52,563 nt of DNA from the IMG/VR virus record IMGVR_UViG_2802428818_000001, positions 1 to 52,563 of that record; one strand, written 5' to 3'. This document shows, one piece after another, positions 1 through 52,563 of the stretch. Both the position numbers and the translations under genes were made by a program. The notes beneath the pieces are model-generated. The model searched no databases, had not been told where the DNA came from, and saw only the letters and a list, made by a program, of their open reading frames with translations. Position 1 is the first letter of the stretch. Each line of letters opens with the position of its first letter. The DNA comes from a virus. Its lineage: Duplodnaviria; Heunggongvirae; Uroviricota; Caudoviricetes.

Positions 1-42
1 GTTGCGGTGAGACTTGGTGATTGTCGCTGGTGTGTTCTGCAT
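1..42 (-). CDS. 5' end of a gene truncated by the window edge (MQNTPATITKSHRN...)
   Basis: ATG at 42 with AAGGA SD-like motif upstream, just downstream of the palindrome at 68-91. Confidence 0.5.
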   Translation of the reverse strand, partial: MQNTPATITKSHRN

Positions 43-70
43 GATCCGTCCTTTGTCATGTCTTAACCGA

Positions 71-88
71 TCAGTCAATATTGACTGA
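71..88. promoter_or_regulatory. 18-bp palindrome, copy 1 (extends to a perfect 24-bp palindrome at 68-91)
   Basis: TCAGTCAATATTGACTGA. Confidence 0.85.
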
Positions 89-158
89 TCGCGATGGAGA
101 AAAGAAAAGCGACCCAGGGCCTATTCCGGGTCGCCGGTGTTAAACCAGGTGGGCCTGG

Positions 159-563
159 CTATTCGCTGAATGCCTTGATGACAGCGGCGCGCTGGGCGTC
201 GTTGATCTTCGGATCACGATTATCCGTTGCTTCACGGATGACGCCGAGGATCTCGACTTCGTTCGTGCTGCAAATGAAGTCGAGCATCCGTGCCGACTCC
301 TTGTCATCCGACATGAACTGCTCGAGGGCGAGCCGGAAGAGGAAGAGAGGGTCGACGTCGATCGCGCGGGCAAGCTGGGCCACGCGGTCAAGTGGCAGCT
401 TGGCATCGCCCTTCTTGATCATCGTGACCATGTTCGATTGTGTCCAGCCGGCTGCTTGCGCAATCTCGCGGTGGGACTTGTTGACCTTCTGGTCAATATG
501 CTTATCCAGAAAACGCGCGACCTTCGTATTAGCGTAGGGGCGGACATACGTAGTAGTGGACAT
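159..563 (-). CDS. XRE/Cro-C1-type HTH transcriptional regulator (candidate phage repressor)
   Basis: SHREIAQAAGWTQSNMVTMIKKGDAKLPLDRVAQLARAI is a typical XRE HTH signature. Confidence 0.8.
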   Translation of the reverse strand: MSTTTYVRPYANTKVARFLDKHIDQKVNKSHREIAQAAGWTQSNMVTMIKKGDAKLPLDRVAQLARAIDVDPLFLFRLALEQFMSDDKESARMLDFICSTNEVEILGVIREATDNRDPKINDAQRAAVIKAFSE

Positions 564-691
564 TAACTTAAAACCTTTCTTCCTTGACCTCTGTTTTATT
601 TGTCACTAACAGCGTTTTCTTGTTTTCTGCTGTATAGATAGCGAAGCGGTCATGGGATATCACAATTTCTTTTTGGCAAACTTTGCTGTAG

Positions 692-709
692 TAAGTCAAT
701 ACCGATTGA
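692..709. promoter_or_regulatory. 18-bp palindrome, copy 2 (degenerate)
   Basis: TAAGTCAATACCGATTGA, upstream of the XRE regulator. Confidence 0.6.
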
Positions 710-949
710 GCGAAAAATGATTACGAATCCTTCACGTTAGGCATTTTGCCGACTCAACCCAAGGATTCGTAGGGGTTCCAGCGGTTTAAAATATCCGAAA
801 CGCAACCAAATTTTAGCTCACGTAAAAGTGGCATAATGTATTTTATGGAACTTAAGCGGGTGGTTTGAGTAAGTATTAACCACAAGGGTTGCCAAATCAG
901 CAGAATCGGTGTCACTTGTTGCGAGCAATGTGCAAGGAGATTCGCGTTA

Positions 950-1144
950 ATGTCTTCGGCTCAAAGAATGGCTGAGCACCGTGAGCGTCGCAAGCGGGAG
1001 GGAATGTCTATGGCTACCATCTGGCTTACCAAAGAGGATACCGAGAAGCTGGGCAGGTTCATGGCCGAACGGAAGATTGAATCCAAGCAGGAAGCCATAC
1101 AGGCTGCATTGCGCACGACATTTGAAAAAGAAACGGCAAACTGA
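950..1144 (+). CDS. Small ribbon-helix-helix (CopG/antitoxin-like) DNA-binding protein
   Basis: AAGGAG SD; basic N-helix followed by ATIWLTKEDTEKL..F..ERKIESKQEAIQAAL (beta-helix-helix pattern). Confidence 0.6.
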   Translation: MSSAQRMAEHRERRKREGMSMATIWLTKEDTEKLGRFMAERKIESKQEAIQAALRTTFEKETAN

Positions 1145-1148
1145 AACG

Positions 1149-1183
1149 TAAAAACCCCGGAAGCGGTCAACTTCCAGGGTCTT
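1149..1183. terminator. Intrinsic terminator, probably bidirectional (stronger on - strand)
   Basis: AAAAA-CCCCGGAAG-cggtcaa-CTTCCAGGG-tcttt hairpin with U-tract on the - strand. Confidence 0.65.
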
Positions 1184-1294
1184 TGATTTAGAAAGGATAA
1201 CAGCAGAGAACCGATCAAGGCCCTCTAGGTCGCCAAACCTTCTGCGCCGTCATAACCACGAATCGGTTTTCCCATGTTTCCTTCTAGCTGTCAA
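1149..1294 (-). ncRNA. Candidate counter-transcribed RNA (ctRNA) controlling repC, including its -35 box
   Basis: TTGACA on - strand at 1289-1294; AGGT-CGCCAA-ACCT hairpin at 1227-1240 (UUGGCG loop on antisense strand); terminator at 1149-1183; position matches repABC ctRNAs. -10 box unclear. Confidence 0.5.
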
Positions 1295-1310
1295 CGCTCC
1301 CTCGGGAGCG
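1295..1310 (+). promoter_or_regulatory. S-element-like hairpin in repC leader
   Basis: CGCTCCC-tc-GGGAGCG perfect inverted repeat 35 nt upstream of the repC start. Confidence 0.45.
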
Positions 1311-1345
1311 AACGGAGAAGATTTGCCTCATTTTGAGGACTCTAC

Positions 1346-2455
1346 ATGCAAACCGGGGGTAACTTGGGCTGGCGTAAACTTGCGCCGCAGCCTCATACAT
1401 TTGAACAGCTCGACATTGAAGCCGACCGGCCCAAGCTTTACAAGGTAAAGAATCTTGCCGCTAGAGCATTGGGACTGTCTAAAAGCCAAATCGCGCTGCT
1501 GACTGCACTAATTTCTTACTACAAAGAGCCGGTCGCCGACCGACTGCTCGTCTGGCCTTCGAACGAAGCCTTGGAGAAATCCACCGGATACAGTGAACGT
1601 GCTATCCGATTCGCAATTCGAGACCTCATTTCCTCTGGTGTCTTACTTTCCAAGGACTCAGCCAATGGCAAGCGATTCGCGATTCGGACTAAGAGCGGTC
1701 AGATCCTTGACGCCTATGGATTCGATCTCTCCCCTCTCCTCGCTCGCGAAAAGGAGTTCAAGGATTCGATCGCCCGCCTCGATGCCGAGGAAGAGCTCCG
1801 CAAGCGTCAGCTCGACGAGATCACCATCTGCCGGCGTTCCGTGCAGGAAGCATTGCGCTCGATTCATGACCTCGGTGTGACCGTCGATACAGAGTCCACA
1901 GAAGAGCGTTTCGACCTTCTCCTAAGCCAGACACCGCGCCGGTCGCTCATTCGCGCTCCTGGGCCTCTCCTGGCCGAATGGCGCACACTGAAGGAAGACG
2001 TCGAACACCAATATCATACCGCCTGTGACGGCAATTCCTGCCGCCATATTGAGAACAACAACGAGATCCCTGAGCAGCCTTGTTCAAACGGCCAAGAAGA
2101 AATGGTTAGGGGCGAAACGGTCAACCTTGGCGATCTACGGGTGGCGTGCCCGGATGCGATCGAGCAGGCGGGTGAAATCCGAGCGGAAGGCGATCTTATT
2201 GCGGCCGCGGCGCGATTGCGGGGTGTTTATGGGACTCACCGGACGGCCTGGGAAGAGGCTTGCGAGGATCTCGGCCGGCCGCTCGCCGCGGTGACGTTCT
2301 TCTACGTGCTGCAGATGTTCGAGGATGACCAGCGCGGCCGGCGAACGCTCAATAATTTCGGCGGGTTCTTCAGGAGTTGGGCGCGCAAGATCGCGAACGG
2401 CGAGGCGAATCTCGCCCAGGAGATCCACACGATGAAGAAGAAGCGACGGCACTAA
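1346..2455 (+). CDS. repC: Plasmid replication initiator RepC (repABC family)
   Basis: N-terminal MQTG...GWRK, LLVWPSNEAL, ERAIRFAIRDL, KDSANGKRFAIR, YGFDLSPL, CRHIENN, C-terminal NFGGFFR; GAGG SD. Confidence 0.92.
   Translation: MQTGGNLGWRKLAPQPHTFEQLDIEADRPKLYKVKNLAARALGLSKSQIALLTALISYYKEPVADRLLVWPSNEALEKSTGYSERAIRFAIRDLISSGVLLSKDSANGKRFAIRTKSGQILDAYGFDLSPLLAREKEFKDSIARLDAEEELRKRQLDEITICRRSVQEALRSIHDLGVTVDTESTEERFDLLLSQTPRRSLIRAPGPLLAEWRTLKEDVEHQYHTACDGNSCRHIENNNEIPEQPCSNGQEEMVRGETVNLGDLRVACPDAIEQAGEIRAEGDLIAAAARLRGVYGTHRTAWEEACEDLGRPLAAVTFFYVLQMFEDDQRGRRTLNNFGGFFRSWARKIANGEANLAQEIHTMKKKRRH
1600..1770. other. Probable plasmid origin (oriV) inside repC
   Basis: Six GANTC sites (1608, 1655, 1674, 1681, 1719, 1763) in about 160 bp; repABC origins are known to lie within repC. 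Confidence 0.5.
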
Positions 2456-2482
2456 AAAAAGGGCAGCCCGTGAGAGCTGCCC
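2454..2482 (-). terminator. Intrinsic terminator of the leftward ligase operon
   Basis: GGGCAGC-ccgtgaga-GCTGCCC stem with a 7-A tract (U-tract on - strand). Confidence 0.8.
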
Positions 2483-2565
2483 AGTTGAAAGGAGACACAA
2501 TGACGAAACGGAGGGAACGTCGCTGTAACTATAGATAGTCAGTTTTCAGTCGGCTTTTCGAAAAA

Positions 2566-2979
2566 TCAGCAGACGTTTTCGAAATAGTCCTCGAGCAGCT
2601 CGTCGGTTTCGGGCGGGCTACCAACCAGAAGAGCCTTACTTTCGCTCTCCTCGCCGTCGGCCAGGATCTCGATTTCAGCATCGGTCTTGGCCGCAAGCCA
2701 GGCATCAATCCTCTTGAGGTCTCGGCGATGAAAATTCTCTCCGAGCCAAAGACCCATCAGGTGAAGAACCTGCGTCTCCGGCCGGTGACGATTAATCCCG
2801 CCGTTTGCGTAGGTGATTGCAAGGCACGCTCGCTTGATGCCGGGATAATGGTCGGCCGATTTGCAGACGATCATCGGCCCTTCTGCGCGCTTAATTCCAA
2901 CCAGAAGCGAAGCAGCAACGCTGGTGTCGAGGCCGTTCTTTGCAGCCTCGAGGATCATTTGTTCCGGCGACTTGCTCAT
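2566..2979 (-). CDS. Hypothetical protein
   Basis: 137 aa; ATGA overlap with the ligase stop codon; acidic C-terminus. Confidence 0.7.
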   Translation of the reverse strand: MSKSPEQMILEAAKNGLDTSVAASLLVGIKRAEGPMIVCKSADHYPGIKRACLAITYANGGINRHRPETQVLHLMGLWLGENFHRRDLKRIDAWLAAKTDAEIEILADGEESESKALLVGSPPETDELLEDYFENVC

Positions 2980-4508
2980 GCCGCTTCTCGCAGAGCTTCG
3001 CCCGCCTTGTCGTCGCGGAAGCGGACGAACCTCGGGTGACGGAGCGAGCCGTCAGGCGTCACCTCATTGAACTCGATTTCGATCATGCGGCCGAGGAGCT
3101 TCCATTGCTTCAGGTGGACGGTTGACGGATCGGTCGACCAGCCAGGCTTGAAACCGACCTTCGGATGAAGGCCGAGATCTGCGGCATCTTCGGTCCAGAG
3201 ATCCCAGAGCTCGTCGCGTTCATCGCTCGACCAGCCACCACCGACGCGCACCTCGACACCCTTATGATCGACAATGACGCCGCCCAGCCGATCCTCGTTC
3301 TCGGCGTTCTCCTCACCGGTGTAGAAGCCGACGATGAAGAGGTCGATGGTTTCTTCGGGCTTGATCTTCAGCCAGACGTGCGACTTCTTCTTCTCGTAGG
3401 GGCCGTCATAGCTCTTGACCATCGCGCCTTCGAGACCCTTGGGTTTGCCGGTCTGCTTGTCGATCAGCACCTTGAGGAGCTCGGCTTCGACTTCCTTGTC
3501 GCCGCGGGCGATGTAGTTGGCGATCGTCTGGCTGATCAAACGCTCGTAGATCGCCTGGATCTCTTCGTAACTGTTCGCCTCATACGTCGGCGTCATGAAG
3601 ACCGGCGCGTTGGTGACAGCGCGGACCTCGCTGACGAAGGTCGAAAGCAACTCGCGGCGCGTCTCGTAGGGCACCTTGTAGGGCAGATTGCCGATGAAGC
3701 CGGAATACGGCAGCAGATCGAAGGACTCGAGCTGAGCGTCATAGGCCTTCTCGGACTTGCGCCGCATTGCGCCTGACGTTTCGAAGAGACCGTTGATCGC
3801 CTCGGTGTCGAGCACGAAGGTTGGATCCTCGTTATTGCCGTCGAAGAGCACCGTCACCACGTCGCGGTAATGATCGTCGACATCGTTGGTATCGGCGCCG
3901 GCCTTCATGTGACGGGCAGCCTTGAGCAGAGGCACTGCGAGATCCTGAAGCGCCGGAATGGCCTTGCCGGAGCGTGTGAAGAAAGCGCCCTTCCCTTCTT
4001 TCGCGATGAATGTCACGCGCATTCCGTCGAGCTTCGGCTCAACCGGGACCGGGAATTTGGTCACGCGCTTGTCTTCGTAGGGATGAGCGCGCATCACGCC
4101 GAACGACGGCAGGAAGCCTGGCAGCACGGATTCGATCGTCGTCGCGGCAATGCCGGCCTTCAGATCCTTGTTGAGGATCAGGAAGAGGATCTCGTTGCTG
4201 TCGGGATCAAGAGCCTTGAAGAGCATGTCAAGTTCGGCCTTGGCCGCATTGCCGGACAGCTCGCGGGTCGAAAGCTGGGTCAGAACGCGCAGAACAACGC
4301 CGTCGCTCAACGTGCAGTTATGCTCCGGAACGGACGTCGGCGCCTTCTTGACGGTCACGCCGTAGGTGATGAACGGATCATAGGTCCATTTCAGAATGAA
4401 CTTGCCGAGATCGTCGGCGAGCAGCTTCTCAAGACCTGCCTGCTTATCGAGACGGCCGGGCGAATTAGCGATTTCGCGAATAAGCGAAAGAGCTTCAGTG
4501 GCGTTCAA
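2976..4508 (-). CDS. lig: ATP-dependent DNA ligase
   Basis: Motif I EPKLDGMR, EGAMVK, WLKIKP, OB-fold C-terminus GSLRHPRFVRFRDDK. TTG start at 4508 preferred because of AAGGAG SD (ORF track starts at 4571). Confidence 0.93.
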   Translation of the reverse strand: MNATEALSLIREIANSPGRLDKQAGLEKLLADDLGKFILKWTYDPFITYGVTVKKAPTSVPEHNCTLSDGVVLRVLTQLSTRELSGNAAKAELDMLFKALDPDSNEILFLILNKDLKAGIAATTIESVLPGFLPSFGVMRAHPYEDKRVTKFPVPVEPKLDGMRVTFIAKEGKGAFFTRSGKAIPALQDLAVPLLKAARHMKAGADTNDVDDHYRDVVTVLFDGNNEDPTFVLDTEAINGLFETSGAMRRKSEKAYDAQLESFDLLPYSGFIGNLPYKVPYETRRELLSTFVSEVRAVTNAPVFMTPTYEANSYEEIQAIYERLISQTIANYIARGDKEVEAELLKVLIDKQTGKPKGLEGAMVKSYDGPYEKKKSHVWLKIKPEETIDLFIVGFYTGEENAENEDRLGGVIVDHKGVEVRVGGGWSSDERDELWDLWTEDAADLGLHPKVGFKPGWSTDPSTVHLKQWKLLGRMIEIEFNEVTPDGSLRHPRFVRFRDDKAGEALREAA

Positions 4509-4518
4509 GGGATTCTCC

Positions 4519-5109
4519 TTATGCTGCTGCGGCGTTGATTGCGGCTGCCATGTCGCCGGTCTTCGCTGCATTGTTGATGGCTTGGTTCTGGGTGGTCTTC
4601 TGCACGACCGTGCGCTTGCCTTCCGCCTCGAGCGGCCGGCGAGTGGTCGTGATGTTGGAGATCGAGCGCCTGGGCTCGACGAAGGCCGTTTCCTTGCCGC
4701 TGGCGCCTGGCGCTGTCTTCAGTTGCGCCTCGATACGGCCGCGCGTGGAATTGAGGAGCTCGCGCTCGTTATCCGTCAGCGCAAATCGGCCGAGCTCGCG
4801 GGGGATCGGGATGATATTCCTGATGCGCTCGAGGATATCGGCGTGCAGCTTGCCGACCTTTGGCTCTTTTGAGCCATAGTCATCGGAGACCGGCGTCCTC
4901 GAATAGTTGATCTTGGAGACGATCGCTGCGGCCGGGCACATGCCGCAATTCATTGCGGCCTGGCAGCCTTGCCGCTTCTCGACGGTCTTGCCCATCCAGA
5001 CGGCCTCACGCAGCGCCATACAAGCTGCCATCTTGGTATTGGCGTTGAAGACCGGGCAATTGAACTGAAATTCGTTCTCGCGCGCCAGTGTCAGATAGTG
5101 GGGCATCAA
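4519..5109 (-). CDS. Hypothetical Cys-rich protein
   Basis: 196 aa; CP...C...C.....C..CP cluster; coupled to neighbours by overlap. Confidence 0.75.
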   Translation of the reverse strand: MMPHYLTLARENEFQFNCPVFNANTKMAACMALREAVWMGKTVEKRQGCQAAMNCGMCPAAAIVSKINYSRTPVSDDYGSKEPKVGKLHADILERIRNIIPIPRELGRFALTDNERELLNSTRGRIEAQLKTAPGASGKETAFVEPRRSISNITTTRRPLEAEGKRTVVQKTTQNQAINNAAKTGDMAAAINAAAA

Positions 5110-5378
5110 AATCTCCCGAAGTTCTGGTGAATGGTCGTGTCGGGATGGGCCACATTAGCGTTCGGTCCATACCGCTTGCGATAGGCTCGCCGGATGATCA
5201 CCCGACAGCGCGCCTCTTCGATGGTTTTCAGTGTGAACTCGACAAACAGCGCCGGCATGTCACTGCGTTTGGATACCTGCTCGACCAGGCCGTGCTTGTC
5301 GGCGTCCCACTCTTTCAGGCGCATCTTGCGCACCTTGTTGAGGAGCTCGCCGGCGAAGGCGATCGTCTGCTTATCCAT
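5106..5378 (-). CDS. Hypothetical protein
   Basis: 90 aa; start/stop overlaps with both neighbours. Confidence 0.7.
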   Translation of the reverse strand: MDKQTIAFAGELLNKVRKMRLKEWDADKHGLVEQVSKRSDMPALFVEFTLKTIEEARCRVIIRRAYRKRYGPNANVAHPDTTIHQNFGRF

Positions 5379-5920
5379 CAGAACAAGCCGAAGCGCGGGT
5401 TGGACTTGTAGGTCTCGATCGCCACTTCCTGCTCAAGAGCCTTCTCGGCTTCCCTGGCCTTCGCGATCTCGGTTTTCGAATAGGTGCGCGCCGGAGGTTC
5501 GCCCAGATATCTGCCATCTTCGCTGAAGCGCGGCGGGGCGGCCTGCGCTGGCCGGCCAGTCGTATCCATATCGGGCAGAACGTGATTGAGAGCACCAGCC
5601 GGGATCTGCGGCCAGACAGCAGGACCGAATGCCATGCGCAGGTCGCTCTCGCTGCTGATCTGTTTGATCTGCGAGGATTTACTCACATAGCCCTTGCCGA
5701 GCTTGGACTGGACGAGCTTGTCAAACTCCTGCTCGGCCTTCGCCTGGATCGCAAACTTCTCGATCTTGAAGTCACCGATTTTGCCGATCTTACCCCAGCG
5801 GCGAACGATGATCGCCATGCCGTCAGGATTGATCAGGAGCGAAACGTTGTAGTGCTTGTTCGTGCGGTTGCCATCCGAGCATTCGAGCGCATAGTGCGCG
5901 AAATCAAGGGGAAAACTCAT
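5378..5920 (-). CDS. WGR-domain protein
   Basis: NKHYNVSLL...IVRRWGKIG...A..EFDKLVQSKLGKGY is the WGR pattern. Confidence 0.8.
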   Translation of the reverse strand: MSFPLDFAHYALECSDGNRTNKHYNVSLLINPDGMAIIVRRWGKIGKIGDFKIEKFAIQAKAEQEFDKLVQSKLGKGYVSKSSQIKQISSESDLRMAFGPAVWPQIPAGALNHVLPDMDTTGRPAQAAPPRFSEDGRYLGEPPARTYSKTEIAKAREAEKALEQEVAIETYKSNPRFGLF

Positions 5921-5976
5921 GCTGTGTCTCTCGTTCGTTGTCGTGCGATTTTAATAGCGCGATTATTCTAGGGTTG

Positions 5977-5994
5977 TAAGTAAATATTGACTTA
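5977..5994. promoter_or_regulatory. 18-bp palindrome, copy 3
   Basis: TAAGTAAATATTGACTTA. Confidence 0.85.
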
Positions 5995-5998
5995 GCCG

Positions 5999-7150
5999 TC
6001 AAGATCCCTGTGAAGACTTTTTCGCCTGCTCGACCTTCCATTTGGCTTCGTCAGCGGCGAACGGATTGCGCAGGCGCCACCTCACATCGAGGGCCGGCGT
6101 CCACAGGGCGGCTGAATAGTAGGCCTTGCGCACAACCTCGCCGAGGACTTCGTTCGGGTCTTTGCGGAACGGCAGAAGCGCGATGCGCGCCTTCAGGCCG
6201 ATCGATGTGAGGAGCTTGGCTGCGTCGAGCGCTGCGATCAGCGCCTTCGTCTCACCGTCCCACATGATCGTCACCGTCTTCACCCCTCCCCTCTTCAGTT
6301 GAAGGAAGCGGCCGAGCTGGTCGTCGCCGGTCGCCGAGCCGTAGGACAGATGCTTGCCGAAGGAGCCGACGGCGACGATCCGGCGCAGATCGACCTCTTC
6401 GTCGAAGGCGATCTTGATCGCTGCAACGTCGAAGAAGCCTTCACCCATCACCACTTCGTCGGTGAGCTGGACATTTTGTCCGTTGAGCAGGAACTTGCCG
6501 GTGCCTGGGAGGCCCTTCGGAAAGAGATATTTGCGCTCGACATACTGGGCAGCCTCGCCAACTGTCAGGTCACGCCCTTGGAAGGTTTTCAGTGTGCCAT
6601 CAAGGTCATAGACGGGAATGATAACCCGATTTGAGAACCACTGTTGTTGCGGCGCGCCCTGATCATCGAAGCACGGCCAGAAGCCATACTGGCAATATCT
6701 GAGGCCGAAATATTTGGCATACTCGCCGGTGATGCCGCGGTTCTCGAGATAGACCAGGTTCTCCCCGTCGGCCGTCGGCAGCTCGTCGGAGTAAGGCAGC
6801 TTCACCTCGCCATGATCGACAGCGACGGTCGTCATGCGCTTCGGGCGCCAGCCCTGCTCACGCATGATCTCCTTGCACTTCTCGATAGTCTCGCGCCAGT
6901 TGTCGTAGCCGAAGTGCAGCTTGACGAACTTCGCCTTGTTGAAGGTCTGGTTGCAGACGAAGCAGTTACCCTGCCCCGTATCGGCGTTCAGATAAACGCG
7001 TGATCGGCCGTCGCCGCAGTCCGGGCAATATTTGGCGTTGATCTGCATGCCGGAAGAGCCGCGGCCCATCTTGTAGGGCAGGCTCTCCTGGTCGAAGAGA
7101 AACTCGAGGTCGAGGTTCTCGGTGATCTCCTGGAAGATATTGTCGCTCAC
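5999..7150 (-). CDS. DNA primase (Zn-finger + Toprim)
   Basis: CPDC...CFVC zinc finger, YLENRGI, RVIIPV, EGFFDV, WDGE Toprim motifs. Confidence 0.88.
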   Translation of the reverse strand: MSDNIFQEITENLDLEFLFDQESLPYKMGRGSSGMQINAKYCPDCGDGRSRVYLNADTGQGNCFVCNQTFNKAKFVKLHFGYDNWRETIEKCKEIMREQGWRPKRMTTVAVDHGEVKLPYSDELPTADGENLVYLENRGITGEYAKYFGLRYCQYGFWPCFDDQGAPQQQWFSNRVIIPVYDLDGTLKTFQGRDLTVGEAAQYVERKYLFPKGLPGTGKFLLNGQNVQLTDEVVMGEGFFDVAAIKIAFDEEVDLRRIVAVGSFGKHLSYGSATGDDQLGRFLQLKRGGVKTVTIMWDGETKALIAALDAAKLLTSIGLKARIALLPFRKDPNEVLGEVVRKAYYSAALWTPALDVRWRLRNPFAADEAKWKVEQAKKSSQGS

Positions 7151-8514
7151 ACGCGCCCCATGACCTTTGTGAGGAACTTGAGCTTCTCGCGGTCCTGTCG
7201 GATGAGAAGCGAGAAATTGTCCTCGGTGTTACGGGATGCGACCCAGGTCAGACGGGCCTCGCCAGACTTCTTCTCGGCCTCGGTCGCGTTGATGGCGATC
7301 ACCACGTCGGCGGTTCGGATCTTGTTGAAGTCCTCGGCGACGTCGGTCATCTTGGCCGTGTGAGCAGCCGCACCGGAACGGTTCGTCTGCGTTGCTGTCA
7401 GCAGCGCCAGATCTTCTTCATAGGCGATCGCGCGCAGGTCGACGTAGATGGCGCGCAGATTGTCGATCATGTTGTCGCTGCGATAGTTCGCAGCCATGAT
7501 GTCAGCGTAGTCCACGGTCAGCAGGTCGAGGATGATACCTTCGGAGCGCCAGCGCTCGAGGATGCGCTTGATGTGATCGGGCTTGAGGGTGCCGGACGCA
7601 TAGTCATTGATGATCAGCGTGCCGGCCTTGGCTTCAGCGGCCTGGATCTTGCGCATGACGGTCTGCGGGTCGTCCTTGAGGAGCCGCATCGCGGTGTCGG
7701 AGACGTTCGCGTCGAGACGGTCGGCGATGATCGACCTGGACACTTCAAGCGAAAGATACGCGGTGTGATAGCCGAGCAGCGCTGCGTTCTTGGTGAACTC
7801 GCCAAGTGAGAGGGACTTGCCGGCCTTCGCCGCACCCATCATCAGCGACATTTCGCGACGGCCCCAGCCGTTGTGGTAGAGGTAGCTGTCAATCTCGCTG
7901 TAGCCCGTCGAGATCCCGCGCTTGACGATCTTGCCGGCCTTCCAGTCCTCGCGGATCTGGGTGCGGTTCACGATCTCCTTGAAATAGTGATAGTCGCCCT
8001 CGTCGGTTTGCAGACCGACAGCGAGCGCTGCCTTTTGCAGCTTCTCGATGCCAGCAAAGTCACCCCGCTGAAGCAGCTCGACGCTCTTCAGGATCGCCTG
8101 CTCCATTGCCTGGAACTTTGCAAAGTCGGAGACCTTCTCGGCGACATAGGACGAGTTCGAAAGATCTGTCTTCATGACGTCACGGATCGCGATCTTGATC
8201 TCGGTCAGCGCGTCGTCGCGGATACGCTTCTTGGCCTTCTCGTCCTTGAGGATCTGGGTGAGGATGCGCAGATCCGGCACGGACTTGTGCACCTGCAGGT
8301 GGTTCTTGATCAGGCTGATAAGCTGGCCATGGGCGTCGTTGGCGAAGTAGGCCGGGTCGATCAGATCCTTGGTGCGGTTGGCGAACTGCGTGTCGCGCAT
8401 GAACAGCGCCAAGGTCTTCTTCTGGAAGCCTTCATCGAAGTCCCACTTCGGCGCTTCCTGCTCGGCGATTTCTTCGTCGTGATCTTCTGCGATCGCTGCG
8501 GCTGCCTGAGACAT
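7147..8514 (-). CDS. dnaB: Replicative DnaB-like helicase
   Basis: Walker A GAAKAGKS, LSLEVS, VDYADIM, TATQTNR, ASRN. Confidence 0.88.
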   Translation of the reverse strand: MSQAAAAIAEDHDEEIAEQEAPKWDFDEGFQKKTLALFMRDTQFANRTKDLIDPAYFANDAHGQLISLIKNHLQVHKSVPDLRILTQILKDEKAKKRIRDDALTEIKIAIRDVMKTDLSNSSYVAEKVSDFAKFQAMEQAILKSVELLQRGDFAGIEKLQKAALAVGLQTDEGDYHYFKEIVNRTQIREDWKAGKIVKRGISTGYSEIDSYLYHNGWGRREMSLMMGAAKAGKSLSLGEFTKNAALLGYHTAYLSLEVSRSIIADRLDANVSDTAMRLLKDDPQTVMRKIQAAEAKAGTLIINDYASGTLKPDHIKRILERWRSEGIILDLLTVDYADIMAANYRSDNMIDNLRAIYVDLRAIAYEEDLALLTATQTNRSGAAAHTAKMTDVAEDFNKIRTADVVIAINATEAEKKSGEARLTWVASRNTEDNFSLLIRQDREKLKFLTKVMGRV

Positions 8515-8533
8515 TCTTTCTTACCTTTCGAAG

Positions 8534-8551
8534 TCAATCAATATTTACTGA
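8534..8551. promoter_or_regulatory. 18-bp palindrome, copy 4
   Basis: TCAATCAATATTTACTGA. Confidence 0.85.
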
Positions 8552-8634
8552 CTGATATTGCGCGAAAAATAGCGCTATCGACTTCTAACGAGCGTCATTT
8601 GCTCATTAGAAATTAGCGCTTATTGCGTGGGTTG

Positions 8635-9378
8635 CTATTGGATATAGCGATGGACGCGTTCGACCAGATCTGGATCAAAGCGGCTCTCGACCTTGGCGAG
8701 CGGCAGCCGGTTCTGATTGATGAACTGGGCGAGCACATACCAAGGATTTCCCCTGAGTGCTGCCTGCTTGAACAGCCATTCGTGATAGTCGTCCTGATGG
8801 GCGATGCCATCGTAGTTCTCGATCATGTAAGCGGGATCGTCCGACAGATAGAGGCGAGCCGCCTGCATTTCTTCCCACTTGGCGACGGTCTTCTCGACGT
8901 CTTCCTGCTTGTAGAGGTGCTGTGACTGCGGCAGGTGGTTCTGACCCCAGAAGCGCAGACGCAAGCCCATCACGGTGTGGATGTAGTCCTTGTAGGGCAT
9001 GCCGATCGCATCAGCCACCTGACGGCCGCGCCACATGCCGGAGAACTGCATCATGTGCTTTTCGCTAAGCTGGGCGAGACCCTTGAAGATCTCCTCGATC
9101 GACGGCACCTTGATGAACTTCGAGGCAGTCTTCGAGAACTCCACCGCGAAGTAGTCGCGATAGACCTCCCCAAAGGCCTCGATGTAATGACGGGTCGCCT
9201 GAAGCGGCGTCATCATGCGGTAGTCGAACCACTTGGAGCGAAAAAGCTCCGGGTCGATCGCCAGGAGCCTTTTGTCTATAAAGCGGAACGCGACCAGATC
9301 GTCTTCAATCGGGTCTGGTCGCGGCATGTCGTCAATTGCGGGCAGCACTTGCATCCAAAAATCTCTCGAGTCCTTCAC
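8635..9378 (-). CDS. Conserved phage hypothetical protein (replication-associated?)
   Basis: 247 aa with phage-like codon usage; directly upstream of dnaB; start uncertain (47-bp overlap with phoH). Confidence 0.7.
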   Translation of the reverse strand: MKDSRDFWMQVLPAIDDMPRPDPIEDDLVAFRFIDKRLLAIDPELFRSKWFDYRMMTPLQATRHYIEAFGEVYRDYFAVEFSKTASKFIKVPSIEEIFKGLAQLSEKHMMQFSGMWRGRQVADAIGMPYKDYIHTVMGLRLRFWGQNHLPQSQHLYKQEDVEKTVAKWEEMQAARLYLSDDPAYMIENYDGIAHQDDYHEWLFKQAALRGNPWYVLAQFINQNRLPLAKVESRFDPDLVERVHRYIQ

Positions 9379-10189
9379 GAGCTTCGTCGTCGTTGCTCAC
9401 TGAATAGCTCGAAATCTCTTGGTCTTCGTAGAGTTCGACAATTTTTTGAATAAGACCGTGCCGAACGATGTCTTCACGGCCGAACTCCACCACCGAAACT
9501 TCAGGCAACCGACGCAGAAGATGGATCGCTCTCGGCATGCCGGACTTGATGCCTTGGTCGATCTGCTTCAGGTCGCCATTGATGATGAACTTGGCGCCCT
9601 CGCCGATGCGCGTCAGCGCCATCTTGAACTCGGTATCGGTCGCGTTCTGCATTTCATCAAAGATCACCCAGGCGCGCTTCAGCGTGCGGCCGCGCATGAA
9701 GGCCAGCGGCACCGGAACGATGATTTCAGCCTCGATCAGATATTCATAGTTGGCCTGGCCGAATGCGTCGTGAAAAGCCTCCTCGAGCGGCGTCAGGTAG
9801 GGACCGAATTTCTCGTCCAGGTCGCCGGGCAGGAAGCCGAAGGAGCGCTCAACTTCGACGTTCGGGCGGGTGACATAAATCTTGTCGATCAGGCCTGCCT
9901 TATAGGCCTCGGCAGCCCGCTGGACGGCGAACCAGGTCTTGCCCGTGCCGGCCGGGCCAGTGCCAAAGATGATGTCGGACGACTTGATTGCGGCGTCATA
10001 GCGCTTCTGGCCGGCATTGAGCGCCTTCACTGGACCTTCGTGCTTCTCGGTGCGCGAGGGCTTGCGGCGATTGGTTTCATGTTCCTTCACGGCAGCAAGC
10101 AAATTGTCGTGCTTCGTGGGCTTCACAGAGGCGCCGCGGCGCTCCTGTCTTTGAGAGGACTTGGAGAAGCGGCGGGCCTGCTGGGACAT
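9332..10189 (-). CDS. phoH: PhoH-family ATPase
   Basis: GPAGTGKT, GFLPGDL, AFMRGRTL, DEMQN, LTRIGEG..IINGDLKQID, DIVRHGLI. Start at 10189 with GGAG SD. Confidence 0.93.
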   Translation of the reverse strand: MSQQARRFSKSSQRQERRGASVKPTKHDNLLAAVKEHETNRRKPSRTEKHEGPVKALNAGQKRYDAAIKSSDIIFGTGPAGTGKTWFAVQRAAEAYKAGLIDKIYVTRPNVEVERSFGFLPGDLDEKFGPYLTPLEEAFHDAFGQANYEYLIEAEIIVPVPLAFMRGRTLKRAWVIFDEMQNATDTEFKMALTRIGEGAKFIINGDLKQIDQGIKSGMPRAIHLLRRLPEVSVVEFGREDIVRHGLIQKIVELYEDQEISSYSVSNDDEAREGLERFLDASAARN

Positions 10190-10239
10190 TGGTTCACTCC
10201 TGAATGCGAATGACATCAGTTTACGCGAACAGGGTGCAG

Positions 10240-10257
10240 TAAGTAAATATTGATTTA
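10240..10257. promoter_or_regulatory. 18-bp palindrome, copy 5
   Basis: TAAGTAAATATTGATTTA. Confidence 0.85.
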
Positions 10258-10270
10258 GCTATTTGCCAAA

Positions 10271-10816
10271 TCAAATCCAGTAGGTGCCGACGGCGTAATC
10301 GGCCGGGATCGGATTCATGTTCTTGATGAGGCGACCGGCGCGAATATGCTTTTCCTTGTGCTCCATGGCCGCCTTGCCGAGCGCGAACATTCCCTGAGCA
10401 TCAAGGGGAATTTCCGAGTTGTCGGCCGCGATCCACGTAAAATCCTGAGCGCCACCATGCCAACGAAGATCCCCAGGCTGCGCGCCGATCATCATTGCCG
10501 CAACGGCTGCGGTGCAAGCGCCCATAAGGTTTTCGCGATCCTGATCACGGGATTGAAAGAGCACACCGTTAAAGACGAAACCCGAGACGATCCGACGATC
10601 GCGTTCCGCATCTACGTCTGTCAGCGTCGGCTCTGAGGTCTCGGGGAGATAAGGCAATGCGGTGTCTTTTGCCGCATCGAAAAGCTCCACGACTTCCGGA
10701 TCGGGATCTTCAGGCCATGCGGCAAATGGAATCCATTGCTGCAAGCCTTCATGAAACTTTTCCATTTCGATAGCGCCTGAGGGCAACCACTTTGCATTTC
10801 GAAATTGCGCCGTCAT
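10271..10816 (-). CDS. Tail fibre assembly-type protein (DUF4376-like)
   Basis: RDRRIVSGFVFNGVLFQSRDQDRENL...W...DN pattern; follows the tail fibre gene. Confidence 0.7.
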   Translation of the reverse strand: MTAQFRNAKWLPSGAIEMEKFHEGLQQWIPFAAWPEDPDPEVVELFDAAKDTALPYLPETSEPTLTDVDAERDRRIVSGFVFNGVLFQSRDQDRENLMGACTAAVAAMMIGAQPGDLRWHGGAQDFTWIAADNSEIPLDAQGMFALGKAAMEHKEKHIRAGRLIKNMNPIPADYAVGTYWI

Positions 10817-10818
10817 TT

Positions 10819-13326
10819 CTAAATCCTCTGAAACAGGCCTCGTGTCTGGGCTGGAGTGTAGCCAAGGCAGCGCCAGCTACCACCCAGGTTGCCGTTGCCA
10901 CCGCCCGATGCAGTGCCGTTTGACTTGATGTTTGTGCCAGAGACGACTTCGCCTTCCTGCATTGCCGTCGAAGTGAAGCAGTTCCACGCCCAAGTGAGCA
11001 TGCCGGTGGAGCCGATCGCCTGATCTGCAAATTCACGGGGCGTCAGAACCCTGTCGCCGGCGAACCAGAGTTCACCATCGTTGCTCATAATGAGACCGAC
11101 ACCGGCTACGTCATTCCAGATGCGGAGACCGTTGCTTGAGCCAGTTCCATCGCGATGTTGAATATAGCCTTGTCGCGCAGACGCCTTCCAAAAGGTCAGA
11201 TAAGGATCCGACGTATTGTCGGTTGCGATAATCCTCAGCGCCTCACCATTGCTGGTAAGCGTTAGACCAGTGGAAATATAGACCGCACCGGTCGCAAAAT
11301 CGATCGTGAACGGACGAAGCGAGTTCCAACCCCCATACTGATCGCCGGACGCGGTAATCAGAAAGTTAAAAGAGGTGCCATCCACACGACCGATCAGACC
11401 ATAATTTCCAGCCGCGGCGCGTATAAAATTAAAGCTCGTGCTCTGGATCTCGCCGGTGACAGTCGCGGAGCCGTAGATGGTCGTGGAGCCGTAGATGCCG
11501 AGACTGGAGGTTCGGATTGCATAGTCCGAGAGAACGCCGTTATTCAGCGCCATAAGCTCATTGGCGTCGACGCGAACGTTACCGCCCGTATCAGGTCCGA
11601 TCTGAAGTGCATGAAAGGCACTGGTCTCGGTGACGTCGTAGGAGGAAGTCAGACGCAGCCGTGGTGCCGTCAAAGTGCCGTCCGCGTCGGCCTTCAGCGC
11701 ATTTGTCCAGGATCCGGTCGTTCCGTAATTGAGCTTGAAAAGGCCGTCTGCATCAACAGTTATGAGCCACTCGTTCGCATTGCCGATGTTACCGATACGA
11801 ACGCTCGGTGCGGCATTTCGAACAGTAAAGTTGCCCGTCGTCGTAAAGTCAGCATCGTCGCGGAAGAGATTAGAGGCGTGATAGCCATCGAGCAGATCGG
11901 CTTCGAGGCCGGAACCGGGACCATCAACCGTCTTGACCTTCGCCAGAACATCGGCCGCCGTGTAGGCGCTGGCATCAAGCTTGAAGGAGATCGCCGAGGC
12001 AATCTCTGTGTCGTTGTTCTGAAGCCAGGTGCCAATCTCGGCGAGCGTGTCGTAAAGCGCCGGGGCACCGGTTTTCAGATCATCGATGGCGATCCTGACA
12101 TAGGCCGTGGTGGCGACCTGATCAGTGTTGGTTCCAAGGGCAGCGGTCGGCGCAGTCGGCGTGCCGGCGAGCGCTGGGGAGTTCAACGGCGCGGCGCCGA
12201 TCGTCACGCGCACCTGGTTGGGATCTGCGAAATCACTGCCGTTGTTGGCGCGACGCACGAACAGATCAGCATTGGCGTCATTAACGAGGGTCTGCGCGGT
12301 ATCTCTGGCGCCTTCGGCCGCGGCCTGCGCTGTCTGAGCGTCGGTTTTTGCCTGCACAGAGACGTCACGCGCCGCTTCGCTCGCCGTCTGGGCGGTCTGG
12401 GATGCGTCTCGCGCGGCCTGGGATTGATCGCGTGCGGTTTCGGCGACCGATTGCGCCGTCTGAGCCGCGTCTCGGGCCGTATTGGTGTCAGCGAGTGCCG
12501 TCTCTACGGCCTGGCGATCGGTCGCAACAACGCCGGCAGATATATCGGTCGCATTCTTCAACGCAAGCGCGTCATCTGCGGAGCCAGCAGCGGCCACAGC
12601 AGCGTCACTGGCAGCATCCGCGGAGCTTGCAGCAGCATTCCTGCTCGCGAGTGCGTCGGACGCGCTCTGCGCGCTCTCCTGCGCTTTTGCAGCAGCAACA
12701 TCACGCGCACCCTCGGCCAGCGTCTTCGCATCTTCAGCGGCCGTCTGCGCATTGAGAGCAGCGGTCTTTGCATCGTCGGCGCCGGCCTTCGCAGTGTCAG
12801 CGCCGCTCTTGGCCGTCTCAGCGCCGGTTTTAGCCGTCTGAGCTGCATCGCGTGCGGCTTCGGCCGCGGCCTTCGCTGTGACGGACTGGTCACGGGCTGC
12901 CTCGGAAGCTCCCTTGGCGCTCTGCGCGTCGTCACGCGCCTGGTTGGCAGAGCTCGCCGAGTTCGCAGCGTTAATGGCCGAGTTCGCCGAAGCATTCCTT
13001 GAGATCTGCGCTTCGTTCTTTGCAGTCGTCGCGGTAGTCGCAGCGGAAGAGGCAGTCGATGCGTTGGTCGCCGCCTGGTCGCGGTAGGTCTTACCCTCGT
13101 TGGCTGCCAGGATCGTTGCGTCGCGGGCGGCTTCCATTTCCGGCGTGAAGTCGCCGGGCGGGCCTTCATCTCCCTTCGGGCCGACTTTAAAGCCGACAAT
13201 CTCAGGAACGATCTGGGTGCCGGAATAGATCTCGATCACACCCTCGTCGGAGTCGACCTGGATCATTTGCGTGATGGCCGGATACTCGACAGCGACGTCG
13301 CCAACCTCGATCAGGATCTCATCCAT
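10819..13326 (-). CDS. Side tail fibre protein
   Basis: Short G-X-Y stretch, long Ala-rich Stf-like repeats, LNSPALAGTPTAPT fibre repeat, KTVDGPGSGLEADLLDG and YGGWNSLRPF motifs. Confidence 0.88.
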   Translation of the reverse strand: MDEILIEVGDVAVEYPAITQMIQVDSDEGVIEIYSGTQIVPEIVGFKVGPKGDEGPPGDFTPEMEAARDATILAANEGKTYRDQAATNASTASSAATTATTAKNEAQISRNASANSAINAANSASSANQARDDAQSAKGASEAARDQSVTAKAAAEAARDAAQTAKTGAETAKSGADTAKAGADDAKTAALNAQTAAEDAKTLAEGARDVAAAKAQESAQSASDALASRNAAASSADAASDAAVAAAGSADDALALKNATDISAGVVATDRQAVETALADTNTARDAAQTAQSVAETARDQSQAARDASQTAQTASEAARDVSVQAKTDAQTAQAAAEGARDTAQTLVNDANADLFVRRANNGSDFADPNQVRVTIGAAPLNSPALAGTPTAPTAALGTNTDQVATTAYVRIAIDDLKTGAPALYDTLAEIGTWLQNNDTEIASAISFKLDASAYTAADVLAKVKTVDGPGSGLEADLLDGYHASNLFRDDADFTTTGNFTVRNAAPSVRIGNIGNANEWLITVDADGLFKLNYGTTGSWTNALKADADGTLTAPRLRLTSSYDVTETSAFHALQIGPDTGGNVRVDANELMALNNGVLSDYAIRTSSLGIYGSTTIYGSATVTGEIQSTSFNFIRAAAGNYGLIGRVDGTSFNFLITASGDQYGGWNSLRPFTIDFATGAVYISTGLTLTSNGEALRIIATDNTSDPYLTFWKASARQGYIQHRDGTGSSNGLRIWNDVAGVGLIMSNDGELWFAGDRVLTPREFADQAIGSTGMLTWAWNCFTSTAMQEGEVVSGTNIKSNGTASGGGNGNLGGSWRCLGYTPAQTRGLFQRI

Positions 13327-13329
13327 GGA

Positions 13330-13677
13330 CTAGATCCTCGTAACCGGCCGGCGCACAGGCACCACGAGCAGAATGCCGAGGTGCTGCTTCAGACCACCGT
13401 CGGTGCGCACGATATCGATATGAGCCTCGCGATCGGGCCAGTCTGCGGTGATCGAGCCAGGAATCTTGAGATTGAGGATCTTGTCCGACACACGGCCGAT
13501 ATTGCCGTTCGCGGTCGTAAGCGTCGTCAGCACCTCTTCGGAATTGCGATCGCGCCGGACCTGCGAGACGAAGGTCGCAGTCGAAGGGAATGTCAGGCCC
13601 GATTTCTCGAAGCTGATCTGGATGGACCAGTCATAGCCCGCGGTAATGATCTGACCCTTAACCTTCTGAAGCATCAC
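13330..13677 (-). CDS. Tail fibre/baseplate attachment protein (BppU N-terminal-like)
   Basis: ITAGYDW.IQISF...FVSQVRR...LTTLTT.NG.I...L.L.IP...T..W...A..DI pattern; directly before the fibre gene. Confidence 0.6.
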   Translation of the reverse strand: MMLQKVKGQIITAGYDWSIQISFEKSGLTFPSTATFVSQVRRDRNSEEVLTTLTTANGNIGRVSDKILNLKIPGSITADWPDREAHIDIVRTDGGLKQHLGILLVVPVRRPVTRI

Positions 13678-13720
13678 AGTCCTCTTTGATTGAGCGTCAA
13701 TTATCCCCTGCTATTGAAGA

Positions 13721-13738
13721 TAAATCAATATTGATTGA
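13721..13738. promoter_or_regulatory. 18-bp palindrome, copy 6
   Basis: TAAATCAATATTGATTGA. Confidence 0.85.
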
Positions 13739-13743
13739 CCGTA

Positions 13744-15606
13744 TCAGCCACGCCACGCGCCATTCTGGTAGGTGACGAGCGTGCGCTTGCCGTTCTTGTA
13801 TTGGACCGTATCTGTCACGGTCCAGCCGGACGGGCCTTTGTTGTAGCCCTGGCGCAGGTTCTTCACGCCGGAGACGTAGACCTCATCGAGGATCTCGGAC
13901 GAATGTTTGTCGCCGATATTCATCGGACGGCCGAGCGCTGCGTAGCCGGCGACTGTGCCTCGAGCTCCATTGGCGCCGCGGAAGCCGTGATGACCGCATT
14001 CGACGCCGTTCCTGACGTAGCTTTGACCGTCATGAACCCAGTTCACACCGGAGACGTCAACGCCGTGCTTCTCTGCCAGCCAGTTGACGGCATGCTCGAG
14101 CAGCGAGAAGGAACGCGGGCTACGGCCGGCGTCGAGATCCTTGGCGACTTCTTCGCGCCAGGCAAGATAGGCGTCCTCGAGCTGAAGGCCGAAGCGAATG
14201 TTGATGCCGTCGTTGCGGTAGCGCCCTTCCCTCACATAGCGCTCAAGAGCGATATCGTGATTGGACTCGACCACAGTGACAGCGGTGGTCTGGCGCAGCT
14301 CCTCGAGCAACCTCGCGACAGCCAGCACCTCTTCAGCGACACTCTCTCGGTCGCGCACTGCCACTTCCCAGCTCATTGCGTTGTCATGGACGTTGTGATG
14401 ATTGCGCCGGTAGTTGTCGAAGATGTCGTGGACCAGCACCTCTTTCGGGTTGAGGCTCTTCACCAGGCTGTTCGGCGCCCGGAAGGTGGCATCGTAGTTC
14501 TTGCGGTCTTCCTTGTCGTTGTGGAAGTCGCCAAGCGCCACGAGATCGACGCTCTCCTCATCGATCTCGACGACGCCATTCTTGACGAAGAACTCGAGGT
14601 CGTAGAAGGAGCCGTCGGTATCAGCGAGCAGGTGGCGCACGAAGGGATCGCCGGCCTGGTTGAACTCAAGGATCACGGCGCCGATCTTGTGATAGCTGAG
14701 CGCCTTGATGCCGGCCTTGCGAGGAATGATCTTCGGACGGGTGATCATACCCGTGGTGAGCACCTGGTGCGCCTGCTTTGTGGGATCGAGCGACGGAACG
14801 GACTTGAGCTGGATCTTGGCGTGCGGAAAGACGGTCCACTTGCCGCGCGAATAGGTGGTGAGATCACCGATCGGGCGATTGGCCGTCGGCAGCATGTTCA
14901 TTTCACCGGCGAACACAAAGTTGTCGCCGAACTCCATCTGGCCGAAGCAGAGGAACTCTTGGATCTCGGGCGCGTAGGAGCGCACAGCCGGGTTGTTCTC
15001 GGCCCACCACTGGGTTTCGTAGGTGCCGGGACCGATGATGATGTCTGCATCGCGGAAGTGCGCGTATGCCTGAAGGTTCTGCCAGAAGTCGCCATCAACC
15101 GGGCAGTCGTTCTGGGCGCCGGTCAGGATGAAGCAGCGGCCGCGCGGATCTGTGACGGCTTCGGTCTTCAGGATATCAGTCATCCAGGTGCGCGGCACGC
15201 CTTCGGTAGACTCGCGCGTTCCACTGGCGCGGCTGTAGCGGTTAACGAGCGTGCCCTCGACAACGACGGCTTCAGGGTTGATCACCGGATAACGCGATGC
15301 TGTAAGCAGATTGTGGAGCTGTTCACGCAGAAGATTCGCACGCGCATTGGCGTGGATCATCGGGTCGACCGGTTCCTTCTTCTGGCTGGGCGATTTAACG
15401 CCAACACGGCTGATCAGAGCCGGAACGTCTTCGCCGGCGCGCTTACGACCACGCATGATCGCAGCTTTGTTCCGGACTGTCTGATAGGACAGTTTCAGTT
15501 CATAGGCGACGTCTGCAAGAAAAGGATAGGTCGCCGGATCGTTATAAACCCGAACGAAGTTTGCATCCTCAGAAGAAAGCGTTGTTTCCGGTCCTACTTC
15601 GTTCAT
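13744..15606 (-). CDS. N-terminal HTH + calcineurin-like metallophosphoesterase
   Basis: LADVAYELKLSYQTVRN HTH; GDFHND, HDIFD, ESNHD, GHHG, GDKHS metallophosphoesterase motifs. Confidence 0.75.
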   Translation of the reverse strand: MNEVGPETTLSSEDANFVRVYNDPATYPFLADVAYELKLSYQTVRNKAAIMRGRKRAGEDVPALISRVGVKSPSQKKEPVDPMIHANARANLLREQLHNLLTASRYPVINPEAVVVEGTLVNRYSRASGTRESTEGVPRTWMTDILKTEAVTDPRGRCFILTGAQNDCPVDGDFWQNLQAYAHFRDADIIIGPGTYETQWWAENNPAVRSYAPEIQEFLCFGQMEFGDNFVFAGEMNMLPTANRPIGDLTTYSRGKWTVFPHAKIQLKSVPSLDPTKQAHQVLTTGMITRPKIIPRKAGIKALSYHKIGAVILEFNQAGDPFVRHLLADTDGSFYDLEFFVKNGVVEIDEESVDLVALGDFHNDKEDRKNYDATFRAPNSLVKSLNPKEVLVHDIFDNYRRNHHNVHDNAMSWEVAVRDRESVAEEVLAVARLLEELRQTTAVTVVESNHDIALERYVREGRYRNDGINIRFGLQLEDAYLAWREEVAKDLDAGRSPRSFSLLEHAVNWLAEKHGVDVSGVNWVHDGQSYVRNGVECGHHGFRGANGARGTVAGYAALGRPMNIGDKHSSEILDEVYVSGVKNLRQGYNKGPSGWTVTDTVQYKNGKRTLVTYQNGAWRG

Positions 15607-15660
15607 AGTTATTATATTCTCTGTTAGTGAATAAGATACATAGAAGAGAGACGGACCGGA
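15586..15660 (-). repeat. Bipartite element A
   Basis: TTCCGGTCC-N7-TTCATAGT...ATACATAGAAGAGAGACGGACCGGA; near-identical architecture at 45712-45793. Confidence 0.75.
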
Positions 15661-16002
15661 TTACTTCCCGGTCGCGTCGAAGTTCTTGCGGAGATCTTCG
15701 TAGAAGTCCGTGATCGTCTGAGCCTTCATCCGGCACTCAAGAAGGTTGATGCGGTCCCGGCGCCAAAGCTTTTCCGCTTCCGCCTGGGTGATATCGCGGT
15801 CAGGGATCAGGACCGGCCGAGGACAAGCAGGCTTGAGCGTGCCGTCAGGCTGACGCTCACCGATCAGTTCGGCCGGAAGAGCCGGTAGCTCGATCTTGGC
15901 TTTAGCGGACGGCGTTGAGACGCTGCACGCCGCTGCGCTTGATGCCACCAGAAGAACCGTCAGCATCTTGATCGGCTTCGGCATCGAGGCGAGTGCGTTC
16001 AT
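15661..16002 (-). CDS. Outer-membrane spanin (Rz1-like lipoprotein)
   Basis: Lipobox-like AAAC after a hydrophobic stretch, Pro-rich body, overlaps the 3' end of the Rz-like gene; true start may be 15984. Confidence 0.75.
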   Translation of the reverse strand: MNALASMPKPIKMLTVLLVASSAAACSVSTPSAKAKIELPALPAELIGERQPDGTLKPACPRPVLIPDRDITQAEAEKLWRRDRINLLECRMKAQTITDFYEDLRKNFDATGK

Positions 16003-16246
16003 TTTTCAGCTTCTCCTTTTCAACGACGAGGACGGCGATGTCTTCGCGCAGTCCCTTTTCAGCAGAGGCAACCGCGGCAGCGTTGGCCTTGCGCATGTCT
16101 TCGAACTGCTTTTCGAATTTGCTGGTCGCGGCGTCGTAGCCGCGGTCATAGATCTTGGCGTAAGCAATGGTGCCGGCGACAGCGACGGCAATCGCCATGG
16201 CGCCATAGATCCAGCCGAGGTATGGAGCGAGCGCAGCCTTCAGCAT
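15902..16246 (-). CDS. Inner-membrane spanin (Rz-like)
   Basis: N-terminal TM (WIYGAMAIAVAVAGTIAYA) then coiled coil; TGATG overlap with the endolysin stop. Confidence 0.75.
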   Translation of the reverse strand: MLKAALAPYLGWIYGAMAIAVAVAGTIAYAKIYDRGYDAATSKFEKQFEDMRKANAAAVASAEKGLREDIAVLVVEKEKLKNERTRLDAEADQDADGSSGGIKRSGVQRLNAVR

Positions 16247-16878
16247 CACTGACCACTCACGCAGAGCTCGCCCTCGCCGATGCGATCGCGGTCGCCCATT
16301 TCGCGACGATTGACGAGACCCTTCAGCAGCACGCCACCGGCCTTGTTCCAGGCGGTTGCGGCGTCGCAGGCCTGGCGCCACTTCTTCTCGGTGATGAAGC
16401 CCGCAGCACGGCCCTTCTTGGCGCCATTGACGCCGTAGTTGTAGCCGCCCGAGGTCAGCGACGCCTGAAGGCTGTCAGGCGCAAGGGTGAAGTTCTTCAC
16501 GCCATCGACCAGCGGCAGGAAGTAGTCACGGGTGACGCGCTTGATCAGCTTGGCTTCGCATTCGGCCGGCGTGTAGTGATCACCCTGCTTCACACCGAGC
16601 GTCTCGCCGTAGCAGACAGTCCAGACGGGCTTCTTCGGCAGGCGATCGAGATAAGCGGTCGTGCGCAGGCCTTCCCAGTCCTTGATGACCTCGACGGCCA
16701 TCAGAACGGCAGGAGGCGTGATGCCCTGGTCGATCATCTTGTGGACAGCGGCCGGCGTCATCTGGTCATTCGGCTGCTGATCCTTGAAGGCGGTCCAGCC
16801 GGACGTGGCAGCGATCGCCATCGCAGCGGCAACCATGCCAACGCCGCGCTTGGTCTTGACGAGCTTGTTAATGGGCAT
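16246..16878 (-). CDS. Endolysin, GH24 lysozyme with probable SAR signal
   Basis: EGLRTTAYLD...VWTVCYGET, YNYG, W.KAGG..L.GLVNRR; weakly hydrophobic Gly/Ala N-terminal helix after basic residues; AGGAG SD before 16878. Confidence 0.88.
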   Translation of the reverse strand: MPINKLVKTKRGVGMVAAAMAIAATSGWTAFKDQQPNDQMTPAAVHKMIDQGITPPAVLMAVEVIKDWEGLRTTAYLDRLPKKPVWTVCYGETLGVKQGDHYTPAECEAKLIKRVTRDYFLPLVDGVKNFTLAPDSLQASLTSGGYNYGVNGAKKGRAAGFITEKKWRQACDAATAWNKAGGVLLKGLVNRREMGDRDRIGEGELCVSGQ

Positions 16879-17101
16879 CTTCGAACTCCTTCTGGGCACG
16901 CATGCGGAAATAAAAGGCAGCCGCGGAGGTCAGTCCGGAAAGGGCGGCGAATGTGCCGGTCGGGATGCCGTAAGGGGCTCCGTAGATCGCGAAGTAGACC
17001 TCAAGACCCGACAGCACGACGGCGCCTGCGATCCACTTCATCGAGTTGGCTTTGAAGAGAATCTTCTTCCAGTCGGGACGGAGCTTGAGGAAATCGCGCA
17101 T
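16868..17101 (-). CDS. Holin/pinholin candidate
   Basis: 77 aa, two TM-like segments, charged C-terminus, directly upstream of the endolysin. Confidence 0.65.
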   Translation of the reverse strand: MRDFLKLRPDWKKILFKANSMKWIAGAVVLSGLEVYFAIYGAPYGIPTGTFAALSGLTSAAAFYFRMRAQKEFEDAH

Positions 17102-17502
17102 TAGCGGCGAACCTCGATGGTCTGAGCACCAGGGCGAACCGGACCCATTTCGAAGTAGTATTCAGCCTTCTTCGTCGGGCTGTTCTCGATGACAGTCGTC
17201 AGGCGCACGACAGCTTCCTTGAGCTTCTGCGTTTCCTGGGTCTGTTCCTTGAGAGCTTCGGTGTTGCGATCGCGGTCCTGGTCGGTGCGATCGAGGCGAA
17301 TATCCTGCTCCTGGTCCTTGACGGCCTGCACCTTGCCGGCCTCGGAGATCGACTGAACGAGCTCGCGGACGATTGGTGCGTTCTCAGCGCGGCCGGACAG
17401 GAGCCAGTTGTAGATACCGAAGGCGGTGCTGCAAACGGCGATGCAGCCGGTTACAAGCGCGAGCGTCTCCTTATTGATCGAAATGGAGGGCATCGAGGCC
17501 AT
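17101..17502 (-). CDS. Single-TM membrane protein of lysis cassette (holin/antiholin candidate)
   Basis: N-terminal TM plus coiled coil; start/stop overlap with the holin gene. Confidence 0.55.
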   Translation of the reverse strand: MASMPSISINKETLALVTGCIAVCSTAFGIYNWLLSGRAENAPIVRELVQSISEAGKVQAVKDQEQDIRLDRTDQDRDRNTEALKEQTQETQKLKEAVVRLTTVIENSPTKKAEYYFEMGPVRPGAQTIEVRR

Positions 17503-17532
17503 TGGACTAGATCCTGTTGTGCTTGGGTGTGG

Positions 17533-17550
17533 TAAATCAATATTTACTTA
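17533..17550. promoter_or_regulatory. 18-bp palindrome, copy 7
   Basis: TAAATCAATATTTACTTA. Confidence 0.85.
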
Positions 17551-17553
17551 CCA

Positions 17554-17967
17554 TTATGCCAAACGAAAAGAGGTAAATCCAGACAAAAGATTTCTGACCT
17601 CATCAACACCTGCAGAGATCTCAGCCGGTGTCCTCGCCACACCGATCTTCTGTTTTGCGCCAAGACGAATCTCTTCGATCTGCGCCGAGAGCTGCGTCCA
17701 GTTATGGGCCATTGAGAGCACGATCGCCGCCTGGTCAAGGAGACTGATACCGGCCATCGCAGCCTCTTTTGCGATGTGCGGCACTTCAGCAGGATTGATC
17801 TCGGGGTTAGCCGTAACCTGTTCGGCCTCTTTCTCCTTTTGCCCATACACCATCGCCTGACCGGCGCCGAGCGTGATGAAGTGGCCGCGCACGGCTTCGG
17901 CCTGCGCGTCGATGTCTGCCATGGCAGCACTTTTAACGGCAGTGCTAACAGCCGTCTTGATCCTCAT
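17554..17967 (-). CDS. Tail-associated chaperone-like protein
   Basis: IDAQAEAVRGHFIT...QAMVY..KE.EA pattern typical of fibre-adjacent genes. Confidence 0.6.
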   Translation of the reverse strand: MRIKTAVSTAVKSAAMADIDAQAEAVRGHFITLGAGQAMVYGQKEKEAEQVTANPEINPAEVPHIAKEAAMAGISLLDQAAIVLSMAHNWTQLSAQIEEIRLGAKQKIGVARTPAEISAGVDEVRNLLSGFTSFRLA

Positions 17968-18464
17968 GATACGACCACCTTCACGACTTTGCGTTTGTAT
18001 GGAAAGAGCGACAAGGTGTAAACGAACACACCTGTTGCATCAGCTTCTATCTCCCATAGACCATCATCAATAGTATAGGTCTCTCCCTCGAATGACAGGG
18101 TAGTCCCAACTGGAATGTTGAAGAACTGTTGGACTTGACCGACAGTCAGAGACACCTCGTCGGAGAGGACAAACTCCGGCTTCTCGAACACCTGGCCATT
18201 CAGCACGAAGTGATCAAACGGGCTGGCATATGTGATGTCCGGGTCATCCTGCACCATGACCGGTGCGCCATCCTTGCCCAGGACAACATTTCCCTCATTG
18301 TCGGTTTCCGGGCGTTCCGGTGGGTAGACAGGAGGAATGTCCAAATATTCGGCATCACCGTTCCCGTCGAGGAAGTGCTGGCGCACCTCTGTTGGAACGG
18401 GGTCGAGCATGACATGGAAAATCTCTCCAAATCCGTTGCCCATATTTCGGTATTCAACAATCAC
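17964..18464 (-). CDS. Tail-associated hypothetical protein
   Basis: GTGA overlap with the upstream stop suggests a GTG start at 18464. Confidence 0.65.
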   Translation of the reverse strand: MIVEYRNMGNGFGEIFHVMLDPVPTEVRQHFLDGNGDAEYLDIPPVYPPERPETDNEGNVVLGKDGAPVMVQDDPDITYASPFDHFVLNGQVFEKPEFVLSDEVSLTVGQVQQFFNIPVGTTLSFEGETYTIDDGLWEIEADATGVFVYTLSLFPYKRKVVKVVVS

Positions 18465-18844
18465 AGGATGCTCTCCCAAACAACATAAGCCCAAGATACT
18501 GACGAAGAAGAATAAAAACGTATCCGGCTAAGTTCAACGTTACATGCGAAGCCACTGCTGGGCGGGAATCCCCCTTCGTCCCATGAGGGGAAAAGAGGTC
18601 CATTTATCACGCTATACATTGTTCCACCGGCCAGGCAGATGATGTCGCACCACGGCTTGCGAGTGAAGGTTTTGCCGAAGTTAACGTTTACCGTCGTGCC
18701 ATTCGTAGTGAGAGAGCCCTTTACGCAAACTCCAAGGCCCATCAAGTCGGAACTAAACAACAACTGTCCGGGAGTGGCCGTCAGAACATCAAATCCCGGC
18801 CTCGACACCTTCAGGCTGGTATCCAAAAGAACTCGATTTACCAT
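18461..18844 (-). CDS. Tail-tip accessory protein, paralogue 3
   Basis: MVNRVLL...LKVSRPGFDVL motif shared with the two upstream genes. Confidence 0.75.
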   Translation of the reverse strand: MVNRVLLDTSLKVSRPGFDVLTATPGQLLFSSDLMGLGVCVKGSLTTNGTTVNVNFGKTFTRKPWCDIICLAGGTMYSVINGPLFPSWDEGGFPPSSGFACNVELSRIRFYSSSSVSWAYVVWESIL

Positions 18845-19224
18845 TACCCATCCCTGTCGAGTGCCATGACCATGTATATAATTTCCCTCTTCGTCGGATC
18901 GCTTTCTCCAGGGCTATTGCCTGCAAGGCCTTGCGCCTTGTTAAATCGAATCTGCGTTAGAGAAGGATAGGTCAAATACACCTGATAGCCGTTGGAGTAG
19001 AACCGGACGAGAGGGTAATAACCCAGGTTCGGTATCGCGACATTCCACGGCCCCGTGCCACTACCCATTGCAATTCGTCCTGCCTGGACGACTTGCATGC
19101 TGGAAGGGATATCCGTGCCGAACAGCATGTTGCTATTAGCCGTGGTAAGAACGTCAAATCCCGGCTTCGAAACCCACATACCGAACAGAGAGCCTTTAGC
19201 CCCAAAGACCACCCGATTTGTCAT
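18844..19224 (-). CDS. Tail-tip accessory protein, paralogue 2
   Basis: MTNRVVFG...GMWVSKPGFDVL; ATGA overlap at 19221-19224. Confidence 0.75.
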   Translation of the reverse strand: MTNRVVFGAKGSLFGMWVSKPGFDVLTTANSNMLFGTDIPSSMQVVQAGRIAMGSGTGPWNVAIPNLGYYPLVRFYSNGYQVYLTYPSLTQIRFNKAQGLAGNSPGESDPTKREIIYMVMALDRDG

Positions 19225-19625
19225 GCCAGCGGTCTCTCTGCATACCAGACGCATTGATCAAAATAGGACTCATCCTGGCTCAACCACGTCATCACAATAC
19301 TGGAACCCGCAACGGCCCACATAGGCGGTTGAATCCAACTGTTCGGGTAGTAGGGATGCGATGCGTTACATTTCACTGCTGCCAGGAAGTATGCTGGGTC
19401 TGCGATTGAAGGCACAAACCCGATATTAACGGTCAGGCGCACGTCGGAGCTGGATTGGGTGAACGCCGTCGATATCCCGGAGGTGTAGACCTTACCCATG
19501 TCTGTCCATCGGCTATCGAAAGCAATCTGATCAGCATCCAGAGCAGAAAGCACATTGAACCCCGGCCTCGAAATCTTAAGACCGAAGGTTCCATCGAACG
19601 CGCCAAGAACGAGTCTGTTGCTCAT
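19221..19625 (-). CDS. Tail-tip accessory protein, paralogue 1
   Basis: MSNRLVLG...GLKISRPGFNVL. Confidence 0.75.
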   Translation of the reverse strand: MSNRLVLGAFDGTFGLKISRPGFNVLSALDADQIAFDSRWTDMGKVYTSGISTAFTQSSSDVRLTVNIGFVPSIADPAYFLAAVKCNASHPYYPNSWIQPPMWAVAGSSIVMTWLSQDESYFDQCVWYAERPLA

Positions 19626-19652
19626 ATCGGAATATTAAGTTCGCCTATGAGG

Positions 19653-19670
19653 TAAGTCAATATTGACTTA
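19653..19670. promoter_or_regulatory. 18-bp palindrome, copy 8
   Basis: TAAGTCAATATTGACTTA (perfect). Confidence 0.85.
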
Positions 19671-19672
19671 TC

Positions 19673-22600
19673 TCAATCGGCAATCAAGATCCTCTTGTTG
19701 GTGAGATCGACCTGCATCTTGCTGTCCGACGAACGAAGCATACCGGCCGTCAGCGTGCCGACGTCGGCGCTGATTGCCGAAAGCGTGCCAACGCTGATCT
19801 GCACGGCCGTGACGGTGTCAGCCTTAATGTTTCCACCGTCGATCACCGTGCGGCCGTAGGTCGAATTAAGGATGGTGCTGCCCTGGTAGGTCGCGAGCAC
19901 AATGCAGTTGGCACCGAAGGCCGTTGCAACGTTGGTCGTGACCGAAAGCGCTGCTGCATCCTTCACCCAATAGATATACATCGTGCCGGACGACCAGGTG
20001 CCCGTAGAGCCAGCAGCGACCGCAACAGTTTTTGCCGTGCCATCATCGCCCATGTAGCTGATCGAGCCAGCCGTCCAGCTCGCGCGGTTGGCAGCCGGAG
20101 CGTTGTGTTCGAATTGCAGGCCGTTCAAGGTGATGTTACGGGCGCCGACGACAATAGCGTTGGCCTTGACCGTGCCGGCAGCGAGAGCGCCACCGTTGAT
20201 TTCGGTCGAGTCGCCACCCATCGCCCAGTTCGCGATGGTGCCGGCATTGGAGATCTTCACTCGGCCAGGCTCAATGAGGGTCGAGCCCGCGTTGACACGC
20301 GTTGCAGGATCAGCCGCGCGATCACGGATCGTGCCGAGGCTATCGCCACCGCCGACGATGATCGTGTTGGAGATCGTCGTATTCGCCTTGATCTTGACAG
20401 CATCGAGATCGACGATCTTCGCCGAGGTGATGATCGCGTCCTTGATCTGCACCGAGCCGGTGATGATCGCCTCATTGGTGACGAGCTGGCTGGCGCCGAC
20501 AGTGCCGGCGATCAGATCGTTACCGCTGATCATGACCTTGCCGTCGGCCATCTGGATATCGTTTCCACCGCGATAAACGGCGATCACATAACCACTGTCC
20601 GTGAAGATGGTCGAGATCGAGGTCGTGGAGCGCAGCGTGGTTTCGCCCTCGACGTAGTAGAGGTAGAGCGCACCAGCCGTCCAGGTGAAGTTGCCAGCGC
20701 TGATCGTATTGGTCGTAACGCCCGCGGTCGGCGAGCCGATCGAGATATCGAAGGCACCCCAGGCGACCTGGTCGGCAGCCGGTGAGTTCGGCGTCAGCGT
20801 CAGACCAACGATCGTCATGGTCTTCGGGTTCGGCAGCGCTGCGGTCTCGGCGAACTCGACACCAGTGAGCTCCGAGGCATTGGCAGACGTATCGACGGCA
20901 CGCAGCCAGTAGTAGCGCGTGACATTGTTGGCAAGGCCCGTGCGCGCGAAGCTGCTGCCGATCGACATGGCGATGACCGTCGCGGTCTCGGGATCGTTGG
21001 TCTCGCTCTCGAGGATCTCGACGAACGCCAGGTCGGCGTCAGCAGGATTGACCCAGGCGAGCCACAGCGACGTCAGGCCAGGCGTGACGGTGAAGTCGGT
21101 CGGAACACCAGGTGCAATCTCATCCTTGGCCGCAACGTGCGTAATGGCTTCAGAGTAGCCGGAAGCATTGCCGCTTTTGTCGCGGGCGCGGATCTGGATC
21201 TGATAGCTGACAGCCGGGATTGCGTCGAACTCGAACGGACCTTCGGCGACCGGATAACTCACCCAGTTGCCACTGCCCTGCTTGATCTGAAGATCATAGG
21301 CAGCCATGTCGTTTTCGGTGTTAGCGTTCCAGGTGACAGTCACGCGGGCAACACCGTTCGCAACAACTGAGGTCGCAGCAAGACCCGTCGGGATCTCCGG
21401 AGGGTCCATGTCGAAGGCAGCCTTAGTCTGCACCATCAGCGGTGGCGAGATATTCAGGCCGGTCCTGCCGAAGGCATCGTAGGCGGCTGCGCGGATATAA
21501 TAGGTCTTCAGTTCCTCGCCGGTGAACACGTAGGAGCCGCCCATGCCGTCATAGCGCGGCGTGGTCGTCATCGGATCGAAGGTGTCATTCTCCTCGATCC
21601 AGATCAGCGTGCCCGCGAAGTCGTCATCAACCTGTGCCGGCCATTCCAGATGGATGTTCGACATGAAGACAAAAGCGTTGGGATTGAAGGCGGGCGGGAC
21701 CGGGTTGGAAATCGTAATCGTCGCCGGGTTGCTCGTGCGCGCCAGCGTATCCGTCACCGTGACGTCGAAGCGCAGATTGCGGGTCGGGCCACCAATGCCA
21801 GCCAGCTTGCCGTCGGCCGTGTTCATATCCAGCGTGTAGTTGTAGCTCGTGGTATCGACCTTCTGGACGCGCAGCACCAGGCCGCTGGTCGCATCCCAGA
21901 CAGTGACGGTGTTGTAGTCCAGGAACGGGCTGCGAATATTGCCGACAGTCGCATCATCAGCGGTCGGCGCGGTCGAAGCCGGGAAGTTGTTCTGCCAGGT
22001 GATCGTCGGCGTGGTGCCGGCGAAATGCACGCCGTCTTCCGAACCTTCGAGCTTCAGGTGCGAAACGGTCGGCGAGGCAGAGACGGCCCAGCCGGCGATC
22101 TCATATTGCAGGCTTGCCGGTTGCGAGCGCACCGAGCTCTGGCTAATCGCATAGACGAAGAAGGTGTATTCACCAGTCGGCAGATCGGTGATGTCGATCG
22201 AGTTGTTCTTGGTCGTGCCGACGATGTTGTAGCCGCTCGTGTCCGAGAGCATTCCAACTTCGTATTCCTTCGTCATGTAGTCGCGCGGGTTCGTCCACGA
22301 CAGCGTCAGGTTCGACTTCGGCATGCCGTTTTCGAGGTAGCTGACTTCATCGACGCGCAGGTTCTCCGGCGCCAGGCTTTCGTTCTTCGGCCTGGTGTAT
22401 TGGATGGGCTGAAGCGTCTTCATGTTCTCGACGCGGGCATATTTGTTCGGGTCGTGGAACAGCGCCGTAATCTTGAAGAGGTTCTTCTTGTCTTCCTTCA
22501 TGGTGATGACGCGATACTGGCGCGGCGCAACGTCCGTGCCGCGCAGCACCCACATCGAGTTCACCAGCGGCAGCTCCGGCAGATCGGCTGTCAGAACCAT

Positions 22601-24343
22601 GCGGTCGTAGCCGAGGGACTCGCCGGCTTCGTCGAAGATCTGGTTGGTGAAGTGGTCGATCGCCATCAGCTTCACCTCGCCATCAGGCAGGGTGACATAG
22701 ACCGAATAGGTCGAACCGGGCGTCGGCTTGAAGGGAGCGTCGAGCCAGAGCTGCCTGGTCTCGGCTGCCTTCAGACGGCCACCAATGCGCACCTGCGCCT
22801 TGTTTGGGTCGGCGATCGCAATGATGTTGCCCGGCCGAATGTCGGTCGAGTCCCAGGATGCGGTGAAATCGACGGTCTCGGTCTCGTTGAGCTCGACATC
22901 GAGGATCCACTTGCCATAGCGGTGCGCCAGAGAGCGCGAGGTGCAGCCCGTGAGCGACACGGATTTCTCGCGCCAGCCCCAGCGGTTAAGGGCCTCGTCG
23001 CTGATGACAGGCTCGACGTCCGGACGAAAGAAGTCATCCGGGTTGTTGTAGCTGACCAGGCAGACCGAATGACGCGCCTTCTGCGAGGTGCCCGAATAGT
23101 TGAAGTCGCCGACGACGTTGGCCGGCGAAAAGAGCTTGGCTGGATCTTCCGGCATATCGGCAGACGCAAAGACCTGGCCGAGCGACCAGTAGGCCATGCC
23201 GCGCCAGGACGTCGAGATCTGCTGAAGCACGCGCCAGGCGTCCTCACGCGAGCGCAGAACGCCGTTGAAGGTGTAGCGGGGCTCCCAGATCTCCGCGCCG
23301 GTGTCGCTGTTCTTGAAGCCCGTCTTGACCTTCTGGTCGCAATACTGACCGATCGCATAGAGCGTCCACTTGTCAACGATCTGGGCAGAGACGAACTCGC
23401 CAAGGCCGTAGCGATCATTGGTCAAGAGGTCGTAGAAGATCCAGGCCGGGTTGTTGGTCCAGGCCTTCTTGAATGTGCCGTCCCAGCCGCCCGTATAGGT
23501 GCGCGCGATCGGATCGTAGTTCTTCGGCACATTGATGATCAGGCCGCGATAGCGGTAGTTGCGCGCCGGGATGGACTGACCCATATCCTCGGCGTTGACT
23601 TCCATCGCGACGAGCGCGGTGTTCGGATAGGTGAACTTGCCTTCGACGAGAACCGTATAGCTCTCGAACCAGGTGTCGTTCTGCAGTCTGTCGTTCTCGC
23701 TGTCCTCCGTCAGGCGCACCATGCGGATATCCCAGGGATACCCGCCGAGCGGCAGCTCGATGCGATGCGCACGCTGCACGGCCGAGGTGCACTTCTGGTC
23801 GGTCAGAACCTCGGTATGGGCACGCTGCCAGGAGCCGTTATAGCCGCGGACGTCGATACCGTAGGAGACGGAAGCCGTCTTCAGCTTGCCCGACTTCTTT
23901 TCCTGACGCACAAGCGAAGGCAGGCGCACGATAACGCGCACGGCATCGGCGTTCTCTTCGTTGATGGTGCGGACGACCGGGCCGGTGTCGAACTTGACCC
24001 GCGTTTCGACCTGAAAGGGCGTCTCGACCTGCGGGAAGCCGGTGAAGTGTTCCTGGTCGGGATAGCCGCGGCGCTGCGCGATGATGACGTTCTTGAAGTT
24101 CTCGGTCTCGTTTTCGTTCTTGACCGGCGTCTGCTCGAAATAGCAGGCGCGGCCGAGATCCTCGTCAGCAAGAGGAACGCCATCGGCGATCAGGCCGACG
24201 CAAGGGCCTTCACCGATGATTTCGACCCAGCGGGCGCGTGCCTTCGAGCGCAGCGTGTTGCTGGCATTAGAGCCACCACCGCCGCCCTTGCCCTTACCAC
24301 CGCCCTTAGAGCCCTGAACAAGCTCCATGTCCAAAATAGTCAT
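19673..24343 (-). CDS. Tail tip attachment / central fibre protein (lambda J-like) with FN3 repeats
   Basis: AWTNNPAWIFYDLLTNDRYGLG, EPRYTFNG, several FN3-like units, C-terminal ITSAKI..L.A.KI repeats. Confidence 0.92.
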   Translation of the reverse strand: MTILDMELVQGSKGGGKGKGGGGGSNASNTLRSKARARWVEIIGEGPCVGLIADGVPLADEDLGRACYFEQTPVKNENETENFKNVIIAQRRGYPDQEHFTGFPQVETPFQVETRVKFDTGPVVRTINEENADAVRVIVRLPSLVRQEKKSGKLKTASVSYGIDVRGYNGSWQRAHTEVLTDQKCTSAVQRAHRIELPLGGYPWDIRMVRLTEDSENDRLQNDTWFESYTVLVEGKFTYPNTALVAMEVNAEDMGQSIPARNYRYRGLIINVPKNYDPIARTYTGGWDGTFKKAWTNNPAWIFYDLLTNDRYGLGEFVSAQIVDKWTLYAIGQYCDQKVKTGFKNSDTGAEIWEPRYTFNGVLRSREDAWRVLQQISTSWRGMAYWSLGQVFASADMPEDPAKLFSPANVVGDFNYSGTSQKARHSVCLVSYNNPDDFFRPDVEPVISDEALNRWGWREKSVSLTGCTSRSLAHRYGKWILDVELNETETVDFTASWDSTDIRPGNIIAIADPNKAQVRIGGRLKAAETRQLWLDAPFKPTPGSTYSVYVTLPDGEVKLMAIDHFTNQIFDEAGESLGYDRMVLTADLPELPLVNSMWVLRGTDVAPRQYRVITMKEDKKNLFKITALFHDPNKYARVENMKTLQPIQYTRPKNESLAPENLRVDEVSYLENGMPKSNLTLSWTNPRDYMTKEYEVGMLSDTSGYNIVGTTKNNSIDITDLPTGEYTFFVYAISQSSVRSQPASLQYEIAGWAVSASPTVSHLKLEGSEDGVHFAGTTPTITWQNNFPASTAPTADDATVGNIRSPFLDYNTVTVWDATSGLVLRVQKVDTTSYNYTLDMNTADGKLAGIGGPTRNLRFDVTVTDTLARTSNPATITISNPVPPAFNPNAFVFMSNIHLEWPAQVDDDFAGTLIWIEENDTFDPMTTTPRYDGMGGSYVFTGEELKTYYIRAAAYDAFGRTGLNISPPLMVQTKAAFDMDPPEIPTGLAATSVVANGVARVTVTWNANTENDMAAYDLQIKQGSGNWVSYPVAEGPFEFDAIPAVSYQIQIRARDKSGNASGYSEAITHVAAKDEIAPGVPTDFTVTPGLTSLWLAWVNPADADLAFVEILESETNDPETATVIAMSIGSSFARTGLANNVTRYYWLRAVDTSANASELTGVEFAETAALPNPKTMTIVGLTLTPNSPAADQVAWGAFDISIGSPTAGVTTNTISAGNFTWTAGALYLYYVEGETTLRSTTSISTIFTDSGYVIAVYRGGNDIQMADGKVMISGNDLIAGTVGASQLVTNEAIITGSVQIKDAIITSAKIVDLDAVKIKANTTISNTIIVGGGDSLGTIRDRAADPATRVNAGSTLIEPGRVKISNAGTIANWAMGGDSTEINGGALAAGTVKANAIVVGARNITLNGLQFEHNAPAANRASWTAGSISYMGDDGTAKTVAVAAGSTGTWSSGTMYIYWVKDAAALSVTTNVATAFGANCIVLATYQGSTILNSTYGRTVIDGGNIKADTVTAVQISVGTLSAISADVGTLTAGMLRSSDSKMQVDLTNKRILIAD

Positions 24344-24346
24344 GCC

Positions 24347-24940
24347 TTAATTCCCGAGCTGTTCGATATCGATGCCGATAGAGGCCAGGACGCCTCCGGT
24401 GATGACGTCGCCGTAGACGAGTGGCAGGGCGCCGCCCTGCTCGTAGGTGTTGCCAGGACCGGACAGCAGGTAGCTGTCCTTGTTCTCTTCGGACTTCTCT
24501 TCAGGGGAGAGCATCTGGCTGACACCGGCGACTGCGAGCGCCACACCGAGCATTGCCATGTTGCCGTAGCTTACAGAGCCGCCCAGAGCTGCGATCGGCG
24601 TTGCGAGCGCGCCACCGGAAAACAGGAAGGCAGCGCCAACGAGGGCGACGCCAAGGACGACCTTCAGCAGGCCACCGCGCTTGGAGCCGGCGACGTAAGG
24701 CAGAATGTGCAGCGGTGCCCGCCCGAGCCGGTAGGCCGTGCAGAGTTCGATATCGAGCGAACGGCCGCGATCGATGTCCTTGCCGCGAACGACGTGCCAT
24801 TCGCCGGCACGCATGAGTTTCTCGAAACCCTCGAAATTGACGCAGAGCGCTCGCACGGCCTCAGCCGCGGTCTCGACCTCAAACTGGTGCTCATGACCGA
24901 AGCGACGGGCGAGCTCGCCGTGCAGGAAAACCTTACGCAT
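24347..24940 (-). CDS. Tail assembly protein (lambda I-like)
   Basis: MRKVFLHGELARRFG..H.FEV.T.AEAVRALC; PLVYG.V..GG. Confidence 0.88.
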   Translation of the reverse strand: MRKVFLHGELARRFGHEHQFEVETAAEAVRALCVNFEGFEKLMRAGEWHVVRGKDIDRGRSLDIELCTAYRLGRAPLHILPYVAGSKRGGLLKVVLGVALVGAAFLFSGGALATPIAALGGSVSYGNMAMLGVALAVAGVSQMLSPEEKSEENKDSYLLSGPGNTYEQGGALPLVYGDVITGGVLASIGIDIEQLGN

Positions 24941-25688
24941 TCGATTTCCCCGTGTAGCGAATCCACATTTCGGCGTGGCGCGCCCAGATGCCGGCCGGTT
25001 CACGGCGCGACAGGCGCTTGGGGAAATGCTGAGCGATGGTGTCGTGCGTCAGCAGCACACCGCCGTGATTGAACTTGTCGGAATGCCACTTCAGCAGATA
25101 GACGTCGCCAGGACGCACGTCGGAGACGTTGACTTCAGTGAAGCCCTCGCCTGCCATGCCATCGAGGTAGAGATCCTCGCCAGTGTTGAACCAGTCGGCG
25201 TCACGCGGCTGTTCGGTGATCAGGTGCGGCTCGAGCGGCCATTCGACGCCTTGCGCTGCACAGCCTTCCCGCCCCAACCGGAAGACGTCGCGGATCAGCG
25301 CGAAGCAGTCGGTCACGCCCGGCACGAACTCGCGGCCGAGCAGCGGTGGAATATTGTCGTCGTCGCCCCAGATGATCGGATCGCCGAGGCGGTCTTCATC
25401 GACAGGAATGATTACCCACGGCAGATCGGATTTCATCTGGCCGATCATGTCGAGCTTGGAGGGCCAGAGCGGACCATCCGGATGCGAATGGACGATCGCC
25501 TGCATCTTGCCGGTCAGGATGGCGTTCTTGTAGTCCTGGGGATGGATCGCGAAGTCCTTCGTCGGATCTTCAGCGATGTTGCGGCAGCGCATATACTGCC
25601 CGCCCACGACGATGCCGCAGCTCTCCTGCGGATAAGCTTCACGCGCATGCTGACGGGCTGCGCTGATAATAGCGTCAGTGAAAATCAT
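24933..25688 (-). CDS. Tail tip assembly protein (lambda K-like; JAB/MPN + NlpC/P60)
   Basis: YPQESCG, HSHPD...PSKLD, DCFALIRD, NHGGVLL. Confidence 0.9.
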   Translation of the reverse strand: MIFTDAIISAARQHAREAYPQESCGIVVGGQYMRCRNIAEDPTKDFAIHPQDYKNAILTGKMQAIVHSHPDGPLWPSKLDMIGQMKSDLPWVIIPVDEDRLGDPIIWGDDDNIPPLLGREFVPGVTDCFALIRDVFRLGREGCAAQGVEWPLEPHLITEQPRDADWFNTGEDLYLDGMAGEGFTEVNVSDVRPGDVYLLKWHSDKFNHGGVLLTHDTIAQHFPKRLSRREPAGIWARHAEMWIRYTGKSNA

Positions 25689-26395
25689 GGTCTAACCCTT
25701 CCAACACCGGGAAAGCCGCCGAACGGCAGCGGATTGTTCTCGCCGAAGCGAACCTTGCAGCAGTTGACCGAGCGCGACGGCTCGTCCTTGTCGGCCGTGG
25801 TCGGCTGATCCTGCTTGTCGAAGTAGTTGGTCCCGGCGTAGGGGCAGAGCGCCCGCGTATAGTCGAAGAGGCCGGTGTTCCTGTTGAAGGCGCGGTAGCG
25901 GGCCAGGCAGGTGTCACGAATGACCTGGCGACCGGGCAGCTTCTTGCCTTCCTGGTCGATCGCAGCCGACAGCTCCCACTCGACATAGACCGGGTTCTCG
26001 GACGCCTTGCGGTCGACCAGGAACACGTCAGGTCCAAAGATCGCGGACGGATCGGGATCGTCGCCGTCGTCGAGGTGCTGCCTAAAGGTGCGGATGCGCC
26101 GGACTTCGCAGCCCAGCAGATCGCCATAGGTGTTGATCGCCGACTGGATCAGACCGTCGGAGTTGGCGATGCGCAGCGTCGGTGTCGGCAGAGCGCCCTG
26201 GCCGGAGACCTCGAAGCCCTCGAACTCCACATCGCACGGCTGATACTCGATGCCATCGTGCTTGACCGCGCCGCCCTCAACGCGACCCTGGACGAAGTAG
26301 AACAGCCCGCCCCCGACCGACGTAGCGTCGAGTCGGAAGAGCGAGACGTATTCGCCTGGGGTGAGGCTTTGCGCGGTCTGATAGATCGTAACCAT
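25685..26395 (-). CDS. Minor tail protein (lambda L-like)
   Basis: YQPCDVEFEGFE.SGQG.LPTPTL, RIRTF...LD, C-terminal C...C...CC..RFG...LPFGGFPG. Confidence 0.9.
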   Translation of the reverse strand: MVTIYQTAQSLTPGEYVSLFRLDATSVGGGLFYFVQGRVEGGAVKHDGIEYQPCDVEFEGFEVSGQGALPTPTLRIANSDGLIQSAINTYGDLLGCEVRRIRTFRQHLDDGDDPDPSAIFGPDVFLVDRKASENPVYVEWELSAAIDQEGKKLPGRQVIRDTCLARYRAFNRNTGLFDYTRALCPYAGTNYFDKQDQPTTADKDEPSRSVNCCKVRFGENNPLPFGGFPGVGRVRP

Positions 26396-26421
26396 GGGGC
26401 TCCTGAAAGAAGTCCATATGG

Positions 26422-26439
26422 TAAATCAATATTGACTTA
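26422..26439. promoter_or_regulatory. 18-bp palindrome, copy 9
   Basis: TAAATCAATATTGACTTA. Confidence 0.85.
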
Positions 26440-26462
26440 CTGTGAAGCCGCTAATTAGCGAT

Positions 26463-26819
26463 TTAGATCTCGTGGGTGAAGGATTGAACGAAGGTTGCGC
26501 TGATCTTGCGCGTGCCGTCGGAATTGACGGTGTCATCCCATTCTTCGCAGGTCCATTTGACCGGCAGGCTCTCTCGCGGCGGGACATAGTAGAACGACAG
26601 ATCGCCGCCCCGCTCCTCGAGAAAGTCGGAGATCACCCAGGCCTGGTCGTCGGTCAGAACCTCCCAGGCAAGCGACAGCTCGCGCCGGCGATGGTTGATC
26701 GAGGCGCGAGCTGTCTGAGTGTATCCTTCGCCGAACTCGGCCTTCAGGAGATTGTATTTGGTCTTGCGACCGATGCCCGGCGACGGCTCGACGGGCGGTG
26801 CGAAAGTTGGAAGTGCCAT
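26463..26819 (-). CDS. Minor tail protein (lambda M-like)
   Basis: AEFGEGYTQ....IN, FLEERGG..SFYYVPP, ATFVQSF. Confidence 0.88.
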   Translation of the reverse strand: MALPTFAPPVEPSPGIGRKTKYNLLKAEFGEGYTQTARASINHRRRELSLAWEVLTDDQAWVISDFLEERGGDLSFYYVPPRESLPVKWTCEEWDDTVNSDGTRKISATFVQSFTHEI

Positions 26820-29800
26820 TATCTGCCCTTTCCTGCGCTGAGCATATTGCCCGGCTTCATCTGACGGGTGATCTCGTCCACGACCACGCCGCGCATGGTG
26901 CCTTCGATCTCGTAGGAGATCTGCTTGGCGAGATCGGCGTTCTGCTCGGGCGTGCCGCCCGATGCGTTGACCGTGACAGGCGCCTGGACCGAGATCGTGT
27001 TGACCTGGCCGGAGCTGTTCATCTGCGTGCCGATCGCCTGCATCTGCTCCTTGGTGAAGATGCCCTCGTCCTTCTTGGCGATGATCGGGATTTCACCCGG
27101 CAGCAGACGACGACCACCGATGGCGTTGGCACCGGAGTGGAACTTCTTGGCGTTCTTGAAGACAGCCGGGTTGACCAGCCGGGTCTGGTGAACACCCTGA
27201 CCGAGAATTGCGCCGACGTGCGCCGAACCGACGGTTGCCTTCGCGAGCTTACCGGCACCACTTGCCTTGGAAGCCTTGCCGCCCGCACCACCTGCAGGAG
27301 CAGCCTTCGGCGCCATCATCGAAGACACCACCTTCTTGAGCATCACGTTGATGATCTGGTTGGCGACCTGCTGAAGCGACTGCATCATACTCTTCAGATC
27401 GCCCGTGCCCGTGATCAGTCCGCTCAGGCCATCGGCCAGCGCGTCCGTCCACTGGGTCGAGGTCTCGGCGAGATTGCCCTGAAGGTCGCCCCACTCCCTC
27501 ATCTGCTTGCCCATTGGATCCTGGGCGGCATATTGCTTGCGGATCGCGGCCTTCTCGGCTTCGAACTGCGCGGTCGCGGCAACATCGAGCTGACCCTGCG
27601 AGCGATAGTAGGCCATCTTGGCGTCGACTTCGGCGAGCTCTTGCTGCATGGCAGCCTGGCGCGCGCCCTGCTCCGTCATCAAGCTACGCTGAAGTTCACG
27701 CGTCTTGGTGTTCGAGTTGGCGACGTCCTGAAGCAGCTCGGTCTGGCCGAACATGGCAAGCGCCTGGCGCTTCTTCTCGATCGCGGCGCGATACTGGTCG
27801 CTATCCTTGTTATAGACGGTCTCGACATCGCGGACATAGGCATCCATGTCCTCGCGAAGCTGCACCAGGCCGGAGCTTTCCAGCCGGACGTTCGGATCTT
27901 TCGCCTTCGCCTTGAGCTGCTCGATCTGGCGCTGAAGCTGAAGCTCCTGCTCCTTGATGTGGACCTCATCGTTTGCGATGTTGCCGGCAGCTTCCTTCTT
28001 GTCGGCGCGCGACTTCTCGGCCGCGTCCAGCTCACGAGCCAGGCGCAGCAGTTCCTTGTTGTTTGCGGTCTCCAGGCTCTTGTCGCCGAACTTGCCGTCA
28101 GCGATCAGCTTGGAGACAGCGCGATAGTTCTTGTCGAGACCGTCGAGGCTTTCCTTGGCCTCGTCGATCATGCGGACCAGCTCGGTCTTTTTCTCGACGC
28201 CGGCCTGCGCCTTGGTGTCGTCGTTGAGCTTGTTCTCTTCTTCCGTCAGGGCAGCCGTAGCCGTCTCAGCGGCCGCTAGAAGCGCGTTGCGCCTCTCGAG
28301 GTAGGCATTCCCCTCGGCGTAGACCGACGCCGTGCTGTCGGTCGCAGACGCGCCAGCAAACGGGTTGGTCGCAGCCTGGTTGATATCGAACGACTTGTTC
28401 ATATCGAAGGCCGGCTGAGCCTCGCCCTTGCCGGTGCCCTTCCACTCGAAGTGCATCGCATCCTTGACCGACTTCCAGTCGCCGCCCCAGGACAGGCCAT
28501 GCTTCGCCGCAAGCTCGCGAATGTTCGCGGGCATGTCGGTGATGAGATTCTTGCCGTATGGGTTTTGACCCGGATTGATGTCGATCGCGTTGCCGAAGGC
28601 GTGCTCGGAGAGCGACTTGCCGCCGACTTTGTTGCGCAGGTTGTAGCCACCCAGCGACTTGATGTTGTAGCCGGAACCGATCAGGTCGTTGAGGAAACCA
28701 CGGAAGGCTTCAGCAGCGGCCTTATGCACCTGCACGGTCATGCCATTGTCGGCCATGATCGAGGTGATGTTGCTTTCCTTCCAGCCAGCCGAACGCGGAT
28801 CGCCGAAGATACCCATGTTCTTCGACATGAGGTTGGCGCCGGACGTCGGCGTGCCAGAGAAGCCCATCATGCCGGCGAGCGGGCCTTTCATGCCGCCTAC
28901 GCCAAGCGCAGCCACGCCGGTGCTCATACCAGCGAAGTCGATACCGTTGACGCCGGTGCCAATGCCGGTGACGATGCCCAGCGTCTTCGACAGCACATCA
29001 TTCAGCGTCGTGATCTTGGTAACGGCCGTCTGGCCGAAGGTCTTGTCGATCGAGTTGCCGAGCGCATCCGTGACGCGGCCCTGGACCGTGAGACCCTGGA
29101 TCGCATCCTGAAGCGCCTTCATGGCCGGCGAGTTCTTGCCGAGACCCTTGTAGGCACCCTCGTCAATCTTGCGCTGGATCTTCTCGCCTTCGGTTAGCTC
29201 TTCGCCGCGGGCCTTCTCCTCGAGCTCCATGCGCTTTTCGACCAGCTTGATGCGGGCGTTTTCAATGTCGCTCTGAAGATCCTTGGCGCCGTCGTTCATT
29301 TCCTCGAGCGCTTCCTTCTTCTTCATCAGAAGAGTGATGCTCTCGGCGAGCTCCTTGACCTGATCGCTGGCCGGGTTGCCGTAGGCACCACGGGCAAGCT
29401 TGGCGAGGAACTCACCCAGCTCGCTATTGCCGCCCTTCAGTTTGTCTTCGAGGCCGGCGACGTCTTCGCTGTAGCGATCGAAGACCTTCTGCAGGTTCTC
29501 AAGCTGCTTGACGCTGTTCGAGGTCGCGCCGACGTCGGGCAAAACACCATCGATGCGGAGCGATGCGGACTTCTCGCGAATGCCGTCCAGGCGCTTCATC
29601 AGCTCATCGAGCTGAAGCTGGCCGGTGAGCTGCATCGGACCCACGCCGTTCTGCGCCCACAGGTCGTTGACGGCTGCCTGCAGACGTTCCTGCTGCGTCC
29701 GGTAGAGCTCCGCGGCATTGTCCATCAGTCGATCGGCGCGTTCCTTCTCGATCGCATCGATGTCGCCGTTCGCAGCCTTGGCAGCCTTGACCTTTTCGTC

Positions 29801-31576
29801 CTGCTCTTCCTGAATATTCTCACGGCGAACCTGATAGGCGCGCTGTTCAGCCGCCTCTTCACGGTCGAGCTCGCGCAGGCGCAGGTCAGCTTCGTTCTTC
29901 GCGTCGGACTCGCCAAGCTTGATACGGGCTTCCTGAAGCTTGAAGCGGTCAGCCTCGAGCTCGGCCGTGCGTGCCGTGATATTGTATTCTTCTTCAAGAC
30001 GCTTGCGCAGTTCGGCACGGCCGGCAGCCTTCGTCTCCTTCGAGCCGAAGAACAAAGTGTTCTTCACTTCGCCGTTAATCGTCTGCATGTCCTTGACGAG
30101 CTGCTGCTGGCGCTTGTCGATGTCCTTCTGAGCGTTGCCCATCTGGTCGCGGGCGAGCTGCCCGAACTCACGCAGAGTCGAGATCGCTTCCCTGCCGCGA
30201 TTACCGAAGACGTCGAATGCGTCGGCGATTTCGTAGATCGCGATGCCGAGGACGCCGGCGACCGGCACCAGACCCATTGCAGCCGAAGCGAGCGCACGCA
30301 GGCCAGTGCGAGCGGCCATCTGCCCAACGCGATCAATACTCTCGTAACCCACGGCCGTGTTGCGCAGCGCGTTTTGATGGGCTGCAAGCATCGTGTTTGC
30401 GTCTGCAAACTTGAGCTTCAGCATATCGAGACCACGGGTCAGCGCGGTGTAGCCGGCGCCAACCGACGACATGATCGAGGCCGCGACCTTGAGACCGACA
30501 ACCCAGGCTGCGAGCTCGGCTGCGTTATAGATCGCAGAGCGGAACTGGATTGCCTTTTCGATAATCGTCTGAAGACCGGTCGCAACGGATGCGAGCGCCT
30601 GGCCAACCTGCTTGGCGAAGACCTGGCCGCCTGGAGAGGCGAGCGCCTGGTTGAACTCGCGGAGCTGGTTGGTCACGGTGTCGAAGAAGCCGCCGACGTT
30701 TGCGTCACCCGTCTTACTGTCTATATCGCCGATGATCTGGGCGAACTGCTGAAGCTCGGTGCGCGTGCGGGCCATCTGACCGGAGAAGGTCTGCATCATG
30801 CGCGAGGCAGAGCCACCGAACGAACGGTCAAGCTCGGCGTAGAAGGCATCGAGCGACGGCTTGGCGGCCATGCGGCCCGTCGAAATGTGCTTGATGAGCT
30901 GGGCCATTGAGACGCCCATGGAAGCGGCCATCAGGGTCATCGCCTGCGGCATCGACTCGCCGATCTGCTGGCGCAGTTCTTCCATCTGAATGACGCCCTT
31001 GCCCGACGCCTGGGAGATACCGAGAACGGTGCGCTCAAGGGACTGACCGTCACCGCCGAAGGCCGCAACGCCGTCGAGGATCGACTGCAGCGAGCCCTTC
31101 ATCGGGTCCGTGCCGGTCGCCTTCAACTTGGTGAAGGACGCAGTGAGATTGTCGAGGCTGAAGGGAGCTTCCTTTGCCATATCGACAAGGTTCTGAACCT
31201 GGCTGGCCGCATCTGCGACCGGATCTGCGGCGTCAGACATCGAGCGCAGCATCATGTTGAGGCGCTGAAACTCCGCATTGGTGCGAACGACAGCACCTAC
31301 CCAGGTATCCTGAATATTGATGATCTTGTTGAAGCCGACAGAGACGGCCGTGGTGACGATCGACACGTCGCGGAGAGTGGACAGGAAGCCTTGGCCGGCT
31401 TCCCGCGACTTCTCCATCGAGCGGATAACGAGCTGGCCATCCTGGGCCATCCTGCGCAGGACCGGCGAGGAACGCGATACGTTTCGGTTGAACTGTTCGA
31501 TCGTCTCGCCGGCGTGCAGCATGCGCGTCGTGAACGAGCCATCCACAAGTTCAAGTTCAACCTTAATCGCAGTCAT
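26819..31576 (-). CDS. Tape measure protein with internal M15 peptidase domain
   Basis: 1585 aa, tape-measure domain (ASGKGVIQMEELRQQIGE), coiled coils, SEHAFGNAIDIN...WGGDW..KDAMHFE M15 motif near 28441-28745. Confidence 0.92.
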   Translation of the reverse strand: MTAIKVELELVDGSFTTRMLHAGETIEQFNRNVSRSSPVLRRMAQDGQLVIRSMEKSREAGQGFLSTLRDVSIVTTAVSVGFNKIINIQDTWVGAVVRTNAEFQRLNMMLRSMSDAADPVADAASQVQNLVDMAKEAPFSLDNLTASFTKLKATGTDPMKGSLQSILDGVAAFGGDGQSLERTVLGISQASGKGVIQMEELRQQIGESMPQAMTLMAASMGVSMAQLIKHISTGRMAAKPSLDAFYAELDRSFGGSASRMMQTFSGQMARTRTELQQFAQIIGDIDSKTGDANVGGFFDTVTNQLREFNQALASPGGQVFAKQVGQALASVATGLQTIIEKAIQFRSAIYNAAELAAWVVGLKVAASIMSSVGAGYTALTRGLDMLKLKFADANTMLAAHQNALRNTAVGYESIDRVGQMAARTGLRALASAAMGLVPVAGVLGIAIYEIADAFDVFGNRGREAISTLREFGQLARDQMGNAQKDIDKRQQQLVKDMQTINGEVKNTLFFGSKETKAAGRAELRKRLEEEYNITARTAELEADRFKLQEARIKLGESDAKNEADLRLRELDREEAAEQRAYQVRRENIQEEQDEKVKAAKAANGDIDAIEKERADRLMDNAAELYRTQQERLQAAVNDLWAQNGVGPMQLTGQLQLDELMKRLDGIREKSASLRIDGVLPDVGATSNSVKQLENLQKVFDRYSEDVAGLEDKLKGGNSELGEFLAKLARGAYGNPASDQVKELAESITLLMKKKEALEEMNDGAKDLQSDIENARIKLVEKRMELEEKARGEELTEGEKIQRKIDEGAYKGLGKNSPAMKALQDAIQGLTVQGRVTDALGNSIDKTFGQTAVTKITTLNDVLSKTLGIVTGIGTGVNGIDFAGMSTGVAALGVGGMKGPLAGMMGFSGTPTSGANLMSKNMGIFGDPRSAGWKESNITSIMADNGMTVQVHKAAAEAFRGFLNDLIGSGYNIKSLGGYNLRNKVGGKSLSEHAFGNAIDINPGQNPYGKNLITDMPANIRELAAKHGLSWGGDWKSVKDAMHFEWKGTGKGEAQPAFDMNKSFDINQAATNPFAGASATDSTASVYAEGNAYLERRNALLAAAETATAALTEEENKLNDDTKAQAGVEKKTELVRMIDEAKESLDGLDKNYRAVSKLIADGKFGDKSLETANNKELLRLARELDAAEKSRADKKEAAGNIANDEVHIKEQELQLQRQIEQLKAKAKDPNVRLESSGLVQLREDMDAYVRDVETVYNKDSDQYRAAIEKKRQALAMFGQTELLQDVANSNTKTRELQRSLMTEQGARQAAMQQELAEVDAKMAYYRSQGQLDVAATAQFEAEKAAIRKQYAAQDPMGKQMREWGDLQGNLAETSTQWTDALADGLSGLITGTGDLKSMMQSLQQVANQIINVMLKKVVSSMMAPKAAPAGGAGGKASKASGAGKLAKATVGSAHVGAILGQGVHQTRLVNPAVFKNAKKFHSGANAIGGRRLLPGEIPIIAKKDEGIFTKEQMQAIGTQMNSSGQVNTISVQAPVTVNASGGTPEQNADLAKQISYEIEGTMRGVVVDEITRQMKPGNMLSAGKGR

Positions 31577-31587
31577 TCATTCCTCAC

Positions 31588-31605
31588 TAAATCAATGTTG
31601 ATTTA
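31588..31605. promoter_or_regulatory. 18-bp palindrome, copy 10
   Basis: TAAATCAATGTTGATTTA, overlaps the chaperone stop codon. Confidence 0.8.
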
Positions 31606-31974
31606 TCGACCATTGCGCAAGATGCTGGCCCTCAGACTTTCGAGCTTGTCTCGCTCAAAGGCGGGATCAGGCTCATTCTCGTTGCTCGTGTTGACATCAA
31701 GCGCCTGCGAAACCGGCTGGTAGACCAAGATCTGCCCGAGGGCTTCGTCCAGGCGCTCCTGAAGCTTCTTGACGCCTTCCTGGCTGGTCACGCCTGCCAG
31801 AAGGTGCAATTGCCGGAGATCCTGTTCGGCTCTGATGCGATCGACCTGTCGGTGATAGAACCAGAACCGCTTCATCGGCATCTTCACGAGCTCGTCGTGA
31901 GCGAAGCCGAAAACTGCAATCACCCTGGCGAAGTAAAATCCGAAATCGACGGACTTCAGCTCGCCTTGGGTGCG
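31603..31974 (-). CDS. Tail assembly chaperone, frameshifted C-terminal part (lambda T-like)
   Basis: Reading frame is open from the GGGAAAC slippery site (31980-31974) in the -1 frame and continues into the 31923-31603 ORF. Confidence 0.8.
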   Translation of the reverse strand, partial: RTQGELKSVDFGFYFARVIAVFGFAHDELVKMPMKRFWFYHRQVDRIRAEQDLRQLHLLAGVTSQEGVKKLQERLDEALGQILVYQPVSQALDVNTSNENEPDPAFERDKLESLRASILRNGR

Positions 31975-32312
31975 TTTCCCTCGGCGCCCTCGCCGGCCGG
32001 CTTGACCTCTTCGGCCTTCTCGCCGTTTGCGGTCATGACGAAGTCGCGGATCTTGTGGAGCTGGGAGAGCTTCAGTTTGCGCAGCTCTTCTTCCGGGATG
32101 GTCGGAAGGGTGCGCTGGATAATCGACAGTGAAACCTCGAGCTCCTTCTCGACGGACGCGCCGACGGACAGGCTTTCGATGGCGCGAGCGGTGGCAATGA
32201 AGTCGCTCACATTGGTTTCGACGACCTTATGCTCTTTGCCGTTGAGCTTGATGGTGAAGTCGACAGGCGACTCGATGGCATCCAGGTCGAGATAGACGGG
32301 TTCAACAGACAT
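31956..32312 (-). CDS. Tail assembly chaperone (lambda G-like)
   Basis: Lies between major tail and tape measure genes; slippery heptamer near its 3' end. Confidence 0.85.
   Translation of the reverse strand: MSVEPVYLDLDAIESPVDFTIKLNGKEHKVVETNVSDFIATARAIESLSVGASVEKELEVSLSIIQRTLPTIPEEELRKLKLSQLHKIRDFVMTANGEKAEEVKPAGEGAEGNAPKAS
31974..31980 (-). other. Programmed -1 ribosomal frameshift site G GGA AAC
   Basis: X XXY YYZ heptamer in the correct phase; the -1 frame joins the downstream ORF. Confidence 0.8.
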
Positions 32313-32337
32313 GCTGGGGTTTCATCCTTCTGAAACG

Positions 32338-32371
32338 AAAAAGACTTACTGGACGAAAAATCCAGTAAGTC
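32338..32371 (-). terminator. Intrinsic terminator after the major tail gene; stem overlaps an 18-bp palindrome
   Basis: GACTTACTGGA-cgaaaaa-TCCAGTAAGTC with A5 (U-tract on - strand). Confidence 0.7.
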
Positions 32372-32383
32372 AATTTTGATTTA
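32366..32383. promoter_or_regulatory. 18-bp palindrome, copy 11
   Basis: TAAGTCAATTTTGATTTA. Confidence 0.8.
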
Positions 32384-32405
32384 CTTTGCGGAGCAAAGCA
32401 AGAGG

Positions 32406-33239
32406 TTATGCAGCAGCAGCTTCGTCGCCGACCGCAAAAAGACGACCCGAGGCGTCAGCGTAGCCCTTGAAGACCACGTTGAAGATGCGCTCCTGGTCCG
32501 TCTGGTAGGCGAACTGGATGGCGCCGGAGGTCATCGCCTTGAAGATCGTGAAGTCGTCGCGGGCATCGAGAGCACCCTTCGGACGCAGAACGAGCTTCTT
32601 GGCGAGCTTGATCAGCGAAATGTTGGTGCCGGTTTCGACAACAACCTTGGCCTTCGTCGCATCGACACCACCGGCCATGCCGACGGTCGTGATGTTGGCA
32701 GACGTGACGGCCGTCTTGGTGACAGCGACGTTGCCAGAAATGCCGCGGGTGTTGGCTTCCAGCGTAACGACAGCAGCAGCGGCCGTGGCCGTAATGCCGA
32801 TCGAAGCGTTGTTGATCGCAGCAGCGAGGGCGGCAGCGGCAGCGCTGATCGTGGCCGGGATAGCCATATCGCGGGAGCCGGTCGGGACCGTCTTGAAGGT
32901 GAAGTCGAGACCGTCAATCGTAACCTTGTCGCCGTTGACCGGAGCAGAGGTCGAGAAGGTCACGGTGCCGGTTGCCTTGACGCCGTCGGAGACGAGCGTG
33001 GAGCCCGGCATGACGCGCGCAAGGTTTTCGAGGGTCGTTTCCGCCATCGGGATCGTCACCTGGACCGTGCGGCCCGTGATGATTTCGTCGATCGGGGTTT
33101 CGCCCATCTGGTCCACGGTAACTTCGTGGGTGTTGGTCTGAACTTCGACTTCAACGCCACCCTTGGTGTAGCCAAGGTCGGCAGAGTCGAACAGGGCGGT
33201 GCAGACGCCCAGCTTCACGTTCTCGGTATTCGAAGGCAT
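32406..33239 (-). CDS. Major tail (tube) protein with internal Ig-like insert
   Basis: DLGYTKGGVEVEV, VDQMGET, TVQVTIPMAE, AYQTDQERIFNVVFKGY; SD GAGGAG before 33239. Confidence 0.88.
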   Translation of the reverse strand: MPSNTENVKLGVCTALFDSADLGYTKGGVEVEVQTNTHEVTVDQMGETPIDEIITGRTVQVTIPMAETTLENLARVMPGSTLVSDGVKATGTVTFSTSAPVNGDKVTIDGLDFTFKTVPTGSRDMAIPATISAAAAALAAAINNASIGITATAAAAVVTLEANTRGISGNVAVTKTAVTSANITTVGMAGGVDATKAKVVVETGTNISLIKLAKKLVLRPKGALDARDDFTIFKAMTSGAIQFAYQTDQERIFNVVFKGYADASGRLFAVGDEAAAA

Positions 33240-33270
33240 TGTGATTTCTCCTCTACGTGGCCGTCGATAG

Positions 33271-33288
33271 TCAGTCAAAATTGATTGA
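33271..33288. promoter_or_regulatory. 18-bp palindrome, copy 12
   Basis: TCAGTCAAAATTGATTGA. Confidence 0.8.
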
Positions 33289-33293
33289 CTGTT

Positions 33294-33323
33294 ATTCTAC
33301 AGGCAACAAAAGGCCGTAGTCAA
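33294..33323 (-). promoter_or_regulatory. sigma70-like promoter of the major tail gene
   Basis: TTGACT-N18-TAGAAT; -35 lies inside copy 13 and the start region is covered by copy 12. Confidence 0.6.
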
Positions 33324-33337
33324 TCAATAATGATTGA
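33320..33337. promoter_or_regulatory. 18-bp palindrome, copy 13
   Basis: TCAATCAATAATGATTGA. Confidence 0.8.
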
Positions 33338-33376
33338 CTAACGACCCGACTTTGACTAGAGCTGTTCGATTGGTCT

Positions 33377-33787
33377 TCAGAGCGGCTTCAGCGTGAAGGC
33401 CGTCTGGAAGTTGATCGACCATTCCGTGAGATTGCCGATGTTTGCCGGGAACTGGATCGGCAGGCTCTTCGGGTGAAACACCTTCAGATGCACCCTGCCC
33501 CGCTCCTCGTTCTCCGCGTAGATCTCCTCGGTCACGATCGTCAAAGCCTTCATCACCTGGTCAGCCAGCTTGCGGCCGTCCGAGACCTTGTTATGCCGCA
33601 CGATCACCTTCAGGTTCGGCTTGTAGAAGTCCGGCAGGTTCGGATCCACTCTGATGCCGTCGAGCGGCTCGAAGAGCCCGATTGCCACCTCGGCATCGGC
33701 CGGCATCGTCGAACGGAAGATGGTCTCGCCGGCCACACCGAGGTTTGCATCCACGAGCTTCTTCACAATGATATCCCAGATCATCAA
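33377..33787 (-). CDS. Tail terminator / minor capsid-type connector protein
   Basis: Position upstream of the major tail gene; IFRSTMP...VIVRH...EWSINF. Confidence 0.7.
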   Translation of the reverse strand: MMIWDIIVKKLVDANLGVAGETIFRSTMPADAEVAIGLFEPLDGIRVDPNLPDFYKPNLKVIVRHNKVSDGRKLADQVMKALTIVTEEIYAENEERGRVHLKVFHPKSLPIQFPANIGNLTEWSINFQTAFTLKPL

Positions 33788-34215
33788 TCAATCACCTCTG
33801 TTACGGCAGCAACCATGCGCTCGTTGAGCTTCTTCTCTTCAGCTTCGGCAGCGCGCGTCAGAAAGCCTGGTCCGACTTCCTCATCCTGGCTGGCGTTCTT
33901 CTCGGCCGATTTCGGGCCAAGCTCATATTCGCCCTCGTGCATGTAGGTCGCGTAGTCCTCGACCCTGACACCGTTGACGACCGGCGCAATCTCGATGTCG
34001 ATCGCCAGTCGCTTGCGCCGCCCCTCGTAGCCGATCTTCTTCTGAATGGCCTCTTCGAGATTGTGCTTATCGACTGGCGCCATCTTCTTTGCGGTCTCGA
34101 CAATGCGATCGGCAGCCGCGTGCATCGTCTTACGGGCGTTGTCATGCACCCGGTCGCCGATGCTGCGGAGCTTCAGGACCGTCTGTCTGACACCCGTCAC
34201 CTTCATTTCGATCAT
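33784..34215 (-). CDS. HK97 gp10-like neck protein
   Basis: AKKMAPVD..NLE..I, YATYMHEG, GPGFLTRA. Confidence 0.8.
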   Translation of the reverse strand: MIEMKVTGVRQTVLKLRSIGDRVHDNARKTMHAAADRIVETAKKMAPVDKHNLEEAIQKKIGYEGRRKRLAIDIEIAPVVNGVRVEDYATYMHEGEYELGPKSAEKNASQDEEVGPGFLTRAAEAEEKKLNERMVAAVTEVID

Positions 34216-34553
34216 GGCCGGACGAACTCCAAGAACACCTCGTAGTGATCGAAGCCACCAAAGACGGTGAAGCGCGGATGCGAGCCGGTGACGCGAAAGA
34301 CTGCGCCATCGAGCGTGATCAGGTCATCGACTGCGGTCTCGATCTTGGTCAGGATCTTGCCATGTTCAGCGACGAGCTCGTCAGCCTGGCCGCGTGAGGC
34401 CGAGCTGTCGGAGCGCACCGAGGTCTTCTGGGCGTTGGTCGCGAGATTGACGATCGCCAGCGCAATAGCGGTCGGCTCGCCGTAGATCTCCTCGCCATCG
34501 AGGTTGCGGCCCGCCTTCTTTGTCAGCGAGCCCGTGCGGTTAGGCATGAACAT
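34212..34553 (-). CDS. Head closure / head-tail adaptor
   Basis: Position and size; beta-rich C-terminus (DDLITLDGAVFRV...DHYEV). Confidence 0.65.
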   Translation of the reverse strand: MFMPNRTGSLTKKAGRNLDGEEIYGEPTAIALAIVNLATNAQKTSVRSDSSASRGQADELVAEHGKILTKIETAVDDLITLDGAVFRVTGSHPRFTVFGGFDHYEVFLEFVRP

Positions 34554-35301
34554 CGGCGTTCTCCATCTTGAGCCAGGCGTTTGCGTTCGGGTGAAAGACT
34601 TGCTCGCGGATCTCCGAATAGGTCGGAAATTCTGTGCTCGACGACAGTGCGATCACCATGCCGTCGTAATCTGCCTTCGGTGAGTGATGCTCGACGACTG
34701 CGCGCTCGAGGCCGTGTTCGGCCAGCGTGAAGAGGACGATTTCGTTATAGACGGACAGAAGAGTCTGCCGGTAGATCGAGCGGATGAACGTCTTCGACTC
34801 CCACTTGCGCGACGCCTTGTCGTGGAAGAAGAAGTCGATATCGCTCTTGTTGCCGACCATGTATTCGATCATGGCTGCGCGCTGGGATCGACCGGACGCA
34901 CGAGCAGCCAGCGACACTTCCAAACGCACCCGCTGAATCGATTTTCGCATTGTCGCGATGTCACGCGATGCTTGCGCTAGAAGTTCGTCATAGAGATAGT
35001 CAGCAGACACGCGCAGATGCGCGAGAGCTTCGTCCGACAGATTTTCTGTGTCGTTGCTCGCAATTTCTTCAATCGTCGCTGTGCGCGCAATCTCAGCGAT
35101 TTCATCGATCGTATCGGGAACGAGCTGCGCCTCCTGCTTCAGAAAGGTGATGACGAGCTCGCCGGCCTGCCTGACCGCTTCGCTGTCATCGAGCTTCTGG
35201 CTGTTCAGCGCGTTGCGGTAGATGGTGCGCAGACTGTCGGTGAACATCGCATAGCGGGCGCTCGCCTGGGCAGCGAGCTCCGTCAGATGATTGCAGATCA
35301 T
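34540..35301 (-). CDS. Phage head/neck-associated hypothetical protein
   Basis: 253 aa helical protein within the head-tail operon; FHPNA near C-terminus. Confidence 0.6.
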   Translation of the reverse strand: MICNHLTELAAQASARYAMFTDSLRTIYRNALNSQKLDDSEAVRQAGELVITFLKQEAQLVPDTIDEIAEIARTATIEEIASNDTENLSDEALAHLRVSADYLYDELLAQASRDIATMRKSIQRVRLEVSLAARASGRSQRAAMIEYMVGNKSDIDFFFHDKASRKWESKTFIRSIYRQTLLSVYNEIVLFTLAEHGLERAVVEHHSPKADYDGMVIALSSSTEFPTYSEIREQVFHPNANAWLKMENADVHA

Positions 35302-36128
35302 GCGCGCGTGATCCTGACGTTGTAGTAGACGTAGCCGGCGAGCGCTCGCAGCGCTTCGCTGGAAACGCCGAGCTCGAGCTTCCCACCGCGCAGCATGATG
35401 GAGCTTTCGCCGACGGTCTCCGAAATGATGCCGGCGCGGTGACGTTGAGCGATCGGATCGTCGGTGAGCACCTGGTTGGCCTCGAGGAGTTGGGCAGTCC
35501 GGAGTGCCTTGCGGAAGTCGGCCGGCATTGCCAGGAAGTCTTGCTTGGTGAAGCGGTTGTCCCAGTCGCCAGGCTTGATCACCACGTCCCAGGGCGAGAG
35601 CTGCCCGTGCGCGAGGTATGGATGAATGGTCGTCGCCTCGTCTTCTTCCTTCGGCTTGCAGTAGCGGAGCTGCACGCGCGAAAGCCTGGAATAGGCGTTG
35701 ATGAGGGCGGCGCGCTTCTTGTCGTCGTCAGCGGCAGACCAGGCTTTGAGCTGCGGATTGTCGCGCGCCAGGACTTCGGCCGCCTCGAGCGTCAGGAAGG
35801 TATTGTTCAGGATCTCGAGGCGACTTTCGGCCTCGATGATAAAGGAGATCGTCTGGCGCACCGGCACTATGTCGGTTGCCAGATCGACGCGCAGGATACG
35901 CGCCTCGGAAAGCTCGCCCTCCCCGAGAACGTTGTCTTCGGCCGGCACAGTGACCGTGACCTTGCCGTCGGCAAGATCAAAGGCGATCTGGCCGTAGTTG
36001 GCAATCTCGACATCATCACCGTTGAAGAGCGCAGCCGTGACAGCCGTCACGACAAGCGGAGCGCCGTTCGGATCGGTGAAGAGGACGTCGATCGCGACAT
36101 CGTAGTTCTCGGGGTAGAGCTTCATCAT
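35298..36128 (-). CDS. Head-tail connector (adaptor) protein
   Basis: N-terminal beta domain then F.TLEAAE...AW.AADDDKKRAALINA...SETVGESS adaptor pattern. Confidence 0.7.
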   Translation of the reverse strand: MMKLYPENYDVAIDVLFTDPNGAPLVVTAVTAALFNGDDVEIANYGQIAFDLADGKVTVTVPAEDNVLGEGELSEARILRVDLATDIVPVRQTISFIIEAESRLEILNNTFLTLEAAEVLARDNPQLKAWSAADDDKKRAALINAYSRLSRVQLRYCKPKEEDEATTIHPYLAHGQLSPWDVVIKPGDWDNRFTKQDFLAMPADFRKALRTAQLLEANQVLTDDPIAQRHRAGIISETVGESSIMLRGGKLELGVSSEALRALAGYVYYNVRITRA

Positions 36129-36131
36129 GGC

Positions 36132-37130
36132 TTACGCTTTCGGCAGACGGCGATCGAGTTCGGCGCGGATCAGATCTTCACGATCGGGCTCGGCAAGAGC
36201 ATTCCACTCAGCGACGGTAGCGCCGGAGAGTTCGTGCGCTGCCGCGACCAGCTCGCCGAGCGTGACGGTTTTACCCTCAATCTCGTAAGAGGCAGCCAGA
36301 ACGGAAGAGCCGAGAAGGGTCTCGTATTCACTTTCGGAACCGACCAGCTTGAGCTTGGCGCCGTAGTGCTTTTCGATAGCCTCAATCTCGGCGTCGATCA
36401 GGAGCTTGCGCTCATGGTCTTCGAGGTTGTTCCAGCCCGTGAGGGACTTGCCGGAGTTCTTCAGCGCGGACTCGGCCAGCGTGGCGCCGGTGACGATGAT
36501 GTCGCCAACCATGTATTCGACAGCCAGGCCTTCGTAGCCGGCGACCGTCAGAACTTCCTCGGGCTCGACGACACCTTCAGGATTATCGCCCTCTTCGGTC
36601 GCCAGCGTGGTTGCCTTGAGCACCGAACCACCGACCGCTTCGAGCTTCTGGTTGCGCAGTCTCAAGAAGTCGGACTGGGCAGCGAGGATCTTTTCGATGA
36701 TCTCCGGAATGGAGCGACCCTTGACCAGCCACTTGTCGCCGATGTCGCGCAGGCCCTTGATGCCCTTTTCGTCGACGATCTTTTCGAGATCGGCGCGGGT
36801 GAAGAGCGTTTCGACCGGAGCCGTCAGCACGCGAGCCGCATCGAGCTTGGCCTCCATGCTCTTTTCGGCTTCGGTCTGGGTCGCGAGCGTGCCGGCGATC
36901 GCAGCGCGGCTTGCCGTTTCGGAGATCAGACGATGCTGGACGCCGACATTGACCGGAGCGTCGCCCTCGTTGCCGTCGGCATCGCACTGAACGACGCGAA
37001 CAGAGGCGGCAATGCGATCGGCAATGCGCGGAGGAACGGGCTCGGTCGAGACGCCATCCTTGAAGGTGATGATGTTGAGCTGACCGTTATAGCCCTGCCA
37101 GCCCGTAGAGACGATCTTGAGATAGTGCAT
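36132..37130 (-). CDS. Head-associated protein: conserved N-domain + HeH-like segment + two internal repeats
   Basis: True start MHYLK at 37130 (ORF-track extension crosses a terminator and palindrome); N-domain is paralogous to 39351-39929. Confidence 0.75.
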   Translation of the reverse strand: MHYLKIVSTGWQGYNGQLNIITFKDGVSTEPVPPRIADRIAASVRVVQCDADGNEGDAPVNVGVQHRLISETASRAAIAGTLATQTEAEKSMEAKLDAARVLTAPVETLFTRADLEKIVDEKGIKGLRDIGDKWLVKGRSIPEIIEKILAAQSDFLRLRNQKLEAVGGSVLKATTLATEEGDNPEGVVEPEEVLTVAGYEGLAVEYMVGDIIVTGATLAESALKNSGKSLTGWNNLEDHERKLLIDAEIEAIEKHYGAKLKLVGSESEYETLLGSSVLAASYEIEGKTVTLGELVAAAHELSGATVAEWNALAEPDREDLIRAELDRRLPKA

Positions 37131-37156
37131 TATCCACCAATCTTGTGTTGATAAGG

Positions 37157-37180
37157 AAAAAGGGCGGGAGAGCCCGCCCT
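37157..37180 (-). terminator. Intrinsic terminator
   Basis: GGGCGGG-agag-CCCGCCC with A5 tract. Confidence 0.8.
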
Positions 37181-37185
37181 TATAG

Positions 37186-37203
37186 TAAGTCAATATTGAT
37201 TGA
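37186..37203. promoter_or_regulatory. 18-bp palindrome, copy 14
   Basis: TAAGTCAATATTGATTGA. Confidence 0.85.
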
Positions 37204-37212
37204 TGATCAACC

Positions 37213-39351
37213 TCACAGCGATGCGAGCAAGGCGTCGATCCAAGCTCCCGTCGCCAGGTCGAGCAACACCTGACCACCCATGCCGCCCGTCGAGACGCGC
37301 GGGTGCGTGCCGTCATCGGAGATATAGCAGACGCCTGGCCACATCACGAGTAGATCGCCGATAGCCGGCGCGCTGGCAAACGCGGACACAACCGTGAAGT
37401 CGCCGTTGGTGTTGTTGCTACCGCCCTTCAAAACGCCAGCGAGCGCGCCGGTCAGGAATTGCGCCAGACCGTTCGCCATGGTGTTCGAGCCAACCGCGTA
37501 GTCGGTGAAGAACCGCGTGGTCGTGCGCACGGCGCCATTGACGACGCTGACGCGAACAGGAAGCGGCAGTTGCGACTTCTCACCTGCTACGGCAAAGCGA
37601 CCGGCATCGCGATACGGTTCGATCGCATCGGCCCAGTCGACATAGCCGTCGAAGGCGCCACCGCGAACTGTTGCGTTGAACTGGCCGCGTGGGCTGTCAG
37701 GACCAGGCGCATAGCTGGCACTTGCAGTTTGCCACTCGACGGTGTTCGTGGTGCCGCGGGCAGCAAGCGTGATCGTGCCGGTCGCAGGCGAGGCAAGACC
37801 AGCCACACACGGGAACGAGACCGTATTGGCTGCAAGATCAACCGCGATACAGACGAGCGAGCCGTTGTAGCCCGAAGGTGTAGCGCCGGCCATCGTGTAG
37901 GCCTGATCGACGACGAACTTCGATGCATCGGCGACCTGAGCCGTCATGATGTTGCCGGAGGACGTGAGGCTCTGAACGCTGACTGCGGCCTTCTTGGAGA
38001 CACGCGGCAGCATCGTTGCCTGGATCCATTTGATACCTTCCGCATTGGCGAGCGAACGCATCGCCTGAAGATCACCGAGGATCTGCGCGACAGTGCGACC
38101 CGCGGCAATGTCGTTGGTCGACCAGTTGGCGAGGAAGTGGGTGATGCCGAGCAACTTTGCGAGCGCGACCTGACGGACGAAGTTCGCAGCGCCGCTGGCG
38201 CCATAGGTCTGAGCCGTCGTGCCGACGATCGACGCATGGTAGACAGGAACGCGGCCGGCAGAGGCATTCATCAGCGCCGCGCCGTTATTGGTCGCGATCG
38301 AGTCACCGACGCCGTAGATGGCAGGCTTCAGCTCGTCGGGTCTGGCCCTGGTGAGCACGCCCGCAAAACCGAGGCGAGTGATGTATTTGGCACCCGAGGC
38401 AACCGTCATGGACAGGTTCACCTTGAAGCTGGCGCCGGGCGGGATACTCGTGGGTAGAACAGCGTCATCAGACTTGATCGAGTCACCGGCAGCACCGGGC
38501 GCCACGACGGCGTTGATTGCCGTTTGCGTGCCTCCAATCGGGTATTCAAAGTTTCCCGTCACCGTGAAGTCATTGCCCGCCGCCTGTGTGCCAGTAGCGG
38601 TTAGGCCCCAGCCCTGCAGCGCGACTGACGCGATGTCGATGGCGCGGCCACTCTCGTTGACGAGGGTGGCCGAATAGGTCTTCGCCGCCCCATCGCTCGT
38701 CAGAACCACTGCCTCGGCGTTGTAACCGGGTCCGGTTTGGCGCGTGGCGAGCCGGTAGATAGGATCGAGCACCAGTGGCTTAACCGTCACGTTGATAGAC
38801 AGCGTGCGGCCGGCCGTGGTCGTGATCGTGGCGTTGATCGAACCAGCCGAGGCAGCCGAGAGGCCGACGACAAGCTGATTGTTGCTGGCGATCGCCAGAC
38901 GGCCGTCATTAGGCACGACCGAAGCGATCGCTTCATTGGCACCGATGTCGAAACCGGTGATTGCGGCAATCAGCGTTCCGGGAGCTGCGCCAACCGTGAA
39001 CTCAGCAACACTTGGCGACAGCGTGCCTTCCAACACATTGCCGATTCCAATGGTGAAGGTCTTGGTGAGAGGCGCATCGACGCCGTTGCTTGCCTGGATC
39101 GTGACGCTGTGTTGCGTCTTGGTCTCGAAGTCGAGGGCCGCGGCGAGATTGAGGTTCGCACCGACGATCTCAAACTTATTGTCGGGATCGGCAGTCTTGG
39201 TGAAGATGTAGCTGCCGGAACCCTTGCTGACGGAGAGTGCTGCGATCAACGAGCCGATCGTGGCAGCTTCCGGCACAGAGGTATTGGAGAGCCGGATCGT
39301 CGGAACCGGCCTCCCACCTCGTGCGAAGCGGGAAAGGAGAGGATGACCCAT
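37213..39351 (-). CDS. Cadherin-like repeat + SGNH/GDSL esterase virion protein (head fibre candidate)
   Basis: LSNTSVPEAA..G...LDFETK cadherin-like unit; SGNH blocks GVGDSIA, STNDI, DDGTHP. Confidence 0.75.
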   Translation of the reverse strand: MGHPLLSRFARGGRPVPTIRLSNTSVPEAATIGSLIAALSVSKGSGSYIFTKTADPDNKFEIVGANLNLAAALDFETKTQHSVTIQASNGVDAPLTKTFTIGIGNVLEGTLSPSVAEFTVGAAPGTLIAAITGFDIGANEAIASVVPNDGRLAIASNNQLVVGLSAASAGSINATITTTAGRTLSINVTVKPLVLDPIYRLATRQTGPGYNAEAVVLTSDGAAKTYSATLVNESGRAIDIASVALQGWGLTATGTQAAGNDFTVTGNFEYPIGGTQTAINAVVAPGAAGDSIKSDDAVLPTSIPPGASFKVNLSMTVASGAKYITRLGFAGVLTRARPDELKPAIYGVGDSIATNNGAALMNASAGRVPVYHASIVGTTAQTYGASGAANFVRQVALAKLLGITHFLANWSTNDIAAGRTVAQILGDLQAMRSLANAEGIKWIQATMLPRVSKKAAVSVQSLTSSGNIMTAQVADASKFVVDQAYTMAGATPSGYNGSLVCIAVDLAANTVSFPCVAGLASPATGTITLAARGTTNTVEWQTASASYAPGPDSPRGQFNATVRGGAFDGYVDWADAIEPYRDAGRFAVAGEKSQLPLPVRVSVVNGAVRTTTRFFTDYAVGSNTMANGLAQFLTGALAGVLKGGSNNTNGDFTVVSAFASAPAIGDLLVMWPGVCYISDDGTHPRVSTGGMGGQVLLDLATGAWIDALLASL

Positions 39352-39929
39352 TATGCCGCCGTCCTTCCGCTGAGCTGGAAGGAGCCATCAGGGAAGCGTG
39401 CGAGCGAGAGAATCGCCAGGCGCTTTTCGGACTTCATGAAGCCGTCGATCTCCTCGACAGTCACGTCGGTCGCTGCAAGCACGGTGAGCTGATCTTCGCC
39501 ACCCTGCCGCAGCGTGCAATAGAAGTCATCGGGCAGATTGGCCGGAACCGTGATCTGAGCGCCATCTGCAAAGTCAAGCAGGTAGCCGTGATCGTCGGTC
39601 GTCAACGTGTAGCTCACGCCGAGGATCGACTTGAGGTAAAGCGGCTCGGCGTCGAGACGGCGCTGATTAGCCGGAGCCTCGACCGAAGGCGCCTCTCCCT
39701 CCCGAACAGTTGCAAAGTATGCCACCCGGAGGGTCGGGTTTGCGGATTGAGTTTCAGCACCGCCCGCGTTGACGTAGACGGTCTCATAAGCAGCGCCGAT
39801 GACCTCGGCCTGGCGCTGGGTAACGTATTCGGACAGACCATCGACAAAGCTAATCTTGCCGATCTTGCCGGTGAAGTGCTCCATTCCGAGAGCTTTTAGT
39901 CGAACGCGAGCAGTTTGCGCGGTAGCCAT
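39351..39929 (-). CDS. Head decoration / fibre-base candidate
   Basis: N-domain shared with 36132-37130; C-domain SYTLTTDDHG...ITVPANLP..F.C...Q.G..Q.T typical of phage fibre/decoration modules. Confidence 0.65.
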   Translation of the reverse strand: MATAQTARVRLKALGMEHFTGKIGKISFVDGLSEYVTQRQAEVIGAAYETVYVNAGGAETQSANPTLRVAYFATVREGEAPSVEAPANQRRLDAEPLYLKSILGVSYTLTTDDHGYLLDFADGAQITVPANLPDDFYCTLRQGGEDQLTVLAATDVTVEEIDGFMKSEKRLAILSLARFPDGSFQLSGRTAA

Positions 39930-39947
39930 TGCTTATCTCCAAATAGC

Positions 39948-39972
39948 AAAAGGGGCAGGAAAAACCTGCCCC
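39948..39972 (-). terminator. Intrinsic terminator after the major capsid gene
   Basis: GGGGCAGG-aaaaa-CCTGCCCC with A4 tract. Confidence 0.8.
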
Positions 39973-39977
39973 TATTG

Positions 39978-39995
39978 TAAGTCAATATTGATTGA
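39978..39995. promoter_or_regulatory. 18-bp palindrome, copy 15
   Basis: TAAGTCAATATTGATTGA. Confidence 0.85.
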
Positions 39996-40004
39996 CTATC
40001 CAGA

Positions 40005-40907
40005 TTAAATGTTGAGGATGCCCTTGAGGCGAGCAACCGAGTGGGTGGCCTTGAGGGCGGTGCCCGCATACCACTTGACACGGTAGCGGCTGGCGTCCTT
40101 GTTCTGGACCGTGCCGATTTCTTCGAACTGGATACCAGCCGAAGAACCACCGAAGATGCCGTGGAAACCATCAGCTTCGTTCAGACGAAGAGCGTAGATC
40201 GAGCAGGTGGCGTTAGCCGAGCCCTGAACTTCGTCAGCCGTCATGAAGTCGTTGATGATAACCGGAACACCGTCGTAGGCCGGGACCGGCTTGCCGAAGT
40301 TCGGGATCTGGATCATGTCGCCGGTGTTACCACCGAAGGAGCGCATGATTGCGCGGATAGCACGCCAGGTGCCACGGCGCATCATCAGCACGTCGGCGCC
40401 GAGCTTAACGGCATCGAGCAGCTCGTCGAGCATTTCGGCCGAAACAGCAGCACCGTTTGCGCCAGCGACGAGCGTCTGGGCAGCCGGGGTCAGCTTCTTG
40501 ATGCCGTCGAAGGACTTCGCATTAACCGCGCTGTCGCCGTTGACGATCGTGCGCTTGAACTTGCGACCGAGGCCCTTGGCCTTGGCAGCGAGCTGAATGG
40601 CAACCTGCGGGTTGAGGTTCGACTGGACAGCAGCCGTGAACTTGTCGATGTCGACGTCACCAGCAAGCACCTTGAGCTTGGTCGTGACTTCGTCGAACGT
40701 GGCTGCGCCTTCCGGAACGGCCTCGTATGCATCCAGGAACTCACCTTCAGAGAGGGTGCCTTCGCGGACATACGTGAAAGTCTTGTCGTTCACATGCTGG
40801 AACGGCATCAGCGCAAAAAGAGACTCGGTATCGATGATCTCTTCGATCACACCGCGAGCCTTGTCCTCCTGGGACAGCTTAGCGGCTTCATCCATAAGCA
40901 GCGGCAT
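40005..40907 (-). CDS. Major capsid protein (HK97 fold)
   Basis: 300 aa after scaffold gene; LAGDVDIDKF, FDGI.KL, ELLDAV, YDGVPVIINDF, RYRVKWY.G.AL; strong GAGGAG SD. Confidence 0.9.
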   Translation of the reverse strand: MPLLMDEAAKLSQEDKARGVIEEIIDTESLFALMPFQHVNDKTFTYVREGTLSEGEFLDAYEAVPEGAATFDEVTTKLKVLAGDVDIDKFTAAVQSNLNPQVAIQLAAKAKGLGRKFKRTIVNGDSAVNAKSFDGIKKLTPAAQTLVAGANGAAVSAEMLDELLDAVKLGADVLMMRRGTWRAIRAIMRSFGGNTGDMIQIPNFGKPVPAYDGVPVIINDFMTADEVQGSANATCSIYALRLNEADGFHGIFGGSSAGIQFEEIGTVQNKDASRYRVKWYAGTALKATHSVARLKGILNI

Positions 40908-40940
40908 TGTATTTTCTCCTCTACGTGGCCGTCAGTTCAG

Positions 40941-40958
40941 TCAGTCAAAATTGATTGA
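40941..40958. promoter_or_regulatory. 18-bp palindrome, copy 16
   Basis: TCAGTCAAAATTGATTGA. Confidence 0.8.
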
Positions 40959-40962
40959 CCAT

Positions 40963-40992
40963 AGTCTAACCTGACGGCCACGCATCGAGCAA
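40963..40992 (-). promoter_or_regulatory. sigma70-like promoter of the major capsid gene
   Basis: TTGCTC-N18-TAGACT, flanked by copies 16 and 17. Confidence 0.5.
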
Positions 40993-41002
40993 GAAAAAAA
41001 TG

Positions 41003-41020
41003 TAAATCAATATTGATTTA
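41003..41020. promoter_or_regulatory. 18-bp palindrome, copy 17
   Basis: TAAATCAATATTGATTTA (perfect). Confidence 0.85.
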
Positions 41021-41044
41021 CTGCCGAGAACCCGTTAAACCGGA

Positions 41045-41983
41045 TTATTTGCCTGCGCTCTGGGCGTTGAGACCAGCCAGAATACGGGCTGCGCCGAACA
41101 GACCCTTGTCCTGCTGCTGCACCTTCGGCGCATCAACCTTGGACGTCGAGGAGCCCGCGCCCGGCTTGGACTTGTCGCGATAGAGCGACTCCTTCTCCGG
41201 ATCGGCATCGATGATGCGCTTGATGGCCTCGTCGAAGGCGACCGGCTTGCCGTCAGCACCGACGATCTCTGTGCGGTCCTTGGCGCTTGCCGGCTTGTCG
41301 TAGCCGATGATCTGGCCGTCAACGACCTCGAAGTGGCTGGAATAGATGGCGCGGGCCTTCGCACGCGGCAGAACCAGGTCTTCGCCGATGAACTTCGATT
41401 CAGAGAAAGAACGGCCGACGGTCAGATCGTTGATGGTGCTGTCCTTGTCACCCAACGCCTTCTGAAGCGCCTCGATCTGCTCCTGTGCGGCCTTGAGCGC
41501 CTTGTCGTGCTCGGAGACCATCATTTCCTTGACGCGGGCAAAGTTACCCTTGGCTTCCTCGGCTGCGAGCTCGGCATTGCGCTTCTCGTCGAGGAGCGCG
41601 CGAACGGCGTCCGGATCGATGCCGTTGAATTTCTGAAGCTGGGCTTCGAGATCCTTGATCTTGTTCTTCTTGTCCATGACTTCGCGGAGCAGACCCTTGT
41701 CGTCGCCCTTTGCGGCAGCGGCAGCAGCTTCGGCAGCCGCAGCTTCTTCAGCGGCGATCTCCTCGGCGGTCTTGGTCGGCTTGTTCTTGTCGGCTTCCGC
41801 AGCAGCAGCAGCAGCTTCGGCAGCCGCAGCTTCGGCTGCGAGCTCTTCGGCCGTCTTCGTTTCGCCGGTGCCACCTTCGTTCGGCGGGGCGAAAGCGATG
41901 CGCGGTGCGCCCGGATACATCGGGGCGGATGCGAATGCGCCAAAAGAGGAGGCGCGGGTATGCTTCTTCAAAACTTCAGTCAC
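41045..41983 (-). CDS. Capsid scaffolding protein
   Basis: Ala/Glu-rich coiled coil, KFNGIDPDAV, FDEAI..IIDADP; GTG start with AAGGAG SD. Confidence 0.8.
   Translation of the reverse strand: MTEVLKKHTRASSFGAFASAPMYPGAPRIAFAPPNEGGTGETKTAEELAAEAAAAEAAAAAAEADKNKPTKTAEEIAAEEAAAAEAAAAAAKGDDKGLLREVMDKKNKIKDLEAQLQKFNGIDPDAVRALLDEKRNAELAAEEAKGNFARVKEMMVSEHDKALKAAQEQIEALQKALGDKDSTINDLTVGRSFSESKFIGEDLVLPRAKARAIYSSHFEVVDGQIIGYDKPASAKDRTEIVGADGKPVAFDEAIKRIIDADPEKESLYRDKSKPGAGSSTSKVDAPKVQQQDKGLFGAARILAGLNAQSAGK
41721..41833. repeat. Internal tandem duplication in scaffold gene
   Basis: 26-bp exact repeat at 41721-41746 and 41808-41833 (87-bp period), encoding KTAEE(L/I)AAE..AAAEAAAAAA. Confidence 0.8.
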
Positions 41984-42095
41984 GATATTCTCCTTGCCCA
42001 GTCTCTCGGGCGATCGGTGTTGGGTGGCCGGTAACTTGGCCGTTCGGGCATGCACGTTTCAGGCCGTCAGTCTCTCGACGGTTTCTTGGGTCAGG

Positions 42096-43661
42096 CTACT
42101 TTGCGGCCTGTTTGTTTGGCGAAGTCTTCGTCACCTGACCCTGTCGGGAAGGTTGAGCCGGAGACTTGGTGCCGAACGAGGTTGGGACTGGCAGCAAATC
42201 GATGCCTTCCAGCCACTTGTTGATGTCCTTCTCCATCTTGGCCTTGATGTCGGCCTTCAGACGCGGGAAGAGCTTATTGACGACGACGCGGAGCTGTTCG
42301 CGGCGAACCTCGGCCGGAGCCTGGATCGTTGCGAGCTGCTCGGCGACAGCCAGATCATCCATCAGACGCATGACGTCATAGGTTTCAGGATACTTGACGA
42401 GCTTTTCCTTCGGTTGCTCTTCGCCGGCCCAGAGGCAGACGAGTTCAACCAGCTCGTTTTCGACCTTCTCGCAGGACTGGCCCTTCGAGGTGAGCAGCGA
42501 GTTGACGCGCTCGAAATCGTAGGCCTTGGCGACGCCGGACGAGTTGTCGATACCGACAGCGTTGTCTTCCTTGGTGCGTTCGCCGGCCAGGCCGATCGTG
42601 TGGTAGATCTCGTTGATGATCTTGTTGATCACCGTCAGGATGACGTTTGCCTGCTTCGGATCGGGCGACAGGTATTCGGGCTTGCCGGAGCCGAGACCGG
42701 CGTCGTAGGTGAAGATCCGCTTCGTGCCCATTTCGACCAGCTTGTTGTAGCCGTCGTCACCAGGCATAAGGTTCTGCGCGGGCATCGCGAGCTGCGAGAA
42801 GGTCTGATCCTGGATGATGGCATCGAGGTTCGACAGGTAGTTGGCGACCGCGCGATCGAGATAGGCGATGTCGTCGATCAAGCCCGGCGTGCGATACGGA
42901 TTGTCGGTGATGATGTGATCGAGGAAGACGATCGGCACGCGCTTCAGGCCGTGAACGCCCTGGTCGAGAATGACGATCTTGGTCGCGACCTTCTTGCGGC
43001 CGCGGGTGTCCTTCGACGTCTCTTCCTGCTCTTCGAACAGCGTCCAGTCTTCGCGGGTCCACAGACGAACGCGCGTCGTCACCTCGCCCGTGCCGTGGAT
43101 CGGGTCGGCGTCGTCGCGGAAATACTCGCGCACCTTGACCCAGAGGAGACCACCGTCACCCTCCTCGTCATAGGCATAGTCGAGCAGATCCGTCGCATCG
43201 ACGGGATAGGCGTAGATCTTGCGCTTGGACTGCTTCGCCTCGGCGACCGAAATGGCGCCATCGCGCACATTGGTATCAACGACAAGCGCAACACGGCCCT
43301 TGACCGAGCTCGAGGTGCCGGACGAGCGCATGAGCTGATCGATGCGCATGTTTTGCAGCGTCGAGGACTTCCAGAAATCCTTGACGGTCTGAGACGCATT
43401 GTCGGTATCGCGGGTGATCTGCCCCTTGAAGAGATACTTCGTCACCAGCTCCACGACTTCGCGGGTGTGATTGAAGCGGTAGGCGCGATCGATGCGCGCC
43501 TTGTATTCGTCAGGGCCTTCCTTGTGATACTTGAAGATGTTTTCTTCGAACCAGGTCCGGCCACCCTCATAGGTGCGCTCGAGGAAATGCCAATGCGCGA
43601 TCGACCGGGCATAGTCCGGATGCCTTCGATCGTAAAAACTGCGCAGCAAATCGTTCGTCAT
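42096..43661 (-). CDS. Portal protein (DUF4055-like)
   Basis: 521 aa after terL; YEGG, RAYRFNHTR, IAYLDRA..N..S, SGVAKAYDF. Confidence 0.85.
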   Translation of the reverse strand: MTNDLLRSFYDRRHPDYARSIAHWHFLERTYEGGRTWFEENIFKYHKEGPDEYKARIDRAYRFNHTREVVELVTKYLFKGQITRDTDNASQTVKDFWKSSTLQNMRIDQLMRSSGTSSSVKGRVALVVDTNVRDGAISVAEAKQSKRKIYAYPVDATDLLDYAYDEEGDGGLLWVKVREYFRDDADPIHGTGEVTTRVRLWTREDWTLFEEQEETSKDTRGRKKVATKIVILDQGVHGLKRVPIVFLDHIITDNPYRTPGLIDDIAYLDRAVANYLSNLDAIIQDQTFSQLAMPAQNLMPGDDGYNKLVEMGTKRIFTYDAGLGSGKPEYLSPDPKQANVILTVINKIINEIYHTIGLAGERTKEDNAVGIDNSSGVAKAYDFERVNSLLTSKGQSCEKVENELVELVCLWAGEEQPKEKLVKYPETYDVMRLMDDLAVAEQLATIQAPAEVRREQLRVVVNKLFPRLKADIKAKMEKDINKWLEGIDLLPVPTSFGTKSPAQPSRQGQVTKTSPNKQAAK

Positions 43662-43690
43662 AACCCGTCCTTCAGATTGAACGCCAATGG

Positions 43691-43708
43691 TAAATCAATA
43701 TTGATTGA
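43691..43708. promoter_or_regulatory. 18-bp palindrome, copy 18
   Basis: TAAATCAATATTGATTGA. Confidence 0.85.
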
Positions 43709-43717
43709 CCGTCAACG

Positions 43718-44992
43718 TTACAGCGAGACGCCCAGAATGTTGATCTTGCGGACTGGATATTCGAAATCGGTGAAGTAGCCGAGCGCGTCTGCGGGGTGTT
43801 CGACGCCAGCCTTCTTGTCCACGTCGCGTGTTCCAGCCTTGTAGATCGTCTGCTCCATCGCCTCGATCGTCTTCTGCGCCTTGCGGTCGAAGCGCAGGCG
43901 AATCGTGCCCTCGGCATCCATCAAGAGACGGTTGACCGAGTTGATGCGGTCATCGACGGCCGGGTGCTTGCGCTTGAACTTGATGCGGGTGAAGCCGGCA
44001 TCGCGCAGGATCTCGAGCGAGGACTCGCCGCGGGCATGCGTGCGGTTGTTGCCGGCCGGGTCCGGATAGACGGTGATGTTGTTCATGTGCCGGTGATAGC
44101 GGCGCCCGAGCTCGTCGGCCGTCTCCTGGGTGTTGGAGCCAGGCAGGATCGCTTCGTCGACCACCCAGATCTCGCCGTTCGGCTGGACCTGCATGATGAC
44201 GGACGACATCGGATCAATGTTGAAGTCCTGGCCGACGATGATCGGCAGCTTCGGATTGAACGGATATTCACCGACGTGGATGCGGCGATCGAACGGGTAA
44301 TAGACGCGGCCCGACATCGACTCGAATGATGCCTCGAACTCCTGACGGAAGCTCTTTGGATCCATTTCGCGGCGTGCGGTCTCGATTTCCGAGCGCGGAA
44401 TGAACGGCGACATGATCGTCGGGAACTGCCAGCTCTTCCACGAGTTGACGACGATCTTGCCCTTTTCGTCCTTGTAGGTGTCGCCGCGCTGACCCATGAC
44501 ATACATGTCATAGAGCCAGTTGAAGGCCTTCGGCGTGCCGATGAAGATGACCTGACCACCCGTCGAGGCGAGCGTCGGGCGAAGAACCGTCTTCCAGGTT
44601 TCTTCCTTCATGTCCTGGGCTTCGTCGAGCACCAGGAAGTTGATACCGACACCGCGCAGCGTATCCGGATTATCGGCGCCCTTCAGCTCGATGCGGCTGC
44701 CGTTGACCAGCCGGATGGTCATGCGGGTTTCGTTGATGCCGTTCCAGACGATGAGCGCCTTCGGGATCGACCGCTTGAGATCTTCCCAAAGGATCTGCCG
44801 GGCCATCTGATAGGTCGGCGCCACATACCAGCAGAGCTGGTTCTTGCGCGTCGTGGCAGCCTGGATCAGCGCGATCTTGGAGATCTGCGTCTTGCCCCAG
44901 CGTCGGCCGGCGACGATGACCTTGAAGCGGCGCCGGTCCTTAAGAACAATCTTTTGGCCGCGGTGCGCCTTGAGTTTGAGCGGTGAACTCAC
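43718..44992 (-). CDS. terL: Terminase large subunit
   Basis: AGRRWGKT, ADNPDTLRG, LDEAQ, IGTP, FRQEFEASF, GQDFN, YPDPAG, HPADALGY. Confidence 0.95.
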   Translation of the reverse strand: MSSPLKLKAHRGQKIVLKDRRRFKVIVAGRRWGKTQISKIALIQAATTRKNQLCWYVAPTYQMARQILWEDLKRSIPKALIVWNGINETRMTIRLVNGSRIELKGADNPDTLRGVGINFLVLDEAQDMKEETWKTVLRPTLASTGGQVIFIGTPKAFNWLYDMYVMGQRGDTYKDEKGKIVVNSWKSWQFPTIMSPFIPRSEIETARREMDPKSFRQEFEASFESMSGRVYYPFDRRIHVGEYPFNPKLPIIVGQDFNIDPMSSVIMQVQPNGEIWVVDEAILPGSNTQETADELGRRYHRHMNNITVYPDPAGNNRTHARGESSLEILRDAGFTRIKFKRKHPAVDDRINSVNRLLMDAEGTIRLRFDRKAQKTIEAMEQTIYKAGTRDVDKKAGVEHPADALGYFTDFEYPVRKINILGVSL

Positions 44993-45663
44993 TCCGGGAT
45001 CTCCACGGAGTTGATCTCGGCGAGGATCGCATCCGGATCGTCACCCTCTTCCATCAGGCCGTTCTCACGGTGATGGTTGAGAATGTCGTCGTCGGTCAGA
45101 TCCTCGAAGTGGATCTCCGGCAGGTCGTCTTCGTCGATCAGGTCGTTGGCGCGCAGGATATCGAGGCGCGTGATGGTGTTTTCGACCAGGATCTTCTGGA
45201 AGCGCTGCACGGCCTTGAGGTCGTCGTCGGTCGAGGCAAGCGTGCCGGCCGATGCAGAGCCGGCCGAGACCTTCAGGGCGTCGGCGATGATCTTCTTCGC
45301 CAGCATGTCGGCTTGCTTCAGGGCCTTATAGCCGGAGGTGCGGGTCTCCTCGATCCACTCGGCGCGCTTTTCGTTGTAGCGTTCCGCCTGGGCCGTCTGC
45401 TGAGCAGCGTTTTGCGTCGTCGCTGCCTTGACACCGGCCGATGCAGCGGCGCTCACCTCTGACGCCCGTGAGCCGTATTCGACGCCGTCATCCTTGAACC
45501 TGCGCCACAGCGCTTGCCGGGAGACGTCATACTTCTCGCCGAGCTCCGACAGGCGCATCTTGCCAAGCTCATAGAGCTCCCTCGCCTCGGCGTAATCCGA
45601 GTCAGAGAGTCGCTTGGCGTTGGCAGCATTTTTGCTCGCCGGAGTGGTTGTTTCCTCAGTCAT
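44989..45663 (-). CDS. terS: Terminase small subunit
   Basis: N-terminal HTH (LSELGEKYDVSRQALWRRF); GTGA overlap with terL. Confidence 0.75.
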   Translation of the reverse strand: MTEETTTPASKNAANAKRLSDSDYAEARELYELGKMRLSELGEKYDVSRQALWRRFKDDGVEYGSRASEVSAAASAGVKAATTQNAAQQTAQAERYNEKRAEWIEETRTSGYKALKQADMLAKKIIADALKVSAGSASAGTLASTDDDLKAVQRFQKILVENTITRLDILRANDLIDEDDLPEIHFEDLTDDDILNHHRENGLMEEGDDPDAILAEINSVEIPE

Positions 45664-45675
45664 TGCCGGAACCTG

Positions 45676-45693
45676 TCAATCAATATTTACTTA
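45676..45693. promoter_or_regulatory. 18-bp palindrome, copy 19
   Basis: TCAATCAATATTTACTTA. Confidence 0.85.
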
Positions 45694-45711
45694 TCGTAAC
45701 ACGCGCATTCG

Positions 45712-45793
45712 TTCCGGTCCAAGTCCCTTCATAGTATGTATTGTAGTTAGATAACTTATAGATACTAAATACATAGAAGGGAGACGGACCGGA
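45712..45793 (-). repeat. Bipartite element B
   Basis: TTCCGGTCC-N7-TTCATAGT...ATACATAGAAGGGAGACGGACCGGA (24/25 identity to A in the right block). Confidence 0.75.
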
Positions 45794-45797
45794 ATGC

Positions 45798-46049
45798 TCA
45801 CCGGAACCACTGATACAAAAGCTGGTTAGGCTTGATCAGAACAGACATTCCGGCTCGCTCCTTGGTGATCCACTTTCTTTCCTCGAAGGTCTTGATGATC
45901 TTCCGGAGTGAACCGTAGGCGCAGCCATAGGAAAGACTCTGGTGAATCTCCGTGACCGTCAGAAACCTGCCTTCGTCGGCAGCCTTCAGAATGATCCCGG
46001 CGATCTCGGAGTGCTTCTCCCCTCTTCTCACCCGGCTCAAGGTTTCCAC
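45798..46049 (-). CDS. Small winged-HTH DNA-binding protein (candidate late regulator)
   Basis: LTVTEIHQSL...YGSLRKIIKTFEERKWITKER wHTH pattern. Confidence 0.65.
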   Translation of the reverse strand: METLSRVRRGEKHSEIAGIILKAADEGRFLTVTEIHQSLSYGCAYGSLRKIIKTFEERKWITKERAGMSVLIKPNQLLYQWFR

Positions 46050-46936
46050 CTCAAGGGCTCTGACGTGCCCTGGCAGTCGAACGCCAGGAGCGGCAGGCGC
46101 GCAGGCACGGTGCCGGGCTTATCGACGGCCTTCCAGACGCCATACATCGGCGAGGCCAGCGCCACCTGCTGAATACCCTTCACCAGGTCACGGGTGCTCA
46201 TCGCGGCGACCTTTTCCTGGGCGCGCTCACGGGCACTACCGGTGTTCTCCATCGCCGAATTGCGCAGATAGAAGTCGCGGCAGGCCTGGATCAGGCGCTC
46301 CGGCGCGCTCGACGCCTCGATCTCCTCGACGATCGCTTCGAAGTCCTGGGGTGTCGCCGTAAAGTGCGAGCGGAAGAACTTCATGCCGGCTTCGTATTTG
46401 TTGGCGTTCTTGGGTGCTGCGAACTGAAAGCCTGCCTTCTGGCCGAAGAAGTTGAACTTCGACATCGACGACTGGATCTCGATGACCTTGAGCGGCTTCT
46501 CCGGATCGGCAGCTTCCATGCGTGAGACCAGATTCATCATCCGGTAGCCGGCGCCGACGCCGCGATACATCGTGTCCACGACGAAGCGCGAGATCACCCG
46601 GAAGTTCTTGTTGAGGAACTTATACCGGTTGGTATTGGTCATCTTCGTTTCATTGCCGGTCGGCTTGATGTTCGGAAACACATCGTGGCGTTCGCGCAGC
46701 ATGCCTTTCGGCGCGCCCGTGACCAGGACGCCGATCGTGTCGCGGCCGTTCACCAGGCGCCAGAACTTCGGCGCGAAGGGCAAAGCCTCGGCCTTGTAAT
46801 GGAGATCGTGCAGCAATTCCCAGTCCGCGGCCGTGCCCCGCTCGACAAACATGTCATCAGCGAGCGTGAAACGTGCTCGAGGGTTCTCAAAACGCTGCAC
46901 AATCAGCTCAGGTTCGCTCACAGCGCGCTCCGTCAT
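46037..46936 (-). CDS. GNAT-fold acetyltransferase (ABC-ATPase-associated type)
   Basis: LHDLHYK, ISRFVVDTMYRGVGAG acetyl-CoA motif A, MSKFN.F..KAGF. Confidence 0.8.
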   Translation of the reverse strand: MTERAVSEPELIVQRFENPRARFTLADDMFVERGTAADWELLHDLHYKAEALPFAPKFWRLVNGRDTIGVLVTGAPKGMLRERHDVFPNIKPTGNETKMTNTNRYKFLNKNFRVISRFVVDTMYRGVGAGYRMMNLVSRMEAADPEKPLKVIEIQSSMSKFNFFGQKAGFQFAAPKNANKYEAGMKFFRSHFTATPQDFEAIVEEIEASSAPERLIQACRDFYLRNSAMENTGSARERAQEKVAAMSTRDLVKGIQQVALASPMYGVWKAVDKPGTVPARLPLLAFDCQGTSEPLRWKP

Positions 46937-47017
46937 GTTTTGCGAATGCAGGTGCGCTCGCAGCGCAAGCGCTCACCAACAGCGAAATAGCGAAAGAAAT
47001 AATTAGCGATTTAGCCA

Positions 47018-47338
47018 TCACATGACCCTTCCGGTGTTCGCTTCAACACGGATGGCGCGATCGTCCCAGAGCTCGACCATGCCGAAGTCCTTGACATTGG
47101 TGACAGCCAGGCGCTGACCGATGTGTTCCTCGCACCAGGCCTCGATCGGCGGAACTGCTTCCGGACCACCGGCGACACGCGCCGTCATGATGCGAACCTC
47201 AATGCCGTCGTCGAGCCAGACTTTGACGCGGGCAACCATCATGGGAATTGGAGCGCCGATATGGTCAATACCCCGCCATTTGTCGTAATGAGCGAGCGTG
47301 CCGTCGAGATCGACACCAATCCAGCCGCGCGTGCTCAT
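47018..47338 (-). CDS. Cap-less HAD-family phosphatase (PNK 3'-phosphatase-like)
   Basis: IGVDLDGTLA, IMTAR, WDDR motifs. Confidence 0.8.
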   Translation of the reverse strand: MSTRGWIGVDLDGTLAHYDKWRGIDHIGAPIPMMVARVKVWLDDGIEVRIMTARVAGGPEAVPPIEAWCEEHIGQRLAVTNVKDFGMVELWDDRAIRVEANTGRVM

Positions 47339-47544
47339 TCGGCCACCTCGATCAGACCGAGCTGGACCGCCTCTTCCATGTCGAAGCGCAGGTGGCCGGT
47401 CGTGTCCTTGTCGAAGCCGATGATGATCTCACCGTGCTCGGTGAAATATTCACTCTTGGCCGGGCCAGGCCCAACCTCTGTGCCGGCCGGAATGATGATT
47501 TCCTTGGTCGTGCGGTATTTCTTCAGTCTAACTTTCATCGCCAT
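47335..47544 (-). CDS. Small hypothetical protein
   Basis: 69 aa; overlaps with neighbours on both sides. Confidence 0.65.
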   Translation of the reverse strand: MAMKVRLKKYRTTKEIIIPAGTEVGPGPAKSEYFTEHGEIIIGFDKDTTGHLRFDMEEAVQLGLIEVAE

Positions 47545-47833
47545 CGACGATCTCCCAGTCTTCAGCCACCATTTCGAGCTGTGTTGGTTGCCAGCCGGTC
47601 AGCGTCTCGCCGCCCGGTGTTTTCATGTTGAAGTTCGGCAGCCGGGTGACAGTGCCCTTGTCACCGGCCTGGAAGAGCTTGGCGTTGAGGGCCGCCTCGA
47701 TGCGCGACCGGCCGAAGAGTTTCGTGGCGTCGCGGGAGCCGAGCTCCATGTAGACGCGCTCGCTCTTCTTCCAGTCAGCGCGTCGGATGACAGCACCCTT
47801 CTTTGCGAACTCGAGGGCCTTGCCGAAATTCAT
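47528..47833 (-). CDS. DUF2829 / Tad2-like (Thoeris anti-defence 2 family) protein
   Basis: MNFGKALE..KKG..IRR..W...MKT..G...GW.P.Q.EM.AEDWEIV; ATGA overlap gives start 47833. Confidence 0.8.
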   Translation of the reverse strand: MNFGKALEFAKKGAVIRRADWKKSERVYMELGSRDATKLFGRSRIEAALNAKLFQAGDKGTVTRLPNFNMKTPGGETLTGWQPTQLEMVAEDWEIVDGDES

Positions 47834-48108
47834 CCGGCGTCTCCGCGACGACGCACGCCGCAATAGACCATGCCGCGGATTGCGATACCCGCCATCTTCC
47901 GCAGACCATGCAGCGCCGGCTCATTGGTCGGGAGCATCGCAAAGTCTTCTTCGGTCTTGCGCACGTAGACATTCATCAGCGAGGTGAAGCCGGGAATGTT
48001 GTTGGCTTCGTCTTTGGTGCGCCGGCGCAGTTCGTTCTGATATTCGAGCTCGCCCCAGATGGCTTCGACAGCCTGGTCAAACTCTTCGCGGGTAACAATC
48101 TTGGTCAT
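47830..48108 (-). CDS. Small all-helical protein, possibly MazG-like NTP-pyrophosphatase fold
   Basis: AI.GELEYQ...ALHGLRKMAGIAIRGM...G...R pattern. Confidence 0.5.
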   Translation of the reverse strand: MTKIVTREEFDQAVEAIWGELEYQNELRRRTKDEANNIPGFTSLMNVYVRKTEEDFAMLPTNEPALHGLRKMAGIAIRGMVYCGVRRRGDAG

Positions 48109-48752
48109 GCAGCTTCCTTTGTTGTGATGTCGACCTTCTCCTTGAAGCGCTTGTAGATGGCGAGGTTGGGCGCCAGCTCCGTTTCAAGGTCGGTGTGGGT
48201 GGTTGCGACCAGAAGGCTCTTGCCGCGCTCACGAGCGACCTTCTGAACCGAAAATGCGATGGCCTTAGCAGTCGCGCGGTCGAGCACGGCGCCGAACTCG
48301 TCGGCCACCCAGACATCGGCGTCGCTTTCCATGACCTTTGCGAGCTTCAGGCGGTAGCGCTGCCCGTCAGACAGTTCCGATGGCGTGCGAATATAGATCC
48401 AGGCGTCGGAGATTCCGGCGCGGGCCAGCAGGTAGATCGCCTCGTTGAAATCCTTGCCGAGCTGATCGATTACCGGCTCAGCATTGTCGAGGGTGATATC
48501 GTCGAGGTTGGCGACCACCCTCCCCTGCTCGCGCATCTGACGCGTCAGGTCGCGCAAGAGCAGCGACTTGCCCGAGCCCGACTGGCCGTTGATGTAGACC
48601 ACATCGTCGTCGCGGATCTCGAGTTTCAGATCCTTGTAGATTTCGAACCGTTTGTCGGCCAGTCCCAGGCCGAAGGCTTCGGCAACCTCGAGAACGCGAG
48701 GCGTGCGCTCGACCCACGAGTTGAAGCCGCAGTTGATCGTGTATTCGGTCAT
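48105..48752 (-). CDS. Stand-alone ABC-family ATPase
   Basis: Walker A GQSGSGKS, signature LSDGQ, Walker B WVADEF; start MTEY at 48752 by ATGA overlap. Confidence 0.88.
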   Translation of the reverse strand: MTEYTINCGFNSWVERTPRVLEVAEAFGLGLADKRFEIYKDLKLEIRDDDVVYINGQSGSGKSLLLRDLTRQMREQGRVVANLDDITLDNAEPVIDQLGKDFNEAIYLLARAGISDAWIYIRTPSELSDGQRYRLKLAKVMESDADVWVADEFGAVLDRATAKAIAFSVQKVARERGKSLLVATTHTDLETELAPNLAIYKRFKEKVDITTKEAA

Positions 48753-49168
48753 TCGTATTCCCATTCTTCTTCGGGCGGGATGGCTGTTGGATCGAGTCTC
48801 TCGCCACCCAAGAGCAGCGCCGGCGCAGTTGCGGCCGCGCTGTCGGCAAGCTCGAGCTTCAGCGTCTCCATGACGCCGACGAAGGCGTGCAGGTCGTTTG
48901 GCGGGATGACGCGATTGTCGAGGCAGACCTCGGTGAGGAAGATCTTGTGCTTGGTATCGCGGGAGAAGAGCACCAGGCCTTCCAGGTGCCCTTCCCGTGT
49001 CATCTTCAGCAGACCCTCGAGGATCTCGATCATGGCTTCGCGATGCTCCATTACCGCGTCGGCCGCCTGCTTCTTGGCCTTGCGGCTGGCTGCGCGCTTC
49101 TGCTTGCGCTCTTCGGAGCGAGCGAGAGCGAAGGGCTTGCGAGTCTTCAGGTCGATGACCTCGCTCAT
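48749..49168 (-). CDS. Hypothetical protein
   Basis: 139 aa, coupled to both neighbours. Confidence 0.7.
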   Translation of the reverse strand: MSEVIDLKTRKPFALARSEERKQKRAASRKAKKQAADAVMEHREAMIEILEGLLKMTREGHLEGLVLFSRDTKHKIFLTEVCLDNRVIPPNDLHAFVGVMETLKLELADSAAATAPALLLGGERLDPTAIPPEEEWEYE

Positions 49169-49833
49169 GCAGCGACATCCAGCTTGTCGGAAATGAAGGT
49201 GATGAAGGCATCGACACCCTTGAGGCCGGTGTTCTTCTCGATCCTGCCCATCAGCTCGCGGATCGTGCGGCTCTCGGCGATCGTGACGCGCTTGAAGCCC
49301 AGAGCGTCGGCGACCGGGGCTGCGACGTCATCGACTTCCTTGGTCTTTGCGTCGTTTTCGGTCTTCTGCTTCTCGACCGCACCGGAGATATCCTCGACGA
49401 AGACGGTGTCTTCCATTTCCAGGAGATCGGCCGTTGCGAAATTGAGCTCGTGCTCGGAGTAGCCGAGGATGGTGAGGTCGATACCTTCCATGCTTTCGGC
49501 GAGCGCTGCCAGCTCCGACTGCTCGAGCTCGAGGTCGTATTCGGTCGACGCCACGCGGTTGTCAGCCAGGCGCAGCGCATTGGCTTCGTCCTTGGTCAGA
49601 TCTTCGCGGATGATCACCGGCACCTTCTCGAGGCCGATGTTGAGGGCTGCCAGGCGCCGGCCGTGACCGGCGATGATCACCAGATCCTTGTCGACGACGA
49701 TCGGCGAGGTCCAGCCGTATTTGCCGATGAGACTCGACAGCTTTTCGATCTGCTCCTCGGAGTGCTTCTTGGCGTTGTTTTCGTATGGCTTGAGATCGGC
49801 GACCGCGATCAGCGTGACGGGCCTATTCGTCAT
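49165..49833 (-). CDS. ParB/Srx-domain protein
   Basis: LKPYENNAKKH, YGWTSPIVVD, IIAGHGRRLAA, LRLADNR. Confidence 0.88.
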   Translation of the reverse strand: MTNRPVTLIAVADLKPYENNAKKHSEEQIEKLSSLIGKYGWTSPIVVDKDLVIIAGHGRRLAALNIGLEKVPVIIREDLTKDEANALRLADNRVASTEYDLELEQSELAALAESMEGIDLTILGYSEHELNFATADLLEMEDTVFVEDISGAVEKQKTENDAKTKEVDDVAAPVADALGFKRVTIAESRTIRELMGRIEKNTGLKGVDAFITFISDKLDVAA

Positions 49834-50005
49834 CGTATTGCTCCCCAAAGAGTTTCATGAGTTCGTGGTTGGTCTTCTCGCGGATGCGAACCTTCTCTTC
49901 GAAGAACTCGCCGCTGTCGCATTCGCCGCAGATCGGGTTGCGACGGTTTTTCAGGAAGAAGACGCAGGACTTGCAGTCGTCGAATTTCGGCCGGACGAAG
50001 GTCAT
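49823..50005 (-). CDS. Small zinc-finger-like protein
   Basis: CKSC...CGEC; ATGA overlap with the upstream ParB gene. Confidence 0.65.
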   Translation of the reverse strand: MTFVRPKFDDCKSCVFFLKNRRNPICGECDSGEFFEEKVRIREKTNHELMKLFGEQYDDE

Positions 50006-50757
50006 TCGCCTTCTCCGATGAGATCGTCGAGGCCGTCCAGTTCGGAAGCTGCCTCGGCTTCGGCCTTTGCCTGCTTGTTGAGCAGCAGGTGAACCAGGGC
50101 GTCGCCGGCGTTGGTCAGATCATCGGCCGCGGTGAAGCCATTGTCGGTCTTGGTGCGCTCGATGAGACGGGTGAGATCTTCGGCGTCGCGGTTCGAAACC
50201 TTGTAGCGGATGATCGTGTGGGTCTTCGGGGCCTTTGGTTGGACCGGCTCCTCGGACAAATCGTCGTTTTCCGCTTCCTTTTCGAAATTTTCGTCAAGAC
50301 CGAGCGAATCCAGATCTATCTCTGATGTCGTGAAGAGATCAGCGAAGTCGTGCTCGGTGTAAGGAAGGAAATCTTTCAGTTGCTCTGCGTTGCCCATCCC
50401 CTTGATGAGGTCGGCGAAGGCGATCTGATCGTCCATGCCGTAGCGCGAGTTGTCGGCGATGCCGATTTCCTTGGCCTTCAGATCGTCGATCGGGCCGAGG
50501 TTCATCACGGGGATCTTTTTCAGACCGAGCTTTGCGGCGACTTGCGCGCGATGCTCACCGCCGAGGATTTCGTAGCTTGTCGCCTTATCGCTAAAGGGCG
50601 AAATAGCGATTTCGCGAACGACGGCCGGACGGAAGAAGCCGAGGCGCTTGATGGACTCTTCCAGCTTCGCCTCGTTCTCGGGCGTCACGATGTTGGTGTT
50701 CCAGGGGTTCGGTCTCAGGGTGCTCGGATCGAGCTCCATCATCTTCGGATATGTCAT
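50002..50757 (-). CDS. ParB/Srx-domain protein
   Basis: LRPNPWNTN, LEESIKRLG, YEILGGEHR; start MTYPK at 50757 with AAGG SD. Confidence 0.85.
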   Translation of the reverse strand: MTYPKMMELDPSTLRPNPWNTNIVTPENEAKLEESIKRLGFFRPAVVREIAISPFSDKATSYEILGGEHRAQVAAKLGLKKIPVMNLGPIDDLKAKEIGIADNSRYGMDDQIAFADLIKGMGNAEQLKDFLPYTEHDFADLFTTSEIDLDSLGLDENFEKEAENDDLSEEPVQPKAPKTHTIIRYKVSNRDAEDLTRLIERTKTDNGFTAADDLTNAGDALVHLLLNKQAKAEAEAASELDGLDDLIGEGE

Positions 50758-50786
50758 CGGCACCTTGTTGGAATAGTGGGTGGCAG

Positions 50787-50804
50787 TCAGTAAATATTGA
50801 TTTA
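50787..50804. promoter_or_regulatory. 18-bp palindrome, copy 20
   Basis: TCAGTAAATATTGATTTA, in the divergent ParB/helicase gap. Confidence 0.85.
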
Positions 50805-50844
50805 TCATAACCGCCGAACAACGCAACAGGCAAACGAGAAATTT

Positions 50845-52443
50845 ATGACCCTGGTAAAACTGGCCTACAACGCCGTCACCGCTCAGCTCCTCGAAGTCTC
50901 AGATAAGGTCGCCGACACGGTTTCAGATCTCCTGTCCTATCAGGTCGCCGGCGCCGAGCACACTTTCGCCTTCACGCAGGGCACCTGGGACGGCAAGTCG
51001 AGCTTCTACGAATACAAGACCAACTCCTTCCCGGCTGGCTTTGCCTTCATGGTCCACAAGGAGCTGATGCGCCTTGGCTACAAGGTGCAGATCTACCGCA
51101 AGCCGCAGGTTGAGCCGCTTGGGCCCGAAAACCCGATCGTTGACGACTTCGGCAACGAAGATCCGCGCTATGCGCACCAACCCGAAGCGCTGCGCCGCGT
51201 CGAGAAGTTCGGCCGCGGCATCATCCAGGTCGCGACAGGCGGTGGTAAGTCGAAGATCGCCAAGCTGATCATGTTGCGCTATCGGCGCCCTACCCTCTTC
51301 CTGACGACGCGCAAGGTGCTGCTCTACCAAATGAAGAAGCAGATCGACGCGCTCGGCCTCAACACCGGCGTCATTGGCGACGGCGAAGAAAAGATGGTCA
51401 AGGGCGTCAACCTCGGCATGGTGCAGACGCTCGTTGAAGCGCTCGAAGAGCCGAACCTGCAGAAAGAGATCATCGCGGTCACGAAGTCGCATCACCGGTC
51501 GAAGAAGAAGGATTCGAACGTCACGCCGGAGAAGGTGCGCGAAATCGCTCAAGCCCGCTTTGACGAAAAAACGAAAAAGCGAAATCGCTATCTGAAATTC
51601 CTCGAGCTGATCGACGTGGTGATCGGCGAGGAAGCCCATGAAGCGGGCGGCAACAGCTATTACGAGATCCTGAAGCACTGCAAGAACGCTTCGATCCGCG
51701 TTGCGCTGACGGCCACCCCGTTCATGCGCGACTCGGCCGAAGACAATATGCGCCTGATGGCCGCTTTCGGCTCGGTGCTGATCCGGATTACCGAGGAGCA
51801 GCTCATCGAGTCCGGCGTGCTTGCCAAGCCGATCTTCAAATACGTGACCAGCCAGCCGCATCCGACGCTCTTCCGCTCGTCGCCATGGGCGCGCGCCTAC
51901 GAGTTCGGCTACATCAAGAACAACTTCATGCACAAGGACATCGTGCGTGACGCTCTGATGGCAAAGCGCTACGGGCTGCCGGTCCTGACCCTCATCCAGC
52001 GCATGGACCATGGCGAGATCCTCTTCAAGAAGTTCCAGCATGTCGGGCTGCGCACGGTGTTCCTGCGCGGCGAGAACAAGCAGGAGGAGCGCGAGGAGGC
52101 GCTGGCAGCGCTTGAGCGTGGCGAGATCGATGCGATCATCGGCTCGACGATCGTTGACGTCGGCGTTGACGTTCCGGGCATTGGCCTGGTGCAGCTCGCC
52201 GGAGGTGGTAAGGCCGAAGTCGCCCTTCGCCAGCGCATCGGCCGCGGCCTGCGCGCCAAGAAAAATATGCCGAACTACGCCTTCATCGCCGACTATTCTT
52301 GCTCCAACAACATTGCGCTCGCCGAGCACACCTCGACGCGCAAGGCTGTCGTCAAGAACACTCCCGGTTTTGGAGAGAACATTTTGCCCGCGAACCAGGA
52401 CTTCCCCTGGCATATCTTCGCAGCTCAGAGGAAAGCAGCATGA
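50845..52443 (+). CDS. SF2 (DExH) helicase
   Basis: ATGGGKS, GEEAHE, LTATP, DVGVDVP, QRIGRGLR; start 50845 preferred. Confidence 0.9.
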   Translation: MTLVKLAYNAVTAQLLEVSDKVADTVSDLLSYQVAGAEHTFAFTQGTWDGKSSFYEYKTNSFPAGFAFMVHKELMRLGYKVQIYRKPQVEPLGPENPIVDDFGNEDPRYAHQPEALRRVEKFGRGIIQVATGGGKSKIAKLIMLRYRRPTLFLTTRKVLLYQMKKQIDALGLNTGVIGDGEEKMVKGVNLGMVQTLVEALEEPNLQKEIIAVTKSHHRSKKKDSNVTPEKVREIAQARFDEKTKKRNRYLKFLELIDVVIGEEAHEAGGNSYYEILKHCKNASIRVALTATPFMRDSAEDNMRLMAAFGSVLIRITEEQLIESGVLAKPIFKYVTSQPHPTLFRSSPWARAYEFGYIKNNFMHKDIVRDALMAKRYGLPVLTLIQRMDHGEILFKKFQHVGLRTVFLRGENKQEEREEALAALERGEIDAIIGSTIVDVGVDVPGIGLVQLAGGGKAEVALRQRIGRGLRAKKNMPNYAFIADYSCSNNIALAEHTSTRKAVVKNTPGFGENILPANQDFPWHIFAAQRKAA

Positions 52444-52563
52444 CCCAGAAACAAGAGCGCCTGATCGACCCGATCCACTTCTTCAACTCCTGTGGGCTCT
52501 CGGCAATGTCCGAGAGCTTCTACCTCGAGGTCATCGAGCGGCTGCGCGCCGACAATGAGCGCC
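52440..52563 (+). CDS. Gene truncated by window edge (MTQKQERLIDP...)
   Basis: ATGA overlap with the helicase stop; open to the end of the window. Confidence 0.6.
   Translation, partial: MTQKQERLIDPIHFFNSCGLSAMSESFYLEVIERLRADNER

Follow-up and report, generated by a model that had tools for sequence, protein, structure and literature searches.

The window analysed here comprises nucleotides 1 to 52,563 of a circular record of 116,563 nt with a 95-nt terminal repeat, the genome of a 116.5-kb phage-plasmid of the RHEph10/SSU5 type from a Rhizobium-type phage. The genome is GC-rich (~59%), as the initial annotation had stated, has a coding share of 88.5%, and carries repC and parA genes as well as a gene (genome positions 111754-112395) encoding a Sigma70_r2 protein, a phage sigma factor. 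An 18-bp palindrome is scattered through the window, and all 20 coordinates at which it had initially been annotated carry a copy (Table 1). Fourteen of the 20 match the degenerate 18-mer exactly, against 0.00 expected from 100 shuffles, and the other six (692, 31588, 32366, 33271, 33320, and 40941) depart from it by 1 to 2 bases within the central AATATT and score 25 to 36 bits against a position weight matrix built from the sites.

Table 1. Probable operator sites and associated features of the window.
Positions	Strand	Feature	Context
71..88		operator	TCAGTCAATATTGACTGA, perfect palindrome; after XRE terminator, 28 nt upstream of 76-aa gene across circle junction
100..132	-	terminator-like hairpin and T-run	after XRE gene; read from sequence
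159..563	-	XRE/HTH_3 protein, 134 aa	candidate operator-binding repressor; recognition helix TQSNMVTMIKKG
692..709		degenerate site	centre ATACCG; XRE/repC divergent region, ~70 nt upstream of likely XRE transcription start
5977..5994		operator	within promoter spacer TTGACG-N18-TACAAC
8534..8551		operator	upstream of DnaB-like helicase gene 7147-8514
10240..10257		operator	upstream of PhoH-like gene 9332-10189
13721..13738		operator	5 nt past upstream stop, 46 nt before start of 13330-13674
17533..17550		operator	upstream of 17101-17502
19653..19670		operator	perfect consensus TAAGTCAATATTGACTTA; 2 nt past stop of 1556-aa tail protein gene
26422..26439		operator	within promoter spacer TTCACA-N17-TACCAT, upstream of minor tail protein L gene
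31588..31605		operator	fills 26-nt gap before tape-measure gene; best roadblock-type candidate
32366..32383		operator	3' end is part of intrinsic terminator stem (32371-32343)
33271..33288		operator O2	promoter of Ig-domain protein gene 32406-33239; over +1, 5 nt after -10 TAGAAT (33299-33294)
33320..33337		operator O1	same promoter; right half provides -35 TTGACT (33323-33318)
37186..37203		operator	in spacer TTGATC-N17-TACTAT, then intrinsic terminator 37181-37160; duplicate of 39978 cassette
39978..39995		operator	after capsid gene, in spacer TGGATA-N17-TACAAT, then intrinsic terminator 39973-39951
40941..40958		operator O2	major capsid promoter; starts 4 nt after -10 TAGACT (40968-40963), over predicted +1
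40963..40992	-	major capsid core promoter	TTGCTC-N18-TAGACT; CTTG and TA.A.T positions conserved in 16 relatives
41003..41020		operator O1	major capsid promoter; 10 nt upstream of -35 TTGCTC (40992-40987)
43691..43708		operator	in spacer TTGACG-N17-TACCAT, upstream of 42096-43661 (portal by homology)
45676..45693		operator	12 nt upstream of 44989-45663 (PHROG 867, DNA-binding domain; adjoins large terminase gene)
50787..50804		operator	between divergent ParB_N gene (50002-50757, -) and DEAD-box helicase gene (50845-52443, +)

The sites had been described as intergenic or touching a gene boundary. By our own gene calls all 20 window sites are intergenic, and at 31588 the first TAA doubles as the stop codon of gene 31603-31923. 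The statement that they occupy most intergenic gaps holds for the window, where 17 of the 25 gaps of at least 18 nt bear a site; genome-wide, 35 of 74 gaps do so, and the stretch from 57.7 to 71.2 kb is a zone without sites. The position weight matrix finds ~44 distinct sites in the full replicon, 41 of which are intergenic (binomial P = 3e-35, given the coding share above). The degenerate 18-mer has 21 matches in the phage genome and none in 80 further genomes of the order Hyphomicrobiales, of 1.4 to 8 Mb each.

The network is conserved in relatives, both in its sequence and in its placement. Pararhizobium qamdonense plasmid p5, a real plasmid of a cultured bacterium, carries ~40 sites, and 33 of 35 orthologous genes keep their site at a near-identical distance; the proposal of a genome-wide network lying before replication, head, and tail genes and a block that contains the lysozyme gene is supported. 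Relatives at ~50% capsid identity retain (g/a)TAAGTCA-N4-TGACTTA at homologous positions, with outer bases fixed and with lineage-specific centres (CCGG, CCAC, GTAC, and GAAC). In the Escherichia coli phage Cyrano, GTCA-N4-TGAC is absent.

The left and right halves of the motif have equal information content in our position weight matrix, as they do in the relatives. We looked for compensatory covariation at the variable positions 1/16, 3/14, and 5/12 of 43 sites and found none: Watson-Crick pairs number 23, 15, and 26, respectively, against 21.7, 21.4, and 28.0 expected under independence, and just 3 of the 43 sites are perfect palindromes. A mild strand asymmetry (A at position 5 in 14 sites versus T at position 12 in 3; P = 0.013) shows that there is some directional constraint. 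The suggestion that the reader is dimeric is borne out by half-sites that vary independently. Judged from sequence, the palindromes are very probably protein-binding sites, and reading by a symmetric protein dimer is supported.

Which protein reads them is the next question. The initial choice, the XRE protein encoded at 159-563, is still the best candidate, in view of its fold, of its conservation throughout the family, and of the homologue in Cyrano. Its HTH_3 match reaches 17.8 bits, below the Pfam cut-off of 23, and its AlphaFold model (pLDDT 81 to 91 over residues 14 to 83) has a five-helix N-terminal domain that resembles C.AhdI, C.BclI, 434 Cro, and the lambda cI N-terminal domain, with TM-scores on the target of 0.66 to 0.77; restriction-modification controller (C) proteins are thus among its likenesses. 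Homologues occur in eight of the nine complete relatives searched and share the recognition helix KPN(I/M)LSMIK.G. The Cyrano homologue, CYRAN_45, has a different recognition helix (NANNLSL), a covariation with the motif that amounts to one independent change only. The annotation of CYRAN_45 is "putative repressor", and its expression in the lysogen exceeds the prophage background 10-fold (PMC9928086, Table 1).

The terminator-like hairpin and T-run on the 3' side of the XRE gene make it a separate transcription unit, and its neighbour encodes a beta-rich 76-aa protein without a helix-turn-helix signature. There is no divergent repressor/cro pair with tripartite operator clusters next to it; only the single sites at 71 and 692 flank the gene. 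The proposed autoregulation through a degenerate upstream site stands as regards the site, which is present at 692, and falls short as regards its position, which, ~70 nt upstream of the likely start, is not that of classical autorepression. The protein is without an S24 cleavage domain, and the route of induction is therefore not visible. On these data we lean slightly towards the XRE protein as the reader.

A different phage protein might instead read the same operator network: either of the two ParB-domain proteins, acting as a KorB-like global repressor, the small winged-helix protein 45798-46031, or a protein not recognised as a regulator. In the IncP plasmid RK2 a dispersed palindrome is read by KorB, a member of the ParB family. 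A site lies in the promoter region of the gene for the ParB_N protein 50002-50757, and the link to the XRE protein consists of conservation and one joint change of helix and motif. In Pfam, however, this ParB_N protein shows the ParB_N domain only, with no helix-turn-helix, and the match of the winged-helix protein is below the cut-off. The 7-bp outer half-sites, placed one turn apart around a free 4-bp centre, are typical of XRE dimers of the 434/P22 type, and in Cyrano it is the XRE homologue that bears the repressor annotation and is active in the lysogen. A different reader is, in our judgement, rather unlikely.

The position of the sites relative to promoters indicates how they may act. 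Seven of the genome's own sites sit in the 17- to 18-nt spacer of a sigma70-type promoter; the -10 element begins at motif position 16 in seven sites in the direction of transcription versus one in the opposite direction. A promoter scan of 26 to 46 kb returned five promoter-like minus-strand matches, four of which overlap a site. When 16 relatives are aligned upstream of the capsid gene, O1 is followed by a T-tract, a conserved -35, N18, a conserved -10, 4 nt, and O2 over +1; in the present genome the centres of O1 and O2 are 62 bp apart. Among the 205 skeleton matches in relatives, both hexamers agree at four or more of six positions in 20 forward versus 4 reverse arrangements. At a subset of sites, then, operators overlap -35, -10, or +1, as in 434/P22-type systems. 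Some 25 of the 44 sites are without recognisable sigma70 hexamers, and a shared upstream promoter motif was sought among the sites and not found. Three sites (39978, 37186, and 32366) directly precede strong terminators, which is odd, being unexpected for a promoter.

Presence and absence across relatives do not single out the XRE protein, because the phage sigma factor has a conservation of similar breadth, occurs in most motif-carrying relatives, and is likewise undetected in motif-less Cyrano. The palindrome could be a positive element that switches lytic genes on, either as the site of a lytic activator or within a class of promoters used by the phage sigma factor; many sites are without good host-type hexamers, and some in relatives adjoin TTGACA with their centre near -41.5, the position of a class II activator. 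P1 late promoters, moreover, have an inverted repeat near -22. A monomeric sigma factor nevertheless leaves two equally conserved, symmetric half-sites unexplained. Sigma-factor promoters have asymmetric, bipartite -35 and -10 elements ~16 to 17 bp apart, and these cannot lie 4 bp apart as the conserved blocks of the motif do. Both the sites over +1 at the promoters of the capsid gene and the Ig-domain tail-region gene and the seven that fill an optimal 17- to 18-nt spacer between decent hexamers take a repressor position, and we regard an activating role as improbable.

The initial annotation gave weight to stoperator-like roadblocks that stop elongating polymerase within long operons, arguing that a separate promoter barely fits in the short gaps. 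That argument falls, since 29 nt are enough for a promoter together with its operator. A distribution like that of L5 stoperators speaks for roadblocks, as do the very short gaps (26 nt at 31588 and 34 nt at genome position 81915), the eight of ~44 sites that lie only 10 to 12 nt from a start codon and so must be transcribed or at +1, and the many sites with no recognisable promoter. The sites are symmetric, however, unlike the stoperators of L5, which are asymmetric and depend on orientation; wherever a site can be read it is part of a promoter, as spacer, +1, or -35, contrary to a mid-operon roadblock; and terminator-like hairpins already separate several of the transcription units. RNA runs were searched for this DNA, and none holds it. 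We consider it quite improbable that the sites are mainly roadblocks. Their placement within promoters, where the geometry is readable, favours repression by promoter occlusion; a stoperator-type block may act at the tightest gaps only, such as that at 31588, and would be compatible with promoter operators.

That the palindrome acts as an RNA or DNA hairpin (a terminator, processing site, or translational element) is scarcely credible to us: it lies between genes beside ribosome-binding sites and can form a 7- to 8-bp stem, yet pairing at or below independence speaks for a protein-dimer site, it has no T-run of its own, true GC-rich terminators adjoin it as separate elements, and relatives vary the "loop" freely and keep the outer bases fixed.

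Comparison with known repressor systems places the network between several of them. As in P1, where the C1 repressor is at work, a plasmid prophage is thought to silence scattered operons with one repressor through many promoter-overlapping operators; P1 operators, however, are asymmetric 17-mers read by the large and unrelated C1 protein, in contrast to 18-bp palindromes and a small XRE candidate here. P22 operators are also 18 bp long, and those of the 434/P22 type (P22 c2 and 434 repressor/Cro) have conserved outer halves one helical turn apart and a free centre of 4 bp, as here; the modelled five-helix fold of the XRE candidate is the same. Lambdoid phages differ in having two tripartite operator sets beside the repressor gene, against ~44 sites over 116 kb. 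Mycobacteriophage L5 (Cluster A) likewise has dozens of sites for one repressor, gp71, in short intergenic gaps throughout its genome, but its stoperators are 13-mers that are oriented with transcription and block elongation, while our sites are symmetric apart from a mild asymmetry at positions 5 and 12 and in many cases lie within promoters. Streptomyces phage phiC31 has many copies of one inverted repeat at promoters, read by one repressor; the likeness extends to a presumed single repressor, the phiC31 repressor is unrelated, and its repeats are confined to the early region, whereas late structural promoters are included here. In the literature we found no description of P1-like dispersed-operator control for the RHEph10/SSU5-type phage family. 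The network of ~44 sites is a further case of the P1-C1 kind of regulon, a mode of control already known from phage P1.

We therefore favour, at a probability of roughly 60%, a reading in which the palindromes are operators of a homodimeric helix-turn-helix protein that form one regulon over almost all lytic transcription units of the plasmid-prophage, and the role of this network is probably lysogenic silencing. Each monomer would recognise one outer half-site, T(A/C)A(G/A)T(C/A)A. From one half-site centre to the other is 11 bp, roughly a full turn of the helix, and the central 4 bp would probably not be contacted directly. Where the geometry is readable, the operator in one arrangement fills the 17- to 18-nt spacer of a host-type (sigma70) promoter and supplies the first TA of its -10 element; in another it covers +1, and a further operator lies on the -35 element or immediately upstream of it. 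A dimer bound to an operator built into the promoter would exclude RNA polymerase, and in the tightest gaps it could block elongation instead. The conserved XRE protein would be the repressor of the plasmid (lysogenic) state.

A more speculative extension, which we hold to be doubtful, is that the centre determines immunity specificity between co-resident phage-plasmids and that operator-terminator cassettes enrol acquired genes. Its premise is that the TAAGTCA half-site is fixed family-wide and that the palindromic tetranucleotide at the centre differs from lineage to lineage but is fixed within each (ATAT in this genome; CCGG, GTAC, or CCAC elsewhere), and this centre would set affinity by indirect readout. 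If this is true, the operator-plus-terminator cassettes that flank inserted genes (39978 and 37186) would put new genes automatically under the same repressor.

Palindromic 18-bp sites punctuate the intergenic gaps of this element, and we favor, at a probability of roughly 0.6, a reading in which they are the dispersed operators of one repressor that silences lytic genes in the plasmid state. Each of the 20 sites that the initial annotation had reported in the window exists: 14 fit T(A/C)A(G/A)T(C/A)AATATT(G/T)A(C/T)T(T/G)A without a mismatch, where 0 would be expected, and the remaining 6 deviate in the center only. A position weight matrix scan recovered ~44 distinct palindromes genome-wide, 41 of them intergenic (P = 3e-35), and among gaps of 18 nt or more, 17 of 25 in the window and 35 of 74 in the whole genome contain one. 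Matches to the degenerate 18-mer number 21 in the phage and 0 in 80 other Hyphomicrobiales genomes searched. A search of genome contigs with TNANTCAATATTGANTNA returned, among the matches listed, just single, scattered occurrences. A 13-kb zone of 27 small genes is palindrome free. Two good sites lie within coding sequence, with the next gene start 48 and 85 nt downstream; because both are kept in a Pararhizobium plasmid, they are probably internal promoter/operator sites.

The 116,563-nt virus record, of which the window is the first 52,563 nt, carries a 95-nt terminal repeat and is therefore circular. Our own gene caller places 148 of its 160 genes on the minus strand and yields 88.5% coding sequence. 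The element encodes repC and an annotated relative encodes parA, and it is therefore a plasmid-prophage. Its closest relatives are the Rhizobium phages RHph_N1_15 and RHEph10 (~80% nucleotide identity across the head genes); other near relatives are plasmids in cultured Pararhizobium, Shinella, Rhizobium, Sinorhizobium, and Methylobacterium, and farther ones are SSU5-type phage-plasmids in enterobacteria, Aeromonas, and Acinetobacter.

Plasmid p5 of Pararhizobium qamdonense has ~40 palindromes and keeps an upstream one for 33 of the 35 orthologues of genes that follow a palindrome here, usually at the same distance. Among 56 relatives retrieved via the capsid protein, (g/a)TAAGTCA-N4-TGACTTA stands at homologous gaps even at only ~50% capsid identity and across GC contents from 42% to 68%, while the central four bases are free or fixed within a lineage as another palindrome, such as CCGG, CCAC, GTAC, or GAAC. 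The operators of phages 434 and P22 are likewise built of conserved outer 7-mers spaced by one helical turn around an uncontacted center; those of P22 share the 18-bp length as well. The two halves of the palindrome are conserved to an equal degree, yet each half has three variable positions that change, statistically, without regard to the positions they face in the opposite half; a perfect palindrome is seen at just 3 of 43 sites. Since a pairing structure would show compensation and a dimer on two degenerate half-sites would not, this pattern of variation argues that the palindrome is a DNA site for a dimer and not a hairpin, and binding by some protein is very likely. TTGA is kept more strictly in the downstream half, in the direction of transcription, than is its mirror upstream (14 versus 3, P = 0.013).

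The relation of the sites to promoters points to what such a protein might do. In a recurring arrangement, a -35-like hexamer is followed after 1 to 2 nt by the palindrome, whose first 16 nt complete a 17- to 18-nt spacer and whose last TA starts the -10. This geometry runs with transcription at seven of the element's own sites, versus one in the opposite direction, and in relatives both hexamers match at 4/6 or better in 20 of 205 skeleton matches forward versus 4 in reverse. A separate promoter scan of 26 to 46 kb gave five minus-strand promoter-like matches, four of which overlap a palindrome. The palindrome-bearing promoters look competent for host polymerase unaided.

Two promoters carry paired palindromes, O1 and O2. 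The order of elements at the capsid promoter was read from the region preceding the capsid gene, aligned across 16 relatives, in which both hexamers are conserved; O2 covers the predicted +1, and the two palindromes lie 62 bp apart, center to center. The gene for an Ig-domain protein has a cassette paralogous to this one, with its -35 supplied by O1 (TTGACT-N18-TAGAAT) and O2 again over the +1. A protein seated on a spacer or +1 palindrome would exclude polymerase, which is the geometry of a repressor, and we consider a silencing role probable. An inverted repeat surrounds the -10 and O2 of the capsid promoter; its arms differ in sequence in the relatives L018 and L021 with pairing kept, a compensatory change, and the Ig-domain gene has a shorter version together with a near-identical 5' leader. 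Other promoter assignments were rejected: the TTGAYT inside the motif as a -35 (conservation is lacking at the corresponding -10 position, and forward and reverse do not clearly differ), the central AATATT as a general -10 (centers are GC rich in relatives), and TCCCAT-N9-CGCTAT as a common promoter element (only ~8 intergenic copies, 4 abutting a palindrome). A Gibbs search found no shared promoter motif upstream of the palindromes (3.8 bits versus 4.3 bits in the opposite-orientation control).

Coordinates of the features discussed (window or whole-genome numbering)
Feature	Position	Detail
Among the clearest spacer sites	window 43691	TTGACG-N17-TACCAT
Likewise among the clearest spacer sites	window 37186, 39978, 26422, 5977	
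Capsid promoter O1	window 41020-41003	then T-tract
Capsid promoter -35	window 40992-40987	TTGCTC, then 18 nt
Capsid promoter -10	window 40968-40963	TAGACT, then 4 nt
Capsid promoter O2	window 40958-40941	
Capsid promoter inverted repeat	window 40925-40981	11 bp, GTGGCCGTCAG ... CTGACGGCCAC
Ig-domain protein gene	window 32406-33239	
Its promoter's O1, O2	window 33320, 33271	
Its shorter inverted repeat	window 33257-33317	
XRE gene	window 159-563 (-)	134 aa
Operon straight after XRE gene and site 71	genome 111754-116510 (outside window)	76-aa protein, CobT-like VWA protein, MoxR/CobS-like ATPase, phage sigma factor (Sigma70_r2), then DnaE
Gene ending in palindrome 31588	window 31603-31923	stop codon TAA at 31603-31605
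Region of the two-gene insertion	window 36132-40010	2.8 kb; 192 aa, 712 aa
Repeat TCGCTAAATCGC	window 47009, ~26450; genome 53.8-59.1 kb, 102559, 106580	
(A/G)TCCCA(T/C)-N9-10-(C/T)GCTA	window 638-657, 8613; genome 86677, 88090, 91610, 99334, 113711	
Palindromes in coding sequence	genome 84317, 103759 (outside window)	
Palindrome-free zone	genome 57.7-71.2 kb	

As the reader of the palindromes we lean, by slightly better than even odds, toward the XRE protein. It has a weak HTH_3 match, and its structure model contains a confident five-helix N-terminal domain matching the restriction-modification controllers C.BclI and C.AhdI, 434 Cro, and the lambda cI N-terminal domain. Homologues occur in eight of nine complete relatives searched; the ninth record, G002, is truncated immediately next to the CobT-like gene, so its lack of a homologue carries no information. 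The recognition helix, KPN(I/M)LSMIK.G, is near-constant in relatives, as is the half-site. In the E. coli phage-plasmid Cyrano the homologue is CYRAN_45, annotated as a putative repressor, whose transcripts in the lysogen stand 10-fold above the prophage background (PMC9928086, Table 1). Its recognition helix differs (NANNLSL), and GTCA-N4-TGAC is absent from Cyrano, where AGTCA-N4-TGACT and TAAGTACTTA have 0 matches each. Cyrano (records L084-L089, OV696614) has dispersed palindromes of its own, TAAGTA-N2-TACTTA (n = 8) and AAACAA-N-TTGTTT (n = 12), the latter mostly directly after a TATAAGA-like -10. This one co-change of recognition helix and motif is suggestive of XRE as the putative reader, and no more. 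A ParB/KorB-like or winged-helix protein may instead read the sites. That the phage sigma factor, or an activator, lies behind them is improbable. The sigma factor is conserved about as widely as XRE and was undetected in Cyrano, and presence or absence failed to separate the two because both are widely conserved, but a monomeric sigma factor fails to explain a symmetric site with conserved blocks 4 bp apart, and palindromes over the +1 speak against an activator.

The XRE gene is a separate transcription unit: a terminator of its own follows the gene, and site 71 comes next. The initial annotation had taken a degenerate site upstream of XRE to fit autoregulation; that site, 692, lies ~70 nt upstream of the likely start, a position unlike that of a classical autorepression site. 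The repressor/CobT/CobS neighborhood is common to this element and Cyrano. The 76-aa gene after XRE, whose product ends in GLLLFPFVIQDF, was rejected as a Cro, since it lacks an HTH signature and seems rich in beta structure.

Some sites fall outside the promoter geometry. About 25 palindromes, mostly in the replication/nucleotide-metabolism half, have no readable hexamers; 8 lie 10 to 12 nt from a start codon with the ribosome-binding site directly after; and palindrome 31588 fills a 26-nt gap, the whole distance to the tape-measure gene start, its first TAA serving as the stop codon of the preceding gene. Such sites may control initiation from within the upstream gene or block elongation. 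Strong intrinsic terminators directly follow palindromes 39978, 37186, and 32366, and the order palindrome, -10-like hexamer, terminator after the capsid gene is kept in distant relatives. Two near-identical cassettes of this kind (39978 and 37186) bound an insertion between the capsid gene and a 332-aa gene; its genes have no PHROG match, and the insertion was found in none of the 12 relatives compared, one of which (L012) has a partial 192-aa homologue there. Two further intergenic repeats were seen. TCGCTAAATCGC clusters around the parA region; GCTAAAT has 11 intergenic and 0 coding occurrences. (A/G)TCCCA(T/C)-N9-10-(C/T)GCTA, with ~8 intergenic copies that often form the loop and 3' side of a GC-rich hairpin, abuts a palindrome in four cases and precedes the XRE gene in one, and may represent a second class of promoter or operator.

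P1 C1, L5 gp71, and phiC31 are established examples of a single repressor acting through numerous scattered operators, and the system proposed here is of the same kind, with a 434/P22-like operator. In the literature searched, we found neither a description of lysis-lysogeny control in SSU5/RHEph10-type phage-plasmids nor a paper describing such a dispersed palindrome in that family. These phage-plasmids are widespread, and among them are elements that carry antibiotic resistance in Klebsiella, E. coli, and Acinetobacter. The palindrome is a sequence signature with which their transcription units can be mapped, and the conserved operator, together with a named candidate repressor, provides a testable handle on their silence in the plasmid state and on their induction.

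Follow-up and report, generated by a model that had tools for sequence, protein, structure and literature searches.

A stand-alone RepC replicon with a predicted antisense RNA in a Rhizobium-type phage, a probable phage-plasmid

The locus at 159–2455 of the window (the whole 52,563-nt stretch of DNA that was analysed) raises the question of what a plasmid replication initiator is doing in a phage genome. An earlier note had read this span as a siphovirus-type phage carrying a repC-only alphaproteobacterial plasmid replicon, and had proposed a phage-plasmid lineage with RepC for maintenance and phage genes for lytic replication. The source of the element is a metagenomic virus contig, and the element is known here from its sequence alone. 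Our answer is that this locus quite probably drives replication in the plasmid mode for a temperate phage-plasmid that does not integrate and belongs to the RHEph10/pLM21S1 group. The 116.6-kb Rhizobium-type phage to which it belongs most likely also lives as a plasmid.

A complete circular genome with RepC beside its replication genes

The window is the opening part of a complete, circularly assembled genome of 116,563 bp, in which a 95-bp overlap between the record ends closes the circle; the record is rated 100% complete. No chromosomal flanks were present on this circular record, and neither Phage_integrase nor Resolvase, the families of tyrosine and serine recombinases, gave a match across its entire length. 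The lack of an integrase that had been reported for the window thus extends to the complete genome, and an integrase outside the window, the case named earlier as contrary to the phage-plasmid reading, was not found. An integrated prophage was rejected on the basis of the circular assembly and the absence of flanks and recombinase. No tRNA genes were found in the genome. Nor was any match to the tail-sheath family, which fits the siphovirus type originally proposed. A perfect 24-bp palindrome at 68–91, inside the circle-closing overlap, is one copy of a box dispersed through the genome, with 31 sites genome-wide against 0.15 expected. All but two of these (29) are intergenic, most of them located 13–100 bp upstream of gene starts.

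The gene at 1346–2455 (plus strand) encodes a plasmid replication initiator of 369 aa with Pfam, NCBIfam and PHROG matches. Both domains that define the RepC family in proteins of about 370–400 aa were found above the curated cut-offs, RP-C at the N-terminus (5e-40, 137.5 bits, cut-off 24.4) and RP-C_C at the C-terminus (1.6e-11, 44.8 bits, cut-off 32.6). The NCBIfam RepABC_RepC equivalog NF040974 scored 200.8 bits (cut-off 150), and by this curated NCBI model the product is a full-length RepC. Downstream, a terminator hairpin at 2461–2482 (minus strand) lies between repC and the convergent leftward genes. The nearest of these is a 137-aa ORF of no known family (2566–2979, minus strand). The slot that it fills is variable: RHEph10, N1_10 and the P. 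qamdonense plasmid p5 lack this ORF and have shorter ones, unrelated to it, in its place. Then come a ligase (2976–4571), a WGR protein (5378–5920), a primase (5999–7150), a DnaB-like helicase (7147–8514) and PhoH (9332–10216), in agreement with the claim that a clear RepC sits among phage replication genes. The genome encodes a replisome of its own, comprising helicase, primase, a Pol III alpha-like polymerase and ligase.

On the other side of the replicon, and divergent from its operon, an XRE-like HTH transcriptional regulator of 134 aa is encoded at 159–563 (minus strand) as part of the conserved phage backbone. Pfam HTH_3 matched it weakly and PHROG regulator/repressor models at 1.5e-5 and 1.3e-4; its homologues are annotated HTH or XRE, with dN/dS of 0.07–0.11, and the protein is a candidate prophage or replicon regulator. 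The earlier note's reading of 159–2455 is confirmed for RepC and supported at moderate strength for the RHH gene, but it had left this minus-strand gene inside the span unnamed.

No repA or repB adjoining repC was found, as had been claimed. Partition genes lie elsewhere, in a cassette of a 214-aa type-Ib ParA and a 92-aa partner at genome positions 53834–54753, about 52 kb from repC, so that "repC-only" describes the operon but not the element. The ParA-like and ParB_N proteins tested gave no match to RepA or RepB models. A linked repA/repB was rejected, since the gene upstream of repC is a 64-aa RHH gene and the ParA is both far off and outside the RepA/RepB models. In addition, no match to the repABC-type 16-bp palindromic parS (GGTNNGNGCNCNNACC) was found across the 116.6-kb genome, and the region upstream of parA has no 8-mers in common with the repC control region.

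Predicted control elements and candidate origin of the replicon

An AT-rich control region (564–949, GC 0.37–0.46) with five GANTC sites separates the divergent genes. It contains an 11-bp inverted repeat, TACGAATCCTT / AAGGATTCGTA, at 722–732 and 761–771, with one GANTC site per arm; AAGGATTCG is also present in the control regions of p5 and RHEph10. AAGGATTCG is locally clustered without window-wide enrichment (15 matches against 15.8 expected), and the repeat at 722–771 is a candidate operator for the RHH protein. Further downstream, a 35-nt block at 886–920 (plus strand) is near-invariant with respect to p5 within diverged sequence. This block may be the promoter of the RHH–repC operon, with TTGCCA at 889–894, a 17-nt spacer holding GAATC at 903–907, and TCACTT at 912–917.

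The first gene of the replicon operon encodes a 64-aa protein at 950–1144 (plus strand), exactly where the earlier note had placed it. Sequence comparison indicates a real gene, its differences from the homologue on P. qamdonense p5 being almost all synonymous (dN/dS 0.065). repC itself has a dN/dS of 0.17 against the same plasmid, and repC, the RHH gene and the HTH gene are under purifying selection at a level comparable to that on the ligase. Assignment of the 64-aa protein to the ribbon-helix-helix type has moderate strength. A profile of nine homologues matched only RHH proteins in the PDB (NikR 0.008, ParD 0.0095), the PHROG transcriptional regulator model matched at 9.7e-5, and homologues in pLM21S1, pRlX6, pRlX1 and RHph_X66 carry RHH/CopG annotation. 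The protein alone scores below the Pfam cut-offs, the profile and fold matches are weak (E 0.008–0.3), and a word-based protein search returned only four close homologues. In the AF2 model (pLDDT 81) an extended segment precedes helices at 28–40 and 46–63, and the N-terminal strand is unpaired in the monomer; the top Foldseek matches were MazE, NikR, CopG, ParD and Arc, none of them significant. The protein is a probable autorepressor in the place that repA-repB occupy in repABC operons.

An antisense ctRNA gene of conserved architecture is predicted upstream of repC, on the minus strand of the spacer. The putative RNA of about 115 nt (1145–1259) would end in a terminator hairpin (1150–1184) followed by a U tail. 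Folding of 1145–1265 gave −46.2 kcal/mol for the minus strand (z −3.56) and −26.3 kcal/mol for the plus strand (z −0.31). Its predicted promoter (1266–1294, minus strand) combines a −35 TTGACA (1294 to 1289), a 17-nt spacer and a weak −10 GAAAAC (1271 to 1266), and a GANTC at 1260–1264 coincides with the predicted start. The same layout recurs in all 11 spacers of one comparison set and throughout a wider set of 17 loci that takes in classical repABC operons, pAMS5a departing from it only in the TTGAC; 16 of the 17 have a minus-strand TTGAC 49–59 nt away from the start of repC. Compensatory changes occur in 8 of the 13 hairpin pairs, and G.U pairs are frequent on the minus strand, where the plus strand would read A.C. 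In classical repABC loci the predicted length was 60–64 nt, against a published 55–59 nt, and Rfam ctRNA_p42d matches the same spot in a p42d-type locus (L018). The Rfam ctRNA and S-element models gave no match in positions 1–4000 of the window. These narrow models match the p42d-type locus only and also miss a Microvirga repABC operon, so their failure here says little.

The repC leader (1295–1345, plus strand) has a 6-bp hairpin at 1295–1310 and a small hairpin at 1326–1338 that encloses most of the Shine-Dalgarno sequence GAGGA (1335–1339). Leader folding has a z of −2.5 in the window, with weak statistics in other lineages, and RHEph10 has an analogous SD-enclosing hairpin of different sequence. 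A hexaloop hairpin, CGCCAA/UUGGCG, is present at 1227–1240, and in p5 its loop is inverted (TTGGCG on the plus strand, position 4205 of the p5 locus). Since this hairpin alone is no more stable than shuffled sequence, we take it as only suggestive.

Within repC, the segment 1590–1870 holds seven GANTC (CcrM) sites, a density of 24.9 per kb compared with 1.39 per kb genome-wide, in a genome with 162 GANTC sites in total against about 427 expected. The ten densest 500-bp windows genome-wide all start within 1201–1651, and this cluster, the densest of the genome, marks a candidate origin there. The segment adjoins the lowest-GC part of the gene, a modest tract of GC 0.49–0.53 at 1400–1700. Origins of the RepC family are expected within repC, in or near an A+T-rich tract. 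Published work places oriV within repC and finds RepC cis-acting and sufficient for replication (PMC3155836), and clusters of GANTC have been described at intragenic origins and in the promoters of repABC and repE (PMC11514494). On the analogy of p42d and of A. tumefaciens ori2 (PMC3155836, PMC11514494), oriV may lie at 1590–1870. A search for iterons found only short scattered repeats, and p42d is likewise without iterons.

Relatives, cassette exchange and proposed mode of life

Relatives of the element occur in two states. The isolated plaque-forming phages RHEph10, RHph_Y2_11 and N1_10 are about 80–81% identical to it in nucleotide sequence. Others are circular plasmids of about 115–119 kb in at least six finished genomes (p5, a Shinella plasmid, pLM21S1, pRlX6 and two Methylobacterium plasmids) or lie on contigs of 109–114 kb in three further assemblies. 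These plasmids and contigs are spread over genera of several families, the same backbone with its RepC slot being found in Methylobacterium, Ancylobacter, Faunimonas and Chelativorans. Single-protein searches for relatives among viral and genome contigs gave no match. The proposal of a phage-plasmid lineage with a rhizobial-type replicon is supported by this double occurrence, and the circularity and lack of flanks that were to be checked for it are those described above.

By comparison of sequences, the RHH-ctRNA-RepC module is a swapped cassette. It is so called because its RepC is 43% identical to that of RHEph10 while the flanks are about 80% identical; the RepC of p5 is nearer, at 74%. 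Nucleotide homology to RHEph10 and N1_10 stops at 709–719, and an imperfect copy of the palindromic box (694–709) lies at this left boundary. A homologous RHH–repC module is found on Rhizobium plasmids of 283–318 kb.

We propose the following mode of action. A promoter in the AT-rich region (at about 889–917) would transcribe the two-gene operon of the RHH protein and repC, and RepC would start theta replication at an origin within its own coding sequence, for which 1590–1870 is the best candidate, probably acting in cis as the RepC of p42d does. The ctRNA, running from about 1259 to 1145 on the minus strand of the RHH–repC spacer, would pair with the repC leader and lower repC expression, thereby setting copy number and incompatibility. 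The RHH protein would probably repress the operon promoter, the role of RepA/RepB in repABC operons. GANTC sites are dense in the promoter, where the ctRNA starts and within the candidate origin, which suggests that CcrM methylation couples the module to the cell cycle of the host; both this coupling and RHH autorepression are read from the arrangement of sites and genes. Partition would be provided by the unlinked small ParA cassette and lytic replication by the phage's helicase, primase, Pol III alpha-like polymerase and ligase, a division of labour in which RepC would serve maintenance and the phage replisome lytic growth.

Alternatively, RepC could mainly, or also, initiate vegetative (lytic) replication in the manner of lambda O, in an element that is effectively virulent and whose plasmid relatives are carrier states or defective derivatives. 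RHEph10-type phages are plaque formers, isolated as such, and the literature cited here demonstrates no stable lysogeny for them. RepC borders the block of replication genes, PHROG O-like initiator models match its wHTH region weakly, and no other initiator was recognised among the replication genes examined. However, relatives form circular plasmids in at least six finished genomes and long contigs in three more assemblies, and the element combines low-copy plasmid control features (the ctRNA and the GANTC cluster) with a ParA cassette, which would be unnecessary for a lytic origin. We regard this possibility as unlikely.

A defective plasmid-like prophage that makes no virions, with RepC as simply its plasmid replicon, would agree with two observations made on relatives. 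Mitomycin C gave no induction of pLM21S1 (PMC4447125), which suggests that some members of the group may be defective, and the annotation of pRlX6 splits its repC into two ORFs, so that some may be decaying. For the present element such a state is very unlikely, as its backbone is about 80% identical to those of plaque-forming phages over the replication region, it shares 92% identity in the large terminase with a plaque-forming relative and 93% in the capsid protein with plasmid p5, and its examined genes are intact and under purifying selection in a complete record. Nothing was found in favour of an integrating prophage in which repC is a captured passenger with no replication role. The complete circular genome without flanks or tyrosine or serine recombinase, the free circular plasmids formed by relatives, and the conservation and selection of repC and its control elements leave that reading with hardly any probability. 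In any case, the temperate phage-plasmid whose plasmid mode depends on RepC accounts best for these data.

This result confirms the phage-plasmid lifestyle in soil- and plant-associated Alphaproteobacteria, using the class's own RepC and not enterobacterial replicons. For rhizobial genomics, non-mobilizable "plasmids" of about 110–120 kb with a solo repC are probably prophages. The predicted antisense RNA is directly testable for copy-number control, the cassette boundaries make incompatibility tests possible between phage-plasmids that are alike except for the cassette, and the candidate methylation-marked origin opens tests of prophage cell-cycle coupling. More tentatively, and with considerable doubt, Hyphomicrobiales SSU5-like phage-plasmids might be the main carriers in nature, and the main shufflers, of stand-alone repC-family replicons, exchanging RHH-ctRNA-RepC cassettes with one another and with resident plasmids and so generating new incompatibility types, and a GANTC-packed origin might put prophage replication under the CcrM/GcrA clock. 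If true, no earlier phage would be known in which cell-cycle methylation by the host licenses replication in the plasmid state.

Comparison with known phage-plasmids and RepC replicons

A phage-plasmid with RepC is not new, since Dziewit et al. (2015) described pLM21S1 and RHEph10 as plasmid-like prophages that carry a RepC replicon and lack an integrase (PMC4447125), and Gunathilake et al. (2025) came to the same conclusion for B1VFA and V1VFA-S (PMC12509600). The element is a new member of this group known since 2015. It shares with RHEph10, pLM21S1, B1VFA and V1VFA-S a size of 115–122 kb, the lack of an integrase and a par module unlinked to the replicon. Phage genes for structure, lysis and replication are all present, as are the RepC replicon, par and cobTS. 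The gene order CobS-CobT-76aa-HTH, RHH-RepC, ligase-WGR-primase-DnaB-PhoH is also common to it and the RHEph10 group. Siphophage morphology was seen by TEM for B1VFA and V1VFA-S. It differs from RHEph10 in having an RHH-ctRNA-RepC cassette of another lineage, and from the group in a longer predicted ctRNA (about 115 versus about 80 nt) and in the ORF at 2566–2979, which is unique to the window. What is new here is a stand-alone repC-family replicon with a predicted ctRNA, a GANTC-dense candidate origin, the cassette swap and a wider range of host genera.

Two types of plasmid replicon resemble the module. In the repC family (pRmeGR4a type), as far as its published description goes, repC likewise stands outside any repA-repB operon with an antisense RNA upstream, which regulates negatively and determines incompatibility (Izquierdo 2005, cited in PMC10194956). 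Modules of this family are reported always to be on plasmids that also bear a repABC cluster, and the stand-alone replicon is reported to be unstable on its own (PMC10194956). In contrast, the module described here is the sole plasmid-type replicon of its element, has an RHH gene upstream and resides in a phage genome. The repABC operons of p42d and of A. tumefaciens pTi and Ch2 have in common with it a RepC-family initiator, an antisense RNA at the position of the repB-repC spacer, and clustering of GANTC within repC and in both the operon promoter and the antisense promoter. They differ in having parS, and in having repA and repB, whose place is taken in the element by the 64-aa RHH gene. 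The RepC of the element shares only about 31% identity with those sampled from Rhizobiaceae repABC operons.

Beyond the Alphaproteobacteria, the major capsid protein is 48–54% and the DnaB-like helicase 37–41% identical to those of about 950 plasmids of roughly 100–115 kb, including pHCM2, plasmids of the size of Y. pestis pMT1, and Acinetobacter plasmids. The SSU5/pHCM2/pMT1 and Acinetobacter AB groups are, like the element, non-integrating phage-plasmids of about 100–120 kb, and the order tail, DnaB-like helicase, primase-sized unannotated ORF and ligase is collinear with theirs. The likeness to SSU5/pHCM2 that the earlier note had named is real at the protein level, as is its point that those phage-plasmids use other initiators: pHCM2 is typed IncFIB and the Acinetobacter plasmid examined has RepM, whereas the element has RepC with a predicted ctRNA. 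The host class differs too, being Gammaproteobacteria for the SSU5 and AB groups and Alphaproteobacteria for the element. RHEph10 figured in the survey of Pfeifer et al. (2021) only as an excluded outlier of the AB community (PMC7969092). We read the RHEph10/pLM21S1 group as the branch of the SSU5-like phage-plasmids that belongs to the Alphaproteobacteria.

Genome form, gene content and relatives

The 116,563-bp record, of which the window is the first 52.6 kb, carries a completeness rating of 100% and has 95 identical bases common to its two ends, so that the circle closes and the assembly is circular, the point which the earlier note had proposed to check. The ORFs described there are present at exactly the positions it gave. 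The repC gene (1346-2455, plus strand, 369 aa) contains the RP-C (5e-40) and RP-C_C (1.6e-11) domains, and its product scored 200.8 bits against the NCBI curated RepC equivalog model (cut-off 150), bearing out its description as a clear RepC. To its left are genes for a 64-aa small protein (950-1144, plus strand) and a 134-aa HTH regulator (159-563, minus strand); to its right, genes for a ligase (ATP-dependent), a WGR protein, a primase, a DnaB-like helicase and PhoH come first, and those for tail, capsid and terminase proteins lie beyond them. RecA-like, SbcCD-like and RNR proteins are also encoded in the genome. The window had been noted to lack an integrase, and neither Phage_integrase nor Resolvase domains were detected across the whole 116,563-bp genome, nor was there any tail-sheath match in it. 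A type-Ib ParA (214 aa) with a 92-aa partner is encoded at genome positions 53834-54753, and two ParB_N-domain proteins are encoded near the terminase; the ParA and the one ParB_N protein tested gave no match to RepA/RepB models, and the repABC parS consensus is absent from the genome.

Two further ORFs were observed. A single ORF (genome 107582-110995, partly in genome locus L010 at 17582-19999) encodes a Pol III alpha-like polymerase with a C-terminal uracil-DNA-glycosylase (UDG)-superfamily domain. The slot between repC and the ligase gene is variable, holding a 137-aa ORF (2566-2979, minus strand) with no Pfam or PHROG match in the window and shorter, unrelated ORFs in RHEph10 and p5.

At the DNA level, the flanks are about 80% identical to those of the plaque-forming Rhizobium phages RHEph10, RHph_Y2_11, Y2_17_1, N1_10, N1_15 and N2_6, and 74-81% identical to p5, a circular 115,652-bp replicon in the finished genome of Pararhizobium qamdonense. 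Moreover, the arrangement CobS-CobT-small ORF-HTH, small ORF-repC, ligase-WGR-primase-helicase recurs on circular 117-119-kb plasmids of Shinella, Sinorhizobium (pLM21S1), Rhizobium beringeri (pRlX6) and two Methylobacterium strains, and on contigs of Ancylobacter (114 kb), Faunimonas (109 kb) and Chelativorans (70.5 kb). These plaque-forming, plasmid and contig relatives indicate that the lineage occurs as virions as well as free plasmids in several Hyphomicrobiales genera. The initial observation was thus confirmed and its interpretation as a phage-plasmid supported, the element being circular and without a recombinase and its relatives being plaque-forming phages and circular plasmids. In pRlX6 (119 kb), repC is annotated as two overlapping ORFs (locus L016, 3001-4147), and translation of this span in one frame gave seven stops, which points to a sequencing error that shifts the frame or else to decay of the replicon in a member still kept as a plasmid.

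Small protein and predicted antisense RNA of the repC module

Judged from its sequence, the 64-aa ORF is a real gene; its differences from the p5 homologue are almost all synonymous (dN/dS = 0.065). The earlier note had called it a ribbon-helix-helix (RHH) gene, of which the gene itself stands and the fold is probable, although not proven, by profile, model and annotations. A profile built from nine homologues located at the same position in different elements matched solely RHH proteins among solved structures (NikR N-domain, E 0.008; ParD, 0.0095; MazE9), with an alignment spanning the strand, helix A and the 'NRSEAI'-type beginning of helix B. In the AlphaFold model (pLDDT 81), a basic helix at the N terminus precedes an extended segment and two more helices; its top Foldseek matches were MazE, NikR, CopG, ParD and Arc, none of which reached significance, the protein being so small. 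Public records annotate several homologues as RHH/CopG.

In the spacer between the small ORF and repC, the minus strand folds at -46.2 kcal/mol (z -3.56) versus -26.3 (z -0.31) for the plus strand. The predicted antisense RNA (ctRNA) would run on the minus strand from about 1259 to 1145 (about 115 nt), with a weak -10 element. The 17 loci compared came from phage-plasmids, from large plasmids with a solo repC module and from repABC operons of the classical kind. All 17 have a strong minus-strand hairpin with a U-rich tail against the stop of the upstream gene, and in 16 (the exception being pAMS5a) the minus strand has (C/G)TTGAC at a distance of 49-59 nt from the start of repC, in most cases with a (G/C/T)ATAA-like element beyond a 17-nt spacer. 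The hairpin sequence varies across lineages with its pairing kept, as compensatory double changes were found in 8 of 13 pairs; G.U pairs are frequent on the minus strand, where the plus-strand equivalents would be A.C mismatches. In classical repABC loci the predicted RNA measures 60-64 nt, in agreement with the published 55-59 nt, and the Rfam ctRNA_p42d match in a p42d-type locus falls exactly on it. A small hairpin at 1227-1240 presents a CGCCAA loop on the plus strand, and p5 (locus L006, 4200-4215) has a plus-strand TTGGCG loop on a different stem; such loops would fit a sense/antisense kissing interaction, the hairpin alone not being significant.

Control region, palindromic boxes and candidate origin

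The AT-rich control region (564-949) has three notable features: a copy of a dispersed palindromic box (694-709), an inverted repeat whose 11-bp arms (722-732 and 761-771) each contain GANTC, and a 35-nt block kept in p5 with a promoter-like TTGCCA-N17-TCACTT. The candidate operon promoter at 889-911 (TTGCCAAATCAGCAGAATCGG) is much like the predicted ctRNA promoter of the RHEph10 lineage (TTGACAAATCAGCGGTGATTCGG; locus L005, about 4260-4285, minus strand), with a GANTC in the spacer of both.

The box (about 16-20 bp, core AGTCAATATTGACT) occurs at 31 sites genome-wide versus 0.15 expected, 29 of them intergenic and mostly 13-100 bp upstream of gene starts. Further sites in the window include 68-91, 5977-5994, 8534-8551, 10242-10257, 13721-13738, 17533-17548, 19653-19670 and 26422-26439, among others. 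It is conserved in RHEph10, N1_10 and p5 and absent from the short loci of the X66, Shinella, pLM21S1 and Methylobacterium relatives, whose HTH proteins, where compared, are more divergent. The box resembles an operator or promoter element, dispersed over the genome, that belongs to a single regulator.

GANTC, the CcrM site, is depleted about 2.6-fold genome-wide (162 observed versus about 427 expected), which suggests long-term selection in CcrM-bearing hosts. Against this depletion, GANTC is concentrated in the repC module (564-2100). Ranked by GANTC density, the top ten 500-bp windows anywhere in the genome begin at positions from 1201 to 1651, and the three ranked after them are in the control region. 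Seven sites fall within repC at 1590-1870 (24.9 per kb versus 1.39 per kb genome-wide), five in 564-949, one at the predicted ctRNA start and one overlapping the repC Shine-Dalgarno. The oriV of p42d is located within repC, a gene that suffices for replication by itself and whose product is cis-acting (PMC3155836). GANTC clusters are known from repABC loci, where they occupy the promoters of the operon and of the antisense RNA as well as origins within genes, and in A. tumefaciens they have been linked to control of RepC by CcrM/GcrA (PMC11514494). From the cluster and this literature, we infer a candidate origin at about 1590-1870. The module may also be coupled to CcrM, its RHH protein may repress its own expression, and RepC and the phage replisome may divide replication between them.

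Cassette exchange and comparison with known systems

The roughly 80% nucleotide homology to RHEph10 and N1_10 ends at 709-719, just past the palindromic box. Except for one short match near 1650-1750, homology was undetectable from the small ORF through the spacer and in most of the opening 60% of repC; it resumes at 69% over the final third of the gene and reaches about 80% again from 2992 onwards. The RepC is 43% identical to that of RHEph10 versus 74% to that of p5, with which the element has its RepC cassette lineage in common. In a midpoint-rooted maximum-likelihood tree of 24 RepCs, a small sample picked by similarity, phage-plasmid RepCs from Rhizobiaceae, Ancylobacter and Chelativorans form a clade (94/92 support), within which the solo RHH-repC of 283-318-kb Rhizobium plasmids is nested (100/99). 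The phage-plasmid RepCs of Methylobacterium and Faunimonas belong to a second clade, together with RepCs from megaplasmids and repABC operons, and there the RepC of the M. oryzae element adjoins that of a Methylobacterium megaplasmid ordered small ORF-repC-repA-repB. Moreover, the RepC of RHEph10 is nearer to those of X66 and pLM21S1, with more distant backbones, than to that of the window, with a closer one. Replicon cassettes have thus moved among phage-plasmids and to and from ordinary plasmids, which fits the pattern of 'conserved phage, variable plasmid genes' of Pfeifer et al. Purifying selection acts on every gene of the module (dN/dS of 0.17 for repC and 0.07-0.11 for the HTH gene; the ligase gene gave 0.15).

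Two megaplasmid loci were also observed. Methylobacterium sp. NMS14P pNMS14P1 (542 kb; locus L022, 2975-6997) has the unusual order small ORF-repC-repA-repB, with a RepC that is the nearest relative of one from a Methylobacterium phage-plasmid. Bosea sp. pANAM02 (692 kb; locus L023, 1765-6570) has a RepC from the same broad clade beside a CHC2 zinc-finger protein and an RtcB gene; as phage-plasmids also encode RtcB, this locus may be a phage-plasmid remnant inside a megaplasmid.

Antisense RNA acts as a repressor of repC and as the incompatibility determinant in repABC and 'repC family' replicons (PMC10194956), a control logic which the predicted ctRNA fits. Linked repAB and parS are two defining features of repABC, neither of which was found here, and the element works like a repC-family replicon, although it departs from the published rule that such modules accompany a repABC cluster. 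The likeness to SSU5/pHCM2-type phage-plasmids, drawn in the earlier note from gene order, holds both for hallmark-gene homology and for gene order. Homologues of its major capsid protein (48-54%) and helicase (37-41%) are encoded by about 950 non-integrating plasmids, roughly 100-115 kb in size, including pHCM2, Y. pestis pMT1-size, Klebsiella and E. coli SSU5-like and Acinetobacter AB-type plasmids. These are typed IncFIB or carry RepM, whereas this element carries RepC.

The central idea of a repC-only phage-plasmid is correct but already published. In the account of Dziewit et al. 2015 (PMC4447125), pLM21S1 is a plasmid-like prophage that lacks an integrase and carries a partition module and 'a RepC-like replication system'; mitomycin C did not induce it, and the authors put it forward with the related RHEph10 as the archetypes of a group new at the time. 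For Pfeifer et al. 2021 (PMC7969092), pLM21S1 is a known phage-plasmid, and RHEph10 is listed with the Acinetobacter AB community as an outlier that was excluded. B1VFA and V1VFA-S, carriers of parA, parB and repC, were read in the same way by Gunathilake et al. 2025 (PMC12509600). The element is a new member of this RHEph10/pLM21S1 phage-plasmid group.
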